A DNA stretch of 64,000 nucleotides from Clostridia bacterium (lineage in GTDB: Bacteria > Bacillota > Clostridia > Christensenellales > CAG-314), in NCBI GenBank assembly GCA_017500855.1, contig JAFVYC010000003.1, forward strand, positions 70,442 to 134,441. The letters are read 5' to 3'. Both the position numbers and the translations under genes were made by a program. Shown piece by piece: positions 1 through 64,000 of this stretch (positions within the stretch are counted from its first letter, which is position 1; every line of letters starts with the position of its first letter). The notes below the pieces were generated by a model, which saw nothing but the letters and a program-made list of their open reading frames with translations, was not told the DNA's origin and did no database searches.

Positions 1-493
1 CGGTATTTATGCAAAAAACGTGGCGTTTTTTTTAGACAAGAAGCCCATGCGACCAAGTAATTCCACGGACAAGCGCTCTAGTATTCGCAATATATTCGCT
101 AAACGAATCAGCAAATCTATAATCATCAGCACAATATTGCCATTTCACGTTAGGTGCAAAAGTTCAAAATGGAGCAACTTGCTGATTCTAAATAGTTAAA
201 ATTATGTTCAAAAGCACGCTCAAACGGCAAAACAATTGAATGAAATTGATTGATAATATTTAGATATATTGCCTATCTTGCTTGCAAAATGCACTTATAA
301 ACCGCCGTAATACTCAAAAACAAAGCCCCTTTTTATACATTAAGGGCCTTTAATGCAATGTAAACCCACTTATTATTGAGGTCAAAAGGCGCAAAACATT
401 CATTTATTTCACGTAGTCAAGGCTTCAAACTTGATTCTTAATAATATTACGGTCAACCATAGATATACAAGGTAAATACACAATAAAGCGAAA

Positions 494-546
494 TGTTTCA
501 CGTGAAACAAATTTATAGAAATTTATGAGTTGTTTCACGTGAAACA
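494..546. promoter_or_regulatory. Two copies of the perfect 16-bp palindrome TGTTTCACGTGAAACA (494-509 and 531-546); operator-like pair
   Basis: Both copies read directly from the sequence, centres 37 bp apart, in an AT-rich non-coding stretch. TTTCACGT half-site-like strings also occur near 145 and 408. Confidence 0.5.
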
Positions 547-2223
547 ATTTTTACGTCTAAATAGGAAGATTGCAAACAACGGCGCTTCCCAATGGCGTTT
601 TCGAATAAGTCTAGCATACGAACTCTCGCCAGCACTTCCCAATGTAGATGGTTTAAGGTTGCAATGCGCACAAAGATGGCGCAACGGGTGCAATGAAACC
701 CAACAAAGAAACGCAAATGTTTGAAGTGTTCTGCTGAAATGCCATCGAATAGGAGTTTATATTGTTGTAAAACCATGTTGGCGCAAAAACGACACGCCAA
801 GAAAGGGCAACGTGCCCCAACAAAAAAATATTTTCAATAGTGCAAATTTGGCTTCCGGCAAACGCACGACGTACAATAACTTTCGCTAACTACCCAAAAA
901 TACACTTAAAAATGCTTGTATAAACACATTTTAGCCTCATCCGTTCGAGCATAAATTAAAAATCATATACAAAATAGGAGGGAATGACAAGAAAATTCTC
1001 CTTGAAAGGCCGTTTCAACCAGTTAATGGTGCATCAAAAAAAACGAGAGCAAAATTCAAGGTTAAAAAAATATTTGGTTGCAATGTGTCAAATCGGCAAG
1101 TTTGTTTCAAGCCAAATCATTTGCGTGAAAATGCCCGAACAGCAAATGTACAACATTGAGAAAAACTCAAGCGCTAGAAAAACACAGAAAGAAAGGTCAA
1201 TCAAAAACAGACAAACCAAAGTACAGTCGAATAGGAAGTTCGTGCCGATAGTAGGCAATTAGTTACACGTAGGACTTGCAAAGATAAGAATGAAGTGTAA
1301 TGGTGCAAACCCGTCGAATCATTCAAAACAAACGGCATTCAAAACAACGTGTGACCGAGATACCTTGGAAAACGCACGTCCACTCGTCAAATTAGAAAAG
1401 CATTGCGAAATTGGTGCGAATTGCTCGCAAAATTCCGTTAGAATGCCTTGTTTTGCCTTGGGCAAGCAAAATATGGGAATGTTTTGCGCAACACAAACAA
1501 GGCATAATAGCCCGAAACGGCAAAAAGAAACAGCAAATTGTTGTATACTTGCCAAAAAAATGCAACATCACGGCAAAACGCTCATTTTCCCAAAAATTCC
1601 AATACAAAAGCAGCAAGTTCAACCAAGCGCTTGTTCAAAACATACAATAATATATTATATATTTGTTATACCATACAACAATACAATACTTGCATGGCCA
1701 ATAATAACCAAAACAACAATAATCTAATCAAAAAAAACCGCACAACAGTGATAACCATCCGAGTTGCTGTTCCTAACTCAAATCGGCAAACGTTCAGCTC
1801 ACAACCAACAAACATTTACACAGCACACATCCACGCCGGTTGTTTCAACTCAAGTTGGCATATTCCGTCCGACACCAATAAGCAATCAGGCTCGCACTGC
1901 TTCACGTCAAATTGCAACCAACAGCCAACCCCAAACGTTTCCAACAGCAACCACCTTGCATTCCATATTCCAACGCAAGGCAACCTTGTGCTAGTGCCAA
2001 TTGGTAATCATCTAAAAAAACCTTTAGCCAACAATCCCTCTCGCACACGCTTTTGTACCAATCAGCAACCAACAGGCAAACCGTCACACAGCAGTAGCAA
2101 AAGGCTGTGCCTACGGCGAGAGTATTGCAAAATTGCCCCTGCGATGCCACAAAAAAAATGAAAATCAACTTTTGTCAAATTTCGGCAAAAAAGTTTTCTT
2201 TTCGGCAAATTTTGCAAAGAATG

Positions 2224-2262
2224 TGTGGAAATGTGGACAAAAACGGCATTTTTTGTGGATAA
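2224..2262 (+). promoter_or_regulatory. Cluster of DnaA-box-like 9-mers: TGTGGAAAT (2224-2232), TGTGGACAA (2232-2240), TGTGGATAA (2254-2262)
   Basis: One perfect match to TGTGGATAA (complement of TTATCCACA), one 1-mismatch and one 2-mismatch box, all in the same orientation within 39 bp of non-coding DNA. Confidence 0.4.
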
Positions 2263-2335
2263 ACTGGTGTTTTTCTACAAAAACGCAAATCCAATACTCA
2301 TAGACAAACCCATGCGTTGCATTTTATTATCCTAA

Positions 2336-2505
2336 CCATACAAAAGCGTTTCAAAGTGGCAATTCGATGCGCAATGTTGTAAAGCGGACGAATAATGCCT
2401 TGCATCATATTTTTTGCATATCATCTAAACAACGACACATGAAAACGCTTTGTTACTGAAAAACAAGGCGCCTCGTCGCAAAAATGTACAAGATTTTGTG
2501 CAAAA
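2336..2505 (+). repeat. Copy 1 of a ~170-bp non-coding direct repeat
   Basis: Hand alignment with 3252-3417. The shared core is CCATACAAAAGCGTTTCAAAG...GTAAAGCGGACGAATAATGCCTTGCATCATATTTTTTGCATATCATCTAAACAAC...ACAAGATTTTG, with only scattered substitutions. Confidence 0.8.
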
Positions 2506-3251
2506 TCCGTACACAACGGAGCAATTCGTGCAAATTTCGCTCCTAAAAGGCATCAAACATACCCAAACCGAACACGAAGCAGGCAGCGTGCTTACAATCC
2601 GTACAAATACTACGGCAACCCACAACCCATTGGCATTAACAAACAAAAGGAAGTTTGCACAAAGACCTACGTCAAAAAACAAAAAAGTCCGTTAAATCAA
2701 TATCGTGAGCAACAATACAACGTATAAACCAATAAGTAATATTGTGAAATGCCGAACTCCATACCCCAAAACGACCAAGTTAAAACAAACCAATCCAAAT
2801 TGACACAAAATTCTACTGAAAAGGCATGTCAAATGGTACAAAAAGGGGGAAATCAATTGGTAGATATTAGCAAACTTCTCAAACATCCTAAGCCCAACGT
2901 GCACAAACACAATTCAAGACATTTGCATCTAACCTGCCAACGGCACACACGCTCATGCAAAACCCATTATTCCATTAACTCTGAGCAACACGCAACCCCA
3001 AAATTTCCCAAAACAACCACTACACACCACAAACAAATCCAATCCGTTTGCCCTGCGCCCATAACCGCTGAAAATCCCCTCACAAAACCAAATACTTTTC
3101 ACCACGAAAATAGGTAATTCCCTCAAAAAAAATCAAAAACCTTCTCTTGACATCCAAAAAAATCAAATAAGCAACCCAAGCAAGCCCCCACAACCCACGC
3201 CACACACACCAACACAAAATTACAAACAGTAAGAAACTGCAAAACCTCCAC

Positions 3252-3417
3252 CCATACAAAAGCGTTTCAAAGCGATATTTCAATGCGCAATTTTGTAAAG
3301 CGGACGAATAATGCCTTGCATCATATTTTTTGCATATCATCTAAACAACTACACATAGAAACGCCTTGTTAAAAATACGGCGATCCCATTGCAAAAATTT
3401 ACAAGATTTTGCTCAAG
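3252..3417 (+). repeat. Copy 2 of the ~170-bp non-coding direct repeat, ~190 bp upstream of yyaC
   Basis: Same alignment as 2336-2505; the copies are offset by about 916 bp. Confidence 0.8.
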
Positions 3418-3607
3418 CCCCCTTCCAAAACGGCAACACTTCCACAAAACTTTCGCTTGCCGTTCACATCGCCCACAAACGCACAGCCTACCCCAGTTTG
3501 CCCACGCTCTTCGACAATATTTGCACAACAAATCACCGCAAACGGGCTTTCTAGCCAAAATTTGGGCGCCAAAATGGCAATACTTTGCAAAACCAAAGGA
3601 GGATTTT

Positions 3608-4117
3608 ATGAAAGAAATCAGCATCGGTTGCCCAACGGCAGTGGAGCAACTTGCAAGCCAACTCAAACCCAAACTTGCCAACCCCGTGTTTTTGTGCATT
3701 GGCACAGACAAGGTTTTTGCCGACAGCCTTGGCCCGAAGGTCGGCACGCTACTCAACAACGCCATGCAAACGCCCTTGTTTGTGTACGGCATGCACGGTC
3801 AAAACATCACGGCGCAAAACCTTGACTACGCACACCGGTTTGTCAAGCAACTACATCCAAACAACCAAATTGTGGTGGTGGATGCTGCCGTTGGCGACAA
3901 CTCTCAACTTGGCCACGTGCAAATTAGCAACGGCGGAATTTTCCCCGGGGCGGCAACCAACAAAAACCTACCACGTGTTGGGGATTTGAGCATTATTGGC
4001 ATTGTTGCCGAGAAGGGCATGGCAGATTTCTACACAACCAGCCAACAAAAGAACCAACTTGTTGCCCAAGTTGCGCAGTGCATTGCAGGCGCAATTCTTT
4101 TGGCATTGCAAAACTAG
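3608..4117 (+). CDS. yyaC: Sporulation protein YyaC (putative spore protease family, DUF1256)
   Basis: Motifs FLCIGTDKVFADSLGPKVG and VVDAAVG...PGAATNKNLPRVGDLSIIGIV match B. subtilis YyaC. ATG at 3608 is preceded by AAAGGAGGA. The N-terminal part of the tracked ORF (3389) was discarded. Confidence 0.9.
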   Translation: MKEISIGCPTAVEQLASQLKPKLANPVFLCIGTDKVFADSLGPKVGTLLNNAMQTPLFVYGMHGQNITAQNLDYAHRFVKQLHPNNQIVVVDAAVGDNSQLGHVQISNGGIFPGAATNKNLPRVGDLSIIGIVAEKGMADFYTTSQQKNQLVAQVAQCIAGAILLALQN

Positions 4118-4330
4118 CTTGGGATGCACTTTTTTGCACCCCTGCTTGCCTTTTTTGAAAGGATTTTTGCACACGTGTTGGGGTTTTTGCAAATTGTTTG
4201 TTTGCATTTCATCCAAAAGGCTCATTTGCAACTTTTTGTACCCCCGTTGGCGCTTTTTCCGCAAAAACTACCACAAACAAACGTGCATTTTTGTGCTAAA
4301 AAACAATAATACTAGTATATATACAATAAA

Positions 4331-4359
4331 TTGACACTTTGCCTTGTTTGTGTTACAAT
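4331..4359 (+). promoter_or_regulatory. Sigma-A-type promoter upstream of ftsH
   Basis: TTGACA (4331-4336), 17-nt spacer, TACAAT (4354-4359). Confidence 0.6.
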
Positions 4360-4538
4360 TATTCTGCTAAATGTGCCGTTTGCCTTGCGCATGCGTTTTT
4401 CCACGTCACTTTGCTGTTGCAATTGTGTTTCAGTTGAGCAACGTGTGGTACAATGCGCACCAACAAACGCACAAAACTATTGGCAAAACACCAAATATGC
4501 CCACAGGGCAAAGTGCACAGCACAAAAGGAGACATAAT

Positions 4539-6515
4539 TTGGAAAAAGATAAAAAAAGGAAAATAATATCGTCAATACTGGGCTTTGTTGCCTTTGCGTT
4601 GGTATTCGTTTTGCTTTGGAGTTTTCTAACACCAAAGCCGGAAGAAATTACCGAAGCAGATTTCCGCGAAAACATTGCTTCCTACACCGAAGTCAAGCTG
4701 AACTACTACGTCGTTTCTTGCAAGGACGCCAACAACAAAACGTACACGTTTGTCACAGCCGACAGGGCTTCCCTCAACGAGTACATTTTGGGCGCAATTG
4801 CCGACGATAGCGCCCCATCGCTAGACTACACGTCCACCAACCCCAACCAAGTGCGTTGGACGGACTACATCGAGCCGTTGCTTTTGGTTGCAGGCCTTGT
4901 GTTCCTTGTGTTCTTTATGTTCCGCATGATCGCCAGCCAAAACAACCAAAACATGGATTTTGGCCGTTCCCGTGCAAGGGCAGTGCAAAACATGAAGGTT
5001 CGCTTTACCGACGTTGCCGGCGCAGAAGAAGAAAAGGAAGAACTCAAAGAAATTGTAGACTTTTTGAAAGATCCCAAAAAGTACCACGAAATGGGCGCTC
5101 GTGTGCCAAAGGGCGTGTTGCTTGTTGGCCCTCCGGGAACAGGCAAAACGTTGTTTGCCAAAGCCGTTGCAGGCGAAGCAGGCGTGCCTTTCTTCTCCAT
5201 GAGTGGTAGCGACTTTGTGGAAATGTTTGTTGGTGTGGGCGCAAGCCGTGTTAGAGATTTGTTCGAACAAGCCAAAAAGAACATGCCTTGCATCATTTTC
5301 ATCGACGAAATTGACGCCGTTGGTCGCAAACGTGGCGCAGGCCTTGGTGGCGGTCACGACGAACGTGAGCAAACCCTAAACCAAATTCTTGTGGAAATGG
5401 ACGGTTTCGAAACCAACTCTTCCATCATCATTATGGCAGCAACCAACCGTGCGGACATTTTGGACCCAGCGTTGCTTCGCCCGGGCCGTTTCGACAGGCA
5501 AGTTTACGTAAACTACCCCGACGTTCGTGGACGTGAAGCAATTTTGAAAGTTCACGCACGCAAAAAGCCAATTGGCCCCGACGTTAACTTCCGCACCGTT
5601 GCCCGCATCACAGCAGGCTTTACCGGCGCAGATTTGGAAAACCTTTTGAATGAAGCGGCAATTCTTGCAGTAAGGGCCGGCCACAAGGTTATCACCATGG
5701 CAGACGTAAACGAGGGCATCAACAAAATTGTTATGGGCCCTGCAAAAAAATCTCGCTTGGTTACCGAGCCGGACAAGCGCATCACTGCCTACCACGAAGC
5801 AGGCCACGCAATTTTGGCTGCAAGCTTGAAGTACTGCGACCCCGTTCACGAAGTAACAATCATCCCACGTGGTTGGGCTTCCGGCTACACAATGACACGT
5901 CCGGAAAGCGACAACCAACACGTTTCCAAGCAAGAACTGTTGGATGACATCACAATGACGCTTGGTGGCCGTGTTGCCGAAGAATTGGTAATCAAAAACT
6001 TCTGCACGGGCGCAAGCCAAGATATCAAGCAAATCACCAAAACCGCACGCCAAATGGTTGCCGAATGGGGCATGAGCGAGCGCCTTGGCCCACTGTTCTA
6101 CGGTAGCGAAGGCGAAGTTTTTGTGGGCAACACCTACGGCCAAGAAAAGGGCTACAGCGAGGAAGTTGCCGCCATCATCGACGAAGAAGTGCGTGCAATT
6201 GTGGACGACTGCCACAAGCGCGCAACGCAAATCCTCACGGAAAAATTGGACGTTCTTCACGCAATGGCACGTGTGCTTTGGGAAAAGGAAACCATCCACA
6301 CCGAGGAAGTTGCAATGCTTATGGAAGGCAAAACTGCCGACGAAGTTATTGCGCACATGCAAGCAATGGAAGATGCGGAAAAAGCGCTTCACGCATCCAC
6401 ACCCGACGCAACGGAAAAAGCCCGTGCGTTTGCCAACGGCACAGCCAAGGGCGAAGCACCTGCGGAAACACCCGATGCCGAAAGCACCGACAGCACCCCC
6501 AAAACCGAAGAGTAG
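4539..6515 (+). CDS. ftsH: ATP-dependent zinc metalloprotease FtsH
   Basis: N-terminal TM segment, Walker A GPPGTGKT, Walker [12 protein letters not shown] region and HEAGH zinc site. The start is probably TTG 4539, 7 nt after AAAGGAGA; ATG 4497 is the alternative. The ORF-track start 4371 is unlikely. Confidence 0.95.
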
Positions 6516-6541
6516 GGGCCGTGGAGTATAAACTGCAAAAA

Positions 6542-6575
6542 AGAAGGACTGTTTGTCAGTCCTTCTTTCTTTTTA
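6542..6575 (+). terminator. Intrinsic terminator of ftsH
   Basis: AGAAGGACTG / CAGTCCTTCT stem followed by a T-run. Confidence 0.75.
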
Positions 6576-6643
6576 ATACACGTGGTGGGGAGTTTACTAT
6601 TTTATCCTGATCAAGTCTCCAAGGATTTCATCAGTGAGAGTGG

Positions 6644-7319
6644 CTATTTCCGCAGCGCTTGCCTCCTAAACGTTTCGCAAAAAGCCAATTCCTCGGCCAA
6701 TGCTTTTTCGTAAGCGTCATCGGCTGTAATAGCTGAAGGTAGATGTTGACAAACTAGCAAACCTACTCTATCTGCAGTATATTCTGCACTCCTTACCCAA
6801 CTATAGCTTGCAATATCCAATCCAGTTGTTGCTAGTTATGCAAGAATGCTAGCATCGGTTATTTTCTTGATGACTGTATTGTAGAAATTTGCAAGCATTT
6901 TATATTACACGTGCTCACTCTTAATATGTCCTAACTCGTGACCAATAATATACATCAATTCTTCATGATTAAGAGAATGCAACAATCCACTGTACTAATA
7001 TAGGGTTTTGTATTCCAGTAGTGAAGGCATTCATAGATTCATCTAAACCTATATATACTTCTGGAAGCTTCACGATGCCCAAAATTTTACATGCTTTTTC
7101 TACACAATCAATCAAGTACGGCATGTTTTCTTTGGTTACCAAAAATGAAGAAGATTTGCTCCACAATAATGTTATTCTTTCGTAACTATATTCAACCATC
7201 TTCTTCACGACAGTATCGAAAGCCTTGTTTAACTTCAATGCCGAGAGTGTAGCGGAGTCGGTTGGATTTTCGTATTCTTTAGCATTCAATCCAATCAATG
7301 GTTTACCTTCAACACGCAC
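6644..7319 (-). pseudogene. Disrupted M48-family (HtpX/Ste24-like) zinc metallopeptidase
   Basis: The 116-aa ORF ends ...MNAFTTGIQNPILV. The HEXXH segment NHEELMYIIGHELGHIKSEHV continues in another frame. Two in-frame stops follow, then the conserved ...AEYTADRVGLLV region. That makes at least one frameshift and two stops. Confidence 0.7.
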
Positions 7320-7379
7320 ATCTTTAGAAATAAAATAACTCTAATTCACATTTCTCCTTTATAATTATAGCACGTTTAT

Positions 7380-8693
7380 TTACATTGGTGGAACTGGTGG
7401 TGCAAACAAGCCTTTCAACTCATCAACAGCGTCTGCTCGTGCCCAGTTTGGCATGCCGGCTTTCCACACCAAGGAATCTCTTTTGAGTGTGCCCGATGCA
7501 ATCATGCTTGTGAGCGTGGAAATGTCAAACGGGCCTGTAGATGCTCCATCTTTTGCAACGTTAAACATCACCTTTGGAATGGGTGGTGGTGCTTCAGCCG
7601 GAGTAGTAATTCCCGACATTGTCCCGCTTACAATTGATGCCATGCTTCGTCCAACAGCACCACCAACAGCCATGCTTGCCATCATTGCAGCAGGGTTAAA
7701 TCCTACCCCTCCTCCAAGACTTACCGAGCCTGCGCCCTTTTCGCCCATCTTGCCAAGAGCATCTGCGCCCGCCACACCAACTTCGGCTTGTTTTTCAATT
7801 TGGTATGCACCAATGTTGGCTGTTCTTGTGCCCATGTGCATTGCGTATTGCCCTTCTTCTCGTTGAATGCGCAAAGACTCGCCGTAGTTTTCAATATTTA
7901 TACCTGTTTGCGCTTTGATTGTTGTTGCGGTTACTTCCTTTGTGATGGCAACAAGGTCATGGTAGTCACTGCTAGACTTGTCAATTTCTATTGAAGAAAT
8001 ATCTACGCCAGTAACGACTACTCCAAAGGTTTCTTTGAATCTCGTTTTCAAAGAGATTTCCGCTTCTTCACTAACTCTTGATGTTTTGGATTCTATTTGA
8101 ACAATAGGGAATCCATGAGTAACCGACGCTGTAGATACAGCCTCTTTAACATAGCGACATGTAGCATCCTTAATTTGTGCTTGAAAAGTTTCAAAATCAA
8201 AGCTGTCAAGCCTATGGCACTTTATAAACTCTTTGTAATCTTCAATTTTGAAAGTTATAGTTCCCCTGACAGCTACTTGAATAGCGAAGTCTGGAAAACG
8301 AGGATCGCACACGTCAAAGAATGGAATAACAAAGCTTGTCTGCAATACGTGCGCCAAATTGATGAAGTAAATCTCCGCTTGGAAAGGAGTGTCACCACCC
8401 AGAAAGGCACCCATAATACTTGTTAAGATTGGCAAGTTGGCAGTTTTAAGTTTTTGGTCAAACGGACCAACAATAAAGTCTTGCATTGCGCCGCTTTTTT
8501 GTTTATACACGAACACTGCAACCTCGCCATCTTTAACTCTCACAGGAGAACCATTGCGAATGGCATATTCTCTTTTGTGTTCTCCTAGTTTTGTTCCGTC
8601 GGGATGCCATTTCCAAATCAAATAATCAAATTCGTCACAACGAATAACGTCGGCAATCAAACCAACTTTTTTGTCTTTTTTGAACAGCCCCAT
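7380..8693 (-). CDS. SPFH/band-7 domain protein of the YdjI type with a Gly/Ala-rich linker and a C-terminal GYF_2-like domain
   Basis: N-terminus MGLFKK...VIRCDEFDYLIWKWHP...GSPVRVKDGEVAVFVY is typical of YdjI/COG4260 proteins. The C-terminus GPFDISTLTSMIASGTLKRDSLVWKAGMPNWARADAVDELKGLF fits the GYF_2 pattern. ATG 8693 is preceded by GGAGA. Confidence 0.8.
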   Translation of the reverse strand: MGLFKKDKKVGLIADVIRCDEFDYLIWKWHPDGTKLGEHKREYAIRNGSPVRVKDGEVAVFVYKQKSGAMQDFIVGPFDQKLKTANLPILTSIMGAFLGGDTPFQAEIYFINLAHVLQTSFVIPFFDVCDPRFPDFAIQVAVRGTITFKIEDYKEFIKCHRLDSFDFETFQAQIKDATCRYVKEAVSTASVTHGFPIVQIESKTSRVSEEAEISLKTRFKETFGVVVTGVDISSIEIDKSSSDYHDLVAITKEVTATTIKAQTGINIENYGESLRIQREEGQYAMHMGTRTANIGAYQIEKQAEVGVAGADALGKMGEKGAGSVSLGGGVGFNPAAMMASMAVGGAVGRSMASIVSGTMSGITTPAEAPPPIPKVMFNVAKDGASTGPFDISTLTSMIASGTLKRDSLVWKAGMPNWARADAVDELKGLFAPPVPPM

Positions 8694-8710
8694 ATTTTTC
8701 TCCTTTATTT

Positions 8711-9421
8711 TTATTTCTTTACGCAAGCATAGATGATTGCGGGAATTCCTATTGTGTAAATATTAAGAACAATCCAAAATACTTTTGCTACGGGACTCCA
8801 CGTTGAAAATCCTCTTTTTTTAGCCTTACTACTTTCTGGAGTAACTGTCGTCGTACTGCTAACAGCAATTTGACGTTTCCTTTGATCTTCTGCTTCCTTG
8901 GCTTTCGATATACGATATTTTACCTTCAGATAATCCATCTCAATCTTGTCAAGTTCCATTCCCTTCAGAATAAGTTTGGCTTTCTGGTAACATTGTTCCA
9001 TTTTTGTTAGCCAAGCATCAGAAATATCTTCCTTATCTAAGTTTTTAACATACTGTTGGATGTCAAAATTCGAGTACGCCAAGTAGAAAAATTCAAATAT
9101 ATCTTCCTTGTTATTTGGAATTGGGAAAGTTCTTAATATGAAGATTCTTTTATCTTCCGTATCGGCTCTCACCATTCTTTCAGATAACTCCGCTAGAGAA
9201 CTTGAACCTTTTAATCCCCTCAGTTCTACACCACACGCAGGACAAACCGATGCAAAAGATTTCAAAACTTCCCCGCAATGCGGACATTTGTGTATTTCTC
9301 CATCAAACGTCGTTGTTCTTTGACTTGACTTCGTGGATTCTGCACCAACTTTTGTTCCACATCCGGCACAGAAGTTAGCTTCATCTGGCAATTGCTTGCC
9401 ACAATGCAAACAGTACTTCAT
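8711..9421 (-). CDS. Double zinc-ribbon protein with C-terminal TM anchor (YdjG-like)
   Basis: CxxC pairs at CLHCG...CAGCG and CPHCG...CPACG; C-terminal hydrophobic helix VFWIVLNIYTIGIPAIIYA. It sits immediately upstream of the SPFH gene, in the same order as B. subtilis ydjG..ydjI. ATG 9421 is preceded by AGGGGGAAG. Confidence 0.75.
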   Translation of the reverse strand: MKYCLHCGKQLPDEANFCAGCGTKVGAESTKSSQRTTTFDGEIHKCPHCGEVLKSFASVCPACGVELRGLKGSSSLAELSERMVRADTEDKRIFILRTFPIPNNKEDIFEFFYLAYSNFDIQQYVKNLDKEDISDAWLTKMEQCYQKAKLILKGMELDKIEMDYLKVKYRISKAKEAEDQRKRQIAVSSTTTVTPESSKAKKRGFSTWSPVAKVFWIVLNIYTIGIPAIIYACVKK

Positions 9422-9650
9422 GTTTTTTCTTCCCCCTAGAAATAAAAAATGCGACAACCGAAGTTGTCGCATAAAAACGCAAACCCCGATAGTCGCCAAA
9501 CTAATCCTTGCAAAATTGGTAAAACCAACACTTCAGAGAGGGAATTTGCATTTTGTCAAATTCATACTCCAAAGTGTACGCCAAAAAAGGGTAAAAAACT
9601 CCCCTAAAAAGAAAGTTCTACCTAATTTTGCAATATCAAGTTAGTTTGGC
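9422..9650 (-). promoter_or_regulatory. ~230-nt structured 5' leader of the zinc-ribbon/SPFH operon (riboswitch/attenuator candidate, class unknown)
   Basis: On the minus strand, GCCAAACUAA (9650-9641) pairs perfectly with UUAGUUUGGC (9504-9495), and UUGCAAAAUU pairs with AAUUUUGCAA. Together they close a ~150-nt domain. An intrinsic terminator (GCGACAAC-UUCG-GUUGUCGC + U-run, 9448-9475) follows just before the RBS. Confidence 0.5.
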
Positions 9651-9656
9651 TCTTCT

Positions 9657-9685
9657 ATTATGCTACAAAAAGAGCAGTTTGTCAA
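9657..9685 (-). promoter_or_regulatory. Sigma-A-type promoter for the leader/zinc-ribbon/SPFH transcript
   Basis: The minus strand reads TTGACA, 17 nt, CATAAT. The predicted start falls on the first G of the P1 helix at about 9650. Confidence 0.5.
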
Positions 9686-9732
9686 TACTTTCCAAGATAT
9701 TTAAGAAATAACTAAGATTGGAGGTAAAACTT

Positions 9733-9966
9733 ATGGACGATTTTAAGTGTTGGACTTGCGGCAGACCAACAGAATATGATGGAGAAGGATACTGGAAATG
9801 TTCGCATTGCAACGAATCCTTTTACGAGGGATATGACGAAGATGGCAATCCCGAGGGTGGAGATGTATTAAGTGTTTATGACGCGGCTTTAATATGGGTT
9901 TCACACGGTAGGGACGAAGATTACATGTTTGGCTATACCGAAGAAGAGCTTGAAGATGCTCTTTAA
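9733..9966 (+). CDS. Small zinc-ribbon protein with acidic C-terminal half (hypothetical)
   Basis: MDDFKCWTCG...CSHCN motif; GGAGG lies 8 nt upstream of ATG 9733; a terminator follows. Confidence 0.6.
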   Translation: MDDFKCWTCGRPTEYDGEGYWKCSHCNESFYEGYDEDGNPEGGDVLSVYDAALIWVSHGRDEDYMFGYTEEELEDAL

Positions 9967-9989
9967 TGGTAAAAACTTCAAACAAACCA

Positions 9990-10014
9990 GGAGAGCCGTG
10001 GCTCTCCTTTTTTA
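9990..10014 (+). terminator. Intrinsic terminator
   Basis: GGAGAGC / GCTCTCC stem followed by TTTTTT. Confidence 0.75.
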
Positions 10015-10084
10015 TACCCACTGTGTGGCCTAGTATTAGCCTGTTGTTAGTGTGTATTGAATATTTTTTTGTCTGTAAATCTCT

Positions 10085-10112
10085 TGACATTATAGGTATT
10101 TGCTGTATAATA
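10085..10112 (+). promoter_or_regulatory. Sigma-A-type promoter
   Basis: TTGACA (10085-10090), 16-nt spacer, TATAAT (10107-10112). Confidence 0.6.
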
Positions 10113-10118
10113 TATATA

Positions 10119-10248
10119 CCATAAAGAGTGCGTGAGGGACAGCCCCGTTGACCGCACAGCAACCTACTAAAATTAGCAAGGTGCTAAAGGCTGAACGATG
10201 GGTATATATTTATGCGCGCACCCCATCGTATCGATGGGTTTTTCTTTT
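10119..10248 (+). promoter_or_regulatory. Riboswitch-like leader with mutually exclusive terminator/antiterminator (class not recognised)
   Basis: Two hairpins: GTGCG...CGCAC, and AGCAACCT...AGGTGCT with one bulge. CGATGGG (10196-10202) duplicates the 3' arm of the terminator CCCATCG-TAT-CGATGGG + TTTTTCTTTT (10221-10248), so it can compete for the 5' arm. Confidence 0.5.
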
Positions 10249-10287
10249 GCCTCTTTGTGGAAATATTTACGCAAAGGAGATTGCAAA

Positions 10288-10593
10288 ATGAAACGAAGAA
10301 CACTCAAAAGTTTAATGAAGCCCCAAAAGAAGGTTTATGTATTTATTCATTCCGAATGGGCTGCGCAGGCATTTTTTGCTCTAGCAAAATACGAAGGATT
10401 TACATTGTCTGAAAGGTTAAAAAACAGGGAAGCCGTCACTGATATTTTGATTGTTGGGCTAAATGCTGATATGAAACTTATACATATTAAACCATGCTGT
10501 CAGTCGGAAGCAATGATGTGGCATCACATTCTCACAGGCAATCGTTATAAAAACGAAATCTGGATAGATTTCGAAACAATGTTGTATAGCTAA
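10288..10593 (+). CDS. Hypothetical protein (101 aa)
   Basis: ATG 10288 is preceded by AAAGGAGA. No family recognised. Confidence 0.6.
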   Translation: MKRRTLKSLMKPQKKVYVFIHSEWAAQAFFALAKYEGFTLSERLKNREAVTDILIVGLNADMKLIHIKPCCQSEAMMWHHILTGNRYKNEIWIDFETMLYS

Positions 10594-10604
10594 GGAGAAA
10601 GATT

Positions 10605-10817
10605 ATGCGAAATATACACGATTCAGGCGAATACGATAAATACAAAAACACATCGGGAGAACATGGAGGCTCGGGTTGTTGTGGTTGGATTGTTATTGTA
10701 GTTGTAGTGGCTATGCTGATTTCTTTTATTGCTGACGGTGCAAGTTGGGATGCGATAGATACATTGCTAGGGTTGGGCCTAATTTTATACTGGTTCATAA
10801 AGTGGATGTCTAGATAA
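10605..10817 (+). CDS. Small membrane protein (70 aa) with GGSGCCGW motif and two hydrophobic helices
   Basis: AAGGAGAAAG RBS lies 5 nt upstream; TM-like segments IVIVVVVAMLISFIA and LGLGLILYWFI. Confidence 0.6.
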   Translation: MRNIHDSGEYDKYKNTSGEHGGSGCCGWIVIVVVVAMLISFIADGASWDAIDTLLGLGLILYWFIKWMSR

Positions 10818-10845
10818 ATGGTACTATTATACACACTCATCCGCA

Positions 10846-10870
10846 AGGAGAGCTTCGGCTCTCCTTTTTC
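10846..10870 (+). terminator. Intrinsic terminator; right edge of the AT-rich island
   Basis: AGGAGAGC-TTCG-GCTCTCCT followed by a T-run. Confidence 0.8.
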
Positions 10871-11095
10871 ATGCCCTTTTGTCTGTCAACCCCTGCAAAA
10901 TATCTTTACAGTTATAGATTTTGCTATTGCAATATAATAATGGCGAGCCATTTCCCCAATAACTGCTGTTTGCAAAACACAACGTGTACCCAAAAAATGG
11001 TGGCTGTTTGTTTTCTACCTACGTCAAGTAGTGTCGTTATTTTGTTCAATGCTCCACCCAAACACCATCTCCCAAAATTGTTTTTCCCAAACGTA

Positions 11096-11124
11096 TTGAC
11101 ATTGTGGGCGAGAAAATGTATAAT
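11096..11124 (+). promoter_or_regulatory. Sigma-A-type promoter of deoD
   Basis: TTGACA, 17-nt spacer, TATAAT. Confidence 0.6.
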
Positions 11125-11176
11125 AGTGGTATGGCTGGCCGTGACATTGGCTACAATCTACTTTGGAGGAACAACT

Positions 11177-11884
11177 ATGTCTCAAATCAAAACACCCCAC
11201 ATTTGCGCAAGCAAGGAAGATTTTGCCCCAACCGTGCTTATGCCGGGCGATCCACTTCGTGCAAAGTTCATTGCAGAAACCTATCTCACCGACGCAGTTC
11301 TTGTAAACAACGTGCGTGGCGTTCAAGGCTACACAGGCTACTACAAGGGCAAGCGTGTGTCCGTCATGGCAAGTGGCATGGGCATGCCATCCATCGGCAT
11401 CTACAGCTACGAATTGTTCAACACTTTTGGCGTGCAAAACATCATTCGCATTGGTTCGGCAGGAAGCGTTCAACCGGATTTGCACGTTCGCAACCTTGTG
11501 TTTGGCCAAGGCGCATGCACCAACAGCGCCTACGCAACTCAGTTTGGCTTGAACGGCACACTTGCGCCAATTGCAAGCTACACCTTGTTGGAAAAAGCAG
11601 TGGAAACAGCAAAGCAAATGGGCCTTACCTACAAAGTTGGCAACGTGCTCAGTAGCGACACTTTCTACGACGACGGCGAAGGCGCAATTGCTTGGCAAAA
11701 GATGGGCGTGCTTGCTGTGGAAATGGAAGCCGCTGCATTGTACCTCAACGCCGCACGCTGTGGCAAAAACGCTTTGTGCATTTGCACAATTTCCGACAGC
11801 CTTGTAACAGGCGAAGCGCTTTCCGCAGAGCAACGCCAAACGTCCTTCCACGAAATGATGGAACTTGCATTGACAATTGCCTAA
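11177..11884 (+). CDS. deoD: Purine nucleoside phosphorylase, DeoD type
   Basis: MSQIKTPHI...VLMPGDPLRAKFIAE...GMGMPSIGIYSYEL...RIGSAGS...VEMEAAALY. GGAGG RBS. The N-terminal 102 aa of the tracked ORF were discarded. Confidence 0.95.
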   Translation: MSQIKTPHICASKEDFAPTVLMPGDPLRAKFIAETYLTDAVLVNNVRGVQGYTGYYKGKRVSVMASGMGMPSIGIYSYELFNTFGVQNIIRIGSAGSVQPDLHVRNLVFGQGACTNSAYATQFGLNGTLAPIASYTLLEKAVETAKQMGLTYKVGNVLSSDTFYDDGEGAIAWQKMGVLAVEMEAAALYLNAARCGKNALCICTISDSLVTGEALSAEQRQTSFHEMMELALTIA

Positions 11885-11907
11885 CTAACAAAACAAAAAC
11901 CCACCAC

Positions 11908-11947
11908 AAGGCGCAGTGCCAAATTTGGCATTGCGCCTTTTTTTTTG
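11908..11947 (+). terminator. Intrinsic terminator of deoD
   Basis: 13-bp stem AAGGCGCAGTGCC / GGCATTGCGCCTT followed by T9. Confidence 0.8.
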
Positions 11948-11967
11948 AAACTATAACAACAAAATTG

Positions 11968-12440
11968 CCAACCCGTGTGTGAAAAACAACATTGCCCACG
12001 GCAACCACATTGCAAAAAGTGATACTTTGCAAACAATAATTGTTGAGACCGGCCCGACAAACCACAAACGCCACACTTTTTCTATAAAAAACAACATGCG
12101 TAGCGCAAAAACGCCAAGACGTGTATGAAAAAACGGCAGGCAAACAAAACAACCCGTTTGTTGCAAAGTTGCGCCTTGGATGCAAACAAGCAGGTTGTTG
12201 TGGTGCTACACACAGCCACTTGTGCAATCTCAATGCAAACAATCTCACCAAAACTGCAAACCCGTGTGTGGAAAAACGGCTTTTTGCGCCTTCGCAATTG
12301 CAACAGTCTGCTCACGCAAAAGCAACACCCCGTGTTGCAAAAACTTGCCACGTAGCAGTCAAAACTGCAAACCCGTATAGCAAAAGCGCACCGTTGCAAA
12401 GCAATCCTGTTCAACAGTGACACACGTGGTGCAAAAATGC
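11968..12440 (+). repeat. Irregular array of about 7 degenerate copies of the (A/C)CCGTGTGTGGAAAAAC / CACGTGGTGCAAAAA motif
   Basis: Copies at about 11971, 12116, 12152, 12261, 12328, 12370 and 12421, all in the same orientation. Spacing is 40-140 bp and there is no coding potential. Confidence 0.5.
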
Positions 12441-12450
12441 AAATTGCAAC

Positions 12451-12486
12451 AAAAAAAAACGCTACCACGTGGTAGCGTTTTTGTGT
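12451..12486. terminator. Bidirectional terminator-like hairpin
   Basis: A9-ACGCTACC-ACGT-GGTAGCGT-T5. Confidence 0.6.
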
Positions 12487-12577
12487 TTTTGCGTTGTTTT
12501 GCGATGGGTACGTTTTACAAATTCAAGCAACGTGTTTTCCTGCAAGTTTTTGCAAAAAACCAACCCCTGCTTGCAAA

Positions 12578-13660
12578 CTACTGTGCTTGTTCAACAATTT
12601 TGATTTCGTCCAAAATTGTTTGGTCGTGCTCAGCAAGTTCGTAGGCAAAGTGGCCAACTTGGAACCTAACAGTTGTGTACTTGCAAACTTTTTCCGTTTC
12701 GATGATGATTGTGTCCAAATTCTTTTCCTTCAACGTGTCGGGCAAGTTTTGTTGGAACATGTACGCAACGCCACCAATGGAAACTTGAATGCCGTTGAGT
12801 TTTGCGCAAACTGTTTCTTCGCCATTTTGAAGCACGCTGTTGTACTGATGTTGGAAACTGAAAGTTGCCGTTTGTGTGGAAAGTTCAAACGGTTGGCAAA
12901 CCGTTGTTGCCGTGCCTGCATCTTGGAAGTTGTCCACAGCCTTTTCAAAGCCACGAACGTACATCAAAATTTGCGCAACGTCCACAAACCTTGCAGTTTT
13001 TGCAATGGTCATCTTTTTGGTTTCGCCTGCGCCGTTTGTGATGGTAACTTCGTAGCTGTTGTCCTTTGCAACGTAGTTGTAGGTTGCAGTTTCGTCAAAG
13101 TGGCTAAGTTCTTGCGCAATGTTGCCAACGTAGTAGCCGTCCACCATTTTGCTACTTACCAGTGGGTGTTGAGTGCTGTCGTTTTTGAACCTTACGGAAG
13201 TTACAGTTGTTGAGCGAAGCGCAACCACGCCATCCGTCACTTGGAATGGGTAGTCTTGGCTTGTTGGTTCAACAACCAATCTTGCCTTTTGGTCGGCTGT
13301 CATTTTGGCAAGCAATGGTTCAACTTCTTCGGTGGCGTACAGCGCAACAAGATTTTGTTCCGTTGTGAACACAGCCGTGCCGTCGTTGTTTTCAACAATG
13401 TCGTACACAAGCGTTCCGTCCACGTCAATTGGCACAATTTCGTCCCCCTCTTTTGCAAGCGGAAAACTTCTTGCGTAGGTTGCGCCGTTAACTTTCACGT
13501 AGTTGCCGGCATCCTCTGCCCTTGCCAAGGAAATGTTGAAAACGTGGTGTTCAGTTTCCCATCTACGTTGCGAAATGGTTACTTTTGTGTTGTTGCACGC
13601 CGAAAGCGCCAAAGCCAGCGCCACAATGCACAACAGCAATGCAATAATTCTTTTTTTCAT
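12578..13660 (-). CDS. Hypothetical lipoprotein (360 aa)
   Basis: Signal peptide with lipobox MKKRIIALLLCIVALALALSAC. ATG 13660. No family recognised. Confidence 0.75.
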   Translation of the reverse strand: MKKRIIALLLCIVALALALSACNNTKVTISQRRWETEHHVFNISLARAEDAGNYVKVNGATYARSFPLAKEGDEIVPIDVDGTLVYDIVENNDGTAVFTTEQNLVALYATEEVEPLLAKMTADQKARLVVEPTSQDYPFQVTDGVVALRSTTVTSVRFKNDSTQHPLVSSKMVDGYYVGNIAQELSHFDETATYNYVAKDNSYEVTITNGAGETKKMTIAKTARFVDVAQILMYVRGFEKAVDNFQDAGTATTVCQPFELSTQTATFSFQHQYNSVLQNGEETVCAKLNGIQVSIGGVAYMFQQNLPDTLKEKNLDTIIIETEKVCKYTTVRFQVGHFAYELAEHDQTILDEIKIVEQAQ

Positions 13661-13781
13661 AAAAACTCCGTGTTGCTTTTGCAAGATATTTTGTGTTTTG
13701 CTGTATTATACCACACTTTGGGGCGTGTTGCCAACTGTTTGTGGGGCAACTGGCGCAACAAACCTGCTTTGTTTGTCACTT

Positions 13782-13800
13782 TTCCACACAAAGTGTGGAA
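13782..13800. promoter_or_regulatory. Palindrome TTCCACAC-AAA-GTGTGGAA (member of the TGTGGAA motif family)
   Basis: Read directly in the divergent intergenic region between the lipoprotein gene and addB. Confidence 0.4.
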
Positions 13801-13974
13801 GTTTTGTAGCGTTTTGTGAACATATGCGAAAAAAGTTCGGCAAAACTTCAAAACCACAACTGCAAATCTTGCGCAAAAACCTTGCAAAAACGTCAACAAA
13901 AGTGGTGGCACGTGGTGGGCGAAAATGCATTTGCAAATTTTTGCAGAAATTTGCGTGTTTTTTGCTTTTTGCTA

Positions 13975-14003
13975 TTGCATAACTTCGGCAAAAATGCTAC
14001 AAT
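13975..14003 (+). promoter_or_regulatory. Sigma-A-type promoter of addBA
   Basis: TTGCAT, 17-nt spacer, TACAAT. Confidence 0.55.
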
Positions 14004-14054
14004 GTAGTTGGTGAAAATTGCACATTGCACACTTTGTTTCGCCTAGGAGAACTC

Positions 14055-17000
14055 ATGATAACCATCTACAAAAGCAACTCAATGAAAAATGCGTCGCAAT
14101 TTGTCAACGACACAATCCGTCGGCTAGACAAAGGCAATCTAGACAACGTTTTCACAGTTATTGTGCCCGACCGTGCCTCGCTGGAAGCAGAGCGAGCCCT
14201 TTTGGATGCCATCGGTGGCAGTTTCAACACGCAAGTTCGCACCTTTCGCAGGCTTGCGGGGGACATTCTTCCACAGTTCGACTATCTCAGCAAACAATCC
14301 GGCGTGATGCTTCTTGCAAGCATCATTCAAGACAACAAACACAAGCTCTCTTGCTTCACAAAGGGTGTGCAAACGCCAGGTTTCGTGCAGGACATGTACG
14401 ACACAATTGCCACCATGAAATATTGCAAAATCTCACCCCGTATGCTTCAAAACGACAGCATTCCACGGGGAGTAAAGGCAAAAGCAAGTGACATTGCGTT
14501 GCTGTACCAACTGTATCTCGACCACACCAAGGACACCTTCGTGGACTCTGCCGACAAACTGGACATGCTGTGCCAAACGTTGCCAACGGCAAGCGTTGTG
14601 ACAAACGGCTACTTCTTTTTGTACGACTTCGACAACTTCTCCCAACAGGAACTCAACATCATCGAGCAACTTATGCTTTGCTCCAAGGGCGTGACAGTTG
14701 CGTGTTGCGCAAGCGACAAACCACAAGACAGACACTTGTACCTCAACGACATTTTCCACGGGGTGCAAAATCTTTGCAAAAAGAACAACCTGCCCTACAC
14801 CGTTGTGGACGGCACCAATGCCCCACAGCAAGGCGCAATTGCACAGCAAATTGCAAACAATTTGTTCCGCTACAACAAGGCAACCCCAGTTGAAATTGGT
14901 GGGGACGTGGGCGTGTTTTGCGCCGAAAACCGTGTTGACGAAGTGTACAACCTTGCTTGCCAAATTCAGCAGTACGTGCGGACAGGCAGGCGTTTCAAGG
15001 ACGTGTTCGTTGTGACGAGCGACGTCGACAAGTACATCAACAGCGTCACAACCGTTTTCGACCAATTTGACATCCCCTACTTTTGCGACAGGCGCTACTG
15101 CCTTGCCGACCACGCCTACAGCCGTTTCATCGTGGACTACCTCAACATGTTCGTTTCCAACAACAAGTTGCAAAACGTGCTGTCCTTCGTCAAAAACACT
15201 TTGTTTTGTTGCAGTAACCCCGACGGCGTGTTGGACAGCAACGTGTTCTTCTTCGAAAACTATTGCCTAAAGTACAACGTTGCCTACTACCACAAGGCGT
15301 TTGTTTTGGGGCAAGAAAAGGACAAGCAACTGTTGGAACGTGCCAACATGTTCCGAGAAAAACTGCAAAACGTGCTAGACGTGGTGCAATTTCCCAAGGA
15401 AAGCACGGTAGACGTGTTTGTGGAAAAAATTCACCAACTCATTGAATTTTGCCAACTCAACGAGCGCAACGTGGCGTTTGGTTTGCAACAGGAAAAGCAA
15501 GGGCTTGCCTTCGACAGCAAGGTTACTGCGCAAGCCGAAGCAAAATTCAGTCAAGTGTTGGAGCAAGCGCAAAAAATTCTTGGCAATCGCCATTCCACGT
15601 TGGAAGATTTCGTCAAGGTGCTTTCTTCTGCATTGGCATCGGTAAACATTTCCGTCATCCCCGTCAAAAACGACTGCGTGGTGCTTGCAAACATGGCAAA
15701 GGCACGCAAACACGACGTCAAATTTTTGGCGCTTCTTGGCGCAAACTACGGCGCAATGCCCATCATCAAGGCGGACGGACACCTTCTTTCCGACAAAAAC
15801 ATTGCCGACCTTGTTTCCGTTGGCATCAACGTGGAACCTCAAATGCGCATCGAAAACAAGCGAGAAAAATTCAGTCTTTTCCAACTTTTGCAAGAACCGT
15901 CGGAAAAACTGTACGTTTCCTACTCGCAAACGGACGGCGCCGAAAGGCTTGTAAAAAGCCCATTTGTGGATGAAATACAAAGTTTGTTCACGCAAAAGGG
16001 CAAACCATTTGCCGAAATGCCCAAGGACGAAGGCGTGTACACGCAAAAGCAAGCCATCTCCAAACTTGTGCTTTCCAACCGCAGGCAAACCGACCATCAA
16101 AAGGTAACGATGCCCACTTTCGACGTGCTTTCGCCTGTGTTTGCCGAGCAAACCAGCGGATACGTGTGTCAAAAACAGGCGCAAACCTTGCAAATTTCCC
16201 TTGGCAAGCAATTGTACCTTAGCAACAGCCAAACAAGCATAAGCAAAATAACCACCTTTTTGGCGTGCCCCTACCAATTCTACTTCAAGTACGGCTTGAA
16301 CGCCCGACCACGCAAAGTGGCAAAGTTGGATGCAGCCGAACTTGGCAACATCCTGCACGAAGTGTTGGAAAAAACCGTTGCCGACATCAGGGACAACCCC
16401 ACTTGCGACGTGAAACTCGTTGCCGAAAAACATTTCGACAACGTCATGCAAAACGATTTCTACAAAGCCATGGCGGAAGACAAGGCGCTTGTTGGCTTGC
16501 TTACGTTGCTCAAACAGGAAGCCAAGCGTATGTGCGTGGTAATTCAAAAGCAGTTGCAAAACTCCAAGTTCAAACCCTACAAAACGGAGTTGGCTTTTGG
16601 CGAAGAAACGCCCGAAAGCGCACCTGCAGTAAAAGTCGACTACGGCGACGGCCACTTCATGCTGGTGGGCAAAATTGACCGTGTGGACGAGTACGACAGC
16701 ACACGTTTTGTTGTTATCGACTACAAAAGTAGCAACACAAGCGGTTCCTACGACGAAAAGAAACTGTACGTTGGCGAAAAACTGCAACTGCCCATCTATG
16801 CCGACGCCGTGCAAAACTTCTTTCCAAACAAAATTGCAACGGGATTTTTCTACTTTGCAATGCACGACGACTTTGCCGACAAATCCAAATCCAACACCTA
16901 CGTGTACAACGGCAGGTTCGAGCGTGACGAAGACCTTGCCGTGGCGTTGGATGGCAACCTTGCGCAAAACAAAAGCAACGCGCTTGGCGCAAAACTCAAA

Positions 17001-17273
17001 AAGGACGGCAAGTTCCACGGCAACTACGCAAGGAACACGCTAATTACCCAACAACAACTGCAAAACCAAATTGCCTACGCCAAAAAACTTATTGCACAAG
17101 TGGGCAAGCGCATGACGGAAGGTTTTTGCAGTGTGTACCCCTACGAAAAGAAATGTGATTTTTGCGACTACAAGTGTGTTTGCGATTTCAAGGACGTGCT
17201 TGTGTACCCAGAACGCAAAGTAGATGCAAAAATAACAAAGGAAACTATCGACGAATTGGTGAAAAAACAATGA
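14055..17273 (+). CDS. addB: Helicase-exonuclease AddAB, subunit AddB
   Basis: About 1070 aa with a C-terminal RecB-type nuclease and an Fe-S cysteine set (CPYQFYFKYGL ... CDFCDYKCVC). AGGAGA RBS. Its stop overlaps the addA start. Confidence 0.95.
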   Translation: MITIYKSNSMKNASQFVNDTIRRLDKGNLDNVFTVIVPDRASLEAERALLDAIGGSFNTQVRTFRRLAGDILPQFDYLSKQSGVMLLASIIQDNKHKLSCFTKGVQTPGFVQDMYDTIATMKYCKISPRMLQNDSIPRGVKAKASDIALLYQLYLDHTKDTFVDSADKLDMLCQTLPTASVVTNGYFFLYDFDNFSQQELNIIEQLMLCSKGVTVACCASDKPQDRHLYLNDIFHGVQNLCKKNNLPYTVVDGTNAPQQGAIAQQIANNLFRYNKATPVEIGGDVGVFCAENRVDEVYNLACQIQQYVRTGRRFKDVFVVTSDVDKYINSVTTVFDQFDIPYFCDRRYCLADHAYSRFIVDYLNMFVSNNKLQNVLSFVKNTLFCCSNPDGVLDSNVFFFENYCLKYNVAYYHKAFVLGQEKDKQLLERANMFREKLQNVLDVVQFPKESTVDVFVEKIHQLIEFCQLNERNVAFGLQQEKQGLAFDSKVTAQAEAKFSQVLEQAQKILGNRHSTLEDFVKVLSSALASVNISVIPVKNDCVVLANMAKARKHDVKFLALLGANYGAMPIIKADGHLLSDKNIADLVSVGINVEPQMRIENKREKFSLFQLLQEPSEKLYVSYSQTDGAERLVKSPFVDEIQSLFTQKGKPFAEMPKDEGVYTQKQAISKLVLSNRRQTDHQKVTMPTFDVLSPVFAEQTSGYVCQKQAQTLQISLGKQLYLSNSQTSISKITTFLACPYQFYFKYGLNARPRKVAKLDAAELGNILHEVLEKTVADIRDNPTCDVKLVAEKHFDNVMQNDFYKAMAEDKALVGLLTLLKQEAKRMCVVIQKQLQNSKFKPYKTELAFGEETPESAPAVKVDYGDGHFMLVGKIDRVDEYDSTRFVVIDYKSSNTSGSYDEKKLYVGEKLQLPIYADAVQNFFPNKIATGFFYFAMHDDFADKSKSNTYVYNGRFERDEDLAVALDGNLAQNKSNALGAKLKKDGKFHGNYARNTLITQQQLQNQIAYAKKLIAQVGKRMTEGFCSVYPYEKKCDFCDYKCVCDFKDVLVYPERKVDAKITKETIDELVKKQ

Positions 17274-20200
17274 CGACAGCCAACGAAATTTTGTTGAACG
17301 AACTGAACAAAGCGCAAAAAGACATTGTGTGCTCAACGGGGCAAGATTTGCTTGTTTCGGCATCGGCAGGCACCGGCAAAACAAGGGTGCTTACCTACCG
17401 AATTGGCAAACTTATTGCCGATGGGGAAGATATTTCCAGCATGGTGGTGGTAACCTTTACCAAACTTGCCGCTGCGGAAATGAAAACTCGTGTTGGCGCA
17501 GTGCTTGCAAAACTTCCGCAAACGCCACACATTTCCGAACAGTTGGAAAAGTTGGACATGGCTTGCATTTCCACGTTGCACAGTTTTTGCACCGACCTTG
17601 CTCGCAACTACTTCTACATTGCCGACATCGACCCCAATTTTTCTATTTTGGACGAAAGCGTTTGCAAAAAACTGCAAAACTCCGCAATGCAACAAGTTGT
17701 GCAACAGTACTTCAAAAGCAACGACGAAGTGTTTGGCAAGCTGTACAAAATGCTTGCAACCAAGCGCAAGGAACAAAACTTTTTGGACTTGCTTTTTGAC
17801 CTGTACGAAAAATTGCGTTGCTTGGAAGACTACCAAGCTTGGTACCAATCAACGTTGCAAAACTTCCAACTAGACCAACAAAACAACCCCCTGCTTGCCT
17901 TTTTGTGCAAACAACTCAAGGCTGAACTGCAAACAATTGCACGTTGGGAATGCCAAGCCAGGGACTTTGCAAAAATGCATTCCATTGCATTTTTCGACGT
18001 TTTGGACCGCAACTGCAACGCATTGAACGGTGTTCTTGCACAGCAAGATTTGCAGCTTGTTGCAAGCCTTGCCGACGTGGTTTTAGAAAGTTTGCCCAGT
18101 CGCAACAAGAAGGGACTTGGCGACGAAGGCTTGGTGGAAGAAGCACGCCAACTGCACGAAAAAGCAACTGATCTGCTTGGCAAACTACTCAAAAAACTGG
18201 AAGCCTTCAAAGGCAAAACAACACAGCAACTTTGCCAAGAAACTGCAGATTTTGTTGTGTACACCAACAAAGTTGTGGAAATTATTGGGCAATTCGACGT
18301 TGCCTACACCGAAGCAAAACGCAATTTCGGTGGGCTTGACTTTGGCGACTTGGAACACGTTGCTTTGCAAATTTTGAACAACGACGAAGCACGCCGTGCC
18401 GTTCACGAACGCTACAAGTGGGTGTTTGTGGACGAGTACCAGGACACAAACCCCATTCAGGAAGCAATTGTGCAAAAAATTGCAACACGGGGTAGGCTTT
18501 TTATGGTGGGCGACGTCAAACAAAGCATCTACGGCTTCCGTGGTTGCGACCCCACAATTTTTGTAAAAAAGAAAAAACAAATTCAAAGTGGCGCACTATG
18601 TGGCGAGGTGCACACTCTTGGCCAAAACTTCCGAAGCAACAAGGGCATTTTGCACTTTGTAAACTGCGTTTTTTCGCAGTTGATGACGGAAGACTTTGGC
18701 GATATCGACTACAAAACCGATGGCAAATTTACCTTCGGCACCGAGCAACAAGCAATGCTTTTTGAACACACGGGTGCCCCTGTTGTGACGTTGGAACTGC
18801 TTGTTGACGACAGCGACAAGCAAGTTGAATCAAGCAAGAAAAAAGGCAAAAACGGCCAAACGGACGAACAACAACTTGCCGAAAGCGAACAAAGCCAAAA
18901 GCTGGAAATCTACAACCCCACGGCTGTGGAAAACTACGACCAAAAGCCAACGCAAGGCAAACTTGTGCTAAAAGCCATTCGCCAACACCTTGGCAAAATC
19001 AACCCCAAAACGGGCGAACGCATTTCCTACGGCGACATTGTGGTGCTAACTCGCAGTATGACGGACAAGGCGTCGCAAATCTACAAGGAACTTGTGGAAA
19101 ACAACGTACCCGTGTGCGCAAATTTCAAGGCGGAAGCCTACTTGAACAAGGAAGTGAGGGAACTTGTAAACCTGCTTCGAGTGGTAGACAACCCCTACAA
19201 CGACATTTTTGTGGCATCCTGTTGCCTTTCGCCTTTTGGCAAAATGAGCGAGCAAGAACTTGCCGAAGTGCGCATTTTGTCCGACAAACACAAAACTGCC
19301 TTTGTGGAAAGTTTGCAACACTACCAACAACACGGCAAAAACCAAGCGCTTCAACAAAAAATTGCCGACTTTTTGCAATTGGTAGAGGACGTGCGTTTTG
19401 TTTCTCGCAGTTCCACGGTGGACGTGGTTTTGCTGTACGTTTTGCAACGCACCAACTTCCATTTGTTTGTGCAAGCATTTCCAAACGGTGGCATGCGTGT
19501 CAATAAAATGTACACTTTTATCGACAGTTTGAAGGGCAACAACTTTGCGCAAAGCGTAGACAAATTCATTGCCTTTTTGGACGACAGCCAAGGGGAAAAG
19601 AAAGCCGACGTTGTGTTTGGTGGCGATGCCGTTCGCATGATGACCATGCATGCATCCAAGGGTTTGGAATTTCCCGTGGTGATTTTGCCTTGTTTGGAAA
19701 CGGAGTTCCGTGACGACCACGATGCCGTTTTGCTTGACACGGAATTGGGCGTTTCCATGAAGCACTACGACTTCGACCAAATGCTCAAGTGGGACACAGT
19801 TGGCAATTTCGCCGTTACACAAAGCATCAAAAACAAGCAAAAGCAGGAAGAATTGCGACTGTTGTACGTTGCAATGACTCGTGCCGAATGCAACTTGGTG
19901 CTTGTGGCAAAAACCACACCCCAAAACATTCAACAACTGCCCGAGCGTGCATCTGCTTGCAAGAGCCATCTCGATTGGATTTTGCACGCCCTTGCAAAAC
20001 TGCAAGAACAAAAGGACGCAACCTTCCAACAACTTGTTCAACAAAAGTACTTTGCGCAAAGCAACAACGATTTTGTCCTTCCAAATTTGGATGGGGACGA
20101 ATCGGCAAGCAAAGTCAAGCAAGAAACGGACGTAGACAAGGTAATGCAACAAATTGGCTACGTGTACCCATTCCAACAACAGCAAGAAATGCCTTCCAAG

Positions 20201-20797
20201 TTGGTAAGTTCAGCATTGGACAAACTGTACTTGGACATCCATCAGGAAGAACAGCAAGTTATTTTGCAAAACGACGAGCGTTCCACCGTTGGCAAAATCG
20301 ACGACCCCGCAGCCGTTGGCACAGCCTACCACATTGTGTTGCAGTATGCGCCATTTGGTAGCAACGTGGAGCAAATTCAAAACGTCATCAACAGCCTTGT
20401 TGCCGATGGCCGTTTGCAGCAAAAGTTTGCCGACCAACTCAACACAAGCGTGCTGTTCAACGTGCTTAACAATGCCGAGTTGGGGCGACTGCTTGAGCAA
20501 GGCAAGGTGTACAGAGAGCAACAGTTCATGCTGTACTTGCCCTACAACCAAGTTGCCGATGGCGCTTTTACCGACAAAGTGATGGTGCAAGGCGTAATCG
20601 ACTTGCTTGTGCTACTGCCAAACAAGGCAATCGTGGTGGACTACAAGCACTCGTCCAGCAACGAAGAACGCTTGCAAAAGAGTTACCAACGCCAACTTGC
20701 AAGCTACAAACTTGCAGTTGAACAAATTTGTGGCATTTCCGACGTTGAGTGCTACATCATGGCAATTGAACAAAACAAACTTGTTGCAATGAAGTAA
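17270..20797 (+). CDS. addA: Helicase-exonuclease AddAB, subunit AddA (UvrD/Rep helicase + nuclease)
   Basis: SASAGTGKT Walker A, VDEYQDTNP, MTMHASKGLEFPVV, LLYVAMTRA, and the C-terminal nuclease motif GVIDLL...VDYK. Confidence 0.95.
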   Translation: MTTANEILLNELNKAQKDIVCSTGQDLLVSASAGTGKTRVLTYRIGKLIADGEDISSMVVVTFTKLAAAEMKTRVGAVLAKLPQTPHISEQLEKLDMACISTLHSFCTDLARNYFYIADIDPNFSILDESVCKKLQNSAMQQVVQQYFKSNDEVFGKLYKMLATKRKEQNFLDLLFDLYEKLRCLEDYQAWYQSTLQNFQLDQQNNPLLAFLCKQLKAELQTIARWECQARDFAKMHSIAFFDVLDRNCNALNGVLAQQDLQLVASLADVVLESLPSRNKKGLGDEGLVEEARQLHEKATDLLGKLLKKLEAFKGKTTQQLCQETADFVVYTNKVVEIIGQFDVAYTEAKRNFGGLDFGDLEHVALQILNNDEARRAVHERYKWVFVDEYQDTNPIQEAIVQKIATRGRLFMVGDVKQSIYGFRGCDPTIFVKKKKQIQSGALCGEVHTLGQNFRSNKGILHFVNCVFSQLMTEDFGDIDYKTDGKFTFGTEQQAMLFEHTGAPVVTLELLVDDSDKQVESSKKKGKNGQTDEQQLAESEQSQKLEIYNPTAVENYDQKPTQGKLVLKAIRQHLGKINPKTGERISYGDIVVLTRSMTDKASQIYKELVENNVPVCANFKAEAYLNKEVRELVNLLRVVDNPYNDIFVASCCLSPFGKMSEQELAEVRILSDKHKTAFVESLQHYQQHGKNQALQQKIADFLQLVEDVRFVSRSSTVDVVLLYVLQRTNFHLFVQAFPNGGMRVNKMYTFIDSLKGNNFAQSVDKFIAFLDDSQGEKKADVVFGGDAVRMMTMHASKGLEFPVVILPCLETEFRDDHDAVLLDTELGVSMKHYDFDQMLKWDTVGNFAVTQSIKNKQKQEELRLLYVAMTRAECNLVLVAKTTPQNIQQLPERASACKSHLDWILHALAKLQEQKDATFQQLVQQKYFAQSNNDFVLPNLDGDESASKVKQETDVDKVMQQIGYVYPFQQQQEMPSKLVSSALDKLYLDIHQEEQQVILQNDERSTVGKIDDPAAVGTAYHIVLQYAPFGSNVEQIQNVINSLVADGRLQQKFADQLNTSVLFNVLNNAELGRLLEQGKVYREQQFMLYLPYNQVADGAFTDKVMVQGVIDLLVLLPNKAIVVDYKHSSSNEERLQKSYQRQLASYKLAVEQICGISDVECYIMAIEQNKLVAMK

Positions 20798-21133
20798 AAT
20801 TGGCACCCCGTGTGCCGAAAATCAACGCCAAAACACAAGGAAACATTGCGGAAAAATCCGTTTTGTTTCCTTTTTTTTTGTAAACGTGCGCTTGCATCAA
20901 CCGTACTTGCGCCACAAAGCGCTAGAATAGCAAATGCGCAATGCAACAAAAAAAAGACGATTGCTTTGGAAAATGCGTTTCCCATACAAAACTGCCATTG
21001 CTTTTGCATGTTTGCCATGGAAACAAATTGTTGCAGAAACGTGTTGGCTTTGTCAATTTTGTTGCGCTTTTTTTCTCGTTTTTGTGTAAAAGTTTTTGCA
21101 ACTGTCAACACTTTGCAAAAAACGGAGGTAACC

Positions 21134-21874
21134 ATGAACTACATCTACCAATTCTTTTACTTTCTCAAAACCTACGACAACTTTGTAATGCCAATTTTGT
21201 TTTTGCTTGTTGTGGCGTTTGGGCTTGTCAACTGGCTTTGCAACCCCTATCGCAGGCAAAACAAAAAAATTGCAAAATGTACGGAAAAGTTGTTGCACCC
21301 CAACACTTGCAACGAGCAAAGTTTGCGCATTTTGCCCAAAGAATACCAACGCCAATGGCGTGCCTTCGTGCGTAGTGGCGCAAGCAAACCGTCGCAAACA
21401 ATGGAGTTTGTTCCCTGCAAAAATCCTTTGAGATTTTTGTTGGTGATTGTGCTTGGCGGACTTCTTTCCGTGGGGTACGGGGTGCTGTTTTTTGAAGATT
21501 TCAGCAATACTTCCTACGCTTGGTTTGTGGCTGTGTTTGCCATTTCCCTTGCGCTTGTGTTGATTGTAAACGCACAAATCAACTACTTGAACAAAAAGCA
21601 CGCCCAACAGCGTTTTGCAAAGTTTGTGCTTCAATTGAACAAAAGCGTGACGGGCGAAGAGTTTTCCTTGTCGGCAAAGCGCAAAGCTGTGGACCACGCA
21701 ATTTCCGTTATTGAGCGCAACAAAAGTTGTGCCGAAAAGCAACAAATTGTGCAAAGCGTGGCAGACGTGTTGCGAGAAAAGGGCTTGAACGGCGTGCGCA
21801 CGGCAGATGAACAGCGTCGCATCAATTTGGCAATCAACAACTTGCTTCAAACCTACGCAAGACAAAGCAAGTAG
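21134..21874 (+). CDS. Hypothetical membrane protein (246 aa)
   Basis: GGAGG RBS and three hydrophobic helices. The upstream part of the tracked ORF was discarded. Confidence 0.6.
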   Translation: MNYIYQFFYFLKTYDNFVMPILFLLVVAFGLVNWLCNPYRRQNKKIAKCTEKLLHPNTCNEQSLRILPKEYQRQWRAFVRSGASKPSQTMEFVPCKNPLRFLLVIVLGGLLSVGYGVLFFEDFSNTSYAWFVAVFAISLALVLIVNAQINYLNKKHAQQRFAKFVLQLNKSVTGEEFSLSAKRKAVDHAISVIERNKSCAEKQQIVQSVADVLREKGLNGVRTADEQRRINLAINNLLQTYARQSK

Positions 21875-22048
21875 AAAATTTTGTTCAAAACATTGAAAAG
21901 CACGTTTTGTTGTGGTATAATGTTGTTGGTAGCATTTGCAACAACCAAGTAACGTGGCGTTTTGTCATTGCAATGGGTTGCATTTTTGCAAAAACTACCC
22001 AACACGTGGTGCAAAAACACGCAAATTTCACAACAAACGGGCAAAACA

Positions 22049-23872
22049 ATGAACACAAGCGTAGACCTTCAAACAAAACTGAAAAACCTGCCGGATGAGC
22101 CGGGCGTGTACATCATGTACGATGCCGACGGCAACATTTTGTATGTCGGCAAGGCAAAAGTGCTAAAAAACCGTGTGCGCCAGTACTTCCACGCATCCAC
22201 CAACAAAACGGAAAAGGTGCTTGCAATGCTCAGCCACGTTGCCGATTTCAAGTACATCATCACGGCAAGCGAAGCCGATGCATTGAGCCTTGAAAACACG
22301 CTCATCAAAAAGCACACCCCGCCCTACAACATTTTGCTGAAGGACGACAAGCAGTACCCCTACATCAAAGTGGATTTGAAGGCGGATTTCCCCAAGTTTG
22401 TGTCCACTCGCAAACTTGCCAAGGACAAATTCAAGTACTTTGGCCCCATCACGCAAGGTGGCGCACGTGCCTTTTTGGACATTTTGGGCACGGCTTTTCC
22501 AACCATCACTTGCAACCACAATTTTGCAAAACTTCCCAAAAATTTCCGACCTTGTTTGAACTACCACATTGGCAAATGCCCAGCCCCGTGTGTGGGAAAA
22601 ATTTCCAAAGCCGACTACAAAAAGATTGTTGACCGTGCTGTTGCCTTTTTGCAAGGGGACGACAGCATCGTCAAGCAAGTGCTCACACAAAAAATGCTTG
22701 ATGCCAGCGAAAAAATGCTGTACGAACAGGCGCTCACCTACAAGCGCTACTTGGAATTGATTGACAAAATTTCCCAACAACGCATTGTGGTGCTAAACAA
22801 ACTTGTCAACTACGACGTGTTTGCTGTGGCAAGCAACGGCAAAAACACCGTTGTCAACCACACCATGATTCGTGGCGGAAAAGTTGTGCTTTCGGAAAAC
22901 ATGGCTGTTAGCGATGCCGGCATCAGCGAGCAACAAACACTTGCAAGTTTTTTGTTGGAGTACTGCCAAATGGTGCAACTTTGTGGCGAAATCTACACAA
23001 ACGTTCCATTGCCGGATGCAACCGACCTTTCGCAAATTCTCACAGCGCACCGTGGCGAAAAAACAACTGTTTTCCATCCACAACGTGGTGACAAACGCCG
23101 TCTTGCCGACATGGCGTATCGCAATGCTGTGGAATTTTTGACCAAGAGCCAAAGCGCAATCGACAAGCAATTCGAAAGCACGCAAGGCGCAGTTTTGCAA
23201 CTAAAGCAAATGCTCGACCTTGCAATTTTGCCCACACGCATCGAGTGTTTCGACATTTCCAACATTTCCGGTGTGGACAAGGTTGCCAGCATGACGGTGT
23301 TCACAAACGGACAAAAAGACACTTCGCAGTACAGGCGTTTTCGCATCAAAACTGTGGAAGGCGCCAACGACTTTGCCAGCATGAAGGAAGTGCTTGTGCG
23401 CAGGTTTTTGCGCATGCAAACGGACGAGGATTTTGGCAAAAAGCCGGATCTCATCGTTGTGGATGGTGGCCTTGGGCAACTTTCCTACGCAAAGCAAGCA
23501 ATGGACGAATGTGGTGTGGACGTGCAAATCGTTTCCCTTGCCGAAAGGGAAGAACTTGTGTACACACTCAGGAACAACCAACCAATTTTCCTTCCACGCA
23601 ACAGCTACGCATTGCATTTGCTCACCAACATTCGTGACGAGGCGCACCGTTTTGCCATCACCTATTTCCGCAAACTTCACGGCAAAAATGCCATCAAGTC
23701 GGTTTTGCAGGAAGTGGATGGCATTGGCGAAAAACGTCGCATTGCGCTTCACCGACATTTCAAAACAATGGACAACTTGCAACAAGCAACTGTGGAACAA
23801 ATTGCGCAAGTGCCCACAATGACCAAAACTTCTGCGCAAAAACTGTTCAACTACTTGCACGGATTGGACTAG
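22049..23872 (+). CDS. uvrC: Excinuclease ABC subunit C
   Basis: GIY-YIG N-terminus (PGVYIMYDADGNILYVGKAKVLKNRVRQYF), a UVR domain, an endonuclease V-like domain and a C-terminal HhH region. Confidence 0.95.
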   Translation: MNTSVDLQTKLKNLPDEPGVYIMYDADGNILYVGKAKVLKNRVRQYFHASTNKTEKVLAMLSHVADFKYIITASEADALSLENTLIKKHTPPYNILLKDDKQYPYIKVDLKADFPKFVSTRKLAKDKFKYFGPITQGGARAFLDILGTAFPTITCNHNFAKLPKNFRPCLNYHIGKCPAPCVGKISKADYKKIVDRAVAFLQGDDSIVKQVLTQKMLDASEKMLYEQALTYKRYLELIDKISQQRIVVLNKLVNYDVFAVASNGKNTVVNHTMIRGGKVVLSENMAVSDAGISEQQTLASFLLEYCQMVQLCGEIYTNVPLPDATDLSQILTAHRGEKTTVFHPQRGDKRRLADMAYRNAVEFLTKSQSAIDKQFESTQGAVLQLKQMLDLAILPTRIECFDISNISGVDKVASMTVFTNGQKDTSQYRRFRIKTVEGANDFASMKEVLVRRFLRMQTDEDFGKKPDLIVVDGGLGQLSYAKQAMDECGVDVQIVSLAEREELVYTLRNNQPIFLPRNSYALHLLTNIRDEAHRFAITYFRKLHGKNAIKSVLQEVDGIGEKRRIALHRHFKTMDNLQQATVEQIAQVPTMTKTSAQKLFNYLHGLD

Positions 23873-23905
23873 ACGACAACAAAACTCTACTTCAAAAAAA
23901 AACAA

Positions 23906-23940
23906 AAAGCAAGCGCTATTTCGCACTTGCTTTTTTTTTA
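23906..23940 (+). terminator. Intrinsic terminator of uvrC
   Basis: AAAGCAAG...CTTGCTTT stem followed by T9. Confidence 0.6.
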
Positions 23941-24013
23941 CACAATGAACTATTTTATTTTTTTCGCTCTTGTTTTGTTGGGACAACGTCTGCTACCACT
24001 AAAAAATCCGTTT

Positions 24014-24048
24014 GCAATGCAATTTCGCAACACGCATCGCCATTTTTG
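24014..24048 (+). repeat. Copy 1 of a 35-bp direct repeat GCAATGCA(A/T)TTTC(G/A)CAACACG(C/T)ATCGCCATTTTTG
   Basis: Hand alignment with 24345-24379 shows 3 mismatches. Confidence 0.7.
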
Positions 24049-24344
24049 TACACGTGAGCAGTCTTTTGCGTTTTTTTTTGCAAACTACCCTCCAATTGCA
24101 CGCTTGTCGTGTTCCCCTTTGAACTGTTTGTCTTTTGCGCAGGTTGCATTATTTTACAAAAACTACAATTTTCCACACACGCCTGCGTGGTTTTTGCCTT
24201 CTTCTTGCTCACTAGTAAGCAATAATGGCTATTTTCTCGCAACAAGGTGAAATTTCAAACAAAATTTCAACACACGTAAGTTTTTTTTTAACAACAATCT
24301 TTTTGCAAATTCCACTTCCATCAATGCCAAAATGCACGTTTCCA

Positions 24345-24379
24345 GCAATGCATTTTCACAACACGTATCGCCATTTTTG
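24345..24379 (+). repeat. Copy 2 of the 35-bp direct repeat
   Basis: See 24014-24048. Confidence 0.7.
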
Positions 24380-24397
24380 CATTCATATTGGCTTTTA

Positions 24398-24421
24398 ACT
24401 ACTACTACTACTACTACTACT
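24398..24421 (+). repeat. Trinucleotide microsatellite (ACT)8
   Basis: Eight perfect tandem ACT units in non-coding DNA. Confidence 0.95.
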
Positions 24422-24556
24422 TTTTACTAAACACATTTTGCGCAACACGCACAAACACGAACTACTACTTGTCATTCAACGTCAAATCTTGCCAAACGTT
24501 CCAAGTTTTTCCACAAAATCGCACCCCTGTGTGCAAAAACCGTGCCGTACGTGGTG

Positions 24557-24595
24557 TAAAAAAAAGAACACTTCGGTTGTTTACCGAAATGTTCT
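24557..24595 (-). terminator. Intrinsic terminator of dnaN
   Basis: 12-bp stem AGAACATTTCGG / CCGAAGTGTTCT (1 mismatch) followed by U8 on the minus strand. Confidence 0.7.
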
Positions 24596-24609
24596 TGGGT
24601 GGTTGTTGT

Positions 24610-25716
24610 TTAGCCAATTTGTTTTACCGGCAAAATGAAGTACAGCACTTCGTCGCTTCCGTTGATGGTGATCACGCAACTGTTGTGCAATGCAAATTCC
24701 ATCTTGATGGTTTCCGCATCAATAACTTTCAAGCAGTCGTTGATGTACTTTGCGTTGTAGGCGCATCTCACATCCTTGCCTCTCAACGAAACCGTCACGT
24801 TTTCTTTGATGGTACCGTATTGGCTGGTGGAAGAAATGTTCATGCAGTATTCTTCAATGTCCAACAAAACAAGGTTGTTTTTGTCGCCACGGCTCATGAT
24901 GGACGCTGTGTTCAAGGATTTTTCAAAGTTTTCCTTGTTTACAACAAGCGTGGAAACAAATTCCTTGGGGATGATGTTGTCGTACTTGATGTACTGGCCG
25001 TTGATGAGCAAGCGTGTCATCAGCCTTGTGTTTTCCAAGCTAACCATCAAGTAGCTTTTGTCAATGTGCACTTTGATTACGTTTTCGCTGTCGCCAAGCA
25101 ACTTTGCAAGTTCGTTCAAACTACGGCTGGGAACTGTTGCCGTGATGCGTGGCGTTTTTTCTTCCAAAGCCTTTTTGCTCATTGCAAAACGGTAGCCGTC
25201 GGTTGCAACTGCTGTCAACGTGTAGTTTTCCGCTTCGAAGTTTACGCCCTTCAACATTGGTCTGGTGTCGTCGGTTGCAACTGCAAAAATAACGTTGTTG
25301 ATTATTTCCTTCAAGCTGGATTCTTGCACGGCAAAGTAGTTGGGGCCACCAATTTCTTCCATTTCGGGGTAGTCGTCCAAATCCAACGTTGCAATGTTGC
25401 ATTCGCTTCCGCTTGTGCAAATTTCAAGGCGGTTTTCGTCCGTCATTTCAAGGGAAATGTCCGTTTCGTTTGCAATACTACGGATGTAGTCGCAAAAAAC
25501 ACGGCCGGGCACCAAAAACGCACCGCTAACAATAACGTTGGCGTCGATGGTCTTTTCAATTGCAAGGTCTTTGTCGGTGGCAAACAACGTCATCTTGTCG
25601 TTTTCCGCAGTAACCTTTATGCATTCCAACACAGGCGAAACGTCTCTACTGGGCAATGCCTTGGAAACTTTTGCAATTGCTTCGTTCAAATCCAATCCAT
25701 TAACAATAATCTTCAT
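24610..25716 (-). CDS. dnaN: DNA polymerase III beta sliding clamp
   Basis: 368 aa, MKIIVNGLDLNEAIAKVSKALP..., with a three-domain clamp pattern. GGAGAG RBS. Confidence 0.95.
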   Translation of the reverse strand: MKIIVNGLDLNEAIAKVSKALPSRDVSPVLECIKVTAENDKMTLFATDKDLAIEKTIDANVIVSGAFLVPGRVFCDYIRSIANETDISLEMTDENRLEICTSGSECNIATLDLDDYPEMEEIGGPNYFAVQESSLKEIINNVIFAVATDDTRPMLKGVNFEAENYTLTAVATDGYRFAMSKKALEEKTPRITATVPSRSLNELAKLLGDSENVIKVHIDKSYLMVSLENTRLMTRLLINGQYIKYDNIIPKEFVSTLVVNKENFEKSLNTASIMSRGDKNNLVLLDIEEYCMNISSTSQYGTIKENVTVSLRGKDVRCAYNAKYINDCLKVIDAETIKMEFALHNSCVITINGSDEVLYFILPVKQIG

Positions 25717-25793
25717 GTCGCTCTCCTTTGCTTGCACAACACAAACAAGTAAATTCTTTCTTCAGGTAGTAGTAATGTTAGGCTTTGTGAAAT

Positions 25794-25953
25794 TGTGGAC
25801 AACTGCCTCTCACGCACCGCAAACCCCACATATAGGCAATTTTGCACGGCAAAGCACCCAAATGTTGTGGTATGTTGCGCATAGGTGTTGTGAACAACTG
25901 CTGTGGATAACCTTGAAAAGGTGTTGAAAGTTTGTGAACAACTTTGTGGGCAA
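25794..25953 (+). promoter_or_regulatory. DnaA-box cluster upstream of dnaN
   Basis: TGTGGACAA (25794-25802, 1 mismatch) and TGTGGATAA (25902-25910, perfect). TGTGAACAA at 25889-25897 and 25933-25941, and TGTGGGCAA at 25945-25953, each have 2 mismatches. An AT-rich stretch follows at about 26020-26090. Confidence 0.5.
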
Positions 25954-26214
25954 CGCAAAACCGCCCTTGCCCAAGCGCCAAAAAACACAAAAATCCACGG
26001 CAAACCCACGCCCAAAAAGTTGTAGTTTTCTCGTACTTATATTATACCACAAACAGCATAAAATAGCAATAACTACACCTATGTTTCCCATGTAAAGTTG
26101 CAATTTTTTGCGCTCAAACAATGTTCTTTGGGCTCGATTGCGCACCTTGCGCTCAAAAAGCACGCAAAAATGCAACACTTTTGTTTCAAAACCGAAAATA
26201 TTTTGCAAAAATTG

Positions 26215-26243
26215 TTGAAATACTGTGGTTTTTGTGGTAGAAT
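26215..26243 (+). promoter_or_regulatory. Sigma-A-type promoter of the degV-family gene
   Basis: TTGAAA, 17-nt spacer, TAGAAT. Confidence 0.5.
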
Positions 26244-26314
26244 AGGAAAGTATAAACGGCAAAGGAAAAGGATTGTGCATTTTTTCCTTTTCAGTTGCCC
26301 GGAGGAGGACAAAA

Positions 26315-27193
26315 ATGAGCGTTCTAATTTGCGATGCCGATGGCGAACTTTGGTACACCAGACAGGAAGAATTGAACCTAGACTACATTTCCATGCCCTA
26401 TTCCTACGGCGGGGAAGAGTACTACTACGACCTTGGCAAAAACACAGATTTCAAAAAGTTCTACGCAACCGTTCGTGCAGGCGAAGTGCCCAAAACAATG
26501 GCGTTGAACCCCGAAGAATACAAGGATATTTTGGAAAAGTATTTCAGCAAGGGAGAAGACGTGCTGTACGTAAGTTTTTCCCACGCAATGAGTGGCACTT
26601 TCAACCACCTGCAAACGGCGCTTTCCGCCTTGAAGGAAAAGTACCCCGAGCGCAAATGCACCGTGTTCAACACAAATTCCATTTCCCTTGGTGCAGGCAT
26701 ACAAATGGAGTACGCTGCCGAACTAAAAAACAAGGGCGCATCCGACGAGGAAATTTTGGCGTTTTTGCAAGATTTCACACATCGCATTGCAATGTACTTT
26801 GTTGTGGATGACCTGATGCACCTCAAGCGTGGTGGCAGGCTTTCCGGACTTGCAGCATTTGCCGGCACGTTGATGTCGCTAAAACCCATTCTCACCACCG
26901 ACGAAAACGGTGGCCTTGGCGTAAAGGAAAAAGTTGTTGGCAAAAAGAAGGCAATGTCTGCTTTGGTAAACAAAGTTGTTGCCGACCTAACCGGCACGCA
27001 GTATCGTGTGTACGTTGCCGATGCCGATTGCCCAGAGGATGGCGACGCCATTGCCAAAGCCATTGCGGAAAAACGCCCCGATGCGCAAATTGTGCGCCAA
27101 ACAATTGGCCCGGTTATTGGCTCTCACTGTGGCCCCGGCACAGTTGGTGTAATTTTCGTTGCCGACCAACGCCCCATCCCACTCAAACAGTAG
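26315..27193 (+). CDS. DegV family fatty-acid-binding protein
   Basis: Family-typical LYVSFSHAMSGTFN, MYFVVDDLMHLKRGGRLS and GPVIGSHCGPGTVGV. GGAGGAGG RBS. Confidence 0.9.
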   Translation: MSVLICDADGELWYTRQEELNLDYISMPYSYGGEEYYYDLGKNTDFKKFYATVRAGEVPKTMALNPEEYKDILEKYFSKGEDVLYVSFSHAMSGTFNHLQTALSALKEKYPERKCTVFNTNSISLGAGIQMEYAAELKNKGASDEEILAFLQDFTHRIAMYFVVDDLMHLKRGGRLSGLAAFAGTLMSLKPILTTDENGGLGVKEKVVGKKKAMSALVNKVVADLTGTQYRVYVADADCPEDGDAIAKAIAEKRPDAQIVRQTIGPVIGSHCGPGTVGVIFVADQRPIPLKQ

Positions 27194-27214
27194 TTCAAAA
27201 CACAAAAAAAAACC

Positions 27215-27246
27215 AAGTCGGTTGCATTGCAACCGACTTTTTTAAT
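27215..27246 (+). terminator. Intrinsic terminator
   Basis: AAGTCGGTTGC / GCAACCGACTT stem followed by a T-run. Confidence 0.8.
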
Positions 27247-27295
27247 AGTGAAAAAATAACCCCAAAATTTCGTGAGAATAAAAACGGCAAAAGTA

Positions 27296-27323
27296 TTGAC
27301 AAACGCAAATTCCATGTTACAAT
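27296..27323 (+). promoter_or_regulatory. Sigma-A-type promoter
   Basis: TTGACA, 16-nt spacer, TACAAT, with TG at the extended -10 position. Confidence 0.6.
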
Positions 27324-27329
27324 GAAATT

Positions 27330-27407
27330 AGGCAAGCCAATCTGTTGCCCAGTTTCCACAACAGATTTCACAAGGCAAACCGCTTGAAAAAAGTGGTTTG
27401 CTTTTCC
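27330..27407 (+). ncRNA. Candidate ~78-nt small RNA or attenuated leader
   Basis: A promoter is immediately upstream. Hairpin 1 is AATCTGTTG / CAACAGATT (27339-27367). Hairpin 2 is GCAAACCGC / GTGGTTTGC followed by a T-run (27375-27407). The next start codon is 120 nt further on. Confidence 0.4.
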
Positions 27408-27528
27408 ATTTAGAAATGCATTTCTCTTTACATCCGCCTCTCAATTTTGTTGCAGGTCCTTTTTTGCGCCCAAAAACAAACAGCAGGGGGCGGAAAAACA
27501 ACAAAACAATTTAACAAGGAGAAAGTAA

Positions 27529-28770
27529 ATGACACAAACAAACAAAACAAGGGTTCTTTTGCAAGTGGACTACTTGACCAAAAAAGTTTTGGGGTTTCAA
27601 CTTTACAGCGGAGACGGCAAAGGGGTTTCTTGCTATGTGGACGATCTGGACTTTTTGCAAAACGCCCACAAGCGTGGCGTTGACTTGTTTTGGGTAAACA
27701 AACATCTTGTTGAACGCCCAAAACAGCACGAAGACTTTTACGACAAAAAGTTTGCGCTAGAGCAAAAATTGCAAACCCTAAAAAAGCAAGAAAGAGCCTG
27801 CTATTTGCAGTACGTAAAACAAAACCATTGCAAACAGTCTCAACAACGCTTGGTAGAATGCACCGTGCAAAAGCAACAAACCATTTTGCAGTTGCAAAAA
27901 TTGGTAAAGCAAAGAAACAACCAAATACGCAACCATGTGTACGCAAAATTGCAAAAAACCAAGTTCAAACACTACGTGTCCATTTGTCTCATCATCAAGG
28001 ACGACAACGAGTACTTGGAAGAATGGCTAAATTGGCACGTTGCGCAGGGCGTGGAACATTTTTACATCTACGACCATGGTAGCAAAACACCAGTTTCGGA
28101 GTTTATGCAAACTTTGCCCCAAAGCCTTCAACAAAAAGTAACCGTCCACAACTTTGGTGGCAAGCACGATTTTGCTCAGCACGATGCGTACAATCGCTGT
28201 TTGAAAAAGTACAAAACGGAAAGTCGTTGGATTGGCTTTGTCGATTCGGACGAAATGGTGCGTGTGAAAGACGGTCGCTCCCTTCCGGAGTTTTTGAAAG
28301 ACTACCAAGATTTTGCAGGCGTGTTTCTTGGCTGGATAACCTACAATGCCAACGGGCAAGCAGTCAAGGGCAAGCAACCCGTGCGGGAAAGGTTCCCCAA
28401 CCCGTCACCTTTCAACAATCAGGTTGGCGTTGGCAAAGTGTTTGTTCAGCCCTACTGCATGCAACAAATGCTAACACACAACGGCTACCCCGTGGACGGA
28501 TTTTCCATTGTAGACGAGAACAAAGCCAAAGTAAAAGATGGCGAGGCGTGGCACCAAAATCTAACAACAAACATTGCTTGCATCGACCACTACTACACCA
28601 AATCTTACGAGGAGTGGGTAGAGAAAATAACCCGTGGTTCTTGCGACCCCTACTACACAAGAAAGTACTACGAGTTTTTCTTGTACAACCCCGAGCTCAT
28701 CCACTGCAAGGCAAGTGTGGCGCCTGTGCAAAAGTACGAAGCTACCACACAAAAAACATCAAAAATATAG
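27529..28770 (+). CDS. Glycosyltransferase (GT92 / Glyco_tranf_2_4-like) with a ~150-aa coiled-coil-like N-terminal extension
   Basis: ICLIIKDDNEYLEEWLNWHVAQGVEHFYIYDHGS and the DSDE (DxD) motif. AAGGAGAAAG RBS. Confidence 0.8.
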   Translation: MTQTNKTRVLLQVDYLTKKVLGFQLYSGDGKGVSCYVDDLDFLQNAHKRGVDLFWVNKHLVERPKQHEDFYDKKFALEQKLQTLKKQERACYLQYVKQNHCKQSQQRLVECTVQKQQTILQLQKLVKQRNNQIRNHVYAKLQKTKFKHYVSICLIIKDDNEYLEEWLNWHVAQGVEHFYIYDHGSKTPVSEFMQTLPQSLQQKVTVHNFGGKHDFAQHDAYNRCLKKYKTESRWIGFVDSDEMVRVKDGRSLPEFLKDYQDFAGVFLGWITYNANGQAVKGKQPVRERFPNPSPFNNQVGVGKVFVQPYCMQQMLTHNGYPVDGFSIVDENKAKVKDGEAWHQNLTTNIACIDHYYTKSYEEWVEKITRGSCDPYYTRKYYEFFLYNPELIHCKASVAPVQKYEATTQKTSKI

Positions 28771-28786
28771 AATAAGGAGAAAATTT

Positions 28787-31700
28787 ATGACAGATACAAC
28801 ACAACAATCGTACGTATTACACAAAACATACAACACAAACAACTCTTGGTTCGAATTTGCCAACTTCAAGAGAACAAACACGCCCGAACTAACAACGTAT
28901 TGGGCGGAAAACAACGAGTACTCCGATATGGTTTTGCGCACAGCTTTTCACCCAAAATACCTAGATGAGTACAAATCCGTGTTGACAATCAAGAGATACA
29001 ATCTACCTGGAGGCATTGTTCAAACAACGCTTGAACTAACGCCAAAGGCAAGCGGTACGGTACAAATCAACAACACCAGCTACAATGTTGTTGCCGACGA
29101 ACCATTCTTGGTAGACATTCAAGATTTGATCAGCACTACATCCGGCGTTATCACTTTGGATGTTACAGGGTTTAGTTACAATGATGACCCTTTGCAATTG
29201 TACGCAACAGGAGATCACTCTCCAAAACTCAATGTTGCCTACGCATCTTCCACTCAACCTGCCGTTATTGGCGTGAGTCTAGGCACTCCGCCCACACGAA
29301 CGGCATATCTCGATGGCGAACCGTTCAATAAAGAAGGGCTTTCGGCAAAAATTCACTTTGCCGACGGTGTATACAGGTTTGAAAGTGAAGATTTGGTATG
29401 CGTGCCGGAAATCTTGAGAAGTAGCGACAAAGCCGTAACCGTCATGTACGGAGAATATCCCTATGAACAGCCCGTTAGTGTTTCGGAAGACAACTACTAT
29501 GCCGAAACATGCAAACCCGATGGGGAACATGGAGATAACCCCAAAGTTAACCTTGCAACGGGCAGATTGCTCTACACGTTGCCCGATGCGTCCATCGGCG
29601 CAAACAGCTACACAATTGACATTTTCCACGTGTATAGTTCTCAAATTCCACCCAGCTTCCAAGCAAAAATTGTTGGTATGCCAAACGGTTGGAAATTGAA
29701 TGCGCATCAATTTGTAGAAAAGCAAGCGTCCGGTAGATACCTATACTTTGATGCAACAGGCTACGTGCATCAATTTGTCTTGTTCGACGCAGAACGTGGT
29801 CGCTACAACGACACGAATGGGCAAGGCCTTGTTCTCACAGTTGGCAACCATGGGTGCGAAATTGTCGACGAAGCCGGCAACAAGCTTCAGTTCGACACCG
29901 ATGGCAAACTTGTGGCATCCATTTCTTGCCTTAATCCGCAAATCCGCAAGGTGTACGAGCACGATGAAAGTGGCAAACTTGTGCGCATCTACGATGCAAG
30001 ATGCTTGAACCAAAGCACGCAGTCCTGTCGTGAAAGCATTGTTCTTTTATATGGTTCAAACGGTTTGCTTTCTGCCGTTTTTGCTTGCGAAAACGATGAA
30101 CAAAAACGAGGCAAATTGTTTACGTATACCAATGGGATTCTGACAAAACAACTTCTTTTTGCCTACAACAAGTCGCCCGAAGAATTTATGCAATTTGCAT
30201 ACCTTCCCAAAACAAACGAAGATTCCAACGAGCAGTACTTGGAGCGTGTTCTTGAAGTCAAAAGTGGCAAGCAAATTGTTGTTGGCTACGATTCCGGCAA
30301 GAGGGTAAGCAACGTTTCCTGGGGCTACTACGATGAAAATTCGTACACCACACACCATTTGGAAAAGCAATCTTTTGCTTTTGCCTACAACAGCAACGGA
30401 TCGGAAAGAGTACACAATGCAGTAGTGATAAACAACAAGGGTGTGAGCATGACGTATTTTGTCAATCGCAAGGGACAAATTGTAAGCACTTTCGAAGGAG
30501 CCAACGGTTCATTCAGAACCATGTCTAGAGAGTCTTCCAAGCGCATTGAATTGGAAGATAATGTCTCCTACACAACTATCAATGGTTTTGACTGTCGCAA
30601 AGTGTTTGGCAAAAGCTATGAGGTTCCAGTCCCCGAAGACTTTGAATTGGCAAGAGGCTTGGCAGAGAAGACTGTTCGTCACTTTGGCTGTGGTTTTTGG
30701 TTGAAACACGAAGAAAGCACCGACAGGCTCAAAGTCAAATTGCAGTACGCATTTGCAAAAAATGGTGTAGTGCAAAACACAATGGAGTCGGAGACTTTTG
30801 TTGATGGCTTTGCCTCTTCTTGTTGGCAAAAGGTTGTGCTTCCAATGGAAGCCCCTTCAAGGGACAAGGACAACGATTCTATCATCCTGCATTCGCTAAA
30901 AATCGTTTTGCAAAATGGGCAACAAGAAAAAGTCGGTGCATACTATATCAGTAGCATCACATTCGAGCCTTTTCCCCAAACAGAATTGTTTCTTTCGGGG
31001 GAACACCCATTGAAGTTCAAGGATTGTGGATTTGTCAAGCTTGCAGACTGCAACGGTTCTACAATAGCTGTTTTTGACAATTTTTCCACTGCCGATCTTT
31101 TCATGACTGAACAGGACGTGCTCAAAACCTTGTTCAATCAAAAGTTCAACACCTACAAAATTGGCATTGACGACTGTTTCGATGCTGTGTGCAACAGTGG
31201 TGCAAAAAGAATTGCAAACGTTCACAAATTGCACGTCTACAAAATTGCACAAGAGTGGAACGACATTCAAAGTCAATCGCCCATTTGCTCGCAAATGATT
31301 TCTGTAGACGACAAAACAATTACAACGCAAACCTACACTTTCTTTGACGGAAAAGACTACTGTGAAGCAGAAACCAAATGCGAAAGTTTCCCAGATGGCA
31401 TCGGTAGTGACGAAAGTACTACAAGCACAATATTGCAACGTTCAAACAAGTACGGGCAACAGTTGTTTCAAATTGACGAGTACGGCAAGAAAACCTTGTA
31501 CACCTACGACGAGATTGGCAACCTCACCAAGCAAGAAATCATTGGCGAAGATGGCAAGAAAATGTGCTTCGAGGCACAGTTCGACACCCACAAAGAGTAC
31601 TTGTTGACAGATACCGACGGACAAGCGGAAACACAACACCAGTACGTCACTCCGGAAGCAATTGTTTCCTCTCAATCACTGTTTGGTGTGACACAGCAAG

Positions 31701-34273
31701 TAGATTTCGACAACTACATGCGCCATCCACAAAAAATTTCCATTTTCGAGTCGGCAACTCCGCAAAACAAACTGGAAAACACCTTTACCTACGCTAACGA
31801 TGCTGTGGCAACCGTGACCAACGGCGTTGTCAAGTATGGAACGGCGTTCAACAAAGCAACGGACACAACAACCTACTCGCAGTTTGAAAGTCTAAACTCC
31901 ACACTGCAAACAACTCTTCAAACCACGCAGTTGTTGCATAACACTGACGGTTCGGAAACACTCAAAACAACCTACACAAGGGGCACTTCCCAACAAGATG
32001 AGTTTTCAACAACTGTCAACAAGTACGGCAAAATTGTTTCTTGTGCAGATGCAAATGAGACTACCGCCATCTATACCTACCAAGACAGCAACTCTTGCCA
32101 CGCCAACGACCTTGTGGCAGAAATTCAAGACAATCTCGAGCACACCAAAACACAATTTTTCTACAACGACGATGGCAGTTTGGCAAAATGGAGCAAAACC
32201 AACCTTGCCGACAATTCCGCAGTGTTGGACGTGCATCAAATTTTCCAAGGCGACACAAAGTACACCTTTGGCGAAAACGAAAAGTACTACTCTCACGTTG
32301 TCTACGACACTCAACACACCATGAATCCTCAAATTGTTTCCACGGGCATTTCCAGGGACAAAAACACCGACAACGATGACGACGTCAAGGAATTTGCGGA
32401 ATTCCGTCGCAACTACATCTACGACTCCCTTGGAAGGTTGACAGCAAAACAAACACAAGGACCTGTTGAACAGTCGCACAGCAGGCAGTACTTGGCAGTA
32501 GACAACAAGGAAACTTCCCTTGTAAGCTCCGATGGCTACCATTTGTACAACAAAATCGTCATGCCTTCAAGCTACGTCGAGACCCAAGGAAACATTGTTC
32601 ACAACTACACCTTCGATGCAAAGCAACAAATCACACAAATCGAAGCAAACTACAACTTCTTGCACACAAGCACCGTTATTGATGCCTACACGGGAACACA
32701 CATCGACTACTACCCAACTTGCACAAAAGAACTAACACAACAATTCCAGTACGACACTTTTGGCAGAATTGTGCACGAAACACACAGCGGAATGGGCGTT
32801 AATAACACCTACACCTACGACACGTTTGGCAGGTTGAGTTCCGTTGCAAGCAATGGTTCAACAAGAACGTTTGCCTACAATTCTCTTGGCAGGTTGGAAT
32901 CCGCCGGTAACACAACCTTTGTGTACGACATGTTTGGCAACCGTATCAGTAGCACAACCGACGGAATGTCAACAAATTTCACGTACGTTCGTGGAAATTT
33001 GCTTGCAGGTGTTGACAGCAACATTTTGTACGAGTATAATAAGGACGGAGCAAGATTCCAAAAGACGGTAGATGGCGTTGTAACAAAGTACTTCCTTGAC
33101 GGTCACCGAATCATGGGCGAAAACCGTGGAACGAACACCATTCGCTACTTCTACGACATTGATGGATTGTGTGGCATTCGCTACAACGGCCAAAACTACA
33201 ACGTGGTAAGGGATGCCCTTGGCAACGTTGTTGCAATCATCAAGGACGCGCAAATCCTTGCTCGCTACGAGTACGATAGCCTTGGCAATTGCAAGGTGTA
33301 CAACCTTGGCAATTCTACCATTGGCGACGTCAACCCATTCCGTTGGAAAGGCCACTACTTCGACACGGAAACCGGCTTCTACTACATCAACGGACGCTAC
33401 TACGACCCACAAACAGCAAGCTTTTTGGATGCGGAATCTGTAAGCGCAGTATTTGCCGATTCGGACAACCCACTTGCATTGGATCGCAACGGCATTGCTT
33501 GCGTCAACACCTTTGCATTTGCCATCAACGCAACCAATGTTTTCACCCATTTGGAAATGTTTGCCGACATCAACTACGACATCAACGCAAACAAACCCTG
33601 GTGGGAAATTGCTTGGAACGCAGTTGTAAACTGGTTTGCAAAAACCATGCACGCCATCACCAAATGGTACGACAGTATTCCAAATTGGCTAAAATGGGTT
33701 GTTGGAATTGGAGTTTTAGCGGTACTAGCCATTGCCACAGTTGCTACAGGTGGGGCTTCAGGCGGTGTAGTTGGATTTATTCTGGCAGAAGCCCTAAAGG
33801 GAGCCGCAATCGGAGCAGTGTCAAGTGCGCTGAGTAACGGCATCATAGAAGGAATTAAATCTGCCAAAACCGAAGAAGGTTTCTGGTCTGGCTTTTTTGA
33901 TGGAGCGGCAGATGGATTTATGTCTGGAGCAATCATAGGTGGAATCACAGGTGCCATTAGCGGTGGGGTTCAAGTTTCAAGGGCAGCATCTTGTTGGGAT
34001 AAGGGAACCTTTTCATCTAAGTATAAATCTATGAAGCATCACTACAAAGAACAGGTTATTAAAAAAGGACTACAGAAAGGTAATTCTATCGTAAAATACA
34101 CGAATGATGCAATAAGATTTGCTGACAATAATGGTTTAAATTTCGCACTAAATCCAAGTAGAAATGGATTGCAAAATTCATGGACTCTCCCAAGGGCATT
34201 TGGTAGCGGAATGAATGGATTATATACTGCTTCGGGGAAAATTATAACATTTCATTATTTCTATAAATGGTAG
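28787..34273 (+). CDS. RHS/YD-repeat polymorphic toxin (1828 aa) with a variable C-terminal toxin tip
   Basis: Many YD repeats (YDEIGNL, YDSLGRL, YDTFGRI, YDTFGRL, YNSLGRL, YDMFGNR). The core ends at PFRWKGHYFDTETGFYYINGRYYDPQTASFLDAES. A Gly-zipper/TM-like region and a ~110-aa tail follow. AAGGAGA RBS before ATG 28787; the tracked start 28634 overlaps the GT gene and was rejected. Confidence 0.9.
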   Translation: MTDTTQQSYVLHKTYNTNNSWFEFANFKRTNTPELTTYWAENNEYSDMVLRTAFHPKYLDEYKSVLTIKRYNLPGGIVQTTLELTPKASGTVQINNTSYNVVADEPFLVDIQDLISTTSGVITLDVTGFSYNDDPLQLYATGDHSPKLNVAYASSTQPAVIGVSLGTPPTRTAYLDGEPFNKEGLSAKIHFADGVYRFESEDLVCVPEILRSSDKAVTVMYGEYPYEQPVSVSEDNYYAETCKPDGEHGDNPKVNLATGRLLYTLPDASIGANSYTIDIFHVYSSQIPPSFQAKIVGMPNGWKLNAHQFVEKQASGRYLYFDATGYVHQFVLFDAERGRYNDTNGQGLVLTVGNHGCEIVDEAGNKLQFDTDGKLVASISCLNPQIRKVYEHDESGKLVRIYDARCLNQSTQSCRESIVLLYGSNGLLSAVFACENDEQKRGKLFTYTNGILTKQLLFAYNKSPEEFMQFAYLPKTNEDSNEQYLERVLEVKSGKQIVVGYDSGKRVSNVSWGYYDENSYTTHHLEKQSFAFAYNSNGSERVHNAVVINNKGVSMTYFVNRKGQIVSTFEGANGSFRTMSRESSKRIELEDNVSYTTINGFDCRKVFGKSYEVPVPEDFELARGLAEKTVRHFGCGFWLKHEESTDRLKVKLQYAFAKNGVVQNTMESETFVDGFASSCWQKVVLPMEAPSRDKDNDSIILHSLKIVLQNGQQEKVGAYYISSITFEPFPQTELFLSGEHPLKFKDCGFVKLADCNGSTIAVFDNFSTADLFMTEQDVLKTLFNQKFNTYKIGIDDCFDAVCNSGAKRIANVHKLHVYKIAQEWNDIQSQSPICSQMISVDDKTITTQTYTFFDGKDYCEAETKCESFPDGIGSDESTTSTILQRSNKYGQQLFQIDEYGKKTLYTYDEIGNLTKQEIIGEDGKKMCFEAQFDTHKEYLLTDTDGQAETQHQYVTPEAIVSSQSLFGVTQQVDFDNYMRHPQKISIFESATPQNKLENTFTYANDAVATVTNGVVKYGTAFNKATDTTTYSQFESLNSTLQTTLQTTQLLHNTDGSETLKTTYTRGTSQQDEFSTTVNKYGKIVSCADANETTAIYTYQDSNSCHANDLVAEIQDNLEHTKTQFFYNDDGSLAKWSKTNLADNSAVLDVHQIFQGDTKYTFGENEKYYSHVVYDTQHTMNPQIVSTGISRDKNTDNDDDVKEFAEFRRNYIYDSLGRLTAKQTQGPVEQSHSRQYLAVDNKETSLVSSDGYHLYNKIVMPSSYVETQGNIVHNYTFDAKQQITQIEANYNFLHTSTVIDAYTGTHIDYYPTCTKELTQQFQYDTFGRIVHETHSGMGVNNTYTYDTFGRLSSVASNGSTRTFAYNSLGRLESAGNTTFVYDMFGNRISSTTDGMSTNFTYVRGNLLAGVDSNILYEYNKDGARFQKTVDGVVTKYFLDGHRIMGENRGTNTIRYFYDIDGLCGIRYNGQNYNVVRDALGNVVAIIKDAQILARYEYDSLGNCKVYNLGNSTIGDVNPFRWKGHYFDTETGFYYINGRYYDPQTASFLDAESVSAVFADSDNPLALDRNGIACVNTFAFAINATNVFTHLEMFADINYDINANKPWWEIAWNAVVNWFAKTMHAITKWYDSIPNWLKWVVGIGVLAVLAIATVATGGASGGVVGFILAEALKGAAIGAVSSALSNGIIEGIKSAKTEEGFWSGFFDGAADGFMSGAIIGGITGAISGGVQVSRAASCWDKGTFSSKYKSMKHHYKEQVIKKGLQKGNSIVKYTNDAIRFADNNGLNFALNPSRNGLQNSWTLPRAFGSGMNGLYTASGKIITFHYFYKW

Positions 34274-34280
34274 GCGCAAC

Positions 34281-34556
34281 ATGACATCATTAGAAAAAAA
34301 TACAATAAAAAATTTTTTGGATTTATCTGTTCCATACGAATTTATGAATTCAACAGATAAGTTGCTGTTTAACGAGTTTTTAAAAGGAATATGCTACACC
34401 TTTGTTAAAAATTCTCGTATCGACGGTGATACTGTAAAAGAAATTGTTTCTCTCAAGAATGAACTTTACAGGGACATCGACCTTTCGGACAATGAAAATT
34501 TCATTTATTTTTGCTTTGTCAAGTTGATAATAGCAATTATGAAAAAATATTCCTAA
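34281..34556 (+). CDS. Putative cognate immunity protein (91 aa)
   Basis: Starts 7 nt after the RHS stop, shares the AT-rich composition of the toxin tip, and is a paralogue of 34902-35195. Confidence 0.55.
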   Translation: MTSLEKNTIKNFLDLSVPYEFMNSTDKLLFNEFLKGICYTFVKNSRIDGDTVKEIVSLKNELYRDIDLSDNENFIYFCFVKLIIAIMKKYS

Positions 34557-34600
34557 TCCCCTAACTATAAATTACAGGAACTTTTCAACCAAGAGTGTGT

Positions 34601-34672
34601 GGGGCAAGCCGTTTGGCTTGCCCTTTTTCCCTACATTTCGCCGCCCCGTGTGTGGAAAAACGGGCAATTTGG
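34601..34672 (+). repeat. Junction element copy A: hairpin GGGGCAAGCC-GTTT-GGCTTGCCC + T-run + ...CCCCGTGTGTGGAAAAACGGGCAATTTGG
   Basis: Hand alignment of its reverse complement with 52975-53047 and 54465-54534. Confidence 0.7.
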
Positions 34673-34918
34673 TACGACAAACTTGGTAGACTAATTCGAG
34701 AAAACAACCCCACTACAGGTATTGACAAAACCGTTGTTTGGTGCTATGATATTAGTGGTAATATCTTGAGTCGTACCGAGTATGACTATACCACAGGCGA
34801 CCTGACAGACGTTGCTCCAACAGCAACATTTGCCTACACGTATGGCTCAAATTGGAAAGATCGGATGGACATTGAGAGTTATAGAACGAAGGAGAATATA
34901 AATGCTTACGCTTGCTGA
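34644..34918 (+). pseudogene. Orphan internal RHS fragment (no N-terminus, no toxin domain)
   Basis: Encodes ...WYDKLGRLIRENNPTTGIDKTVVWCYDISGNILSRTEYDYTTGDLTDVAPTATFAYTYGSNWK, then unrelated residues and a stop. About 87% nucleotide identity to 54276-54464 on the opposite strand. Confidence 0.65.
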
Positions 34919-35195
34919 AAAATTTGCAGTTGAAAGATTTCAACAACTAAGAATACCTGCGATTTACAAGCTAGATGATACCGACAATCTATTGTATGCA
35001 GAACATGTCGATTTTGATTTGTGCGAGATGCTGTTGCGAGGCAAAAAAGTTTCAAAAGAGTACGTGCAAGAAGAAATCAAAGAATTCTCGGTATTTTTGG
35101 AGCAAAGTACAATACTAGACTTTGATGATTATGAAAAAGAATATTTCAAGTTACTAGTTGAAGTGGTCAAGATTTTTATCACTCATAATTTGTAA
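34902..35195 (+). CDS. Orphan immunity-like protein (97 aa), paralogue of 34281-34556
   Basis: Shared N-terminal pattern L.EK...F..L..P......TD.LL..E. AAGGAGAAT RBS. Confidence 0.55.
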   Translation: MLTLAEKFAVERFQQLRIPAIYKLDDTDNLLYAEHVDFDLCEMLLRGKKVSKEYVQEEIKEFSVFLEQSTILDFDDYEKEYFKLLVEVVKIFITHNL

Positions 35196-35207
35196 ACCAC
35201 TTTTTAC

Positions 35208-35237
35208 GGCGGAAGAATTTTCTTCCGCTGTTTTTTT
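35208..35237 (+). terminator. Intrinsic terminator
   Basis: GGCGGAAGA / TCTTCCGC stem followed by T7. Confidence 0.75.
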
Positions 35238-35322
35238 ACGAAATGTCTTGCAAAAGTATTGTGTTGTTCTTGCAAAAGATATATATTTTGCGTAAGAATT
35301 TTTGATGTACAGGAGGACTACA

Positions 35323-36171
35323 ATGAAACATCAACTTACACAACAACATTTGCAAGAATTTGCCGACTATTTGAAAAATTGCGAAAAACAACCACAAACC
35401 ATCAGCAAGTACGTGCGAGATTGCACAATGCTTTTGCAATACTTGGGGGAAAAAGCGCTAGACAAAATTGCGCTGTTGGAGTACCGAGACCATCTCAAAA
35501 CGCAAAACTACAAGGTTGCCAGCATCAACGCTTCCGTTTCGTCCATCAACACCCTTGTGGATTTTTTGGGGTGGGGCGAGTGCCGAATTAAACGGCTTAC
35601 CGTGCAAAGCAAAAACTACAACAACCAGGAAGAATTGCTCACAAGGGACGAGTACATTCGGTTGCTTCGTGCAGCAAAAGGCAGGCCCCGTATGCTACTT
35701 ATGCTACAAACAATTTGTTCCACGGGCATTCGTGTGTCGGAGTTGCAGTACTTCACGTTGCAAAGTGCGTTCTCGGGCAAAGTGGTGGTGACAAACAAAA
35801 ACAAAACACGCACAATTTTGCTTCCCGATGCTCTCAGAAAAAGGCTGTACAACTACTGCAAGCAAAACAAAATTTACGGCAACGTGTTTGTTTCTCGGTA
35901 CGGTAAGCCTTTGGACAGGTGCAACATTTGGCGTGGCATGAAGGGGCTTGCAAAGCGTGCCAAGGTCAACCCCGTCAAGGTGTACCCACACAATTTGCGC
36001 AAGTTGTTTGCCCGAAGCTACTACGCCATCGACAGGGACATTGCCACCCTTGCCGACATTCTTGGCCACAGCAACATCAACACAACACGCATCTACATTC
36101 GCAACACCGACAGGGAGCATTTGCGCAAAATAAACAAAATGAAGTTGGTGATGAAAAGCAAAGATTTGTAG
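35323..36171 (+). CDS. Tyrosine site-specific recombinase (phage-integrase / XerC-XerD family)
   Basis: SAM-like N-domain, catalytic signature GIRVSEL ... HNLRKLF ... LGHSNINTTRIY. AGGAGGA RBS. Confidence 0.85.
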   Translation: MKHQLTQQHLQEFADYLKNCEKQPQTISKYVRDCTMLLQYLGEKALDKIALLEYRDHLKTQNYKVASINASVSSINTLVDFLGWGECRIKRLTVQSKNYNNQEELLTRDEYIRLLRAAKGRPRMLLMLQTICSTGIRVSELQYFTLQSAFSGKVVVTNKNKTRTILLPDALRKRLYNYCKQNKIYGNVFVSRYGKPLDRCNIWRGMKGLAKRAKVNPVKVYPHNLRKLFARSYYAIDRDIATLADILGHSNINTTRIYIRNTDREHLRKINKMKLVMKSKDL

Positions 36172-36172
36172 G

Positions 36173-36940
36173 CTAGGCAAACAGCGTTATTGCCGACAGG
36201 GCAAAGGGCACAACAAGGTACACGGCAAACGCCATCCAGCCCTTTTTGGCAAGGGAATTTTTGACCAAGTTTAGCGCAACAAACCCACTTGCAAAGGACA
36301 CAACAACGCCCACCACAATGCAGTACCAAGGCACAATTCCGCTACCCGTGGTTGCCATTTCCCAACTTTCCACCACAACGCTTGCCAAAATGACGGGGAT
36401 GGAAAGCAAAAAGGAAAAGTCGGCGCTTTGCCCCTTGTCCAGCCCAAACAGGCGCATGGTGCAAATGGTGCTTCCACTGCGGGAAAGCCCGGGGAACACG
36501 GCAATGCCCTGCACAATTCCCGTTGCAACAATGGCAAGCCAACTGCAATTTTCCACACCCGTGGTGCCTTTGTTGAAGTTTTCGGCAAGCACAATCAGCA
36601 CAATTGTTGTGGCAAAACCAATGGGAAGTAGCCCAACAAGCACGTGTTCCGGCACAAACAACTTCACAACAAGCGCAATGGCAAAGGTGGGCACGCTTGC
36701 AACAAGCAACCGCCCAAGCAGTTTGTTGGAAAACGGCCTTTTCAACAGCCTTGCAATTGTGCTTCGGTACACAACCAGCACAGCCAACAGCGTGCCGAAG
36801 TGCAACACCACGTCAAAAAACAGGTTGGACGGAACGTTCCACAATTTTTGCGCCAAAACAAGGTGTCCGCTACTGGAAACAGGCAAAAATTCCGTCAAAC
36901 CTTGCAACAAAGCCAAAAATATGCTGTGCAGAAGTGTCAT
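36173..36940 (-). CDS. uppP: Undecaprenyl-diphosphate phosphatase
   Basis: LQGLTEFLPVSSSGHLVL and GLSRSGSTI motifs; multi-pass membrane protein. Confidence 0.9.
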   Translation of the reverse strand: MTLLHSIFLALLQGLTEFLPVSSSGHLVLAQKLWNVPSNLFFDVVLHFGTLLAVLVVYRSTIARLLKRPFSNKLLGRLLVASVPTFAIALVVKLFVPEHVLVGLLPIGFATTIVLIVLAENFNKGTTGVENCSWLAIVATGIVQGIAVFPGLSRSGSTICTMRLFGLDKGQSADFSFLLSIPVILASVVVESWEMATTGSGIVPWYCIVVGVVVSFASGFVALNLVKNSLAKKGWMAFAVYLVVPFALSAITLFA

Positions 36941-37080
36941 AGAGCCCCTTTTTGCATTTACTTTTTTTTCACAATAGTGTAAAATATATATTATTGGTAC
37001 TGTACCAACAACAATGGCAAATGCTTTTGGTACAAGTGTACGCAAATTTTGTAAATTTTAGACCGCAAAGGAGTTACAAT

Positions 37081-38172
37081 ATGAAACTTGGAGTTGTAGG
37101 TTTGCCAAACGTAGGCAAAAGCACACTTTTCAACGCAATCACACAGGCAGGTGCGGAAATTGCCAACTACCCATTTTGCACGATAGAGCCAAACGTGGGC
37201 GTGGTGGCTGTTCCGGACGAAAGGTTGGACAAACTTGCTGCTTTGTACAATAGCAAAAAAATTACGCCAACCTACTTGAAGTTTGTAGACATTGCCGGCC
37301 TTGTTAAGGGCGCAAGCCGTGGCGAAGGTTTGGGCAACAAATTTTTGTCGCACATCCGTGAAGTGGATGCCATCGTGCACGTTGTTCGTTGCTTTGTAGA
37401 CAGCAACATCACCCACGTGGACGACACAATCAACCCCGTTGCCGACATGGAAACCATCAATTTGGAACTTATCCTTGCCGACATCGAAACGGTAAACAAT
37501 CGCCTTGCCAAAGCCATCAACATGCAAAAAACAGGGGACAAAAAGTACAAGGCGGAAGCCGAACTGCTTGCCAAAGTGCTTGCTTGGTTGGAAAGCGAAA
37601 AACCTGCCCGCACGCTTTTGTTGGACGAGGACGAGCAAGCCATGATGGACGAAATGCTTTTGCTCACTTCCAAGCCTGTTATCTACGCAGCAAACATTGC
37701 CGAGGACGACCTTGGCGCACCCACCAACGACCTTGTGAAACAAGTTGAAGCAAAAGCCAAGTTGGAAAACGCCGAAACGCTTGTTATTTGCGCCAAAGTG
37801 GAAGAAGAACTTTCCAAACTGGACGCAGAAGAAAAGGAAATGTTTTTGGAAAGCTACGGCATTGCCGAAAGTGGCTTGAACCGTCTTGTTGCCAAGTGCT
37901 ACAAATTGTTGCATTTGGTAAGCTACCTCACCGCCGGCGAAAAGGAAACTCGTGCTTGGACCATCAACGAAGGCACCAAGGCACCGCAAGCGGCAGGCAA
38001 AATCCACTCCGACTTCGAAAAGGGCTTCATCCGTGCGGAAATTGTGCCCTACGAAACAATGTTGGAAATGGGTGGCTACAACCAAGCCAAGGAACACGGC
38101 AAGGTGCGTAGCGAAGGCAAGGACTACGTCATCAAGGATGGCGACGTGGTGCTGTTCCGCTTCAACGTGTAG
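37081..38172 (+). CDS. ychF: Ribosome-binding ATPase YchF
   Basis: MKLGVVGLPNVGKSTLFNA, DIAGLVKGAS and the C-terminal TGS-like ...IRAEIV.. motif. AAAGGAG RBS. Confidence 0.95.
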   Translation: MKLGVVGLPNVGKSTLFNAITQAGAEIANYPFCTIEPNVGVVAVPDERLDKLAALYNSKKITPTYLKFVDIAGLVKGASRGEGLGNKFLSHIREVDAIVHVVRCFVDSNITHVDDTINPVADMETINLELILADIETVNNRLAKAINMQKTGDKKYKAEAELLAKVLAWLESEKPARTLLLDEDEQAMMDEMLLLTSKPVIYAANIAEDDLGAPTNDLVKQVEAKAKLENAETLVICAKVEEELSKLDAEEKEMFLESYGIAESGLNRLVAKCYKLLHLVSYLTAGEKETRAWTINEGTKAPQAAGKIHSDFEKGFIRAEIVPYETMLEMGGYNQAKEHGKVRSEGKDYVIKDGDVVLFRFNV

Positions 38173-38290
38173 TGCGTGCAAAGGCTTTTTGCCAATTTGA
38201 AGAGTTTCAAGCAAGGTTTTGCCCTTGCAAAAGTAGTTGCGCAATGCAAAAAAAGCCACGGTTTTCTACACTGTGGCAAAGGAGAAAAAC

Positions 38291-39928
38291 ATGACGCAAA
38301 AATTCAAAAAGGTTTCCTTGGGGAACAAACTTGCCTTTGCCTGTGGCGACATTTTTGGCGGTGGCAGTTTCAACATCATCAACTTTTTGTTCGTGCCATT
38401 TTTGACGTTGGTTGTGGGCATACCCATGATCTACGTAACACCCATTTTGCTGTTTACCAAAATTTGGGATGGCTTGATTGACCCATTCATTGGAATGGTT
38501 ACCGACGGCAAGCGCCCCGGCAAGTTTGGTAAGCGCAGGTACTTCATGCTTGTGGCAGCGCCACTTGTGTGGATTGGGCTTGTGATGCTGTTTTTCCCTT
38601 GGAACATGGTGACAAACAGCGTGTTTTGGAAGTGCGTTTTCGTGGTGCTGATGTACGTTTTGTACGCAACGGCGCAAAGTTTTGTGCTTATTCCCTACTA
38701 CTCGCACGCAAGCGAAATGACGGGGGATTTTTCCGAACGCAACAAGGTCAACGCCGTGCGCCTTGCTTTCAGCATTATGTCGTCGCTTGTTTGCGTGGTT
38801 GTTCCGGGCATGATTGCAAGCCCCTCTATTTCCGCATCCAACAACGACAACGGCATGTGCTACCTTGTGATGGCAGGCATTTTCGGTGGTGTTTTCACCC
38901 TGTCAATTTTGGTGACGGCGCTGTTCAGCAAGGAACAAATCGTTACCCCTGCCGTGCAAAACAAGTTCAGTTTTGCCGAATTTGTTCGCCCACTAAAAGT
39001 AAAAACCTATCGCCAGTACCTTGGCATGCAAATGTGCGCAAGCATGGGCATGGCTGTGATGAGTAGCTACTTCTACACCTACTGCGATTTCTTCATTCGC
39101 AGGGACACAAACTTCCTTGCGCTAAGCACCGGTTCCGGCAGGGCATTTGCCGTTGCAACCATTGCCGCAGCAATGATGTTTGTTGCGCAAATCATCGCAT
39201 TGCCCATCTACTTGCACATCATCAAAAAACGTGGCAAGCGCTTTGCCTACATTTTTGGCGCAACGCTGTGGATTGTTGTTGCGTTGGTGTTGTTCCTTAT
39301 GCCGGCAGAACCAATTGGCTCGGCAGTTGTGGGAAGCAACGGACTTGTTGCCACCACACAGGGCGTTCCCGATTGGGCAATTGTTGTGTTTGGTTTGTCG
39401 CTTGGCATTGGCATTGGTGGAACGGTGTTTGTTCCACACAGCAGTTTTGGCGACGTGTGCGACGTTGGCGAGTTGCAATTTGGCAAGCGCACGGAAGGTG
39501 CGTTCTCCGGCCTCACAAACTTTCTCAACACAACTGCGCAAGCAATTGGCTTGTCTATTCCGTCGGCAATCATTGGCACGGCTGGCTACGTGGAAACCAA
39601 GTACGTTTCCTTGGAGCAGTACCAAGCCTACCTGGATGGCACAAGCGACATTGTTGCCGACCTTGGCTTGGCGCTTGGCGATTTCAAAGCCACCGTGTAC
39701 GAAAACAGCGTGCAACTTGTGCCCATGCTTCAACACGACGGCGCACAGTTGGCAATTCGCATTGCATTCACGTTGCTTCCCATTGCCATCATGGTTGTTG
39801 GCATTGTGGTTGCCAGCAAGTACAAACTGACTGCAACTTTGCAACAACAAATTGTGCAAACCAACGCTTTGGACCACAACAGCGACCTGTACAAACAGCA
39901 ACAACAAGACTTGCTTGGCAAGCTGTAA
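38291..39928 (+). CDS. MFS transporter of the glycoside-pentoside-hexuronide (GPH) symporter type
   Basis: About 12 hydrophobic helices; N-terminus LGNKLAFACGDIFGGGSFNIINFLFVPFLT is typical of GPH/MelB-like carriers. Confidence 0.8.
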   Translation: MTQKFKKVSLGNKLAFACGDIFGGGSFNIINFLFVPFLTLVVGIPMIYVTPILLFTKIWDGLIDPFIGMVTDGKRPGKFGKRRYFMLVAAPLVWIGLVMLFFPWNMVTNSVFWKCVFVVLMYVLYATAQSFVLIPYYSHASEMTGDFSERNKVNAVRLAFSIMSSLVCVVVPGMIASPSISASNNDNGMCYLVMAGIFGGVFTLSILVTALFSKEQIVTPAVQNKFSFAEFVRPLKVKTYRQYLGMQMCASMGMAVMSSYFYTYCDFFIRRDTNFLALSTGSGRAFAVATIAAAMMFVAQIIALPIYLHIIKKRGKRFAYIFGATLWIVVALVLFLMPAEPIGSAVVGSNGLVATTQGVPDWAIVVFGLSLGIGIGGTVFVPHSSFGDVCDVGELQFGKRTEGAFSGLTNFLNTTAQAIGLSIPSAIIGTAGYVETKYVSLEQYQAYLDGTSDIVADLGLALGDFKATVYENSVQLVPMLQHDGAQLAIRIAFTLLPIAIMVVGIVVASKYKLTATLQQQIVQTNALDHNSDLYKQQQQDLLGKL

Positions 39929-39948
39929 ACAAACAAATTTTGCAAAAA

Positions 39949-39980
39949 AACGGTAGTAAATTTCGCTACCGTTTTTGTTT
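39949..39980 (+). terminator. Intrinsic terminator
   Basis: AACGGTAG / CTACCGTT stem followed by a T-run. Confidence 0.7.
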
Positions 39981-40030
39981 TACTTTTGTGCAATCTTTGC
40001 GCAAATTCGGCACAAAGGTATTGACAAATG

Positions 40031-40058
40031 CACACCGTGTAGTATAATGTAGTTGTAG
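40031..40058 (+). promoter_or_regulatory. Sigma-A-type promoter
   Basis: TTGACA, 16-nt spacer, TATAAT. Confidence 0.6.
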
Positions 40059-40128
40059 CAAGCAATTGTTTGCAAATTGTGGCAAAATCGTGCGCTTGCA
40101 ATTTGCAACTTTTGGGGAGGAATAGGCT

Positions 40129-40890
40129 ATGAAAAAGTTTCTTTCAATATTTTTGGTCTTTGCAATGCTTCTCACAGCACTGTGTTTTGCAGGGTGCGAA
40201 TATATCTTTGACAAAATCAGGGAAGACATCAACAAGAACAAGGTGAACGTTTGTTTGGATGGTGTATACTACAAGTTGTATTTGAACGTAAGCAAAGCTT
40301 GCGTCTATTCTTTGGACGACAAAAACGGCGAGCAAACAAAGTTTGTCATTCAACCCTACGTAGAGCACGAAGGTGTGCAGTACACTGTCACAGAGGTGGG
40401 AGAGTACAAATTTCAAGCAGTAGGCAGTCCGTACTTTTTGCTATCCACCCGTATGCAAGAAGTGTTCATTCCCGAAACGGTAGAGGTGATACATTTCGAG
40501 TGCCTTGAACTTTGCGATACGCTTCAAAAAGTAGACGTCCACCCAAACAACCCCAACTACGCAAGCCACGACGGCATTGTGTACACAAAAGACATGAAAA
40601 CTCTACTTTTTGGCCCATTAAACAGGGGTGAATATAAAAAATACTACGTGTTGCCAAGCGGAGTAGATGAAATAACTGTAATTGGCAGTGTTTGGGGCGC
40701 AAAGCACATTTTTGTTCCAAGCAGTGTGAAAAAGGCAACTGGTTTTATAGAACGGGGTAGAGTGGTTTATTTTGAAAAAACAGAGTTGAGCCAAGACGAG
40801 CAAAGATATCTTGATTTTGCGGAAATACACTTGGGCTACACTTTGGAACAATTTCTTCAAGAAATGGCAGAACTGTACGGGGAGGAATAG
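40129..40890 (+). CDS. BspA-type leucine-rich-repeat (LRR_5-like) lipoprotein
   Basis: Lipobox LCFAGC. Repeat pattern FIPETVEVIHFECLELCDTLQKVDVHPNNPNYASHDGIVYTKDMKTLLFGP. Ends ...MAELYGEE. Confidence 0.75.
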   Translation: MKKFLSIFLVFAMLLTALCFAGCEYIFDKIREDINKNKVNVCLDGVYYKLYLNVSKACVYSLDDKNGEQTKFVIQPYVEHEGVQYTVTEVGEYKFQAVGSPYFLLSTRMQEVFIPETVEVIHFECLELCDTLQKVDVHPNNPNYASHDGIVYTKDMKTLLFGPLNRGEYKKYYVLPSGVDEITVIGSVWGAKHIFVPSSVKKATGFIERGRVVYFEKTELSQDEQRYLDFAEIHLGYTLEQFLQEMAELYGEE

Positions 40891-40893
40891 GCT

Positions 40894-41802
40894 ATGAAAA
40901 AGTTTCTTTCAATAGTTTTGGTGGCAACAATAGTGCTGTCTATTCTTACCGTGGGGAATGTTCTTGACATACGTGTGAAAAAGGATAATTTTTATTTCGA
41001 CTTGAACATTGTAACCCAAACAGCCATTCTGAAAGGTGTTGAAGAAAGCAAACCTGTTGTTGAAATTCCCGGGCACGTGTTTCACTGGGGAATTGACTTC
41101 ACGGTGACAACAATCCGCACCGACGAGGTTGGCATTTGGGATTCAAGGGAGTATGCGCAACTGTGCATGGAGAACATTCCATTGCTCAAAATTCCTTCCA
41201 CAGTAGCATTTATCGAAAGGGATTCCGTGCGCAACTGTGTGGAAAATTTTGAAGTGAGTGAGCGCAATTTATTCTTTTCTCACTACGATGGAGTTTTGTA
41301 CAACAAGGACTTGAGCAAGATGCTGTGCTACGGCAGGTTTCGCAGTAGCACAGTTTTGAACATTCCCAAGGAAACACGCCACAACCCAGTAGAAACACTA
41401 CCGGTGAATGGTGGAGATTTGTGCTACGTTACGGAAATCATCGCTCATCCCGAAAGTCAGTATTTTTCAAGTGTAGATGGAGTTTTGTTTTCCAAGGATG
41501 GCTCAGAGTTGGTCAAGTACCCAACAAAGAAACAAGATTTGTACTACATTGTTCCAAGTACAGTACGCAAAATTACCCGTTATGCCATCCCAAAATTTGG
41601 AGAATTCTCCTATGTGTACATTCCTGCAACGGTTGTAGAAATTGATGAAACAATCAATTTTATTAGCCGTACAGTATATTGCGAAGTGCCGGAATTGCCG
41701 AAGGATTGGGCGTTTCATCAATCTGTTTCTACTATAGTATTCTTCGATGTTACAGAACAACGATTTTTAGATGAAATGAAAGAATTATATGGGGAGGAAT
41801 AA
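40894..41802 (+). CDS. BspA-type leucine-rich-repeat surface protein, tandem paralogue
   Basis: Same MKKFLSI N-terminus and ...MKELYGEE C-terminus. LRR_5-like segments include SVDGVLFSKDGSELVKYP. Confidence 0.75.
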   Translation: MKKFLSIVLVATIVLSILTVGNVLDIRVKKDNFYFDLNIVTQTAILKGVEESKPVVEIPGHVFHWGIDFTVTTIRTDEVGIWDSREYAQLCMENIPLLKIPSTVAFIERDSVRNCVENFEVSERNLFFSHYDGVLYNKDLSKMLCYGRFRSSTVLNIPKETRHNPVETLPVNGGDLCYVTEIIAHPESQYFSSVDGVLFSKDGSELVKYPTKKQDLYYIVPSTVRKITRYAIPKFGEFSYVYIPATVVEIDETINFISRTVYCEVPELPKDWAFHQSVSTIVFFDVTEQRFLDEMKELYGEE

Positions 41803-41806
41803 GTTT

Positions 41807-41893
41807 ATGAACAACAAAACAAAGTTTATGGTAGCAATAGTTTTGGCGTGTGTTTTTGCTTTGTCAACTTTGCCAATTGGTGCGATGGAGTAG
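41807..41893 (+). pseudogene. Truncated third member of the array (signal-peptide-only remnant, 28 codons)
   Basis: Preceded by the same GGGGAGGAATA junction. MNNKTKFMVAIVLACVFALSTLPIGAME, then a stop. Confidence 0.4.
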
Positions 41894-42040
41894 ATTACCT
41901 ATATGGAAAGGGTAAAGAAAAAATCTTCGAGTAAAATTACGCTACATCAACTACCTGTTTTGACCAAGCTAGGAGCCTTGCTCTCGGCTACAGCAATAAA
42001 AATGTTTTAGATAATATATTTCAAAACAAAAGAAAACAAA

Positions 42041-42080
42041 AAAAGGCAACGCCAAAATGGTGTTGCCTTTTGTGTTTTTG
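42041..42080. terminator. Bidirectional terminator hairpin
   Basis: A-run, GGCAAC...GTTGCC, T-run, between convergent genes. Confidence 0.65.
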
Positions 42081-42086
42081 GAAAAG

Positions 42087-43316
42087 TTACTTTGTTTGTG
42101 TGCCGTTGATGGGGCTGTTCAAAAATGCTTCAAGGGCACGTTGCATTGTTTCCACGTCCGTTGTGCCAACTGTTTCGCAAGCCGAGTGCATTGCAAGTTG
42201 GGCAAGGCCAATGTCGCAAGTGCGGATGCCAAGGGTGCGTGCTGTGGAAAGGCCAAGGGTGCTTCCGCAACGAAGGTCGCTTCGGTTGTACAAATCTTGG
42301 AAGGCAACGCCGTTGTCGGCAAAAATTTTCTTTGCCAACGCACCGGAAAGGCCGTCGGTGGAGTAGTTGACGTGGTGCTTGACAACAATGCCACAGTTGA
42401 TTTTTGCTTGGAAGTTTGGTTCGGATTTTTCCGGATGGGCAGGGTGCACTGCGTGGCCGTTGTCTACCGACAGGCAAAAGCCGTTTTCGTAGGCACGGGT
42501 GCGGTTTTCTGGGCTTAAACCAAGCGCATTGCAAATGGCGTCGCACACTTGTTGAATGAACAAAGGCGTGCCTTGGCGTGTGCCACTGCCAATTTCTTCG
42601 TTGTCCAAGCAGGCAACAACGGCAATGTTTGTTGGTGCGCTGTTGGCAAGGGCAACCATGCTTGTGTAGGCGCTGGTAAGGTTGTCTAGCCTTGGCGAGC
42701 AAAGGTATTCGTTGTTTGCTCCGGCAAAAAATGCTTGCGTTGCAGGCACAACGTACAAGTCGGCATCCAGCACTTTTCCGCTTGCAAGGGTTTTGTGTAA
42801 GTCGCCCACTTCACCAACCAATGGCCAAGTGTCAACTTGTGGGTTTACGGCAAAACTGTCGTTTGCTGTGGGATTGTGGTGGATTGCCAAACTGGGAATA
42901 ACCACGTTGTAGGAACTTTCAACAAGTTGCTCTTCAATGCCGTTTTCCGTTTCCACAACAACACGCCCTGCAACTTTCAAGGGGCGGTCGAAGTAGGTGT
43001 ACATCAGCCCGCCACCGTATTTTTCGGTGTTGATGCGTTTTGCGCCGGCGCTTTGCACAACGCAGTTGCCCTTCACTTTGAAAGATGGGCTGTCGCTGTG
43101 GCTTTCGCAAATGTTGAAGATGCCTTGTTTGCCAACAACAAACGCCACCACGGAACTACCGTTTTTGCAAACGTAGTGCTTGCTTCCAACGGAAAGATTC
43201 CATTTTTCCCCAAGGGTAAGTGGCGAAAAGCCGTGTTGTTGCAACAACTTGCAAACGTTGTGCGTGGTGTGGTAGGCAGTGTAGCTTTGGTTGAGAAACG
43301 TGCGAAGTCCGTTCAT
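42087..43316 (-). CDS. M18 family aminopeptidase
   Basis: N-terminus FLNQSYTAYHTTHNVCKLLQQHGFSPL...KHYVCKNGSSVVAFVVG and metal-binding regions typical of M18 peptidases. GGAGAG RBS. Confidence 0.9.
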   Translation of the reverse strand: MNGLRTFLNQSYTAYHTTHNVCKLLQQHGFSPLTLGEKWNLSVGSKHYVCKNGSSVVAFVVGKQGIFNICESHSDSPSFKVKGNCVVQSAGAKRINTEKYGGGLMYTYFDRPLKVAGRVVVETENGIEEQLVESSYNVVIPSLAIHHNPTANDSFAVNPQVDTWPLVGEVGDLHKTLASGKVLDADLYVVPATQAFFAGANNEYLCSPRLDNLTSAYTSMVALANSAPTNIAVVACLDNEEIGSGTRQGTPLFIQQVCDAICNALGLSPENRTRAYENGFCLSVDNGHAVHPAHPEKSEPNFQAKINCGIVVKHHVNYSTDGLSGALAKKIFADNGVAFQDLYNRSDLRCGSTLGLSTARTLGIRTCDIGLAQLAMHSACETVGTTDVETMQRALEAFLNSPINGTQTK

Positions 43317-43466
43317 GGTGCTCTCCTTGCAAACCGTTTTTTTTGCAAAACGGAAGATAATAAACAAAGTTTAGCACAAACGGCACTTTCCGTCAACAAT
43401 TGCGCAAAAGTTGTTGGGCAAGAAAGGCAAAAACGCCTTGCAAAACACGTTGCAGGGCGCAAAAAC

Positions 43467-44588
43467 CTATTTTTCTTGTGCCGAGATGGAAAATTCCACG
43501 GCAATTTGTTGCATTGGCAGGCAACACAAGTTGCTGTTGGTGCCAAATTTGCTTCGCAACAGTTCGTGCAAGCCAACAATGTCGAAGTTGTACTGCGTTT
43601 GCATTTGCCAAAAGTCGTTGGCAAGCGCTTGCGCCTCAAGTTGCACTTGGTCTAGCAACTCTTGCGGAATTTGCTTGTTGTTTTTCACAACGAAGGAGTT
43701 GTTTTGCCCAAAGTTGTCCGTTTGCGCAAGTTGCAGTTTCAGCGTGACGGAAAAGTGCGCCACACCGTTTTTGAACGTAACGGACAAGTCCTTTTGGTCG
43801 CTTCGCAACGCCACGTCGTTGCCGTTGTGTTGCACAACGAACATGTTGCCACTAACGTTGTTTTTGAGCAGGGAAAACCCCACCGTTTGGCTTTGGCTAA
43901 GCAAGCACACAAATTGGTGCTTGGCAAACACGGCAACCTTGTTGTACACAAAGTAGACTTGCGGTTTGCTTTGGTTGTTGCTACTTTGGTTGTTGGTGGA
44001 AACTGTTTCCACGTAGTTCAAAAAACCCGTTTGCAGTAGTTCACGTTGACTGCGTGCAAAGCTAAGCAAATTGGTGGTGGGGATGGCAATTTCCTTGGCT
44101 TGGCTTTGCATCATTGCCGAAAGGGACAGCGAAACGCTTCCGGACAGCGCCTCCACGCTTTCAAAAAGTTGCTTTGCCGTGCCTTTGCAACAGCACACGG
44201 TGGCAGTCTCCTTGAAACTGTCCGACTTGACAAAGAATTCCAGCAGTTGCCCCAAGTTTTGTTGTGCAACAAGTTGTTCGCCAAACACCAACAACACGCA
44301 TTGCCCAAGGGATGCTTCCTTGCCTGTAAGTTGCGACGTATTTTGCACGGCTTGGGCAAGAGTTTTGCCCGTTGCCGACACAGTTTTGCTATACGTCCCC
44401 ACCTGTTCCGAGCCATTGCCCGGGCTGATGACTTCGGCTGTGACTTCTATTTGGTCGTCCACAAGGTCAATGCCCAAGCCCACAATTATTGCCCTGTCGT
44501 GGATGTCTTTGCCCTTGAACCCCACGGAAACAAGCACAAGCAAGGTTGCAACAAGCAAAAACACACCAAGCCTTTTCAAACTGTTCAC
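43467..44588 (-). CDS. Ger(x)C family spore germination lipoprotein
   Basis: N-terminal signal, DRAIIVGLGIDL motif, and last position in the gerA-type operon. Confidence 0.85.
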   Translation of the reverse strand: MNSLKRLGVFLLVATLLVLVSVGFKGKDIHDRAIIVGLGIDLVDDQIEVTAEVISPGNGSEQVGTYSKTVSATGKTLAQAVQNTSQLTGKEASLGQCVLLVFGEQLVAQQNLGQLLEFFVKSDSFKETATVCCCKGTAKQLFESVEALSGSVSLSLSAMMQSQAKEIAIPTTNLLSFARSQRELLQTGFLNYVETVSTNNQSSNNQSKPQVYFVYNKVAVFAKHQFVCLLSQSQTVGFSLLKNNVSGNMFVVQHNGNDVALRSDQKDLSVTFKNGVAHFSVTLKLQLAQTDNFGQNNSFVVKNNKQIPQELLDQVQLEAQALANDFWQMQTQYNFDIVGLHELLRSKFGTNSNLCCLPMQQIAVEFSISAQEK

Positions 44589-45685
44589 GGATTAGCCTCC
44601 TTTTTGTTGGCAATTGTTGCAAGCAACGGCATTGCAAACGGCAACACGTACAAAACAATTGCAAAGGGAATTGTGCACCACGTCACGAATTTTGCCACCA
44701 CGTCCTCCGACGAAACAAACAGCGGAACAAGCAACGGCAATGCAATTGCAAGCACCACGGGTAGGCTTGTTTTGGAAAAATGCAATCCCAACACCTCTTG
44801 CACGCACCTGTAGGCGCAAAAGAAAAACACAACAACTTTCACAAGCACACTCATCAGCCAAACGGAAAGCGTCAGCCAATCCCACCGCCCGTTGGAGGAA
44901 TCTGCAACGGAAAACAGGCTGATTTTGCTGATGGCAATTGCCGAGTTTTGCGCAAGACTGCCGAACAGGCACACAAAAATGACGTTGACAGCCACCACAA
45001 GCAATGCGCCCACGGCAAAAGTCGTCAACACGGGTGCAAAAAGTTTGTTGTTTTTGGGCTGGACGTGTTCCATCAAAAAGTACACAACAACGTAGTCGCC
45101 AAACCAAAAACTGCGAGAGAACGCCGACTTCGCAATGTTTTCCACCCCTGCTTCGCCAATGGGTAGCAATTGGGAAATTGGCACTTGCGTTGCCGGGAAC
45201 ACAAGTAGCGTCAACACGGAAAGAAACATCAGCGGAAACAGCAATTGGCTTGTGCGTGCAATGGCGTTGAAGCCAAGGCAAATGGCAACGTAGCACACAA
45301 TGGCAACAAGCGCAACAAAAAGCGTCCAGTCGGTGCTGATGTCGAAGGTTGTTGCAAACATTTTGTAGGAGGAAACGCACAGCGTCAAAATACGACAAAC
45401 AAACAGCGCAAAAAACAACGCCAACACCACAAATTTGCCAACCCGTGTCACGGTTTTTTGCAAAATTGTGCCAAAAGTTAGCCTGTGTTTCAAGTTGATT
45501 TTCACAGCCCACAGGCACAAGCACATGCAAATTGCATCGGCAACAAACAGGCACAGCACAACAATCCAACTGTCGTGCCCAACGTCCTTTGCTAACAGCG
45601 ACGGCACTTGCAACAACTTTTCGCCGGAAAGCACCGTGAACACAAGCGTGGCAAGTTGCGTGCTGTCAATTTGGTTTTTGTTCAT
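44585..45685 (-). CDS. Spore germination protein, GerAB/amino-acid-permease-like subunit
   Basis: 10-TM pattern; N-terminus NQIDSTQLATLVFTVLSGEKLL. Overlaps both neighbouring genes. Confidence 0.85.
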   Translation of the reverse strand: MNKNQIDSTQLATLVFTVLSGEKLLQVPSLLAKDVGHDSWIVVLCLFVADAICMCLCLWAVKINLKHRLTFGTILQKTVTRVGKFVVLALFFALFVCRILTLCVSSYKMFATTFDISTDWTLFVALVAIVCYVAICLGFNAIARTSQLLFPLMFLSVLTLLVFPATQVPISQLLPIGEAGVENIAKSAFSRSFWFGDYVVVYFLMEHVQPKNNKLFAPVLTTFAVGALLVVAVNVIFVCLFGSLAQNSAIAISKISLFSVADSSNGRWDWLTLSVWLMSVLVKVVVFFFCAYRCVQEVLGLHFSKTSLPVVLAIALPLLVPLFVSSEDVVAKFVTWCTIPFAIVLYVLPFAMPLLATIANKKEANP

Positions 45686-47100
45686 CAGCCCCTCCTTGTT
45701 TTGTTTGTGTTGGGAATGCTTCTTGGGCGAGTTTTCATCTTTTCCGTTGCAGTTTTTGCCACCCCGTCCTGCCTGTCTTGGGGAATATCCGGCGTGAACG
45801 GCGCAAGAAACGGCGTTTTATAGTTTTGCAAGGAAGCAAGGTACAACGTGATGACGGTGGTGCAAACAAGCACTCCCACAATGCCCGCAATGCCCCCAAC
45901 AAAGGTGATTGCAAGTCGCAACAGCGAAAGCACAAGCGTGTTGTCCGGCATGGTGAACAGCCCGATGCCCGAAAGGGCGCCAATCATCACGGCAGGCGCA
46001 CCAATCAGCCCGGCTTTGACGGCTGCGTCGCCAAGCACAATTGCCCCCACAAGGGAAAGGGAAATTCCCACAGCCGAGGGCATTCGTAAGTTGGCTTCCC
46101 GCAGGATGTCAAAAATTACCAAAACAAGTAGCATCTCCGTGAAGGGGGAAAAAGGTATTGTGTTGGTTGCGTTCAAGATGGTCACAAGAAATTTGAACGG
46201 AATGATTTGGTAGTTGTACATTTGCAAGCACACGTACAAACTTGGCAACAACACCGACATCAGCACGCTGACAAAGCGAAAAATTCTGTTGATTGTCGTC
46301 ATGCTTGAGTTTTCGTAGTAGTCGCCCGGGCTTTGCAAGTCCTCAATGTACAAGTAGGGCACCGTCAGCACCATTGGCGAGCCGTCCACCACAATGGCAA
46401 CACGCCCCTCCAACATTTTGCCCACGGCAACGTCGGGTTTTTCCGTGCTTCCCACACGGCGAAACAGTAGCGTTTTGTTGCCGTCCAAATATCTTGCCAA
46501 GTAACTGCTGTCCAACAGTCCGTCGATGCAAACGCTTTGAACTTGCAAAATGACTTTGTCTACAACGGATTTGTCGGCAACGTTTTCCAAGTAGCACACG
46601 CTCACAAGCGTGTTGGTAAACTTGCCCACGCACAAGTTGACAACCTTGAAATTTGGCGTTTTCAGCCGTTTTCGTAGCAAAGTTACGTTGTTTTTGGCGT
46701 CCTCCACAAAGCCTTCCCTTGGGCCACGCATCACCATGGACGTTGGTGGTTCTATCACAGCCCTGCCAAGCGCAATGCGAGTGTCCACAGCCACACAACC
46801 GTTGCCCTCTTGGTCGAAAACAAGCGTGTAGCCGTTGGAAAAATCCGACAACACTTCAAAAAAGTTGCACGGCGTTTTCGTGCCAACGGAAAGGGCAAGT
46901 TGTTGCTCAACGTCTTGGAGGGTTTTGGCGTTTTGTTGCATCAGCAACGGGTGCAAAACAAAGTCGCACACCTTTTGGTCGTTGCACATTGTTTCCAGTA
47001 GCACAACGGAAAACTGCTGTCCGCAACAAACGGTGCGAATTTTCACGTCGTCGCAGTTGTTGTAGTGTTGCAAAAGTTGTTGCAAAATACTTTGTGTCAT
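45685..47100 (-). CDS. Spore germination protein, GerA (KA) subunit
   Basis: Family-typical ...VMRGPREGFVE...NVTLLRKRL... and the C-terminal TM bundle. The start is set at ATG 47100, but no clear SD is present, so the start is uncertain. Confidence 0.85.
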   Translation of the reverse strand: MTQSILQQLLQHYNNCDDVKIRTVCCGQQFSVVLLETMCNDQKVCDFVLHPLLMQQNAKTLQDVEQQLALSVGTKTPCNFFEVLSDFSNGYTLVFDQEGNGCVAVDTRIALGRAVIEPPTSMVMRGPREGFVEDAKNNVTLLRKRLKTPNFKVVNLCVGKFTNTLVSVCYLENVADKSVVDKVILQVQSVCIDGLLDSSYLARYLDGNKTLLFRRVGSTEKPDVAVGKMLEGRVAIVVDGSPMVLTVPYLYIEDLQSPGDYYENSSMTTINRIFRFVSVLMSVLLPSLYVCLQMYNYQIIPFKFLVTILNATNTIPFSPFTEMLLVLVIFDILREANLRMPSAVGISLSLVGAIVLGDAAVKAGLIGAPAVMIGALSGIGLFTMPDNTLVLSLLRLAITFVGGIAGIVGVLVCTTVITLYLASLQNYKTPFLAPFTPDIPQDRQDGVAKTATEKMKTRPRSIPNTNKTRRG

Positions 47101-47273
47101 GTTGCTTGTGTTGCCAAAAGTTTGGGCAAAATATACCTTGACTTGCAAATTTTCTTGCTTGCAAAAATGGCAGTTTGCAAGTCGTTTCAATGCAAAATTT
47201 GCCCAAGTGGCAAGCATTTGCAAAAAAAATGCAAAAAAGTTGTCAACAATGCCAATGCACCAAAACAAAATTG

Positions 47274-47302
47274 TTGACATTTTGCCACTTTTGTAGTACG
47301 AT
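47274..47302 (+). promoter_or_regulatory. Sigma-A-type promoter of scfA
   Basis: TTGACA, 17-nt spacer, TACGAT. Confidence 0.55.
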
Positions 47303-47343
47303 AGACACAACAAAAAAATCTACACTCATGGAGGGTTGAAAAA

Positions 47344-47499
47344 ATGAAACACATCGTAACATTGGAAACTCGTAATCTTTGCGACAGCGCTAAAAACGGT
47401 GGTTGTGGCGAATGCCAAACTTCTTGCCAATCTGCTTGCAAAACAAGCTGTGGTATTGCAAACCAAAAATGCGAAAACGCCGATAAAGAAAGCAAATAA
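47344..47499 (+). CDS. scfA: SCIFF (six-cysteines-in-forty-five) ribosomal peptide precursor, 51 aa
   Basis: My own translation: MKHIVTLETRNLCDSAKNGGCGECQTSCQSACKTSCGIANQKCENADKESK. It carries the GGCGECQTSCQSACKTSC signature and a GGAGGG RBS. It is not in the ORF track because it is under 60 aa. Confidence 0.85.
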   Translation: MKHIVTLETRNLCDSAKNGGCGECQTSCQSACKTSCGIANQKCENADKESK

Positions 47500-47511
47500 C
47501 AAACCTGACGG

Positions 47512-47542
47512 AGTTGTCGCAAATGCGACAACTTCTTTTTTT
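47512..47542 (+). terminator. Hairpin + T-run between scfA and scfB (partial terminator / attenuator)
   Basis: AGTTGTCGC-AAAT-GCGACAACT followed by TCTTTTTTT. Confidence 0.6.
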
Positions 47543-47568
47543 GCAGAACATTCACAAAGGAACACAAC

Positions 47569-48951
47569 ATGATTCATCAGTACAAACTTGGTGGCCACAA
47601 CATTGTTTTGGACGTGTGCAGTGGTTCGGTGCACGTGGTGGACGAAATTGCCTACGACGTAATTGAACTGTACCAAAGCGCAACCAAAGAGCAAATTGTT
47701 GCCAACCTTCACCAAAAATACCAACACACGGGCGTTTCCGCCGAGGAAATTGCCGAGTGCTACTGCCAAGTGCAACAACTGGAACAGCAAGGCAAACTTT
47801 TTGCCCCAGACACTTTCCGTTCCATTGCCGGCAAACTAAAAGCCAAGAGCGCAGGCGTTGTAAAGGCGCTTTGTTTGCACGTTGCGCACACTTGCAACCT
47901 CAACTGCGCCTACTGCTTTGCAAGCCAAGGCAAGTACAGTGGCGAGCGTGCCATCATGAGTTTGGAAGTAGGCAAGCGTGCATTGGATTTTCTTGTTGAG
48001 CACAGCGGAACACGCAAAAATTTGGAAGTGGACTTTTTCGGTGGCGAACCGTTGATGAACTGGCAAATGGTAAAGGACCTTGTTGCCTACGCTCGCAGTA
48101 TCGAAAAGCAACACGGCAAGCATTTTCGCTTCACGCTTACAACCAACGGCGTGCTTGTGGACGACGACGTCATTGAGTTTTCCAACAGGGAAATGGACAA
48201 CGTGGTGCTGAGTTTGGACGGACGAAAGGAAATTCACGATCGCTACCGTGTGGACTACCTAGGCAATGGCAGTTGGGAAAAAATCGTGCCAAAATTCCAA
48301 AAGTTTGTACAAAAGCGTGGCGACAAAAGCTACTACATGCGTGGCACTTTCACACACGCCAACCCCGACTTTTTGCAAGACATTCGCACCATGTTGGATT
48401 TGGGATTTACCGAACTTTCCATGGAACCCGTGGTGTGTGGCAAGGACGACCCATCTCGCTTGACGGACGAAGACTTGCAAGTGGTGATGCAACAGTACGA
48501 GCAACTTGCCGAATTGATGATAGAGCGTGACAAGGCAGGCAAACCCTTCACCTTCTACCACTACATGATTGACCTGACGGGTGGCCCTTGCATCTACAAA
48601 CGTGTGAGTGGCTGTGGCTCGGGAACGGAGTACATGGCCGTGACGCCTTGGGGAGATTTGTACCCCTGCCACCAATTTGTTGGCGACGAAAAGTTCCGTT
48701 TGGGGGACATTTGGAAGGGCGTGACCAACACGGAAATTGTTGAGCAATTTGCCGGTTGCAACGTCTACGCACACCCCGAATGCCACGATTGTTGGGCAAG
48801 ATTATACTGCTCGGGTGGTTGCGCAGCCAACGCCTACCACGCAACAGGCAAAATCACAGGCATCTACCAAGACGGTTGCAAACTGTTCAAAAAGCGCATG
48901 GAATGCGCCATCATGGTGGCTGTGGACAAACTGACACGAGGTCAAAACTGA
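47569..48951 (+). CDS. scfB: Radical SAM/SPASM thioether-forming maturase of SCIFF
   Basis: CNLNCAYC radical-SAM cluster motif and a C-terminal SPASM cysteine clusters (CGSGTEY..., CHDCWARLYCSGGC). Lies directly after scfA. Confidence 0.9.
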   Translation: MIHQYKLGGHNIVLDVCSGSVHVVDEIAYDVIELYQSATKEQIVANLHQKYQHTGVSAEEIAECYCQVQQLEQQGKLFAPDTFRSIAGKLKAKSAGVVKALCLHVAHTCNLNCAYCFASQGKYSGERAIMSLEVGKRALDFLVEHSGTRKNLEVDFFGGEPLMNWQMVKDLVAYARSIEKQHGKHFRFTLTTNGVLVDDDVIEFSNREMDNVVLSLDGRKEIHDRYRVDYLGNGSWEKIVPKFQKFVQKRGDKSYYMRGTFTHANPDFLQDIRTMLDLGFTELSMEPVVCGKDDPSRLTDEDLQVVMQQYEQLAELMIERDKAGKPFTFYHYMIDLTGGPCIYKRVSGCGSGTEYMAVTPWGDLYPCHQFVGDEKFRLGDIWKGVTNTEIVEQFAGCNVYAHPECHDCWARLYCSGGCAANAYHATGKITGIYQDGCKLFKKRMECAIMVAVDKLTRGQN

Positions 48952-50285
48952 TGGACACCCCAATTTGCAAATTTGTACACACGTATTGCAAAAACAACAC
49001 CGTGCGCATGCACATGCCGGGGCACAAGGGTTGCAACTTTTTGGGTTGCGAACACCTTGACGTGACGGAAGTTTTTGGCGCCGACAGTTTGTACCAAGCA
49101 AACGGAGTCATTGCACAGTCAGAGCAAAACGCATCCAAACTGTTTGGTTGCAACACGTTCTACTCGGCGGAAGGCTCGTCGCTTGCAATTCGAAGCATGC
49201 TGTACCTTGTTTTGCTGTTTGCCAAAAGTTGTGGCAAGTCGCCAACGGTGCTTGCCTGCAGAAACGTGCACAAAAGTTTTTTGTCCGGCGTGGCATTGTT
49301 GGATTTGGACGTTGTTTGGCTTCCGCACAACGGCGCAAACTATCTCAGTTGCAACGTGGATGCAAATTTTTTGGACGGCTTTTTGCAAGCAATGGAAAAC
49401 AAGCCCACGGCGCTGTACGTCACTTGCCCCAACTACCTTGGGGAAATGCAAAACGTGCAAAAACTGGCACACGTGTGCCACAAACACGGTGTTTTGTTGG
49501 CAGTAGACAACGCCCACGGCGCCTACCTTGCCTTTTTGCAAAACAACCAACACCCAATGGCTTTGGGCGCAGACGTGTGTTGCGATTCGGCGCACAAAAC
49601 GCTTCCCGTGTTGACGGGTGGCGCCTACTTGCACGTTTCCCACAATGCGCCAAAAATTTTTGTTGAACAAGCACGCAACGCACTGTCGCTGTTTGGTTCA
49701 ACAAGCCCATCCTACTTGATACTGCAATCCCTCGACCTTGCCAACAAACGCCTTGCCGAAGGCTACGCAAGTGAACTTCAACAGTTTGCATTGCAAGTGC
49801 AACAGGCAAAAAGCAAAATTTGCAGTTTTGGTTGGAAAGTGGTTGGGGAAGAACAACTAAAAATCACGCTTCAAACCAAGCAAAGTGGCTACACGGGTGT
49901 GGAAATTGCCAACGTTCTTCGCCAAAACAACGTTGAATGCGAGTTTTGCGACCAAGACTTCGTTGTGCTGATGCTTTCCCCACAAAACACCGCCAGCCAA
50001 CTTCAATTGCTGGTTCAAGTGCTTCAAAACATCCCACAAAAACAGCCAATTTGCACAACGCCCCCACGGTTTTGCCAACCAATTGGCAAAACAAGCATTC
50101 GCCAAGCAATGCTTGGCAACAAGGTGGCTTTGCCAACAAGGCAATGTTTGGGCAAAATTTGCGCCGACGCCAACGTTGGTTGCCCACCTGCCGTGCCCAT
50201 TGTGATGTGTGGCGAAGTCATCGACCAAAACGCCATCGACGCAATGCTGTACTACGGCATCGACGTTTGCCAAGTGCTTGCCTAG
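48951..50285 (+). CDS. PLP-dependent Orn/Lys/Arg decarboxylase family protein
   Basis: MHMPGHKG N-terminus and the SAHKTLPVLTGGA PLP-lysine motif. Its ATG overlaps the scfB stop (ATGA-type coupling). Confidence 0.85.
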   Translation: MDTPICKFVHTYCKNNTVRMHMPGHKGCNFLGCEHLDVTEVFGADSLYQANGVIAQSEQNASKLFGCNTFYSAEGSSLAIRSMLYLVLLFAKSCGKSPTVLACRNVHKSFLSGVALLDLDVVWLPHNGANYLSCNVDANFLDGFLQAMENKPTALYVTCPNYLGEMQNVQKLAHVCHKHGVLLAVDNAHGAYLAFLQNNQHPMALGADVCCDSAHKTLPVLTGGAYLHVSHNAPKIFVEQARNALSLFGSTSPSYLILQSLDLANKRLAEGYASELQQFALQVQQAKSKICSFGWKVVGEEQLKITLQTKQSGYTGVEIANVLRQNNVECEFCDQDFVVLMLSPQNTASQLQLLVQVLQNIPQKQPICTTPPRFCQPIGKTSIRQAMLGNKVALPTRQCLGKICADANVGCPPAVPIVMCGEVIDQNAIDAMLYYGIDVCQVLA

Positions 50286-50406
50286 TGCAAAAGCACGAGC
50301 ATTGGTCACAAGGGCTTCAAACTGCAAAGTTGGCAGTTTGTGCCAAATGGGCGCAAATCAACACACAAAATTTCAAAATTACATCCCACAAAAGTTGCAA
50401 TTGCTG

Positions 50407-50435
50407 TTGCAAAAAGCGCACAAAAAGTGTATAAT
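50407..50435 (+). promoter_or_regulatory. Sigma-A-type promoter abutting the dnaA start
   Basis: TTGCAA, 17-nt spacer, TATAAT. The -10 ends 9 nt before the dnaA ATG. Confidence 0.45.
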
Positions 50436-50444
50436 GGAGATACT

Positions 50445-51806
50445 ATGCTAAAACTCAATCAAATTTGGAACAACATTTTGCTGGAAGTGGAATCTAAGGT
50501 GGCAACGCTTGCCTACGACTTGTACATCAACTCGCTTGAACCTGTTGGAATGTACAAGGACCGTTTGGTGCTTCTTGCCGGATCCAAAGCACTCAAAAAC
50601 ATTGTTGTCAACAACTACAAAGACGTGCTAAAAAAGGCAACTGCCAAGGTTTTCCCATCCATTATAGACATTGAAATCATCACGGAAGAGGACGTTCCGC
50701 ACCTTGGTGCTGTGCAAAAGGAAGTTGACATCCCCGTTAGTAGCGCCTACGTTGCCGACGTGGAAGAAAAGGCTTGCTTTGTTGCGCAGTACACCTTCGA
50801 CAACTTTGTTGTTGGCAAAAGTAACGAGTACGCCCACGCCGTGGCTCGTGCCGTTGCCGAAAATCCCGGCACAAAGTACAACCCCGTGTTTTTGTGGGGT
50901 GGCGTTGGTTTGGGCAAAACGCACTTGATGCACGCCATTGGCAACATGCTTCAACGCAACTTCCCCGAAAAGCGCATCATGTACGTAACTTGCGACCAGT
51001 TTGTCAACGAGTTTATCGAGTCGCTTCACAACAACACCGACCCCAACGCAATGAAACATTTCCGTGCAAAGTATCGCAAGTTGGACGTGTTGATGATGGA
51101 CGACGTGCAGTTTTTGGCAAACAAGGAAGGCACGCAGGAAGAAATGTTCCACACCTTCAACGAACTGTACCTTGCGGACAAGCAAATCATCTTGAGTAGC
51201 GACCGTCCGCCCAAGGAAATCAAAATTGAAGAAAGGCTCAAAACTCGCTTTGCAACGGGCATCATTGCCGACATTCAACCCCCAAATTTGGAAACACGTA
51301 TTGCCATTTTGCAAAAGAAATGCAACGCCAAGGGCTACAACATCAACTTCAACGTGCTAAGCCTCATTGCCGAACGCATCACAACCAACATCAGGGAAAT
51401 GGAAGGCATGCTCAACCGCATCATCAGCTACTCCACACTTGTTGGTGGCGACCCCAACGACATGGGCGTTGTAAACGATGCGCTTCGAGACTACGCCTCT
51501 GCCGAAAAGGAAGTCATCACAATCGACCAAGTTGTTTCCGCCACTTGCGAGTACTTCCGCATCAAAAAGGAAGACCTCATTGGCAAAAAGAAGAACAAGG
51601 AAATTGTTGTGCCAAGGCACATTTGCGTGTACCTCATTTGCGACATTTTGGAAGGCACCCCGCTGGAAGCCATTGGCGAGTACTTTGGTGGCAGGGACCA
51701 CACAACAATGATCCACGCAAGGGACAAAATCAGCGAAGCCATCAAAACCAACAGCACAACGGCATCGCAGGTAAAGGACATCAGGGACAAACTTTTCAAC
51801 AGATAG
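50445..51806 (+). CDS. dnaA: Chromosomal replication initiator DnaA
   Basis: GGVGLGKTHLMHAIGN Walker A, LMMDDVQFL, a sensor region, and the C-terminal DNA-binding domain ...GGRDHTTMIHARDKI. Confidence 0.95.
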   Translation: MLKLNQIWNNILLEVESKVATLAYDLYINSLEPVGMYKDRLVLLAGSKALKNIVVNNYKDVLKKATAKVFPSIIDIEIITEEDVPHLGAVQKEVDIPVSSAYVADVEEKACFVAQYTFDNFVVGKSNEYAHAVARAVAENPGTKYNPVFLWGGVGLGKTHLMHAIGNMLQRNFPEKRIMYVTCDQFVNEFIESLHNNTDPNAMKHFRAKYRKLDVLMMDDVQFLANKEGTQEEMFHTFNELYLADKQIILSSDRPPKEIKIEERLKTRFATGIIADIQPPNLETRIAILQKKCNAKGYNINFNVLSLIAERITTNIREMEGMLNRIISYSTLVGGDPNDMGVVNDALRDYASAEKEVITIDQVVSATCEYFRIKKEDLIGKKKNKEIVVPRHICVYLICDILEGTPLEAIGEYFGGRDHTTMIHARDKISEAIKTNSTTASQVKDIRDKLFNR

Positions 51807-51821
51807 TTTCAACAACTTTGT

Positions 51822-51850
51822 GGGCAAGGAAATTCCTTGCCCATTTTTTC
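51822..51850 (+). terminator. Intrinsic terminator of dnaA
   Basis: GGGCAAGG-AAATT-CCTTGCCC followed by ATTTTTT. Confidence 0.75.
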
Positions 51851-51973
51851 AAAAAAAAGTTGCCGTTTGCTTTGTTCACCGTGCATTGCAAGGTGGGGCA
51901 AAATGGCAACGTTTGTGCAAAAACTTGCACCCGTGGTGCGCTTTTTGGGCGCAGTGGTGCAACAGGAGGCAAC

Positions 51974-52819
51974 ATGCAACACACAATTTCCAACCAAACT
52001 TTTGGGCAAGAACGTGCCTTGTACAACTTGCAAAATGCAACGGTGCAAAACTGCAGTTTTTGTGGGCAGGAAGATGGCGAATCGGCTTTGAAGGAATGCC
52101 GAAACATTGTTGTGCAACACAGCAACTTTCATCTGCGCTACCCATTGTGGCATTGCCACGGTGTGCAAATTTCCCATTGCACGCAAACGGAAACTTGCCG
52201 TGCGCCACTTTGGTACTGCTCGCAAGTGGACGTTCAACACAGCCAACTTCACGGCATCAAAGCCGTGCGAGAGTGCAACAACGTTGCCATTTCCAACAGT
52301 AGCATCCAAAGTGATGAATTTGGTTGGAAAACTTGCAATTTGCGCCTTGCCAACTGCACGGCAAGTGGCAAGTACTTTTTGTTTGGCGCCGAAGGCGTTG
52401 AACTTTGCAACGTGGAAATGAGTGGCAAGTATTCCTTCCAGTATGTAAAAAACGCAACCATCAGCCATTGCACCTTGGACACCAAGGATGCCCTGTGGCA
52501 TGCGGAAAACGTGTTGGTGGAGCATTGCGTTGTCAAGGGCGAGTACCTTGCTTGGTACAGCAAGAACGTCACTTTCCACAATTGCACAATTGTTGGCACA
52601 CAACCCCTTTGCTACTGCCAAAACCTCAAATTGGTGGATTGCATCATGGTGGATGCCCACCTTGCCTTCGAAAACAGCACCGTCCAAGCAACGGTAAACA
52701 GCCACATCCTTTCGGTAAAAAACCCCATTGGCGGAAGCATCGTTGCCCACAGCATTGGCGAAGTGATTGTGGACAACCCCATCTATCCATCCACTTGCAA
52801 AATTTCCACCAAGCAGTAG
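51974..52819 (+). CDS. DUF3737 family (right-handed beta-helix-like) protein
   Basis: FGQERALYNLQNATVQNCSFCGQEDGESALKECRNIVVQHSNFHLRYPLWH is typical of DUF3737. AGGAGG RBS. The upstream part of the tracked ORF overlaps dnaA and was rejected. Confidence 0.8.
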   Translation: MQHTISNQTFGQERALYNLQNATVQNCSFCGQEDGESALKECRNIVVQHSNFHLRYPLWHCHGVQISHCTQTETCRAPLWYCSQVDVQHSQLHGIKAVRECNNVAISNSSIQSDEFGWKTCNLRLANCTASGKYFLFGAEGVELCNVEMSGKYSFQYVKNATISHCTLDTKDALWHAENVLVEHCVVKGEYLAWYSKNVTFHNCTIVGTQPLCYCQNLKLVDCIMVDAHLAFENSTVQATVNSHILSVKNPIGGSIVAHSIGEVIVDNPIYPSTCKISTKQ

Positions 52820-52974
52820 CGCATTGCGCCAAAACCTCCACCCCGTGGTGGCAAAAACTGCACGGCTTTGTGCGCAAACAAGCAAAGTTTTGCACACGTG
52901 GCGCAAATTTTCACATTGCAACAAAAAGGCGAGTTTTCTTTTGCAAACCCGCCTGTTTTTTGCCCTTTCCCGTG

Positions 52975-53047
52975 CCAAATTGCCCGTTTTTCCACACACG
53001 TGGTGGGGAAATAGGCAAAAAAAAGGGGCAAGCCTTTCGACTTGCCC
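52975..53047 (-). repeat. Junction element copy B (not followed by an RHS fragment)
   Basis: CCAAATTGCCCGTTTTTCCACACACGTGGTGGGGAAATAGG-A8-GGGGCAAGCC-TTTCGA-CTTGCCC. Direct repeat of copy C and inverted relative to copy A. Confidence 0.7.
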
Positions 53048-53096
53048 TAAATTATAGCTTGCTACATTGTTAAACTTCAGCATCAAATCCCAAAAC

Positions 53097-53552
53097 TCAA
53101 TTTTCCTGAGAAATTTTTTCTTTGATGGTATATAACTCATCGGTGATTTCCTTTGTGTTAGAAAATAATTTGTATACAAACAAGATTTTTGTTCCGTCTT
53201 TCAAGGAAATAACGACGTATTGATTCCAATCATCAATATCCAAAAAAGCAATATCGGAAAATTTGATTCTTTTTGCTACAAAGGTTGTGCAGTAAGCCAA
53301 ATTCTTGGAGGTTAGCCCCAGTTTTGTGACAATTTTGTCGTTTTCAAATTGCAAATAACAACTGAAAGACCAAATATACACGACACTTTCAACTGCTATG
53401 CACACCAGTAATAATATTGCTCCTATTTGTTTTTCCATTTCAATGCATAAAAAACAAACAAAGATGCTTGCCAGTATTAGTACTGGCATTAGAATCCACA
53501 ATTTTACAGGTCTATATTTTTTCATTTCAGATTTTTCCACTTTCAATTGCAT
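53097..53552 (-). CDS. Hypothetical 2-TM membrane protein with a PH-like soluble domain (immunity-like)
   Basis: Two N-terminal hydrophobic helices, AT-rich composition, and the same architecture as 53634-54161. The start may instead be 53525. Confidence 0.55.
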   Translation of the reverse strand: MQLKVEKSEMKKYRPVKLWILMPVLILASIFVCFLCIEMEKQIGAILLLVCIAVESVVYIWSFSCYLQFENDKIVTKLGLTSKNLAYCTTFVAKRIKFSDIAFLDIDDWNQYVVISLKDGTKILFVYKLFSNTKEITDELYTIKEKISQEN

Positions 53553-53633
53553 TCTGTTAGTTGTCCCCTTTCGCCCGGTTTAGAAATAACTCATCAAACA
53601 CAACGATGCTTTGGTTATGTTCTTGTTTTGCTA

Positions 53634-54161
53634 CTACTCTTTAGCATTTATTTCGGCGATGAGTTGGTTGGCTTTTTTACAAAACTCTTCCAATCGTTCT
53701 CGTTGCCTACTGTTATTATCAAAAAACAGTCTGAAACCCAGCGAGCCTGTAGACCAAGACCTCAATTTGTACACCTTGCCATTATTGCAAACTATATCAA
53801 TGGTAAAACGGTTGGAGCGGAGTTCCTCTTTTGTACTTGTCACCGTCACCTCGATTTTTGCTAGTTCGTCAATATTTATTTTTCTTTTCGTAAAACCGGG
53901 GCTTTCTCTAACAATAAATGAATTAGAATCCATATCTAATCTTAGGTACGTTTTGAAGACCAAAAAGAAAATATATACATCAATTAGCAACGCTACTAGC
54001 AGCATCGACAATACACGAAATGTATATTCTTTTACCATCGTAAGTCCAAACAACGACAGCAAAGTCAATCCTATTGCAAAATACAGCACAATTGTTTTTT
54101 CAGCAACGGGCAACTGATATAATGTGATTCTATTCGAAGAGGAGTTTTTTAATTTCCCCAT
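53634..54161 (-). CDS. Hypothetical 2-TM membrane protein with a PH-like soluble domain (immunity-like)
   Basis: AGGAGA RBS and two TM helices (IVLYFAIGLTLLSLFGL, VLSMLLVALLIDVYIFFLVF). Lies directly downstream of the orphan RHS fragment. Confidence 0.6.
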   Translation of the reverse strand: MGKLKNSSSNRITLYQLPVAEKTIVLYFAIGLTLLSLFGLTMVKEYTFRVLSMLLVALLIDVYIFFLVFKTYLRLDMDSNSFIVRESPGFTKRKINIDELAKIEVTVTSTKEELRSNRFTIDIVCNNGKVYKLRSWSTGSLGFRLFFDNNSRQRERLEEFCKKANQLIAEINAKE

Positions 54162-54210
54162 AGTAATGATCTCCTATTTCATTTAGAAAAGAAATTAGCA
54201 GTGCTTCCGC

Positions 54211-54486
54211 TTAGGTAGTTGGATTGCCTGCTTGGTCGTAGGCAATGGATTGACCATTGAAAGACACAAGTTGTCCTTTCCAATTTGAGCCATACGTGTA
54301 GGCAAAAGTAGCTGTTGGAGCAACGTTGGTCAAATCCCCTGTGGTATAGTCATACTCACTTCTACTAACAATGTTATCACTAATATCATAGCACCATGTT
54401 GTAGTTTTGTCAATACCTGTAGTGGGGTTGTTTTCTCGAATTAGTTTGCCAAGTTTGTCGTACACAAATTGCCCGGTTTTCCACAC
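54211..54486 (-). pseudogene. Orphan internal RHS fragment, second copy
   Basis: VWKTGQFVYDKLGKLIRENNPTTGIDKTTTWCYDISDNIVSRSEYDYTTGDLTNVAPTATFAYTYGSNWKGQLVSFNGQSIAYDQAGNPTT, then a stop. No N-terminus and no toxin domain. Confidence 0.65.
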
Positions 54487-54534
54487 ACGGGGTGGGGGAA
54501 TGCAGATAAAAAGGGCAAGCCATTTGGCTTGCCC
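54465..54534 (-). repeat. Junction element copy C
   Basis: CAAATTGCCCGGTTTTCCACACACGGGGTGGGGGAATGCAGATAAAAAGGGCAAGCC-ATTT-GGCTTGCCC. Confidence 0.7.
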
Positions 54535-54552
54535 TTGGTTTTGATGAACAAT

Positions 54553-54801
54553 CTAGTCGTTTTCATCAAGAATTATCTTCTTTAATCGTTTTTGTTTTTT
54601 TGACACAATGCATTGTTCGTCGTAGGTTGTTTCTGCCCCGCAATTAGGACAACAATAGATATATGTAACATAGCGATAAGAACTCATACCTATGGCCCAA
54701 ACCTTTCCAGGCATTCTGTTAGAAAACCGATCATCACCTTTTTCAATAATTTCAGTATTTTTTTCTACTCTTAATCTTGTACCGCATTTTCCGCAATACA
54801 T
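54553..54801 (-). CDS. Small zinc-ribbon protein (82 aa)
   Basis: CGKCG ... CPNCG pairs and AT-rich composition. Confidence 0.55.
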   Translation of the reverse strand: MYCGKCGTRLRVEKNTEIIEKGDDRFSNRMPGKVWAIGMSSYRYVTYIYCCPNCGAETTYDEQCIVSKKQKRLKKIILDEND

Positions 54802-55125
54802 TTTTTTTGAATATCATACCAACATCTATGCTACTTTTATACCCTTGCCATCCCATCTTCGTTACCTCCAAATAATAGTAATACTAACCAGCTAGAATCT
54901 CCTACGAAATCTATGGCCGTGCAAGTTTGTGTCGAGTTTCATCATTGTTTTGTGGAGCGATTTTCTGTTGAACGCAAATTAACCCTGGTAGAGCCATGGC
55001 GGTTTTAGTTAAAGTCTTTGTGAAATATGTGGCAATCAGTGTGCTGTTGCGTGAAACTCCAACAAAGTCCACCCCTGCTAGCCGTATTGTACAGCATTGT
55101 GAGTTGTTTGTCAAGGGGCTGGGCA

Positions 55126-55156
55126 ACAAAAAAAGCAAGCGTGGTGCGCTTGCTTT
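55126..55156 (-). terminator. Intrinsic terminator of the rpmH-jag operon
   Basis: AAGCAAGCG / CGCTTGCTT stem followed by U7 on the minus strand. Confidence 0.65.
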
Positions 55157-55164
55157 TGGTTTTG

Positions 55165-55848
55165 CTACTTTCTGCGTTTTTTGTCGCTACGGTACACGAA
55201 GTTCAAGGTTTTGCGTGGTGCGTTGGGCGAGTTGAGAACGTTGCTTTGCAGTTTTGGGCTGATAACAACGTGTCTGCCACTGCCGTTGCCTTGGCTTTCG
55301 GTAGAAACGTGCTTGCTGTTTTGCAATGCCGTGTGGATGATACGGCGTTCGTAGGGGTTCATTGGTTCGAGTTTTACCGGTTGGCCAGTGCGCTTTACCT
55401 TTTGTTCAAGGTTCAAAGCAAGGCGTTGAAGGGTTTTTTCTCGCTTTGCACGGTAGTTTTCCGTGTCGATAACCACACGTTTGAAACCGTCGTTTTTGCC
55501 GTTCAACAGCAAACTGCAAAGGTATTGCAAAGCATCCAACACTTCGCCACGGTAGCCAATTGCGCCGGAACTGTTTTCGCCGGCAATGTCCAAAAACAAA
55601 GTTTCTTTGTCGTCGTGGGAAGTGACAATGCAACCTGCAATGCCCATTTTTTCCAGCACGTTTTCCAAAAATTCTTCAATGCGTTCGGCTTCGGTAAGAA
55701 TTTGTGTTAGTTGCACTTTGAACGGACGCAAAAAACCACCTTCTTGCAAAACTTCAATTTGCACTTTACTGCGGTCTAGCCCAAGTTGTTCCAAGCCCTT
55801 TTCCACAGCAACGTCCAAAGTTTTGCCTGTAGATTGAATTTGTTTCAT
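55165..55848 (-). CDS. jag: RNA-binding protein Jag/KhpB (Jag_N + KH + R3H)
   Basis: N-terminus GKTLDVAVEKGLEQLGL, and the R3H region LEPMNPYERRIIHTAL. Confidence 0.9.
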   Translation of the reverse strand: MKQIQSTGKTLDVAVEKGLEQLGLDRSKVQIEVLQEGGFLRPFKVQLTQILTEAERIEEFLENVLEKMGIAGCIVTSHDDKETLFLDIAGENSSGAIGYRGEVLDALQYLCSLLLNGKNDGFKRVVIDTENYRAKREKTLQRLALNLEQKVKRTGQPVKLEPMNPYERRIIHTALQNSKHVSTESQGNGSGRHVVISPKLQSNVLNSPNAPRKTLNFVYRSDKKRRK

Positions 55849-55854
55849 TGTTTG

Positions 55855-57132
55855 TTACCTCATATAGCTTGCCTTGCCGGAGCCGTCTTTCAGTTCCATT
55901 TTGCGAAGGGAGTTTTCTGCCAACTTTTCCACAGGTGCACGAAGCGCCAACGTGGACAAAATGCTGATTGCGTAGTTGGCAACCATGTAGATGGCAAATG
56001 CGCCGGTGTACATAAATCCGAAAACTGCCATCATCAAAGGCATGGTGACAAGCATCATTTTGTTTTGCGTTTGTTGTTGAGTGTTGCTGGTGTCGCCTTG
56101 TCTCTTTTTGTTTTCCAACTTTTGGGAAATGAACATGGACAGGAAGGACAAACCTACCGAAAGCAATGGCAAAATCATCAAACCATTCCAACTGCCGTTT
56201 TGGCTACGGGTGGAAGTGGAAAGCACGGTTTCACGAATTGCATTGTAGGTGTTGCGACCGTTTGAGCCAAAGTTGTCCAAAGTTACCTTGGCGGTGAATT
56301 CTTCGTAGGTGGGCATGATGGGCGCCCAAGTGTCCGGTTGCCAAATGTTTTGTAGCCACAACCAACTTTCGTGATGGTTTTGGTAGTAGTTTGCAACGGC
56401 GTCCAAAGCCACTTGTTTGTAGGCTTCGGCTTTGTTGGCATCCAGTTTGTACATTTCTTCAACTGCGGAAATTTTTGCGTTGATTTCCACCTTGAAAGTG
56501 TCCACTTGTTGACCTTCGGCAGTTGTTGCTTGTTCAGCATCCAACAAACTTTGGTACTTTTGGTCGTAGATTTCTTGGTATTGTGCGCCAAGGGCATCGT
56601 CTGCCAAAAATTGTTGGTGGAAACTGTCGTAGTACTGTTGGGAAAGCGCCTTGAAGTCGTTCACGCTACTGTAGGTGGAGTAGTTTGTCAAACCACCGAA
56701 CATGTAGAAGAAAACAACCATGGTGATGATCATTGGCAAGCACATTGTCAAGCCACCCATTTGGTACTTTTGGTACAATTTGTTTTTTTCCTGTTGGGCA
56801 CGTTGGGTGTCTTTGCCAAAACGCTTGTCGATGTCTTCAATCAAGGGCTGAATTTTTTGTGTTTTCAAGGAAGTTTGCCTGCTGGTGTAGCGTTGCCAAA
56901 AATCCAACGGAAGCATGAACAGCTTCAAAAACACCGTGAACACAACAACAGTCCATCCGTAGTTGCCAATCCAGCTGTGCATCCAACGGATAAGGTTGCC
57001 AACAAGCCCAAGGTTTTCGTCCGAGTAGTCGAAAATGTTGGTGATTTGTTGCCTTGCACAACCGGTAAACAACACAAGGGATAGCGCCAGCATTGCAACC
57101 AGCGCAAGTGTTAGTTTTTGTTTAGATTTCAT
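55855..57132 (-). CDS. yidC: Membrane protein insertase YidC/SpoIIIJ (lipoprotein type, unusually long)
   Basis: Lipobox LFTGC and the conserved C-terminal TM bundle (PLMMAVFGFMYTGAFAIYMVANY). GGAGACGAA RBS before ATG 57132. Confidence 0.9.
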   Translation of the reverse strand: MKSKQKLTLALVAMLALSLVLFTGCARQQITNIFDYSDENLGLVGNLIRWMHSWIGNYGWTVVVFTVFLKLFMLPLDFWQRYTSRQTSLKTQKIQPLIEDIDKRFGKDTQRAQQEKNKLYQKYQMGGLTMCLPMIITMVVFFYMFGGLTNYSTYSSVNDFKALSQQYYDSFHQQFLADDALGAQYQEIYDQKYQSLLDAEQATTAEGQQVDTFKVEINAKISAVEEMYKLDANKAEAYKQVALDAVANYYQNHHESWLWLQNIWQPDTWAPIMPTYEEFTAKVTLDNFGSNGRNTYNAIRETVLSTSTRSQNGSWNGLMILPLLSVGLSFLSMFISQKLENKKRQGDTSNTQQQTQNKMMLVTMPLMMAVFGFMYTGAFAIYMVANYAISILSTLALRAPVEKLAENSLRKMELKDGSGKASYMR

Positions 57133-57156
57133 TTCGTCTCCTATACTTTTGCACAA

Positions 57157-57405
57157 CTACACAAACCACTTGGCTTGGCCTTTGAGGTTTGTTGGAACAG
57201 GGTCAAATCCGCCCTTGCCCCAAGGCGCACAACGGCACAGCCTTTTGAGTGTGAGCCAACTGCCAACAAAAAAGCCGTGTTGTTGGTAGGCCTCCATGGA
57301 GTACACCGAGCAACTTGGCGTGTAGATGCACCGTTTGCCCCCTTTCCACTTGGAAAGCGTGGCTTTGTACAATCTGAGCAATGCAATGCAAATGTGTTTC
57401 ATCAC
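57157..57405 (-). CDS. yidD: Membrane protein insertion efficiency factor YidD
   Basis: CIYTPSCSVYSMEAYQQHG...RLCRCAPWGKGGFDPVP. Confidence 0.85.
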   Translation of the reverse strand: MMKHICIALLRLYKATLSKWKGGKRCIYTPSCSVYSMEAYQQHGFFVGSWLTLKRLCRCAPWGKGGFDPVPTNLKGQAKWFV

Positions 57406-57737
57406 TTCACAAGACCTGCACGTGCAAACAATTTTTGCGTGCTTGTGGAAACTTCTTCAAAAGTGTAGGCATGGCCTTGCCTGCGTGGAATAAGCACAAC
57501 GTTGTAGCCTTTTGCCACGTTGGGCATCATTGGGCCAACAACGGCTTTCATTTGCCTGCGAATTCGGTTGCGTTGCACGGCGTGGCCAAACTTTTTGCTA
57601 ACGGAAAAGCCAACTTTGGTTTGAGCCACGTTACTTTTGCAAAACAGCAACACAAAATTTTTGTCTGCCACACTTTTGGAATGTTTGTAGACGTAGTTGT
57701 ACTGAAAGTTTTTTTTGAGCCTATAGACAGACTTCAA
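57402..57737 (-). CDS. rnpA: Ribonuclease P protein component
   Basis: VGFSVSKKFGHAVQRNRIRRQMK (RNR motif). Lies between rpmH and yidD. Confidence 0.9.
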   Translation of the reverse strand: MKSVYRLKKNFQYNYVYKHSKSVADKNFVLLFCKSNVAQTKVGFSVSKKFGHAVQRNRIRRQMKAVVGPMMPNVAKGYNVVLIPRRQGHAYTFEEVSTSTQKLFARAGLVK

Positions 57738-57752
57738 GCTTGTTGTCCTCTA

Positions 57753-57887
57753 CTATGCGGAGAGAGAGTGGCGACCCTTGTTTCTTCTTCTTGCCAAAAC
57801 ACGTCTTCCGCCGGTTGTCTTCATTCTTGCTCTGAAACCGTGAACTTTGCTTCTTTGTCTTTTCTTGGGTTGGTAGGTTCTTTTCAT
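57753..57887 (-). CDS. rpmH: 50S ribosomal protein L34 (44 aa)
   Basis: My own translation: [57 protein letters not shown] lies upstream. The ORF track shows only an out-of-frame ORF here. Confidence 0.95.
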
Positions 57888-58383
57888 TTTCGTTTCTCCT
57901 TATTCGTAGCGCATTTTTGCGCTGTGATACTGTGATTTTGCTTGGAAAGTGCAAATTGGCACACACTTCCACGATAGCATTCACCCTATTTTAGCAAATA
58001 CAACACACAAAGTCAAGTGTTTGCGTAGCAAAGAGCAATTTTTCGGGGCAATTTTCCTGCCGATTTTGCAAAGAAAAGTGCGACAAAAGGCATTTTTTTG
58101 CCAATTTTCTTCCTGTGGCAAGTTGACGTGGTTGTTCGTGCGGAAATTGTGATGCAAAAACGTGGCGCACAAAGGGGAATTTGCCAACTGCGGAAAGTTG
58201 ACGTTGATGTTTTTCAAGGCTGTTGGCGCAAATGCAACCAAGTAGCCAAAACTTTGCCAACGTTGGTTGTGCAGGGCGGAATTGGTGGCAACGGTGGCGT
58301 GGGTGTTGTTTGGTGGTGGAATTGACAAAAAAAAGGAAATTTTGCGCCGAATGCAAAAAGTGCCGTCACAGGCAATGCAATTG

Positions 58384-58412
58384 TTGAAAACTTTTTGCTT
58401 TTGTGCTATAAT
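58384..58412 (+). promoter_or_regulatory. Sigma-A-type promoter abutting the MBL-fold gene start
   Basis: TTGAAA, 17-nt spacer, TATAAT. The -10 ends 9 nt before ATG 58422 and no SD is present. Confidence 0.6.
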
Positions 58413-58421
58413 GGCAGTACT

Positions 58422-59192
58422 ATGATCAAACTTACTTCGCTGTTCTCCGGGAGCAAGGGGAATTGCACGCTTATTCAATGCCAACAAACCAACGTTTTGC
58501 TGGATCTTGGTGGCACGTGTCGCAGTGTTTTGCACAATTTGCAGGAAATGGAGTTGTCGCCAACGGACGTTTCGGCAATTGTGGTAACGCACGAACACTC
58601 CGACCACATCGGGGCGCTTTGCGCCTGGCAAAAAAAGTGGCAAACGCCTGTGTTTGCGCCAAAGTCAATTGCCAAGGTTGTTGCCGAGCGTTGCCTTTGC
58701 AACGTTTTGCCCATCGACGGCAGTTTTTGCGTGGGCGAACTTTTGGTGGAAACCTACGCTTGCAGTCACGACTCGGCATGTTGCTTTGGCTACAGGTTTT
58801 CGTGCGGTGGCGAGGCTGTTGCATCCGTTACCGACACAGGCTGTTTTGGGCAGGAATTGGTGGATTTTTTGTACCCCTGCCGAACAATTCAGTTGGAAAG
58901 CAACCACGACGAAAACATGGTTTTGCAAGGCCCGTACCCCGCAGTTTTGAAAAAACGCATACTGTCGGCAACGGGGCATTTGTCTAACGAGCAAGCAACG
59001 CAAGTGTTGCAAAAGCTTATTGGAAGCAACGTCAAGAACGTGGTGCTTGCCCACCTTTCCGAGCAAAACAACACGGCGGAATTGGCTTTCAACACAGCCA
59101 TCAAAATGTACTCTCGCTACAATTTGGTGGAAGGGCACCACATCAACGTTTTTGTGGCGCAACAAAACAAAAGGAGCGTAACTATTGAATAA
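58422..59192 (+). CDS. MBL-fold metallo-hydrolase (YycJ/WalJ-like)
   Basis: LFSGSKGNCTLIQ and the VVTHEHSDHIG (HxHxDH) motif. Confidence 0.85.
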   Translation: MIKLTSLFSGSKGNCTLIQCQQTNVLLDLGGTCRSVLHNLQEMELSPTDVSAIVVTHEHSDHIGALCAWQKKWQTPVFAPKSIAKVVAERCLCNVLPIDGSFCVGELLVETYACSHDSACCFGYRFSCGGEAVASVTDTGCFGQELVDFLYPCRTIQLESNHDENMVLQGPYPAVLKKRILSATGHLSNEQATQVLQKLIGSNVKNVVLAHLSEQNNTAELAFNTAIKMYSRYNLVEGHHINVFVAQQNKRSVTIE

Positions 59193-60045
59193 CTACTTTA
59201 CAAAAAAAGACGGGCAACTGCTGTTTGTTTTTGCTGTGGTTGCAAGCGTGCTGATGTCGCTGGTTGTCGGCTCGATGGACGTGTTTGTCAATGCCGAACC
59301 GGGAACGGTTGCCTACTGGACGGCGCAAATTGCCTACTCGCTGAGCATTGGCTTTGTGGCAATTGTGTACGCCCAAGTGACGCAAAAAAATCTTGTTGTT
59401 TGCGCAAAAATCAACCACGCCCCCAACGTTTTGCACGTTTTGTGCGTGTGTTTGGCAACGACTTTTCTTGTGTTCTTTTCCACTCCCGTCAACGCTTTGT
59501 TCGTGCAACTGTTGGAAAACTTGGGGCTTAACCGCCCGTCGGTGGACTTGCCTTTGCAATGGCCAATGTTGATTGTGGTTGTTGGAATTGTGGCACCCGT
59601 CACCGAAGAATTGCTGTTTCGTGGCGCAATGACAAGTGGGCTTGCCGACAGCAATCCGTGGCACGCCGTGTTACTTTCCGGGTTGACTTTTGCGTTGTTC
59701 CACATGAACCCTGCGCAACTTTTGCACCAGTTTGTGTTTGGATGCGTGCTTGCATTTGCAATGCTTCGCAGTGGAAGCGTGTGGGTGCCTGTGATTGGTC
59801 ACATGTTCAACAATTTGCTTGCGCTGTTGTTGATGGCGCTCAACGTGGAAACTTGGATTGCACAAAACGTGCTGTTGTGCATTGTTGTTGGCGCAATTGG
59901 GGCAGGCGTGGTGCTGTTTTTGTACGCAAAGCACACCAATTGGAAGTGCCAAAGCACCAAAACAGAAGGGCAAGCAAACGTGTTTTTTGTGTTGGCAATG
60001 GTGTTTTGCGCCTTCATTGGCGCATTATCTCTTTTCGTGGGGTAG
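59185..60045 (+). CDS. CPBP family intramembrane glutamic endopeptidase (CAAX protease-like)
   Basis: EELLFRG, FALFHM and HMFNN motifs. TTG start 8 nt after AAGGAG. Confidence 0.85.
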   Translation: MNNYFTKKDGQLLFVFAVVASVLMSLVVGSMDVFVNAEPGTVAYWTAQIAYSLSIGFVAIVYAQVTQKNLVVCAKINHAPNVLHVLCVCLATTFLVFFSTPVNALFVQLLENLGLNRPSVDLPLQWPMLIVVVGIVAPVTEELLFRGAMTSGLADSNPWHAVLLSGLTFALFHMNPAQLLHQFVFGCVLAFAMLRSGSVWVPVIGHMFNNLLALLLMALNVETWIAQNVLLCIVVGAIGAGVVLFLYAKHTNWKCQSTKTEGQANVFFVLAMVFCAFIGALSLFVG

Positions 60046-60048
60046 AAA

Positions 60049-60519
60049 ATGAAAATTCGCATTGTAGCAGTTGGAAAAATCAAGGAAAATTTCTTTCGGG
60101 ATGCGCTTGCCGAGTACACAAAGCGACTGTCGGCATTTGCCACAACGGAAATTGTGGAAGTTGCCGAATGTACTTTTTCCGGCACGCCCAACGCCAAGGA
60201 AATTGAAAAAATAATTGCAACGGAAGGCAAGGATATTCTTGCCAAGACGGAAGGTTGCCTTGTTGCATTGGATATCGACGGCAAAATGCTGTCCAGCACG
60301 GAACTTTCGCAAAAAATTGAAAACATCAAGCAAAGTTTTTCCACAATCACCTTTGTTATTGGTGGAAGCCACGGCTTGTGGCAGGAAGTAAAAAACCGTG
60401 CCAACTTGCGCTTGTCCTTTGGCAAAATAACTTTGCCACACCAATTGTGCCGAGTTGTGCTTGCCGAGCAAGTGTACCGTGCTTGTTGCATTGCCAACAA
60501 CTTGCCCTACCACAAGTAG
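60049..60519 (+). CDS. rlmH: 23S rRNA (pseudouridine1915-N3)-methyltransferase RlmH
   Basis: MKIRIVAVGKIKE...FVIGGSHGL...LSFGKITLPHQLCRVVLAEQVYRA. Confidence 0.95.
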   Translation: MKIRIVAVGKIKENFFRDALAEYTKRLSAFATTEIVEVAECTFSGTPNAKEIEKIIATEGKDILAKTEGCLVALDIDGKMLSSTELSQKIENIKQSFSTITFVIGGSHGLWQEVKNRANLRLSFGKITLPHQLCRVVLAEQVYRACCIANNLPYHK

Positions 60520-60536
60520 AAAAAATTGACTGATTT

Positions 60537-60582
60537 GAGCAAACTCTAGGGGACGTCCCCCAAAAAAGTTTGCTCTTTTTGT
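60537..60582 (+). terminator. Intrinsic terminator of rlmH
   Basis: GAGCAAACT / AGTTTGCTC stem enclosing the GGGGACGTCCCC palindrome, followed by a T-run. Confidence 0.7.
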
Positions 60583-60824
60583 TTGCAAAACGTCAATTGT
60601 GTGGCAACGCATGGCGTAACTTTTGTCATTACGCACGGCAAAATTCACAACACGGGCGTGGGATTTAACAACAAACCACGCATTGGCAAAAAGATATTCG
60701 TGCTACTGCCTTGCAAATTTCCCATCAAAATTGCAACAAGCACCCGTGGGGCACGCCAGCATTGTTTTTTTGCACGTTGCAACATTCAACTCAAGTTGCA
60801 AACCGTCTTTTTGCTCCGTGGGGC

Positions 60825-60861
60825 TTGACAAATCCAAATAATGTGCTACAATAGGTATAAT
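60825..60861 (+). promoter_or_regulatory. Sigma-A-type promoter(s)
   Basis: TTGACA, 16-nt spacer, TACAAT, with a second TATAAT 4 nt downstream. Confidence 0.5.
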
Positions 60862-60937
60862 AGTGAAAGTTTGCGCATTTTTGGTGCGCACAAGCAAATT
60901 GGGCGCATTGCCCACTACATTATATTTTGGAACAACT

Positions 60938-62572
60938 ATGGAAAAAATACTAACACCGCAAGCGTTGTGGAGTGATTTCAACCCCGACGCCGAACAACTT
61001 GAAATAAACGTTGTGGACACCTTCGAAACAGCCGACGTTATCGTGCGCAGGCTGTACTTCACAGGTCGCAACTTCCCAAGTGGCAACAAAACACGTGTTT
61101 TTGCAACGCTTTGCACCAAAAAAACGGGCGTTTCCAAGCGTGGCATGATTGTTGTGGACGACTACAAAAAGCCACTCAATTTGGATGAACTTGTGTACTG
61201 GACGAAGAAGGGATTTTCCACCATCGGCATCGACTACGCAGGCCGTTGCCAAACGGGTTTTTGCACAATCTACCCCAAGGAATTGACCTACTGCAATGCG
61301 TTGGATGCCAAGGACGTTTTCCACATTGAAGATTCGGCAAAAAACACCAAACTGTACCAGTACGCTTTGAACACAATGCGTGCCATTTCCGTGTTGAAGG
61401 AATTTGTTGCCACAACAACAATTTCCGTGCTTACCGTGGGCAAGGGCTCGCTTGTGGGCAACATCGTTTTGGGGCAGGACAAGCGTGTTACCAACGGCAT
61501 TGTTGTGTTTGGCGACTTGTACCTCGACTACGCCTACGAAAGAAGTTTTTCCGTAGACAAAGTCAACAGCGAAGAACTCAAATCGCACCTTCTTTCCGAC
61601 GAAAAGAAACAAATGTGGGTGGCAGGTTTGAGCCCACAAAGCAACGTTGTCAACATTTCCGTGCCCATCTACGCAATTTGCTCCGGCAACAGCCACTACG
61701 TCAGGGTGCAAGACACGTGCCACACCTTCACACGCATCGAAAACAAGCAAAGTCGCATTCTCATTTTGCCACGAGTGCTGGATTATCTTCCCGAAGAGTA
61801 CTGCAAGTGCATTGTGCGTTGGTGCAAGGGCGAACAAGTCGAGAACGACATTGCCATTTCTTCCGACGACGGTGGCAACACAATCAAGGTAAAAACGGAA
61901 ATTCCACAGGAAAAACTCTCGCTGTGGTATTGCCGTAACATTGGCGCAAACACCAACCATTGGGTGAGCGCAAAACTTTCGGCAGGGGACGGTTGCTACG
62001 TTGCAACGCCCAAGCACTTCCAAAAGAACGGCAGTTTGTCGGTGTTCGTCATGGCGGAAACGCCCGTTGCAATGTGCACACCCATTGTGGAAATTGCCGT
62101 GGAAAACGCACAAAAAGTTGGCATTGCCAACAGCATTTTGTACTCCAACGGCATGGAAGAACGCTTTGTCAGCGCTTTTCGTGACGCAAGCTGGCACGGA
62201 GATTTCGCACCCGTGGTGGCAAAAAAGGGCTACTTGGACATTGTTGGCGCACAAGGCACGCAATTCATCACTTTTGCCCTTCACGACAGTTGCTTGAAGT
62301 ACACCAAACCCATCACAGCCACTTTCGACGTGTGTTGCGACACAAAGCAACAACTGCTGTTGACCGTTGTGTGCGGTTTTGGCACCGACAACGTTTCCTA
62401 CCAACAGGCTGTGGACTTGGACGGCCTTGGCAAGTGGCAACGCATCACAGTTGACTTCACAAACTTCCGCAGGGTTTCCGACGGAAGGCTCATCCCCCCG
62501 GACAGCCAAGTTGACTTGCTTGGTTTCCATGCGCAAAGCAAATTTATCATCAACAACATTTTCTTGGTATGA
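60938..62572 (+). CDS. Hypothetical protein (544 aa), family not recognised
   Basis: Long ORF with host-type codon usage. The start is taken as ATG 60938; GTG 60863 is possible. Confidence 0.6.
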
Positions 62573-62745
62573 CAAAATTCAACGTAGGCGACAGCGTTTG
62601 CACACGCAAGCCACACGCATGTGGCAACAACAAGTGGACTGTGCTTCGTGTTGGCGCAGACTACAAAATTCAATGCGAAAAATGTGGGCACGTGGTCATG
62701 CTTTCCAGCGAAAAGTTTCGCAAGGCGGTGAAAGATGCAAACTGA
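62569..62745 (+). CDS. DUF951 family protein (YyzM-like, 58 aa)
   Basis: My own translation: [58 protein letters not shown]. Resembles B. subtilis YyzM. Overlaps both neighbours. Not in the ORF track. Confidence 0.8.
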
Positions 62746-63361
62746 CGTTTCCACACAAAACACGCAACCCGTGGTGCAAAATTCCACAAATAAACGCATC
62801 AGCAAAGTCATCGACGTGTTGCTGACGTTGGTCATTGTGGCGCTTGTGTGCCAAGTTGTGTTGCGCTTGTTTTTCTTCACAAGGGTAAAAGTGGAGCAAA
62901 ACTCCATGGAACCAACGTTGTTCAACGAACAAACGGTGTTCATCAACAAAACAAAACTGCCAACCCGTGGTGACGTCGTGGTGTTTTTCAAGGAGCCATC
63001 CAACAACAAGGTGCTGGACGGTTTCAACCCGGGGGTGCAAAAACTCATCAAGCGAGTTGTTGCAACGGAAGGGGATTGCGTTTGGGTGGAGCAACAATCA
63101 AACGGCAAGTACGCATTGTTTGTTGCCACTTCCACGGGCGAAATTTTGCAAGAAAACTACTACACGCACAACGGCAAGCCCTTGCAAGCCGATTTGCAAA
63201 TGGCCCACAACTTGGGCTGTTTGGCGCAAACAAGCAAGGCGCACCCCTTTGTTGTGCCACAGGGCTGTTTCTTTGCCTTGGGCGACAACCGAGAAGTCAG
63301 CATGGACAGCCGTCATTGGGGCGCATTTCCTGTTGAGCAGGTGCTGGGCGTTGTCATCTAG
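62735..63361 (+). CDS. lepB: Signal peptidase I
   Basis: NSMEPTL (catalytic Ser), GDVVVF, LIKRVVATEGD (catalytic Lys box) and GDNREVSMDSRHWG. Confidence 0.9.
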   Translation: MQTDVSTQNTQPVVQNSTNKRISKVIDVLLTLVIVALVCQVVLRLFFFTRVKVEQNSMEPTLFNEQTVFINKTKLPTRGDVVVFFKEPSNNKVLDGFNPGVQKLIKRVVATEGDCVWVEQQSNGKYALFVATSTGEILQENYYTHNGKPLQADLQMAHNLGCLAQTSKAHPFVVPQGCFFALGDNREVSMDSRHWGAFPVEQVLGVVI

Positions 63362-63438
63362 CAAGGCTAAACTTGCACCCCGTGTTGTCGAAAACGCACG
63401 TATTCAAAGGCAGTCAAAGGAAATTTGACCAAAAAAAC

Positions 63439-63466
63439 AAGGTGTGGAGTTTCCACACCTTTTGTT
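63439..63466 (+). terminator. Intrinsic terminator built from the TGTGGA motif
   Basis: AAGGTGTGGA-GTT-TCCACACCTT followed by TTG. Confidence 0.65.
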
Positions 63467-63926
63467 GTGTTTCTTTGCATTGCATACCCGTTTTCCATTT
63501 GACGTGGTGGTTTTTTCAACCACGTGGTGGCGTTTTGCTGTTTTTTTTGTTGGCAAAGAACACTTGTGTGTCGAGTTGTTTTGTGTTGCGCAAACAAATT
63601 TTTGCAAATGCGCTTTGTGTCTACGGCCCAATTTCGTTTGTTAAAAACAAATGCCGCAGCAAAAGTCACTTTGCTACCAAGTTTTGTGGCGTGTGTTTTC
63701 AACAACTTTGTGTTGTCGCAGGTGTCAATTTTGTCGTTTTTGTTGCATTGCCATTGCAACTTTGCACAACTAGGGCAATTTGCCGTCAAACAGGCAAAAA
63801 AGTCTACATTTCTTGCGCAAAAATTTCAAAATGCCTATTGACATTTGCGCAAAAGAATATTAAAATATTACTAGTAAAAATTTGGGCAAAGCACACCTTT
63901 GCTACATCTAATCACAGGAGAATGCA

Positions 63927-64000
63927 ATGAACTACCTTTCTAAGTACGAATTTTGGCTCAAACACGCAACCGACAGTTCCGTTGTGGAAAGTTTGCAAGC
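63927..64000 (+). CDS. 5' end of a CDS, possibly a phosphoglucomutase/phosphomannomutase-family gene (truncated by the window)
   Basis: AGGAGAA RBS. MNYLSKYEFWLKHATDSSVVESLQ resembles the N-termini of Firmicute PgcA-type mutases. Only 24 codons are visible. Confidence 0.35.
   Translation, partial: MNYLSKYEFWLKHATDSSVVESLQ

Follow-up and report, generated by a model that had tools for sequence, protein, structure and literature searches.

The leader RNA in front of a zinc-ribbon/SPFH gene pair in the genome of a Clostridia bacterium is a member of an uncatalogued family of 5′ leaders of about 205 nt and is probably a cis-acting transcription attenuator. Modelled folds point to competing base-pairings as the most likely device deciding on read-through into the accessory gene behind the leader. 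The element resides at 9422-9685 on the minus strand of the window, i.e., the whole stretch of 64,000 nucleotides analysed here (contig JAFVYC010000003.1, positions 70,442 to 134,441). Modelling confirmed the flagged stretch as a real folded leader RNA of about 205-210 nt with its own promoter and terminator. The 231-nt RNA has a predicted minimum free energy (MFE) of -77.3 kcal/mol, as compared to -49.4 ± 4.2 kcal/mol for 200 dinucleotide shuffles (z = -6.65), and 0/200 shuffles reached the native value.

The genes framing the leader are the following:

9421-8714, minus strand: double-zinc-ribbon protein (236 aa) with a C-terminal TM segment, predicted first controlled gene
8726-7383, minus strand: SPFH (Band_7_1) + GYF_2 protein (448 aa), predicted second controlled gene
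9733-9966: zinc-ribbon-like ORF (77 aa), upstream of the leader and divergent
4371-6515: ftsH, island flank
10871-11884: PNP_UDP_1 phosphorylase gene, island flank

The zinc-ribbon and SPFH reading frames overlap by 13 nt. Between about 6600 and 11000 the GC content is 35-41 %, as opposed to 48-52 % in the flanks; since this low-GC stretch is bordered by ftsH and the PNP_UDP_1 gene, the leader sits in a small accessory island. In this window, it explains the transcription of the island-borne zinc-ribbon/SPFH pair. A SAM-I riboswitch, unrelated to the leader, is present on the opposite strand at 10116-10205.

The leader region comprises the following predicted elements:

9657-9685, minus strand: sigma-70-type promoter (TTGACA 9685-9680, 17-nt spacer, CATAAT 9662-9657; 11/12 matches)
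9639-9650, minus strand: P1 5′ strand GCCAAACUAACU, its first base being the predicted RNA 5′ end
9495-9507, minus strand: P1 3′ strand GGAUUAGUUUGGC, pairing with GCCAAACUAACU
9634-9638, minus strand: asymmetric bulge at the P1/P2 boundary, UGAUA here and AAUA in most family members
9612-9633, minus strand: P2 5′ strand UUGCAAAAUU.GGUAGAACU, pairing with 9527-9508
9508-9527, minus strand: P2 3′ strand, including AAUUUUGCAA (9517-9508) as partner of UUGCAAAAUU (9633-9624)
9583-9604, minus strand: P3, in the RNA fold a short GGGG/CCCU hairpin followed by U6
9528-9577, minus strand: P4-P5 hairpin, P4 being formed by ACACUUUGGAG (9577-9567) with CUCUGAAGUGU (9538-9528)
9542-9563, minus strand: P5, GAAUUUG-ACAAAAUG-CAAAUUC, enclosed by P4 (GAAUUUG 9563-9557 with CAAAUUC 9548-9542)
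9557-9563, minus strand: segment S1, GAAUUUG, 5′ arm of P5
9541-9555, minus strand: segment S2, CAAAAUGCAAAUUCC (also given as AAAAAUGCAAAUUCC), A-rich loop plus P5 3′ arm
9474-9492, minus strand: segment S3, C-UAUC-GGGGUUUGCGUUUU, antiterminator 5′ strand or alternative partner of S2
9455-9472, minus strand: segment S4, AUGCGACAACUUCGGUUG, antiterminator 3′ strand, containing the terminator 5′ arm and loop
9472-9449, minus strand: intrinsic terminator AUGCGACAAC-UUCG-GUUGUCGCAU, followed by the U-tract UUUUUAUUU (9448-9439)
9419-9436, minus strand: RBS GGGGGAAG (9436-9429) and start codon (9421-9419)

The architecture given in a preliminary description of this DNA was thereby recovered: the near-consensus minus-strand promoter, a predicted start coinciding with the P1 5′ arm (G9650, 7 nt 3′ of the -10 box), the perfect pairing of this arm with a strand 136 nt downstream (136 nt being the bases between the two arms), a second 10-bp helix (UUGCAAAAUU with AAUUUUGCAA), the enclosed GAAUUUG/CAAAUUC hairpin and the strong UUCG terminator directly before the RBS. 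The P1 core GCCAAACUAA (9650-9641) is fully complementary to UUAGUUUGGC (9504-9495). On the minus strand P1 is followed by GAC-UAUC-GGGGUUUGCGUUUUU and then by the terminator, which is separated by 22 nt from the start codon of the zinc-ribbon/SPFH pair, a gap too small to accommodate a separate promoter.

The leader is present as a single copy in its own 1.5-Mb genome. In a blastn search against 60 relatives, 19 of 36 congeners had 1-3 copies each; further ones came from 5 other families of the order, and each copy was followed by a different gene. Scanning one genome per species with a pattern derived from the conserved 3′ block yielded at least 120 loci. A covariance model, for which 26 copies served as input, recovered ~88 full-length matches (100-179 bits) in the first 100 loci and 99 matches in a second set; overall, more than 100 copies are confirmed by the model at 100-184 bits (E-values are rough due to short calibration, bit scores being unaffected), deriving from metagenome-assembled genomes of gut/rumen Clostridia and, in a few cases, from phage contigs. 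Every host with a name belongs to uncultured gut/rumen Clostridia, the records being labelled as Acutalibacteraceae, Oscillospiraceae, Christensenellaceae, Ca. Borkfalkiaceae, Ca. Fimenecus, Faecousia and others. Among 151 genomes sampled evenly across the order, 22 carry 1-4 copies and represent about a dozen families, a patchy distribution despite 75-89 % sequence identity among copies. Copies also occur on viral contigs and in the uncultured faecal phage MT835503; the phage-borne ones precede genes for a methyltransferase, small membrane proteins and lipoproteins and are adjoined by terminase or recombinase genes. A tRNA or tmRNA gene is located at most 420 nt upstream on the same strand in 12/60 loci, far above the expectation from tRNA-gene spacing, which fits insertion of an island or cassette. 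The plasmid collection contained no match to the leader.

Comparison of the copies reveals a fixed position of the RNA between promoter and gene. In 73 of the 97 distinct copies, the end of a -10 box precedes the start of P1 by 5-10 nt. Promoters at other positions, sense or antisense, occur in at most 6/97 copies in any 10-nt bin; internal and antisense promoters are thus not conserved. All confirmed copies share one orientation relative to promoter and gene. Behind the leader, most loci possess a same-orientation ORF with RBS, its start codon being at most 20 nt from the modelled 3′ end in 34/74 loci and at most 40 nt in 48/74. Since the start codon is close and no conserved promoter intervenes between terminator and gene, the gene should depend on read-through, and a gene transcribable only through the terminator argues for a cis-acting element. 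These findings also bear on the possibility that the ~205 nt constitute a small RNA gene in its own right whose terminator is constitutive, in which case the genes behind would be neighbours and the alternative pairings incidental. Such a gene would be in agreement with the own promoter, the strong terminator and the higher stability of the terminating helices in the helix sums given below; moreover, terminated riboswitch leaders such as SreA/SreB of Listeria act in trans. However, the closely following genes would then go untranscribed, and an antiterminator that covaries (alignment column 234 with 275) and is kept with new sequences in diverged short variants is unexpected if pairing were incidental. 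A stand-alone small RNA is therefore considered improbable.

The helices were assessed by covariation counts in a 99-sequence alignment comprising 97 distinct sequences, which are related and not independent samples. For P1, 98.9 % of cells are paired and 11/12 pairs display compensatory changes. A lack of conservation or covariation, which would have refuted the preliminary description, is clearly not the case, as the helices are conserved and covary among ~100 relatives. P2 and P4 are almost wholly different in sequence between copies, yet their strands still fit within each copy: P2 has a duplex energy of -15.7 kcal/mol with its own partner versus -7.1 kcal/mol with the partners of other members, and P4 of -16.8 versus -6.0 kcal/mol, where 98 % of the own values of P4 are lower than the 5th percentile obtained for crossed strands. 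P5 is paired in 94 %, and its stem and loop are conserved in sequence beyond pairing alone. An equivalent of P3 (GGG...CCC + U5-7) recurs in most members, and the predicted folds of 83/97 members share a two-hairpin rod shape. The bulge at the P1/P2 boundary is conserved to 76 (A), 89 (A), 77 (U) and 72 % (A); no pairing partner of it was found in the family. Junction bases are poorly conserved.

P1 may also be viewed as an inverted repeat of 10-13 bp bounding ~140 bp, and one may ask whether the element acts at the DNA level, as a MITE or an invertible promoter switch. Multiple copies, patchy occurrence and location in AT-rich islets, often beside tRNA genes, would agree with a mobile element. 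However, the repeat does not include the promoter, which would thus not be switched by inversion, and the copies share their orientation relative to promoter and gene as mentioned above. In addition, P2 and P4 inside the repeat covary while their sequence is free to vary, the block of highest conservation (S3 to S5) is located outside the P1 repeat, and the number of copies per genome is only 1-4. The conserved G-U wobbles at doubly used positions, which would be mismatches in DNA, are predicted for a bistable RNA and indicate RNA rather than DNA pairing. Altogether, a DNA-level element appears highly improbable.

The attenuator proposed here rests on mutually exclusive helices formed by S1 to S4 and by S5, the 3′ arm of the terminator. 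The antiterminator (S3:S4) is paired in 93.2 %, and its columns 234-275 covary (AU 51, UA 26, UG 11); the terminator (S4:S5) is paired in 99 %, with compensatory changes in 6/10 pairs and covarying columns 275-266. Thus, column 275 covaries with 234 as well as with 266, as in a mutually exclusive terminator/antiterminator platform. A third pairing, S2:S3 (AAAAAUGCAAAUUCC with GGAGUUUGCGUUUUU), is formed in 98.8 % of cells and comprises 14-16 bp in 89/97 members (14 bp and -16.6 kcal/mol in the window copy). Variation of S2:S3 in the main family is mostly one-sided to wobble pairs with few fully compensatory changes; clear compensations derive only from four diverged short variants. Since the alignment model contained neither S2:S3 nor the terminator, the pairing counts of these two were not fitted. 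In sum, the region between promoter and gene contains helices that exclude one another in three layers, with an intrinsic terminator at the end, as in multi-segment attenuators.

The four short variants (L170-L173; 137-168 nt, 53-72 bits) differ from the main family in the sequences of S1, S2 and S3. They nevertheless keep S1:S2 (9-14 bp), S2:S3 (14-16 bp) and S3:S4 (9-13 bp) as well as the AAUA bulge, while P3, P4 and the three-way junction are missing; the conserved core therefore consists of P1 plus the five-segment cascade. In the whole family, nearly every conserved base is accounted for by double pairing duty, except for the AAUA bulge and the P1 sequence, and no ligand pocket is evident. 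By itself, such double duty accounts for the retention of G-U wobbles and for the unusual degree of conservation in sequence.

On average, S2:S3 contributes -18.2 kcal/mol, the antiterminator -15.0, the terminator -14.5 and P5 -3.4; by such helix sums, the terminating set is ~14 kcal/mol more stable than the read-through set. RNAfold, which excludes the pseudoknot, returns the read-through fold as the MFE structure of the window copy, and RNAalifold predicts the S3:S4 antiterminator rather than the terminator.

On this basis, the following course of events is proposed. Transcription would start at the first base of P1 (G9650), and the nascent RNA would fold into a P1-P2 rod with a terminal junction carrying the small P3 and the long P4-P5 hairpin. 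Five segments would then decide the outcome: S1 (GAAUUUG), S2 (A-rich loop + GCAAAUUCC), S3 (GGRGUUUGCGUUUUU, 3-6 nt after P1), S4 (CGUGCG..ACUUCGGUUG) and S5 (GUUGGCGCAC + U-tract). In the ON state, S2 would be held in the local hairpin S1:S2 (P5), leaving S3 to pair with S4; this antiterminator would consume the 5′ arm and loop of the terminator, allowing the polymerase to read into the gene. In the OFF state, S3 would capture S2 by the long-range pairing, which forms a pseudoknot relative to P1, and the S4 thus freed would pair with S5 and cause termination 22 nt before the start codon. From the higher stability of the terminating helix set in nearest-neighbour sums, termination may be assumed with moderate confidence to be the default, read-through representing the state that is stabilised or kinetically favoured by some input. 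The S2:S3 pseudoknot may be able to form with the rod intact. S2 would be brought to S3 if P4-P5 folded back along P1-P2; a length covariation of P1+P2 with P4+P5, which would support this geometry, was not seen (r = -0.01), although the MFE-based parsing is too noisy to count against it. The conserved U-runs behind P3 and in the S3-S4 interval could serve as pause sites timing the choice.

Concerning the input of the proposed attenuator, a universal small molecule or ion is possible though not likely, and the same applies to a factor of protein or RNA nature; that polymerase speed, or pausing at the conserved U-runs, is read out in a purely kinetic manner is rather unlikely, and so are other kinds of trigger. 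As the family spreads on phages and islands, a signal that every host can provide is favoured.

In a strict riboswitch, the P1-P2-junction domain would bind the small molecule or ion, thereby locking or releasing P5 and setting the terminator. This was the reading of the preliminary description, of which the cis-acting attenuator with a P1-closed leader and terminator held up; the aptamer is hypothetical, in view of conserved bases that coincide with the alternative pairings of S1-S5, short variants devoid of the junction and unrelated genes. An aptamer-like domain closed by P1 with a terminator/antiterminator platform directly behind it would suit a riboswitch, as would the multiple copies per genome before different genes, known from second-messenger riboswitches, the conserved AAUA bulge lacking a pairing partner, and a portable cassette on phages and islands, which speaks for a universal signal rather than a dedicated host protein. 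This is countered by the double pairing duty of nearly all conserved bases, the poorly conserved junction, the short variants that retain the switch without P3, P4 and three-way junction, and cargo genes without a common pathway. The obvious analogue, c-di-GMP, is an unlikely ligand: GGDEF proteins were found neither in this genome (92 % complete) nor in 4/5 other carriers (94-100 % complete), the fifth possessing one, so that the compound is probably not made in most carriers examined. A c-di-AMP cyclase is present in this genome, which says little, as this enzyme is common to most Firmicutes. All in all, a strict riboswitch is regarded as doubtful.

Antitermination or attenuation dependent on a protein or trans-acting RNA, i.e., a factor binding P5 with its A-rich loop, or S3, in a PyrR- or pT181-like logic, is judged to be similarly doubtful. 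Protein-bound attenuators of like logic are well established (PyrR, TRAP, BglG/SacY family), the switch needs an input that the RNA itself does not reveal, and conservation of the P5 stem and loop in sequence, beyond pairing, could mark a binding site. However, this conservation is already explained by the pairing with S3, and within +/-3.5 kb of 121 copies no recurrent neighbour gene was found besides the cargo families. Hfq was not found in this genome (92 % complete) nor in the search results of 5/5 other carriers, and CsrA not in this genome (92 % complete), rendering both unlikely as inputs. Moreover, a conserved antisense promoter is missing, and the patchy, apparently horizontal spread including phages fits poorly with a dedicated host factor.

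Several other modes of control were considered and rejected. Leader-peptide attenuation was dismissed since the P5 loop lacks a conserved AUG (C at column 137 in 27/97 sequences); this AUG is missing in ~30 % of members and has no RBS in front, and frames and lengths vary from member to member. T-box control was rejected on the grounds of no T-box match in Rfam and an antiterminator without a conserved UGGN bulge, countertranscript attenuation of the pT181 type because antisense promoter-like sites are scattered (at most 6/97 per 10-nt bin), and a type I toxin-antitoxin system because neither an ORF nor an antisense promoter is conserved. The sole hint to the latter was a match to the SR6 antitoxin (20.8 bits versus a gathering score of 55, E = 0.32).

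The genes behind the leader form no coherent pathway, the cell envelope being their only common theme. Pfam assignments of 68 downstream proteins comprise LRR_5 (10; BspA-type), zinc ribbons (5), AMP-binding (3), MazE/AbrB (3) and otherwise singletons, and TM- or signal-peptide-like segments are present in 50 of 74 downstream proteins, a lipobox-like motif in 21. The zinc-ribbon/SPFH pair is thus one of many cargoes, and the family is not tied to ydjG/ydjI-like operons, whose upstream regions were to be compared according to the preliminary description. A role of the cargo as defence systems was rejected, as only a few methyltransferases matched defence models in PADLOC.

One compact RNA module with its own promoter thus precedes hundreds of unrelated accessory genes, ranging from BspA-type LRR adhesin-like proteins, lipoproteins, zinc-ribbon membrane proteins and SPFH proteins to methyltransferases and phage morons, in uncultured Clostridia that dominate ruminant and human hindguts and whose regulation is largely unexplored. 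Should the switch prove real, identifying its signal would bring to light a common regulation of the variable cell surface in these organisms, and the family would count either as a new class of orphan riboswitch or as a self-contained attenuator of a new type. One may tentatively speculate on a new class of sensor RNA, responding either to a universal small molecule/ion as a riboswitch or, without any factor, to polymerase speed and pausing; it would serve as portable promoter-plus-switch cassette of horizontally moving accessory genes and phage morons and would place the surface/envelope display of uncultured gut Clostridia under common control. The double-duty bases make the leader a clean test case for co-transcriptional strand-exchange switching.

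In agreement with the preliminary description, the leader could not be matched to a known class: Rfam 15 yielded no match at gathering level, and the best relaxed matches (E = 0.32-0.58) were far below thresholds; 9 other family members likewise had no match in Rfam 15. A literature search for conserved strings and motif descriptions returned nothing relevant. In PMC8040213, a survey of structured RNAs in the human microbiome, the conserved strings are absent from the first 200 of 408 supplementary files, and an entry without a name may exist elsewhere. In its predicted logic, the family corresponds to a terminator/antiterminator/anti-antiterminator leader; it belongs to none of the classes compared below.

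The c-di-GMP riboswitches (GEMM-I, class II) of Clostridia resemble the family in occurring in several copies per genome, ahead of unrelated surface, adhesin and envelope genes, and on phages as well; they differ from it by the lacking Rfam match and the scarcity of GGDEF proteins described above. In ZTP/pfl, fluoride and preQ1-I riboswitches, an upstream loop likewise pairs over a long range with a segment 5′ of the terminator region and decides the outcome. However, a short pseudoknot there forms the lining of a conserved ligand pocket and in many cases switches genes ON, whereas the one proposed here comprises 14-16 bp, would turn the gene OFF and has no evident pocket, and the junction domain is dispensable in the short variants. 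Trp-type attenuators share the principle of successive segments pairing with either neighbour, such that occupation of the first decides on the fate of the last; in contrast to these, the leader contains neither a leader peptide nor an RBS and has five segments instead of four. Ribosome coupling is not expected in Firmicutes.

Similar in layout are the S-box/SAM-I platform and the PyrR-controlled pyr leaders, which also place three exclusive helix layers with a final intrinsic terminator between promoter and gene, and in which an upstream element likewise sequesters the 5′ strand of the antiterminator, whereupon the terminator forms. The family has no sequence or model similarity to them, and its cargo does not belong to a common pathway. 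The anti-antiterminator of the present leader would not be a neighbouring nested helix but a pairing of 14-16 bp that crosses P1 and involves loop and arm of a distal hairpin, and a fourth helix, S1:S2, would compete for S2.

The leader lies in an AT-rich islet of the window (about positions 6600-11000), with a GC content of 0.35-0.41 versus 0.48-0.52 in the flanks. Besides the leader, the islet contains its zinc-ribbon/SPFH cargo, a divergent open reading frame and a SAM riboswitch unit. Borders and additional features are (window coordinates):

4371-6515, ftsH, one border
9733-9966, divergent zinc-ribbon-like ORF (77 aa)
9989-10008, two-way terminator belonging with this ORF
10084-10111, plus strand, promoter of the SAM-I unit (perfect TTGACA-16-TATAAT)
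10116-10205, plus strand, SAM-I riboswitch (RF00162, 53.2 bits)
10222-10238, plus strand, terminator following the riboswitch
10198-10593, plus strand, the sole ORF behind the riboswitch (131 aa)
10871-11884, PNP_UDP_1 phosphorylase gene, the other border

The separate plus-strand leader at 10084-10248 (promoter included) belongs to a known class, SAM-I; the 131-aa product encoded behind it is without a Pfam match.

A same-strand tRNA or tmRNA gene is located at most 420 nt upstream of the leader in 12 of 60 scanned loci (L017, L052, L065, L071, L077, L082, L087, L112, L120, L123, L131 and L133), and three further loci (L061, L140 and L168) have a divergent tRNA or tmRNA gene within 180 nt. 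This adjacency is far above chance, suggesting that leader-gene cassettes reside at tRNA-linked insertion spots. Locus L082 also harbours a Gut-1 RNA (RF01706, 74 bits; 2890-2967, minus strand), which adjoins tRNA genes about 2.6 kb from the leader copy.

Directly above P1, the helix closing the leader rod, an AAUA bulge (window 9638-9634, minus strand) is conserved at 72-89 % (family alignment A3, columns 14-20) and present even in the minimal variants. No pairing partner for it was found in the read-through or termination state; the bulge is the best candidate contact for whatever sets the switch.

In L169 (G080:C37), two family members are arranged in tandem on the minus strand (598-435 and 356-164), separated by 79 nt. 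The upstream member is a short variant with degenerate P1, the downstream one is full-length, and the pair could represent a stacked attenuator.

Leader copies are also carried by IMG/VR viral contigs and one uncultured faecal phage, i.e., at L164 (6439-6648), L168 (the phage, MT835503; 338-535), L152 (3650-3856), L154, L159 and L162. Besides a methyltransferase of the EcoRI type, their cargo comprises small membrane proteins as well as lipoproteins. These copies neighbour terminase or serine recombinase genes, and the arrangement is moron-like.

Follow-up and report, generated by a model that had tools for sequence, protein, structure and literature searches.

The window (the whole 64,000-nucleotide stretch analyzed here) contains two inverted repeats, arms A and B, that bracket a 19.4-kb block of the core genome. 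Each arm stands within an array of small genes. Array 1 (~28.8-35.2 kb, + strand) opens with a full-length RHS toxin gene and its presumed immunity gene, and array 2 (~52.9-54.8 kb, - strand) lies between jag and DUF3737/dnaA and holds immunity-type genes only. Both arrays are low in G+C (0.37-0.42 versus 0.45-0.50 for the flanks). The features are as follows.

28787-34273, + strand: full-length RHS/YD-repeat toxin gene, 1828 aa (ORF 28634-34273; PF05593, E=1.2e-16)
34281-34556, + strand: imm91, presumed cognate immunity gene of the main RHS toxin, 91 aa, starting 8 nt past the RHS stop
34602-34859, + strand: arm A, a cassette head (terminator 34601-34624 and T-run, core 34641-34671, RHS remnant from 34672)
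34672-34918, + strand: truncated RHS remnant ORF (YDKLGRLIREN...) without a toxin domain; no Pfam match
34722-34750, + strand: promoter-like TTGACA-17-TGcTATGAT of arm A, a consensus match
34902-35195, + strand: imm97, orphan immunity-like gene, followed by a terminator (35206-35231)
35323-36171, + strand: Xer-like tyrosine recombinase, 282 aa (PF00589, E=1.5e-22; PF02899)
50445-51806, + strand: dnaA, 453 aa (TIGR00362, 480 bits versus a cut-off of 344)
52838-52858, + strand: inverted core-like site CCACCCCGTGGTGGCAAAAAC, 2 edits from the core (shuffles give 0.05 matches)
52971-53047, - strand: junction C, terminal head of array 2 (hairpin 53047-53026, T-run and core, with a non-RHS flank instead of the RHS fragment)
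53097-53552, - strand: h151, orphan small gene
53634-54161, - strand: h175, orphan small gene for a weakly EbsA-like membrane protein
54276-54534, - strand: arm B, a cassette head (terminator 54536-54511, core 54495-54465, RHS remnant ORF 54486-54211)
54413-54385, - strand: promoter-like TTGACA-17-TGcTATGAT of arm B, a consensus match
54553-54801, - strand: zn82, small zinc-ribbon-like gene, the first array 2 gene after jag in this strain

Anatomy of the repeats and arrays

A preceding sequence-only reading had described two inverted 259-bp composite repeats, and both a repeat finder and a gapped local alignment bore this out. Arm A and arm B (read from 54534 to 54276) are identical in 223 of 259 columns (86%), with a longest identical run of 42 nt from 34690 and one 1-nt indel only, where the non-coding junction meets the RHS fragment. 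The repeat finder returned three contiguous inverted blocks (34602-34671/54465-54534, 34672-34731/54404-54463, and 34739-34859/54276-54396). The parts that had been ascribed to the repeat (hairpin, T-run, conserved string, and internal RHS frame) were all found. The GGGCAAGCC/GGCTTGCCC hairpins with their T-run score as terminator-like in both arms, the window has three copies of the string GTGTGTGGAAAA(A/C)CGGGCAATTTG where shuffled sequence would give 0.00, and an RHS YD-repeat frame (YDKLGRLIRENNPTTGIDKT...) is present, with a weak PF05593 match for the arm B ORF (54211-54486). On the A side, the two arms diverge exactly at 34859/34860; past 34859, an internal deletion fuses the arm A remnant ORF to the last ~19 codons, which overlap the start of imm97. 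An origin of the arm RHS fragment as an offshoot of the neighboring full-length RHS gene was considered and rejected, as the two share no repeat at the nucleotide level and only 33% of their amino acids across 88 residues.

The layout proposed for the enclosed segment, with orphan immunity genes behind the composite and a tyrosine recombinase just inside arm A, was likewise correct, and so was its gene content: the recombinase (PF00589), a gerA operon, a radical-SAM/SPASM enzyme, and a true dnaA (TIGR00362). dnaA lies within the bracketed segment and is adjacent to neither dnaN (24610-25737, - strand) nor rpmH.

The main RHS protein has six YDxxG(R/N) repeats by regular-expression search and a core-end motif, NPFRWKGHYFDTETGFYYINGRYYDPQTASF, at aa 1516-1548, followed by a variable 288-aa C-terminal region; the same kind of search of this protein did not find the enterobacterial core-end form PxxxxDPxGL. 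The NPFRWKGHYFDTETGFYYINGRYYDPQTASF-type motif recurs ahead of different tails in the orphans of L002, and full orphans of 450-551 aa in other strains carry the main core-end motif. Profile searches with imm91 gave no family match. We presume that it confers immunity to the main RHS toxin on the basis of its position and of its recurrence in other strains, where a 95-96% identical copy (nucleotide level) is an orphan in array 2. imm97 is the final array 1 cassette in every strain seen.

In array 2, junction C is a third, partial copy of the repeat that had been overlooked, and it is present in all strains. The core-like site CCACCCCGTGGTGGCAAAAAC had also been missed; it sits 19 nt past the DUF3737 stop, faces junction C over a bidirectional terminator, and is conserved in L029. 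Arm B with its RHS fragment in the present form was found only in strains that have the zn82/h175/h151 cassettes.

Cassette heads in other strains

A head consists of the preceding gene's intrinsic terminator, the non-coding core CCACCCCGTGTGTGGAAAAACGGGCAATTTGG, and a 5'-truncated RHS YD-repeat remnant with a promoter-like motif. The core is present in 22 of 35 loci of other strains, in 1 to 6 copies per array and always in direct orientation within an array. Alignment of 27 distinct head copies showed a near-invariant core (0-2 mismatches per 28 nt, also in copies located via the RHS part alone) beside an RHS remnant that diverges by ~20%. The hairpins upstream of the core vary between copies with compensatory changes, and they look like terminators because their perfect G+C-rich stems are followed by a T-run. 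The motif TTGACA-17-TGnTATGAT, a near-consensus extended -10, is intact in 27 of 27 heads, among them four of type 2 (with another truncation point) and four within longer RHS ORFs; by this consensus match, the heads would carry active promoters. These longer ORFs of other strains contain the RHS stretch of the head, and another head form joins the left half of the core to a different RHS position. The sequence-only reading had offered "decaying paralogous remnants" as its fallback. This comes nearer the truth, but the remnants appear to be functionally retained as promoter-bearing heads. A promoter or terminator role explains neither the very strong conservation of the core nor the terminal core copy against a non-RHS flank with an inverted core-like site nearby. 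The core in arm A folds no better than shuffled sequence (z = -0.96).

The arrays hold from 2 to ~14 small genes, and their content differs in nearly every strain. Four immunity families are found in array 1 in some strains and in array 2 in others at 94-99.5% nucleotide identity, including imm91, the gene in the cognate position to the present strain's toxin. The right end of one such shared block, the c8 cassette block, falls within the core, and the head alleles of L117 and L123 are mosaics of A-type and B-type variants. None of the small proteins matched a known immunity or toxin family in profile searches, so their putative immunity role is drawn from position and strain comparison.

Orientation of the dnaA block and the recombinase

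To survey the orientation of the block, we used exact-protein look-ups on the recombinase, imm97, imm91, zn82, h175, and jag, covering contigs from many independent metagenomes. No inversion was found on either side: all contigs across the arm/array boundary read RHS array, imm97, recombinase, BacA, and all those crossing at the other side read jag, array 2, DUF3737/dnaA. The sole collinear related species, L039, has the order dnaN (-), DegV (+), BacA (-), YchF (+), MFS (+), dnaA (+), and its DegV and BacA genes are not separated by an RHS island. Since L039 lacks the island and has the same orientation, the orientation is older than the repeats. Gene order near dnaA, dnaN, and rnpA-jag varies in almost every related species. 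The proposal that the repeats flip an origin-proximal block, for which a synteny comparison had been suggested, has no support, given the single orientation of the assembled strains, of all crossing contigs, and of L039, with the proviso that a minority orientation would escape detection because metagenome assemblies show the majority arrangement. Each arm has its own terminator and inward-pointing promoter-like motif, so after a flip each immunity gene would land behind an equivalent head, with no obvious change in expression.

One scaffold, L015, runs from arm B into 23 nt of the arm A inner flank and then into an N10 gap. Its end fits a rare recombinant junction and is ambiguous: between the final B-specific base and the end of the contig, the chimeric stretch is exactly 55 nt long, which equals a common assembler k-mer size, so that a graph artifact in a mixed-strain sample is plausible.

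In every strain, the recombinase gene marks the 3' end of array 1. Here its stop codon is 2 nt from that of the convergent BacA gene. It is intact, conserved, and species-specific, was seen in all recombinase- and imm97-centered contigs examined, and is missing at the equivalent position in related species without the RHS island. The catalytic motifs GIRVSEL, HxLR (pHnLR), GHS, and RIY align with those of the XerC-like structure 4a8e and XerA 5hxy, and the Arg-His-Arg-(His/Trp)-Tyr residues of the tyrosine recombinase superfamily are present. Its scores fall under all NCBIfam cut-offs, including the equivalog cut-offs for the XerC/XerD dimer resolvase (XerD, 106 versus 330 bits; XerC, 93 versus 335; XerA, 120 versus 220), and under those of the integron-integrase models (TIGR02249, 47 versus 265 bits; NF011946, 36.5 versus 435), so that it does not classify as an IntI-type integrase.

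The nearest relatives of the recombinase, which are ~50-53% identical to it (about 52%), are promoter invertases. In all four relatives, ACATAAT-N4-ATTATGT inverted repeats begin 14-17 nt past the stop codon and lie 224-330 nt apart, upstream of an SLH protein gene or signal-peptidase/M73/sortase-pilus operons. Known invertases of this family use repeats of 18-70 nt that are spaced 220-330 nt and adjoin their own stop codon. This is the arrangement of the invertons of gut Firmicutes, where a tyrosine invertase adjoins the invertible promoter of a surface-protein operon. Unlike these, the window has no such inverted-repeat pair beside the recombinase: sites of the family type are at chance level (4 found versus 2.8 expected), no strong short inverted-repeat pair was found anywhere in the window, and near the gene there are only weak repeats (31 nt, 77% identity, 35233-35263 and 35424-35454). 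Because the BacA stop is 2 nt away, there is no room for an inverton-type switch at the recombinase. With relatives that use short repeats beside their own genes and no excess of such sites in the window, the suggestion that the recombinase acts on the arms finds no support.

Interpretation and comparison with known systems

In our interpretation, to which we assign a probability of roughly three in four, the arms are paralogs that each head an orphan RHS toxin/immunity cassette, and the two opposed, strain-variable arrays to which they belong would serve as an immunity reservoir and not as a switch. Each remnant would have lost its toxin and kept its extended -10 promoter, most likely driving the downstream orphan immunity gene or genes, and the arrays would form a reservoir of immunity against the RHS toxins of sister strains. 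Reshuffling may proceed by homologous recombination or gene conversion, for which the heads and 3' flanks would supply the repeated sequence and other strains probably the partner DNA, and the inverted geometry would be a by-product of two arrays lying on opposite strands. Because every assembled strain keeps one orientation, we see the locus as a toxin-immunity island of a known kind, not as a switch that flips the origin; it would join the Rhs/WapA orphan toxin-immunity kind already described.

An alternative that we consider possible but unlikely is that low-frequency RecA-type recombination between inverted heads flips the dnaA block, as a by-product of homology and not as a regulated switch. 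Two flips via different head pairs could then shift cassettes between arrays and restore the orientation (flip-flop exchange). The 86% identity and 42-nt identical run of the arms, the several inverted head pairs of most strains, the near-identical cassettes that one strain has in array 1 and another in array 2, the mosaic alleles of L117 and L123, the join in L015, and the changing gene order around dnaA, dnaN, and rnpA-jag are all consistent with such flips. However, no contig across an arm is a complete recombinant, gene conversion or uptake from other strains accounts for cassette sharing without inversion, the L015 stretch may be a k-mer graph artifact, and related species with rearranged origins have ordinary genes, not arrays, at their breakpoints. 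It is very improbable that the block is a programmed, recombinase-mediated inversion switch, as the sequence-only reading had it. An invertase-type-family tyrosine recombinase does lie just inside arm A, but only one orientation was seen everywhere we looked, the present form of arm B was found only in the zn82/h175/h151 strains while all examined recombinase- and imm97-centered contigs have the recombinase, equivalent promoters and terminators in both arms leave a flip no evident regulatory effect, the family site is at chance level in the window, and known invertases of this family act on short, closely spaced repeats beside their own stop codons. Chance similarity or an assembly artifact is next to negligible; the window is a MEGAHIT metagenome contig, but zero core matches are expected by chance and the same structure was assembled independently from other samples (L012/L035, L130, L006, L137, and L138).

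The properties of the core itself raise the prospect of an integron- or rAID-1-like system, with the core as recombination site and the Xer-like recombinase as the enzyme that would cut cassettes out and insert them at the core copies of either array. No other part of the head is as well conserved as the core, a terminal copy abuts a non-cassette flank in all strains, which is what a circle inserted into a chromosomal site would leave, and the inverted core-like site faces that copy 128 nt away. The shared c8 block ends inside the core, the recombinase is catalytically intact, present in all strains, and absent there in related species without the island, and in the rAID-1 clusters of Bacteroidales a XerD-like recombinase accompanies arrays of orphan immunity genes whose intergenic sequences are repetitive (10.1101/471110). 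We nevertheless regard this as improbable. The recombinase stands 3' in array 1, next to the only cassette that is invariant, array 2 lacks a recombinase, the other truncation points (type 2 heads and the core-left-half fusion) point to illegitimate and homologous events, and no obvious inverted binding arms flank a 6- to 8-nt spacer in the core. The integron-integrase scores are far under cut-off, the recombinase's relatives use a different site, and core conservation could reflect only the RHS part recombining with diverged RHS genes. Equally doubtful is the extension in which a recruited invertase-family recombinase moves cassettes between the opposed arrays through circles or paired flips of the dnaA block. 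If true, it would make the locus a Firmicute counterpart of the integron-like rAID-1, with origin-near chromosome inversion as a working intermediate.

The idea of rearrangement through these repeats has a parallel in the E. coli Rhs elements, where dispersed rhs repeats are portable homology for large rearrangements, here in an inverted geometry. Recombination between rhsA and rhsB in E. coli, as Lin, Capage and Hill are said to have found in 1984, gives large duplications; the repeats there reportedly run in direct orientation for kilobases, and the rearrangement itself was reportedly observed. In contrast, those described here are inverted and 259 nt long, with 86% identity, and the survey turned up no rearranged genome. 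The origin of the Rhs name, "rearrangement hot spots," is explained by Koskiniemi et al. (2014, PMC3967940), who describe orphan rhs-CT/rhsI modules lying downstream from the main rhs gene of Enterobacteriaceae. These modules and WapA/WapI of Gram-positive bacteria are the systems closest to the present locus; as here, a full-length YD-repeat toxin ends in a variable C-terminal domain and its gene adjoins a small immunity gene. The orphan modules further share 5'-truncated rhs fragments without start or export signals, each with its own small gene, strong strain-to-strain variation, and repeated rhs sequence as recombination substrate. They differ in that most orphans here are toxin-less and consist of a promoter-bearing stub only (promoter-bearing by consensus), that a conserved non-coding core precedes every head, and that a second, toxin-less array lies 20 kb off on the other strand. 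A Salmonella-style fusion of main gene and orphan is impossible in the present strain because the stub is unrelated to the main gene at the nucleotide level.

In Bacteroidales, rAID-1 clusters are defined by a 5' XerD-like recombinase, at least 44% identical to BF9343_RS08045, followed by at least two co-directional genes (Ross et al. 2019, 10.1101/471110). Low-G+C orphan immunity arrays, repetitive intergenic sequences, a Xer-type tyrosine recombinase at one end, and immunity genes that match the toxins of other strains are common to rAID-1 and the present locus. Unlike in rAID-1, the recombinase here is at the 3' end and is followed by the convergent housekeeping gene BacA, array 2 has no recombinase, the host lineage is one of spore-forming Clostridia, and RHS proteins take the place of T6SS effectors as toxins.

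The inverted repeat and its heads

The inverted repeat proposed in the sequence-only reading is present: three neighbouring inverted blocks came out of a repeat finder, and gapped alignment merged them into one pair, arm A (34602-34859, +) and arm B (54534-54276, -), with 223 matches in 259 columns. The sole indel between the arms, 1 nt long, falls where the non-coding part gives way to the RHS fragment. The dnaA gene that the arms bracket is genuine (TIGR00362, 480 bits) and is unusually distant from both dnaN and rpmH.

Gene map of the window, in order (strand in parentheses)
24610-25737 (-): dnaN
Between dnaN and the RHS toxin: DegV, then a GT92-type glycosyltransferase
28787-34273: RHS toxin, with imm91 (small gene) next
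3' of imm91: arm A, then imm97 (small gene)
35323-36171: tyrosine recombinase
BacA (-), then YchF, an MFS transporter and two apparently paralogous unknowns
M18 peptidase (-), then gerAC/AB/AA (-)
Between the gerA genes and dnaA: SCIFF-type radical-SAM enzyme and PLP decarboxylase
50445-51806 (+): dnaA, with DUF3737 next
After DUF3737: junction C (a terminal head), then small genes h151 (-) and h175 (-)
After h175: arm B, then zn82 (-, small gene)
55165-57737 (-): jag, yidC, yidD, rnpA, with an MBL-fold gene next
With the jag-rnpA group: rpmH (-), from annotation in a same-species MAG (L032)

Each arm is what we call a head: a terminator, a conserved non-coding core (CCACCCCGTGTGTGGAAAAACGGGCAATTTGG) and a 5'-truncated RHS stub. 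The hairpins of the arms score as intrinsic terminators, and the string GTGTGTGGAAAA(A/C)CGGGCAATTTG, pointed out earlier, has three occurrences in the window, where 0 would be expected; the third copy, in junction C (52976-52999, -), has the hairpin and T-run and lacks the RHS fragment. That fragment is a YD repeat (reading YDKLGRLIRENNPTTGIDKT...) and no copy of the neighbouring full-length RHS gene, to which it has 33% amino acid identity over 88 residues.

Same-species contigs were gathered from many metagenomes by exact-protein look-ups. Across all of them, array 1 (GT92/RHS to recombinase) and array 2 (jag to DUF3737) vary between strains and their flanks are constant; the core motif is present in 1 to 6 copies per array, always in direct orientation inside one array. 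When 27 distinct head copies were aligned, the core (~30 nt) was nearly invariant, the RHS stub was ~20% divergent, and the upstream hairpins were different terminators with compensatory stems. These heads had been collected via the core, and the collection was then repeated via the RHS part only, which yielded core-type heads with 0 to 2 mismatches in 28 nt (17/17), heads with another truncation point (type 2) and copies still inside long RHS ORFs. At L002 and L004, it is another RHS position that adjoins the left half of the core. Given these several head types and junctions, heads had more than one origin, with later spread of the most frequent type. Exact scans of GTDB species genomes, JGI metagenomes and IMG/VR did not find the core, and among 80 dnaA loci of related species, scanned with 4 mismatches allowed, there was one marginal match, so that the element is known solely from this species.

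Two other identities for the core were rejected. By eye, TGGCACG-N-TTGG is a poor sigma-54 promoter (spacing 2 nt too long, TTGG rather than TTGC, no GGCAC in arm B), and arm A, with its terminator set aside, folds no better than shuffled sequences, which argues against a structured RNA. At the Rfam gathering threshold the window's only match is a SAM riboswitch outside the arrays, and nothing credible was found over array 2 at E<=1. No tRNA genes were found in the window, and therefore no tRNA-type integration site.

Predicted promoter stubs and a proposed immunity reservoir

Both arms carry TTGACA-17 nt-TGcTATGAT, an 11/12 match with an extended -10 that is directed into the bracketed segment. 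All the distinct heads (27/27), the four of type 2 included, keep this promoter intact and identically spaced, and each head has a terminator before it and one or more small genes after it. For these reasons we infer that the RHS stub is retained as a predicted promoter source for orphan immunity genes. The main RHS gene contains the core-end motif NPFRWKGHYFDTETGFYYINGRYYDPQTASF followed by a 288-aa tail, and other strains have full orphans of 450 to 551 aa with the same core-end motif and other tails. Clustering of array ORFs showed that four families lying in array 1 in some strains lie in array 2 in others, with 94 to 99.5% nucleotide identity between copies; imm91, which occupies the cognate-immunity position behind the window strain's toxin, is found as an array-2 orphan in six other strains. 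Such content is consistent with an immunity reservoir, in which immunity genes would be stored downstream of toxin stubs retained as portable promoters, and the two arrays would trade cassettes.

The locus works like the main-plus-orphan toxin-immunity loci of Rhs/WapA (PMC3967940). Unlike in those loci, most orphans here have shrunk to promoter stubs, and the opposite strand carries a second array that lacks a toxin. If the reservoir reading is right, the locus would let an uncultured lineage of gut Clostridia keep immunity to the RHS toxins of sister strains in store, and would be a natural example of the orphan-immunity idea beyond Proteobacteria and Bacteroidales. It also offers testable toxin/immunity pairs, e.g., the 288-aa RHS tail with imm91 and its array-2 copies elsewhere, among them a 98-aa orthologue in strain L029.

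Orientation of the dnaA block

The name Rhs comes from dispersed rhs repeats that serve as homology for large rearrangements (PMC3967940), so the earlier proposal that the two arms invert the dnaA block was already known in kind. We did not observe such a rearrangement here: every contig crossing an arm or array boundary has the reference arrangement. Three recombinase-centred contigs (L001, L004 and L006) reach DegV upstream, one 99-kb contig (L003 and L031) holds both arrays, and the jag-centred contigs that extend far enough all reach DUF3737/dnaA (8/10 places shown). Likewise, all zn82 contigs passing the arm run on into h175, and all imm91 contigs passing the arm run on into imm97. Short Logan contigs end inside shared runs, as a repeat predicts. 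A synteny check found a related species (L039) to be collinear (dnaN-, DegV+, BacA-, YchF+, MFS+, dnaA+) and to lack the GT92-RHS-array-recombinase island, indicating that the orientation predates the repeats.

In a single contig, L015 (ENA ERZ28653856 scaffold_114228, sample SAMN15830032), arm B runs into the inner flank of arm A; there, positions 1278-1345 join window 54306-54276 to 34860-34882. Its order is arm B with all B-specific variants, 23 nt of arm A inner flank, N10 and the B flank, and exactly 55 nt, a common assembler k, separate the last B-specific base from the end of the contig. Other strains have mosaic head alleles as well. This junction could be a rare recombinant or an assembly-graph artefact, and the locus does not reveal a new mode of replication-origin control.

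DnaA-box clustering did not locate oriC, as no 500-nt stretch of the window has as many as three boxes; perfect boxes occur only at 2254 and, within the dnaN-DegV spacer, at 25902, and GC skew over 64 kb was uninformative. In the window, dnaA lies apart from both dnaN and the rnpA-jag operon. Among related species with DnaA 69 to 83% identical (L036-L080), the order and orientation of dnaA, dnaN, DegV, rnpA-jag and BacA-YchF-MFS vary in almost every genome; a link with the arrays was rejected, since the breakpoints there hold ordinary genes.

The window corresponds to ENA contig ERZ27256852:k141_111814 in reverse orientation. Relatives whose DnaA is 74 to 83% identical are MAGs of uncultured Clostridia that carry the labels Christensenellaceae, Oscillospiraceae or Candidatus Fimimonas. 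NCBI places the last, which by DnaA are the nearest relatives with a name, under Myxococcaceae incertae sedis, and among related MAG titles there is one Corallococcus sp. and one Bacteroidaceae. These three labels (Myxococcaceae, Corallococcus and Bacteroidaceae) look wrong, because the gerA operon and SCIFF maturase here are the content of spore-forming Clostridia.

The recombinase and possible cassette movement

The recombinase has the catalytic residues and scores below every Xer and integron cut-off. A single-protein search of genome contigs returned no relatives; the best matches outside the species are 279-aa proteins, ~52% identical. Genomic context was examined for four homologues (five loci), and at all of them ACATAAT-N4-ATTATGT inverted repeats stand before surface-protein operons, beginning 14 to 17 nt past the stop codon and lying 224 to 330 nt apart.

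Inverted-repeat loci at the recombinase homologues
L019: 10857-11208
L022: 10845-11124
L126: 5854-6175
L128: 5857-6257
L129: 5857-6307

From their sequence, these loci look like classic, uncharacterised invertible-promoter switches of surface structures. The genes behind the repeats encode an SLH-domain protein or form signal-peptidase/Peptidase_M73/sortase-Cna_B operons, and a 50-nt step in the repeated arms distinguishes L128 from L129. In the window, the ACATAAT-N4-ATTATGT site is not in excess, there is no strong short inverted pair, and the BacA stop is 2 nt from that of the recombinase. All recombinase- and imm97-centred contigs examined contain the recombinase, adjoining imm97, the one never-varying cassette; it is absent from loci of related species. 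An inverton at the recombinase 5' end (35233-35263 / 35424-35454, 31 nt) was rejected, being weak (77% identity) and flipped in no contig. The weak repeat covers the promoter, start codon and first 34 codons of the recombinase gene, and an independent scaffold (L119 = L137) has an N10 gap at the equivalent of window 35424, exactly the inner edge of the right arm.

An integron-like or rAID-1-like system, with the recombinase moving cassettes at the conserved core, would make the locus matter more, and we consider it improbable. It would account for the conservation of the core, for the terminal core copy with non-cassette flank next to it in every strain, for the inverted core-like site (52838-52858) facing that copy at 52986-53006 and for a cassette-block boundary that falls within the core. 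However, the recombinase sits at the invariant end of array 1, no recombinase lies in array 2, heads are of several types, and the relatives of the recombinase act at another site. Compared with the published criteria for rAID-1, the locus has the low G+C and repetitive intergenic sequence and differs in recombinase position.

Several minor features were also recorded. A 16-mer of the inverted core-like site (CCCGTGGTGGCAAAAA, 52842-52857) is repeated at 62210-62225, inside a conserved 544-aa unknown gene (60938-62572), and a weaker core-like match lies at 63375-63395. The two adjacent unknown genes of 253 and 302 aa have no family match, near-identical ribosome-binding sites and signal-peptide starts (40114-40157 / 40879-40922 and 40847-40889 / 41759-41801); they look like a tandem paralogue pair and are possibly lipoproteins, and gene content at this locus differs in one strain (L117, L007). 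The SAM riboswitch (RF00162, 53 bits, 10116-10205, +) is upstream of an ORF at 10198-10593, with a PNP_UDP_1 phosphorylase-family gene farther downstream (10871-11884), and has a terminator hairpin on either side, the two being near-identical (9989-10009 and 10845-10865). The palindrome TGTTTCACGTGAAACA, possibly bound by a regulator, occurs twice at a distance of 39 nt (491-510 and 530-549), and a 120-nt direct repeat with 92% identity occurs at 2336-2455 and 3252-3371, 916 nt apart.
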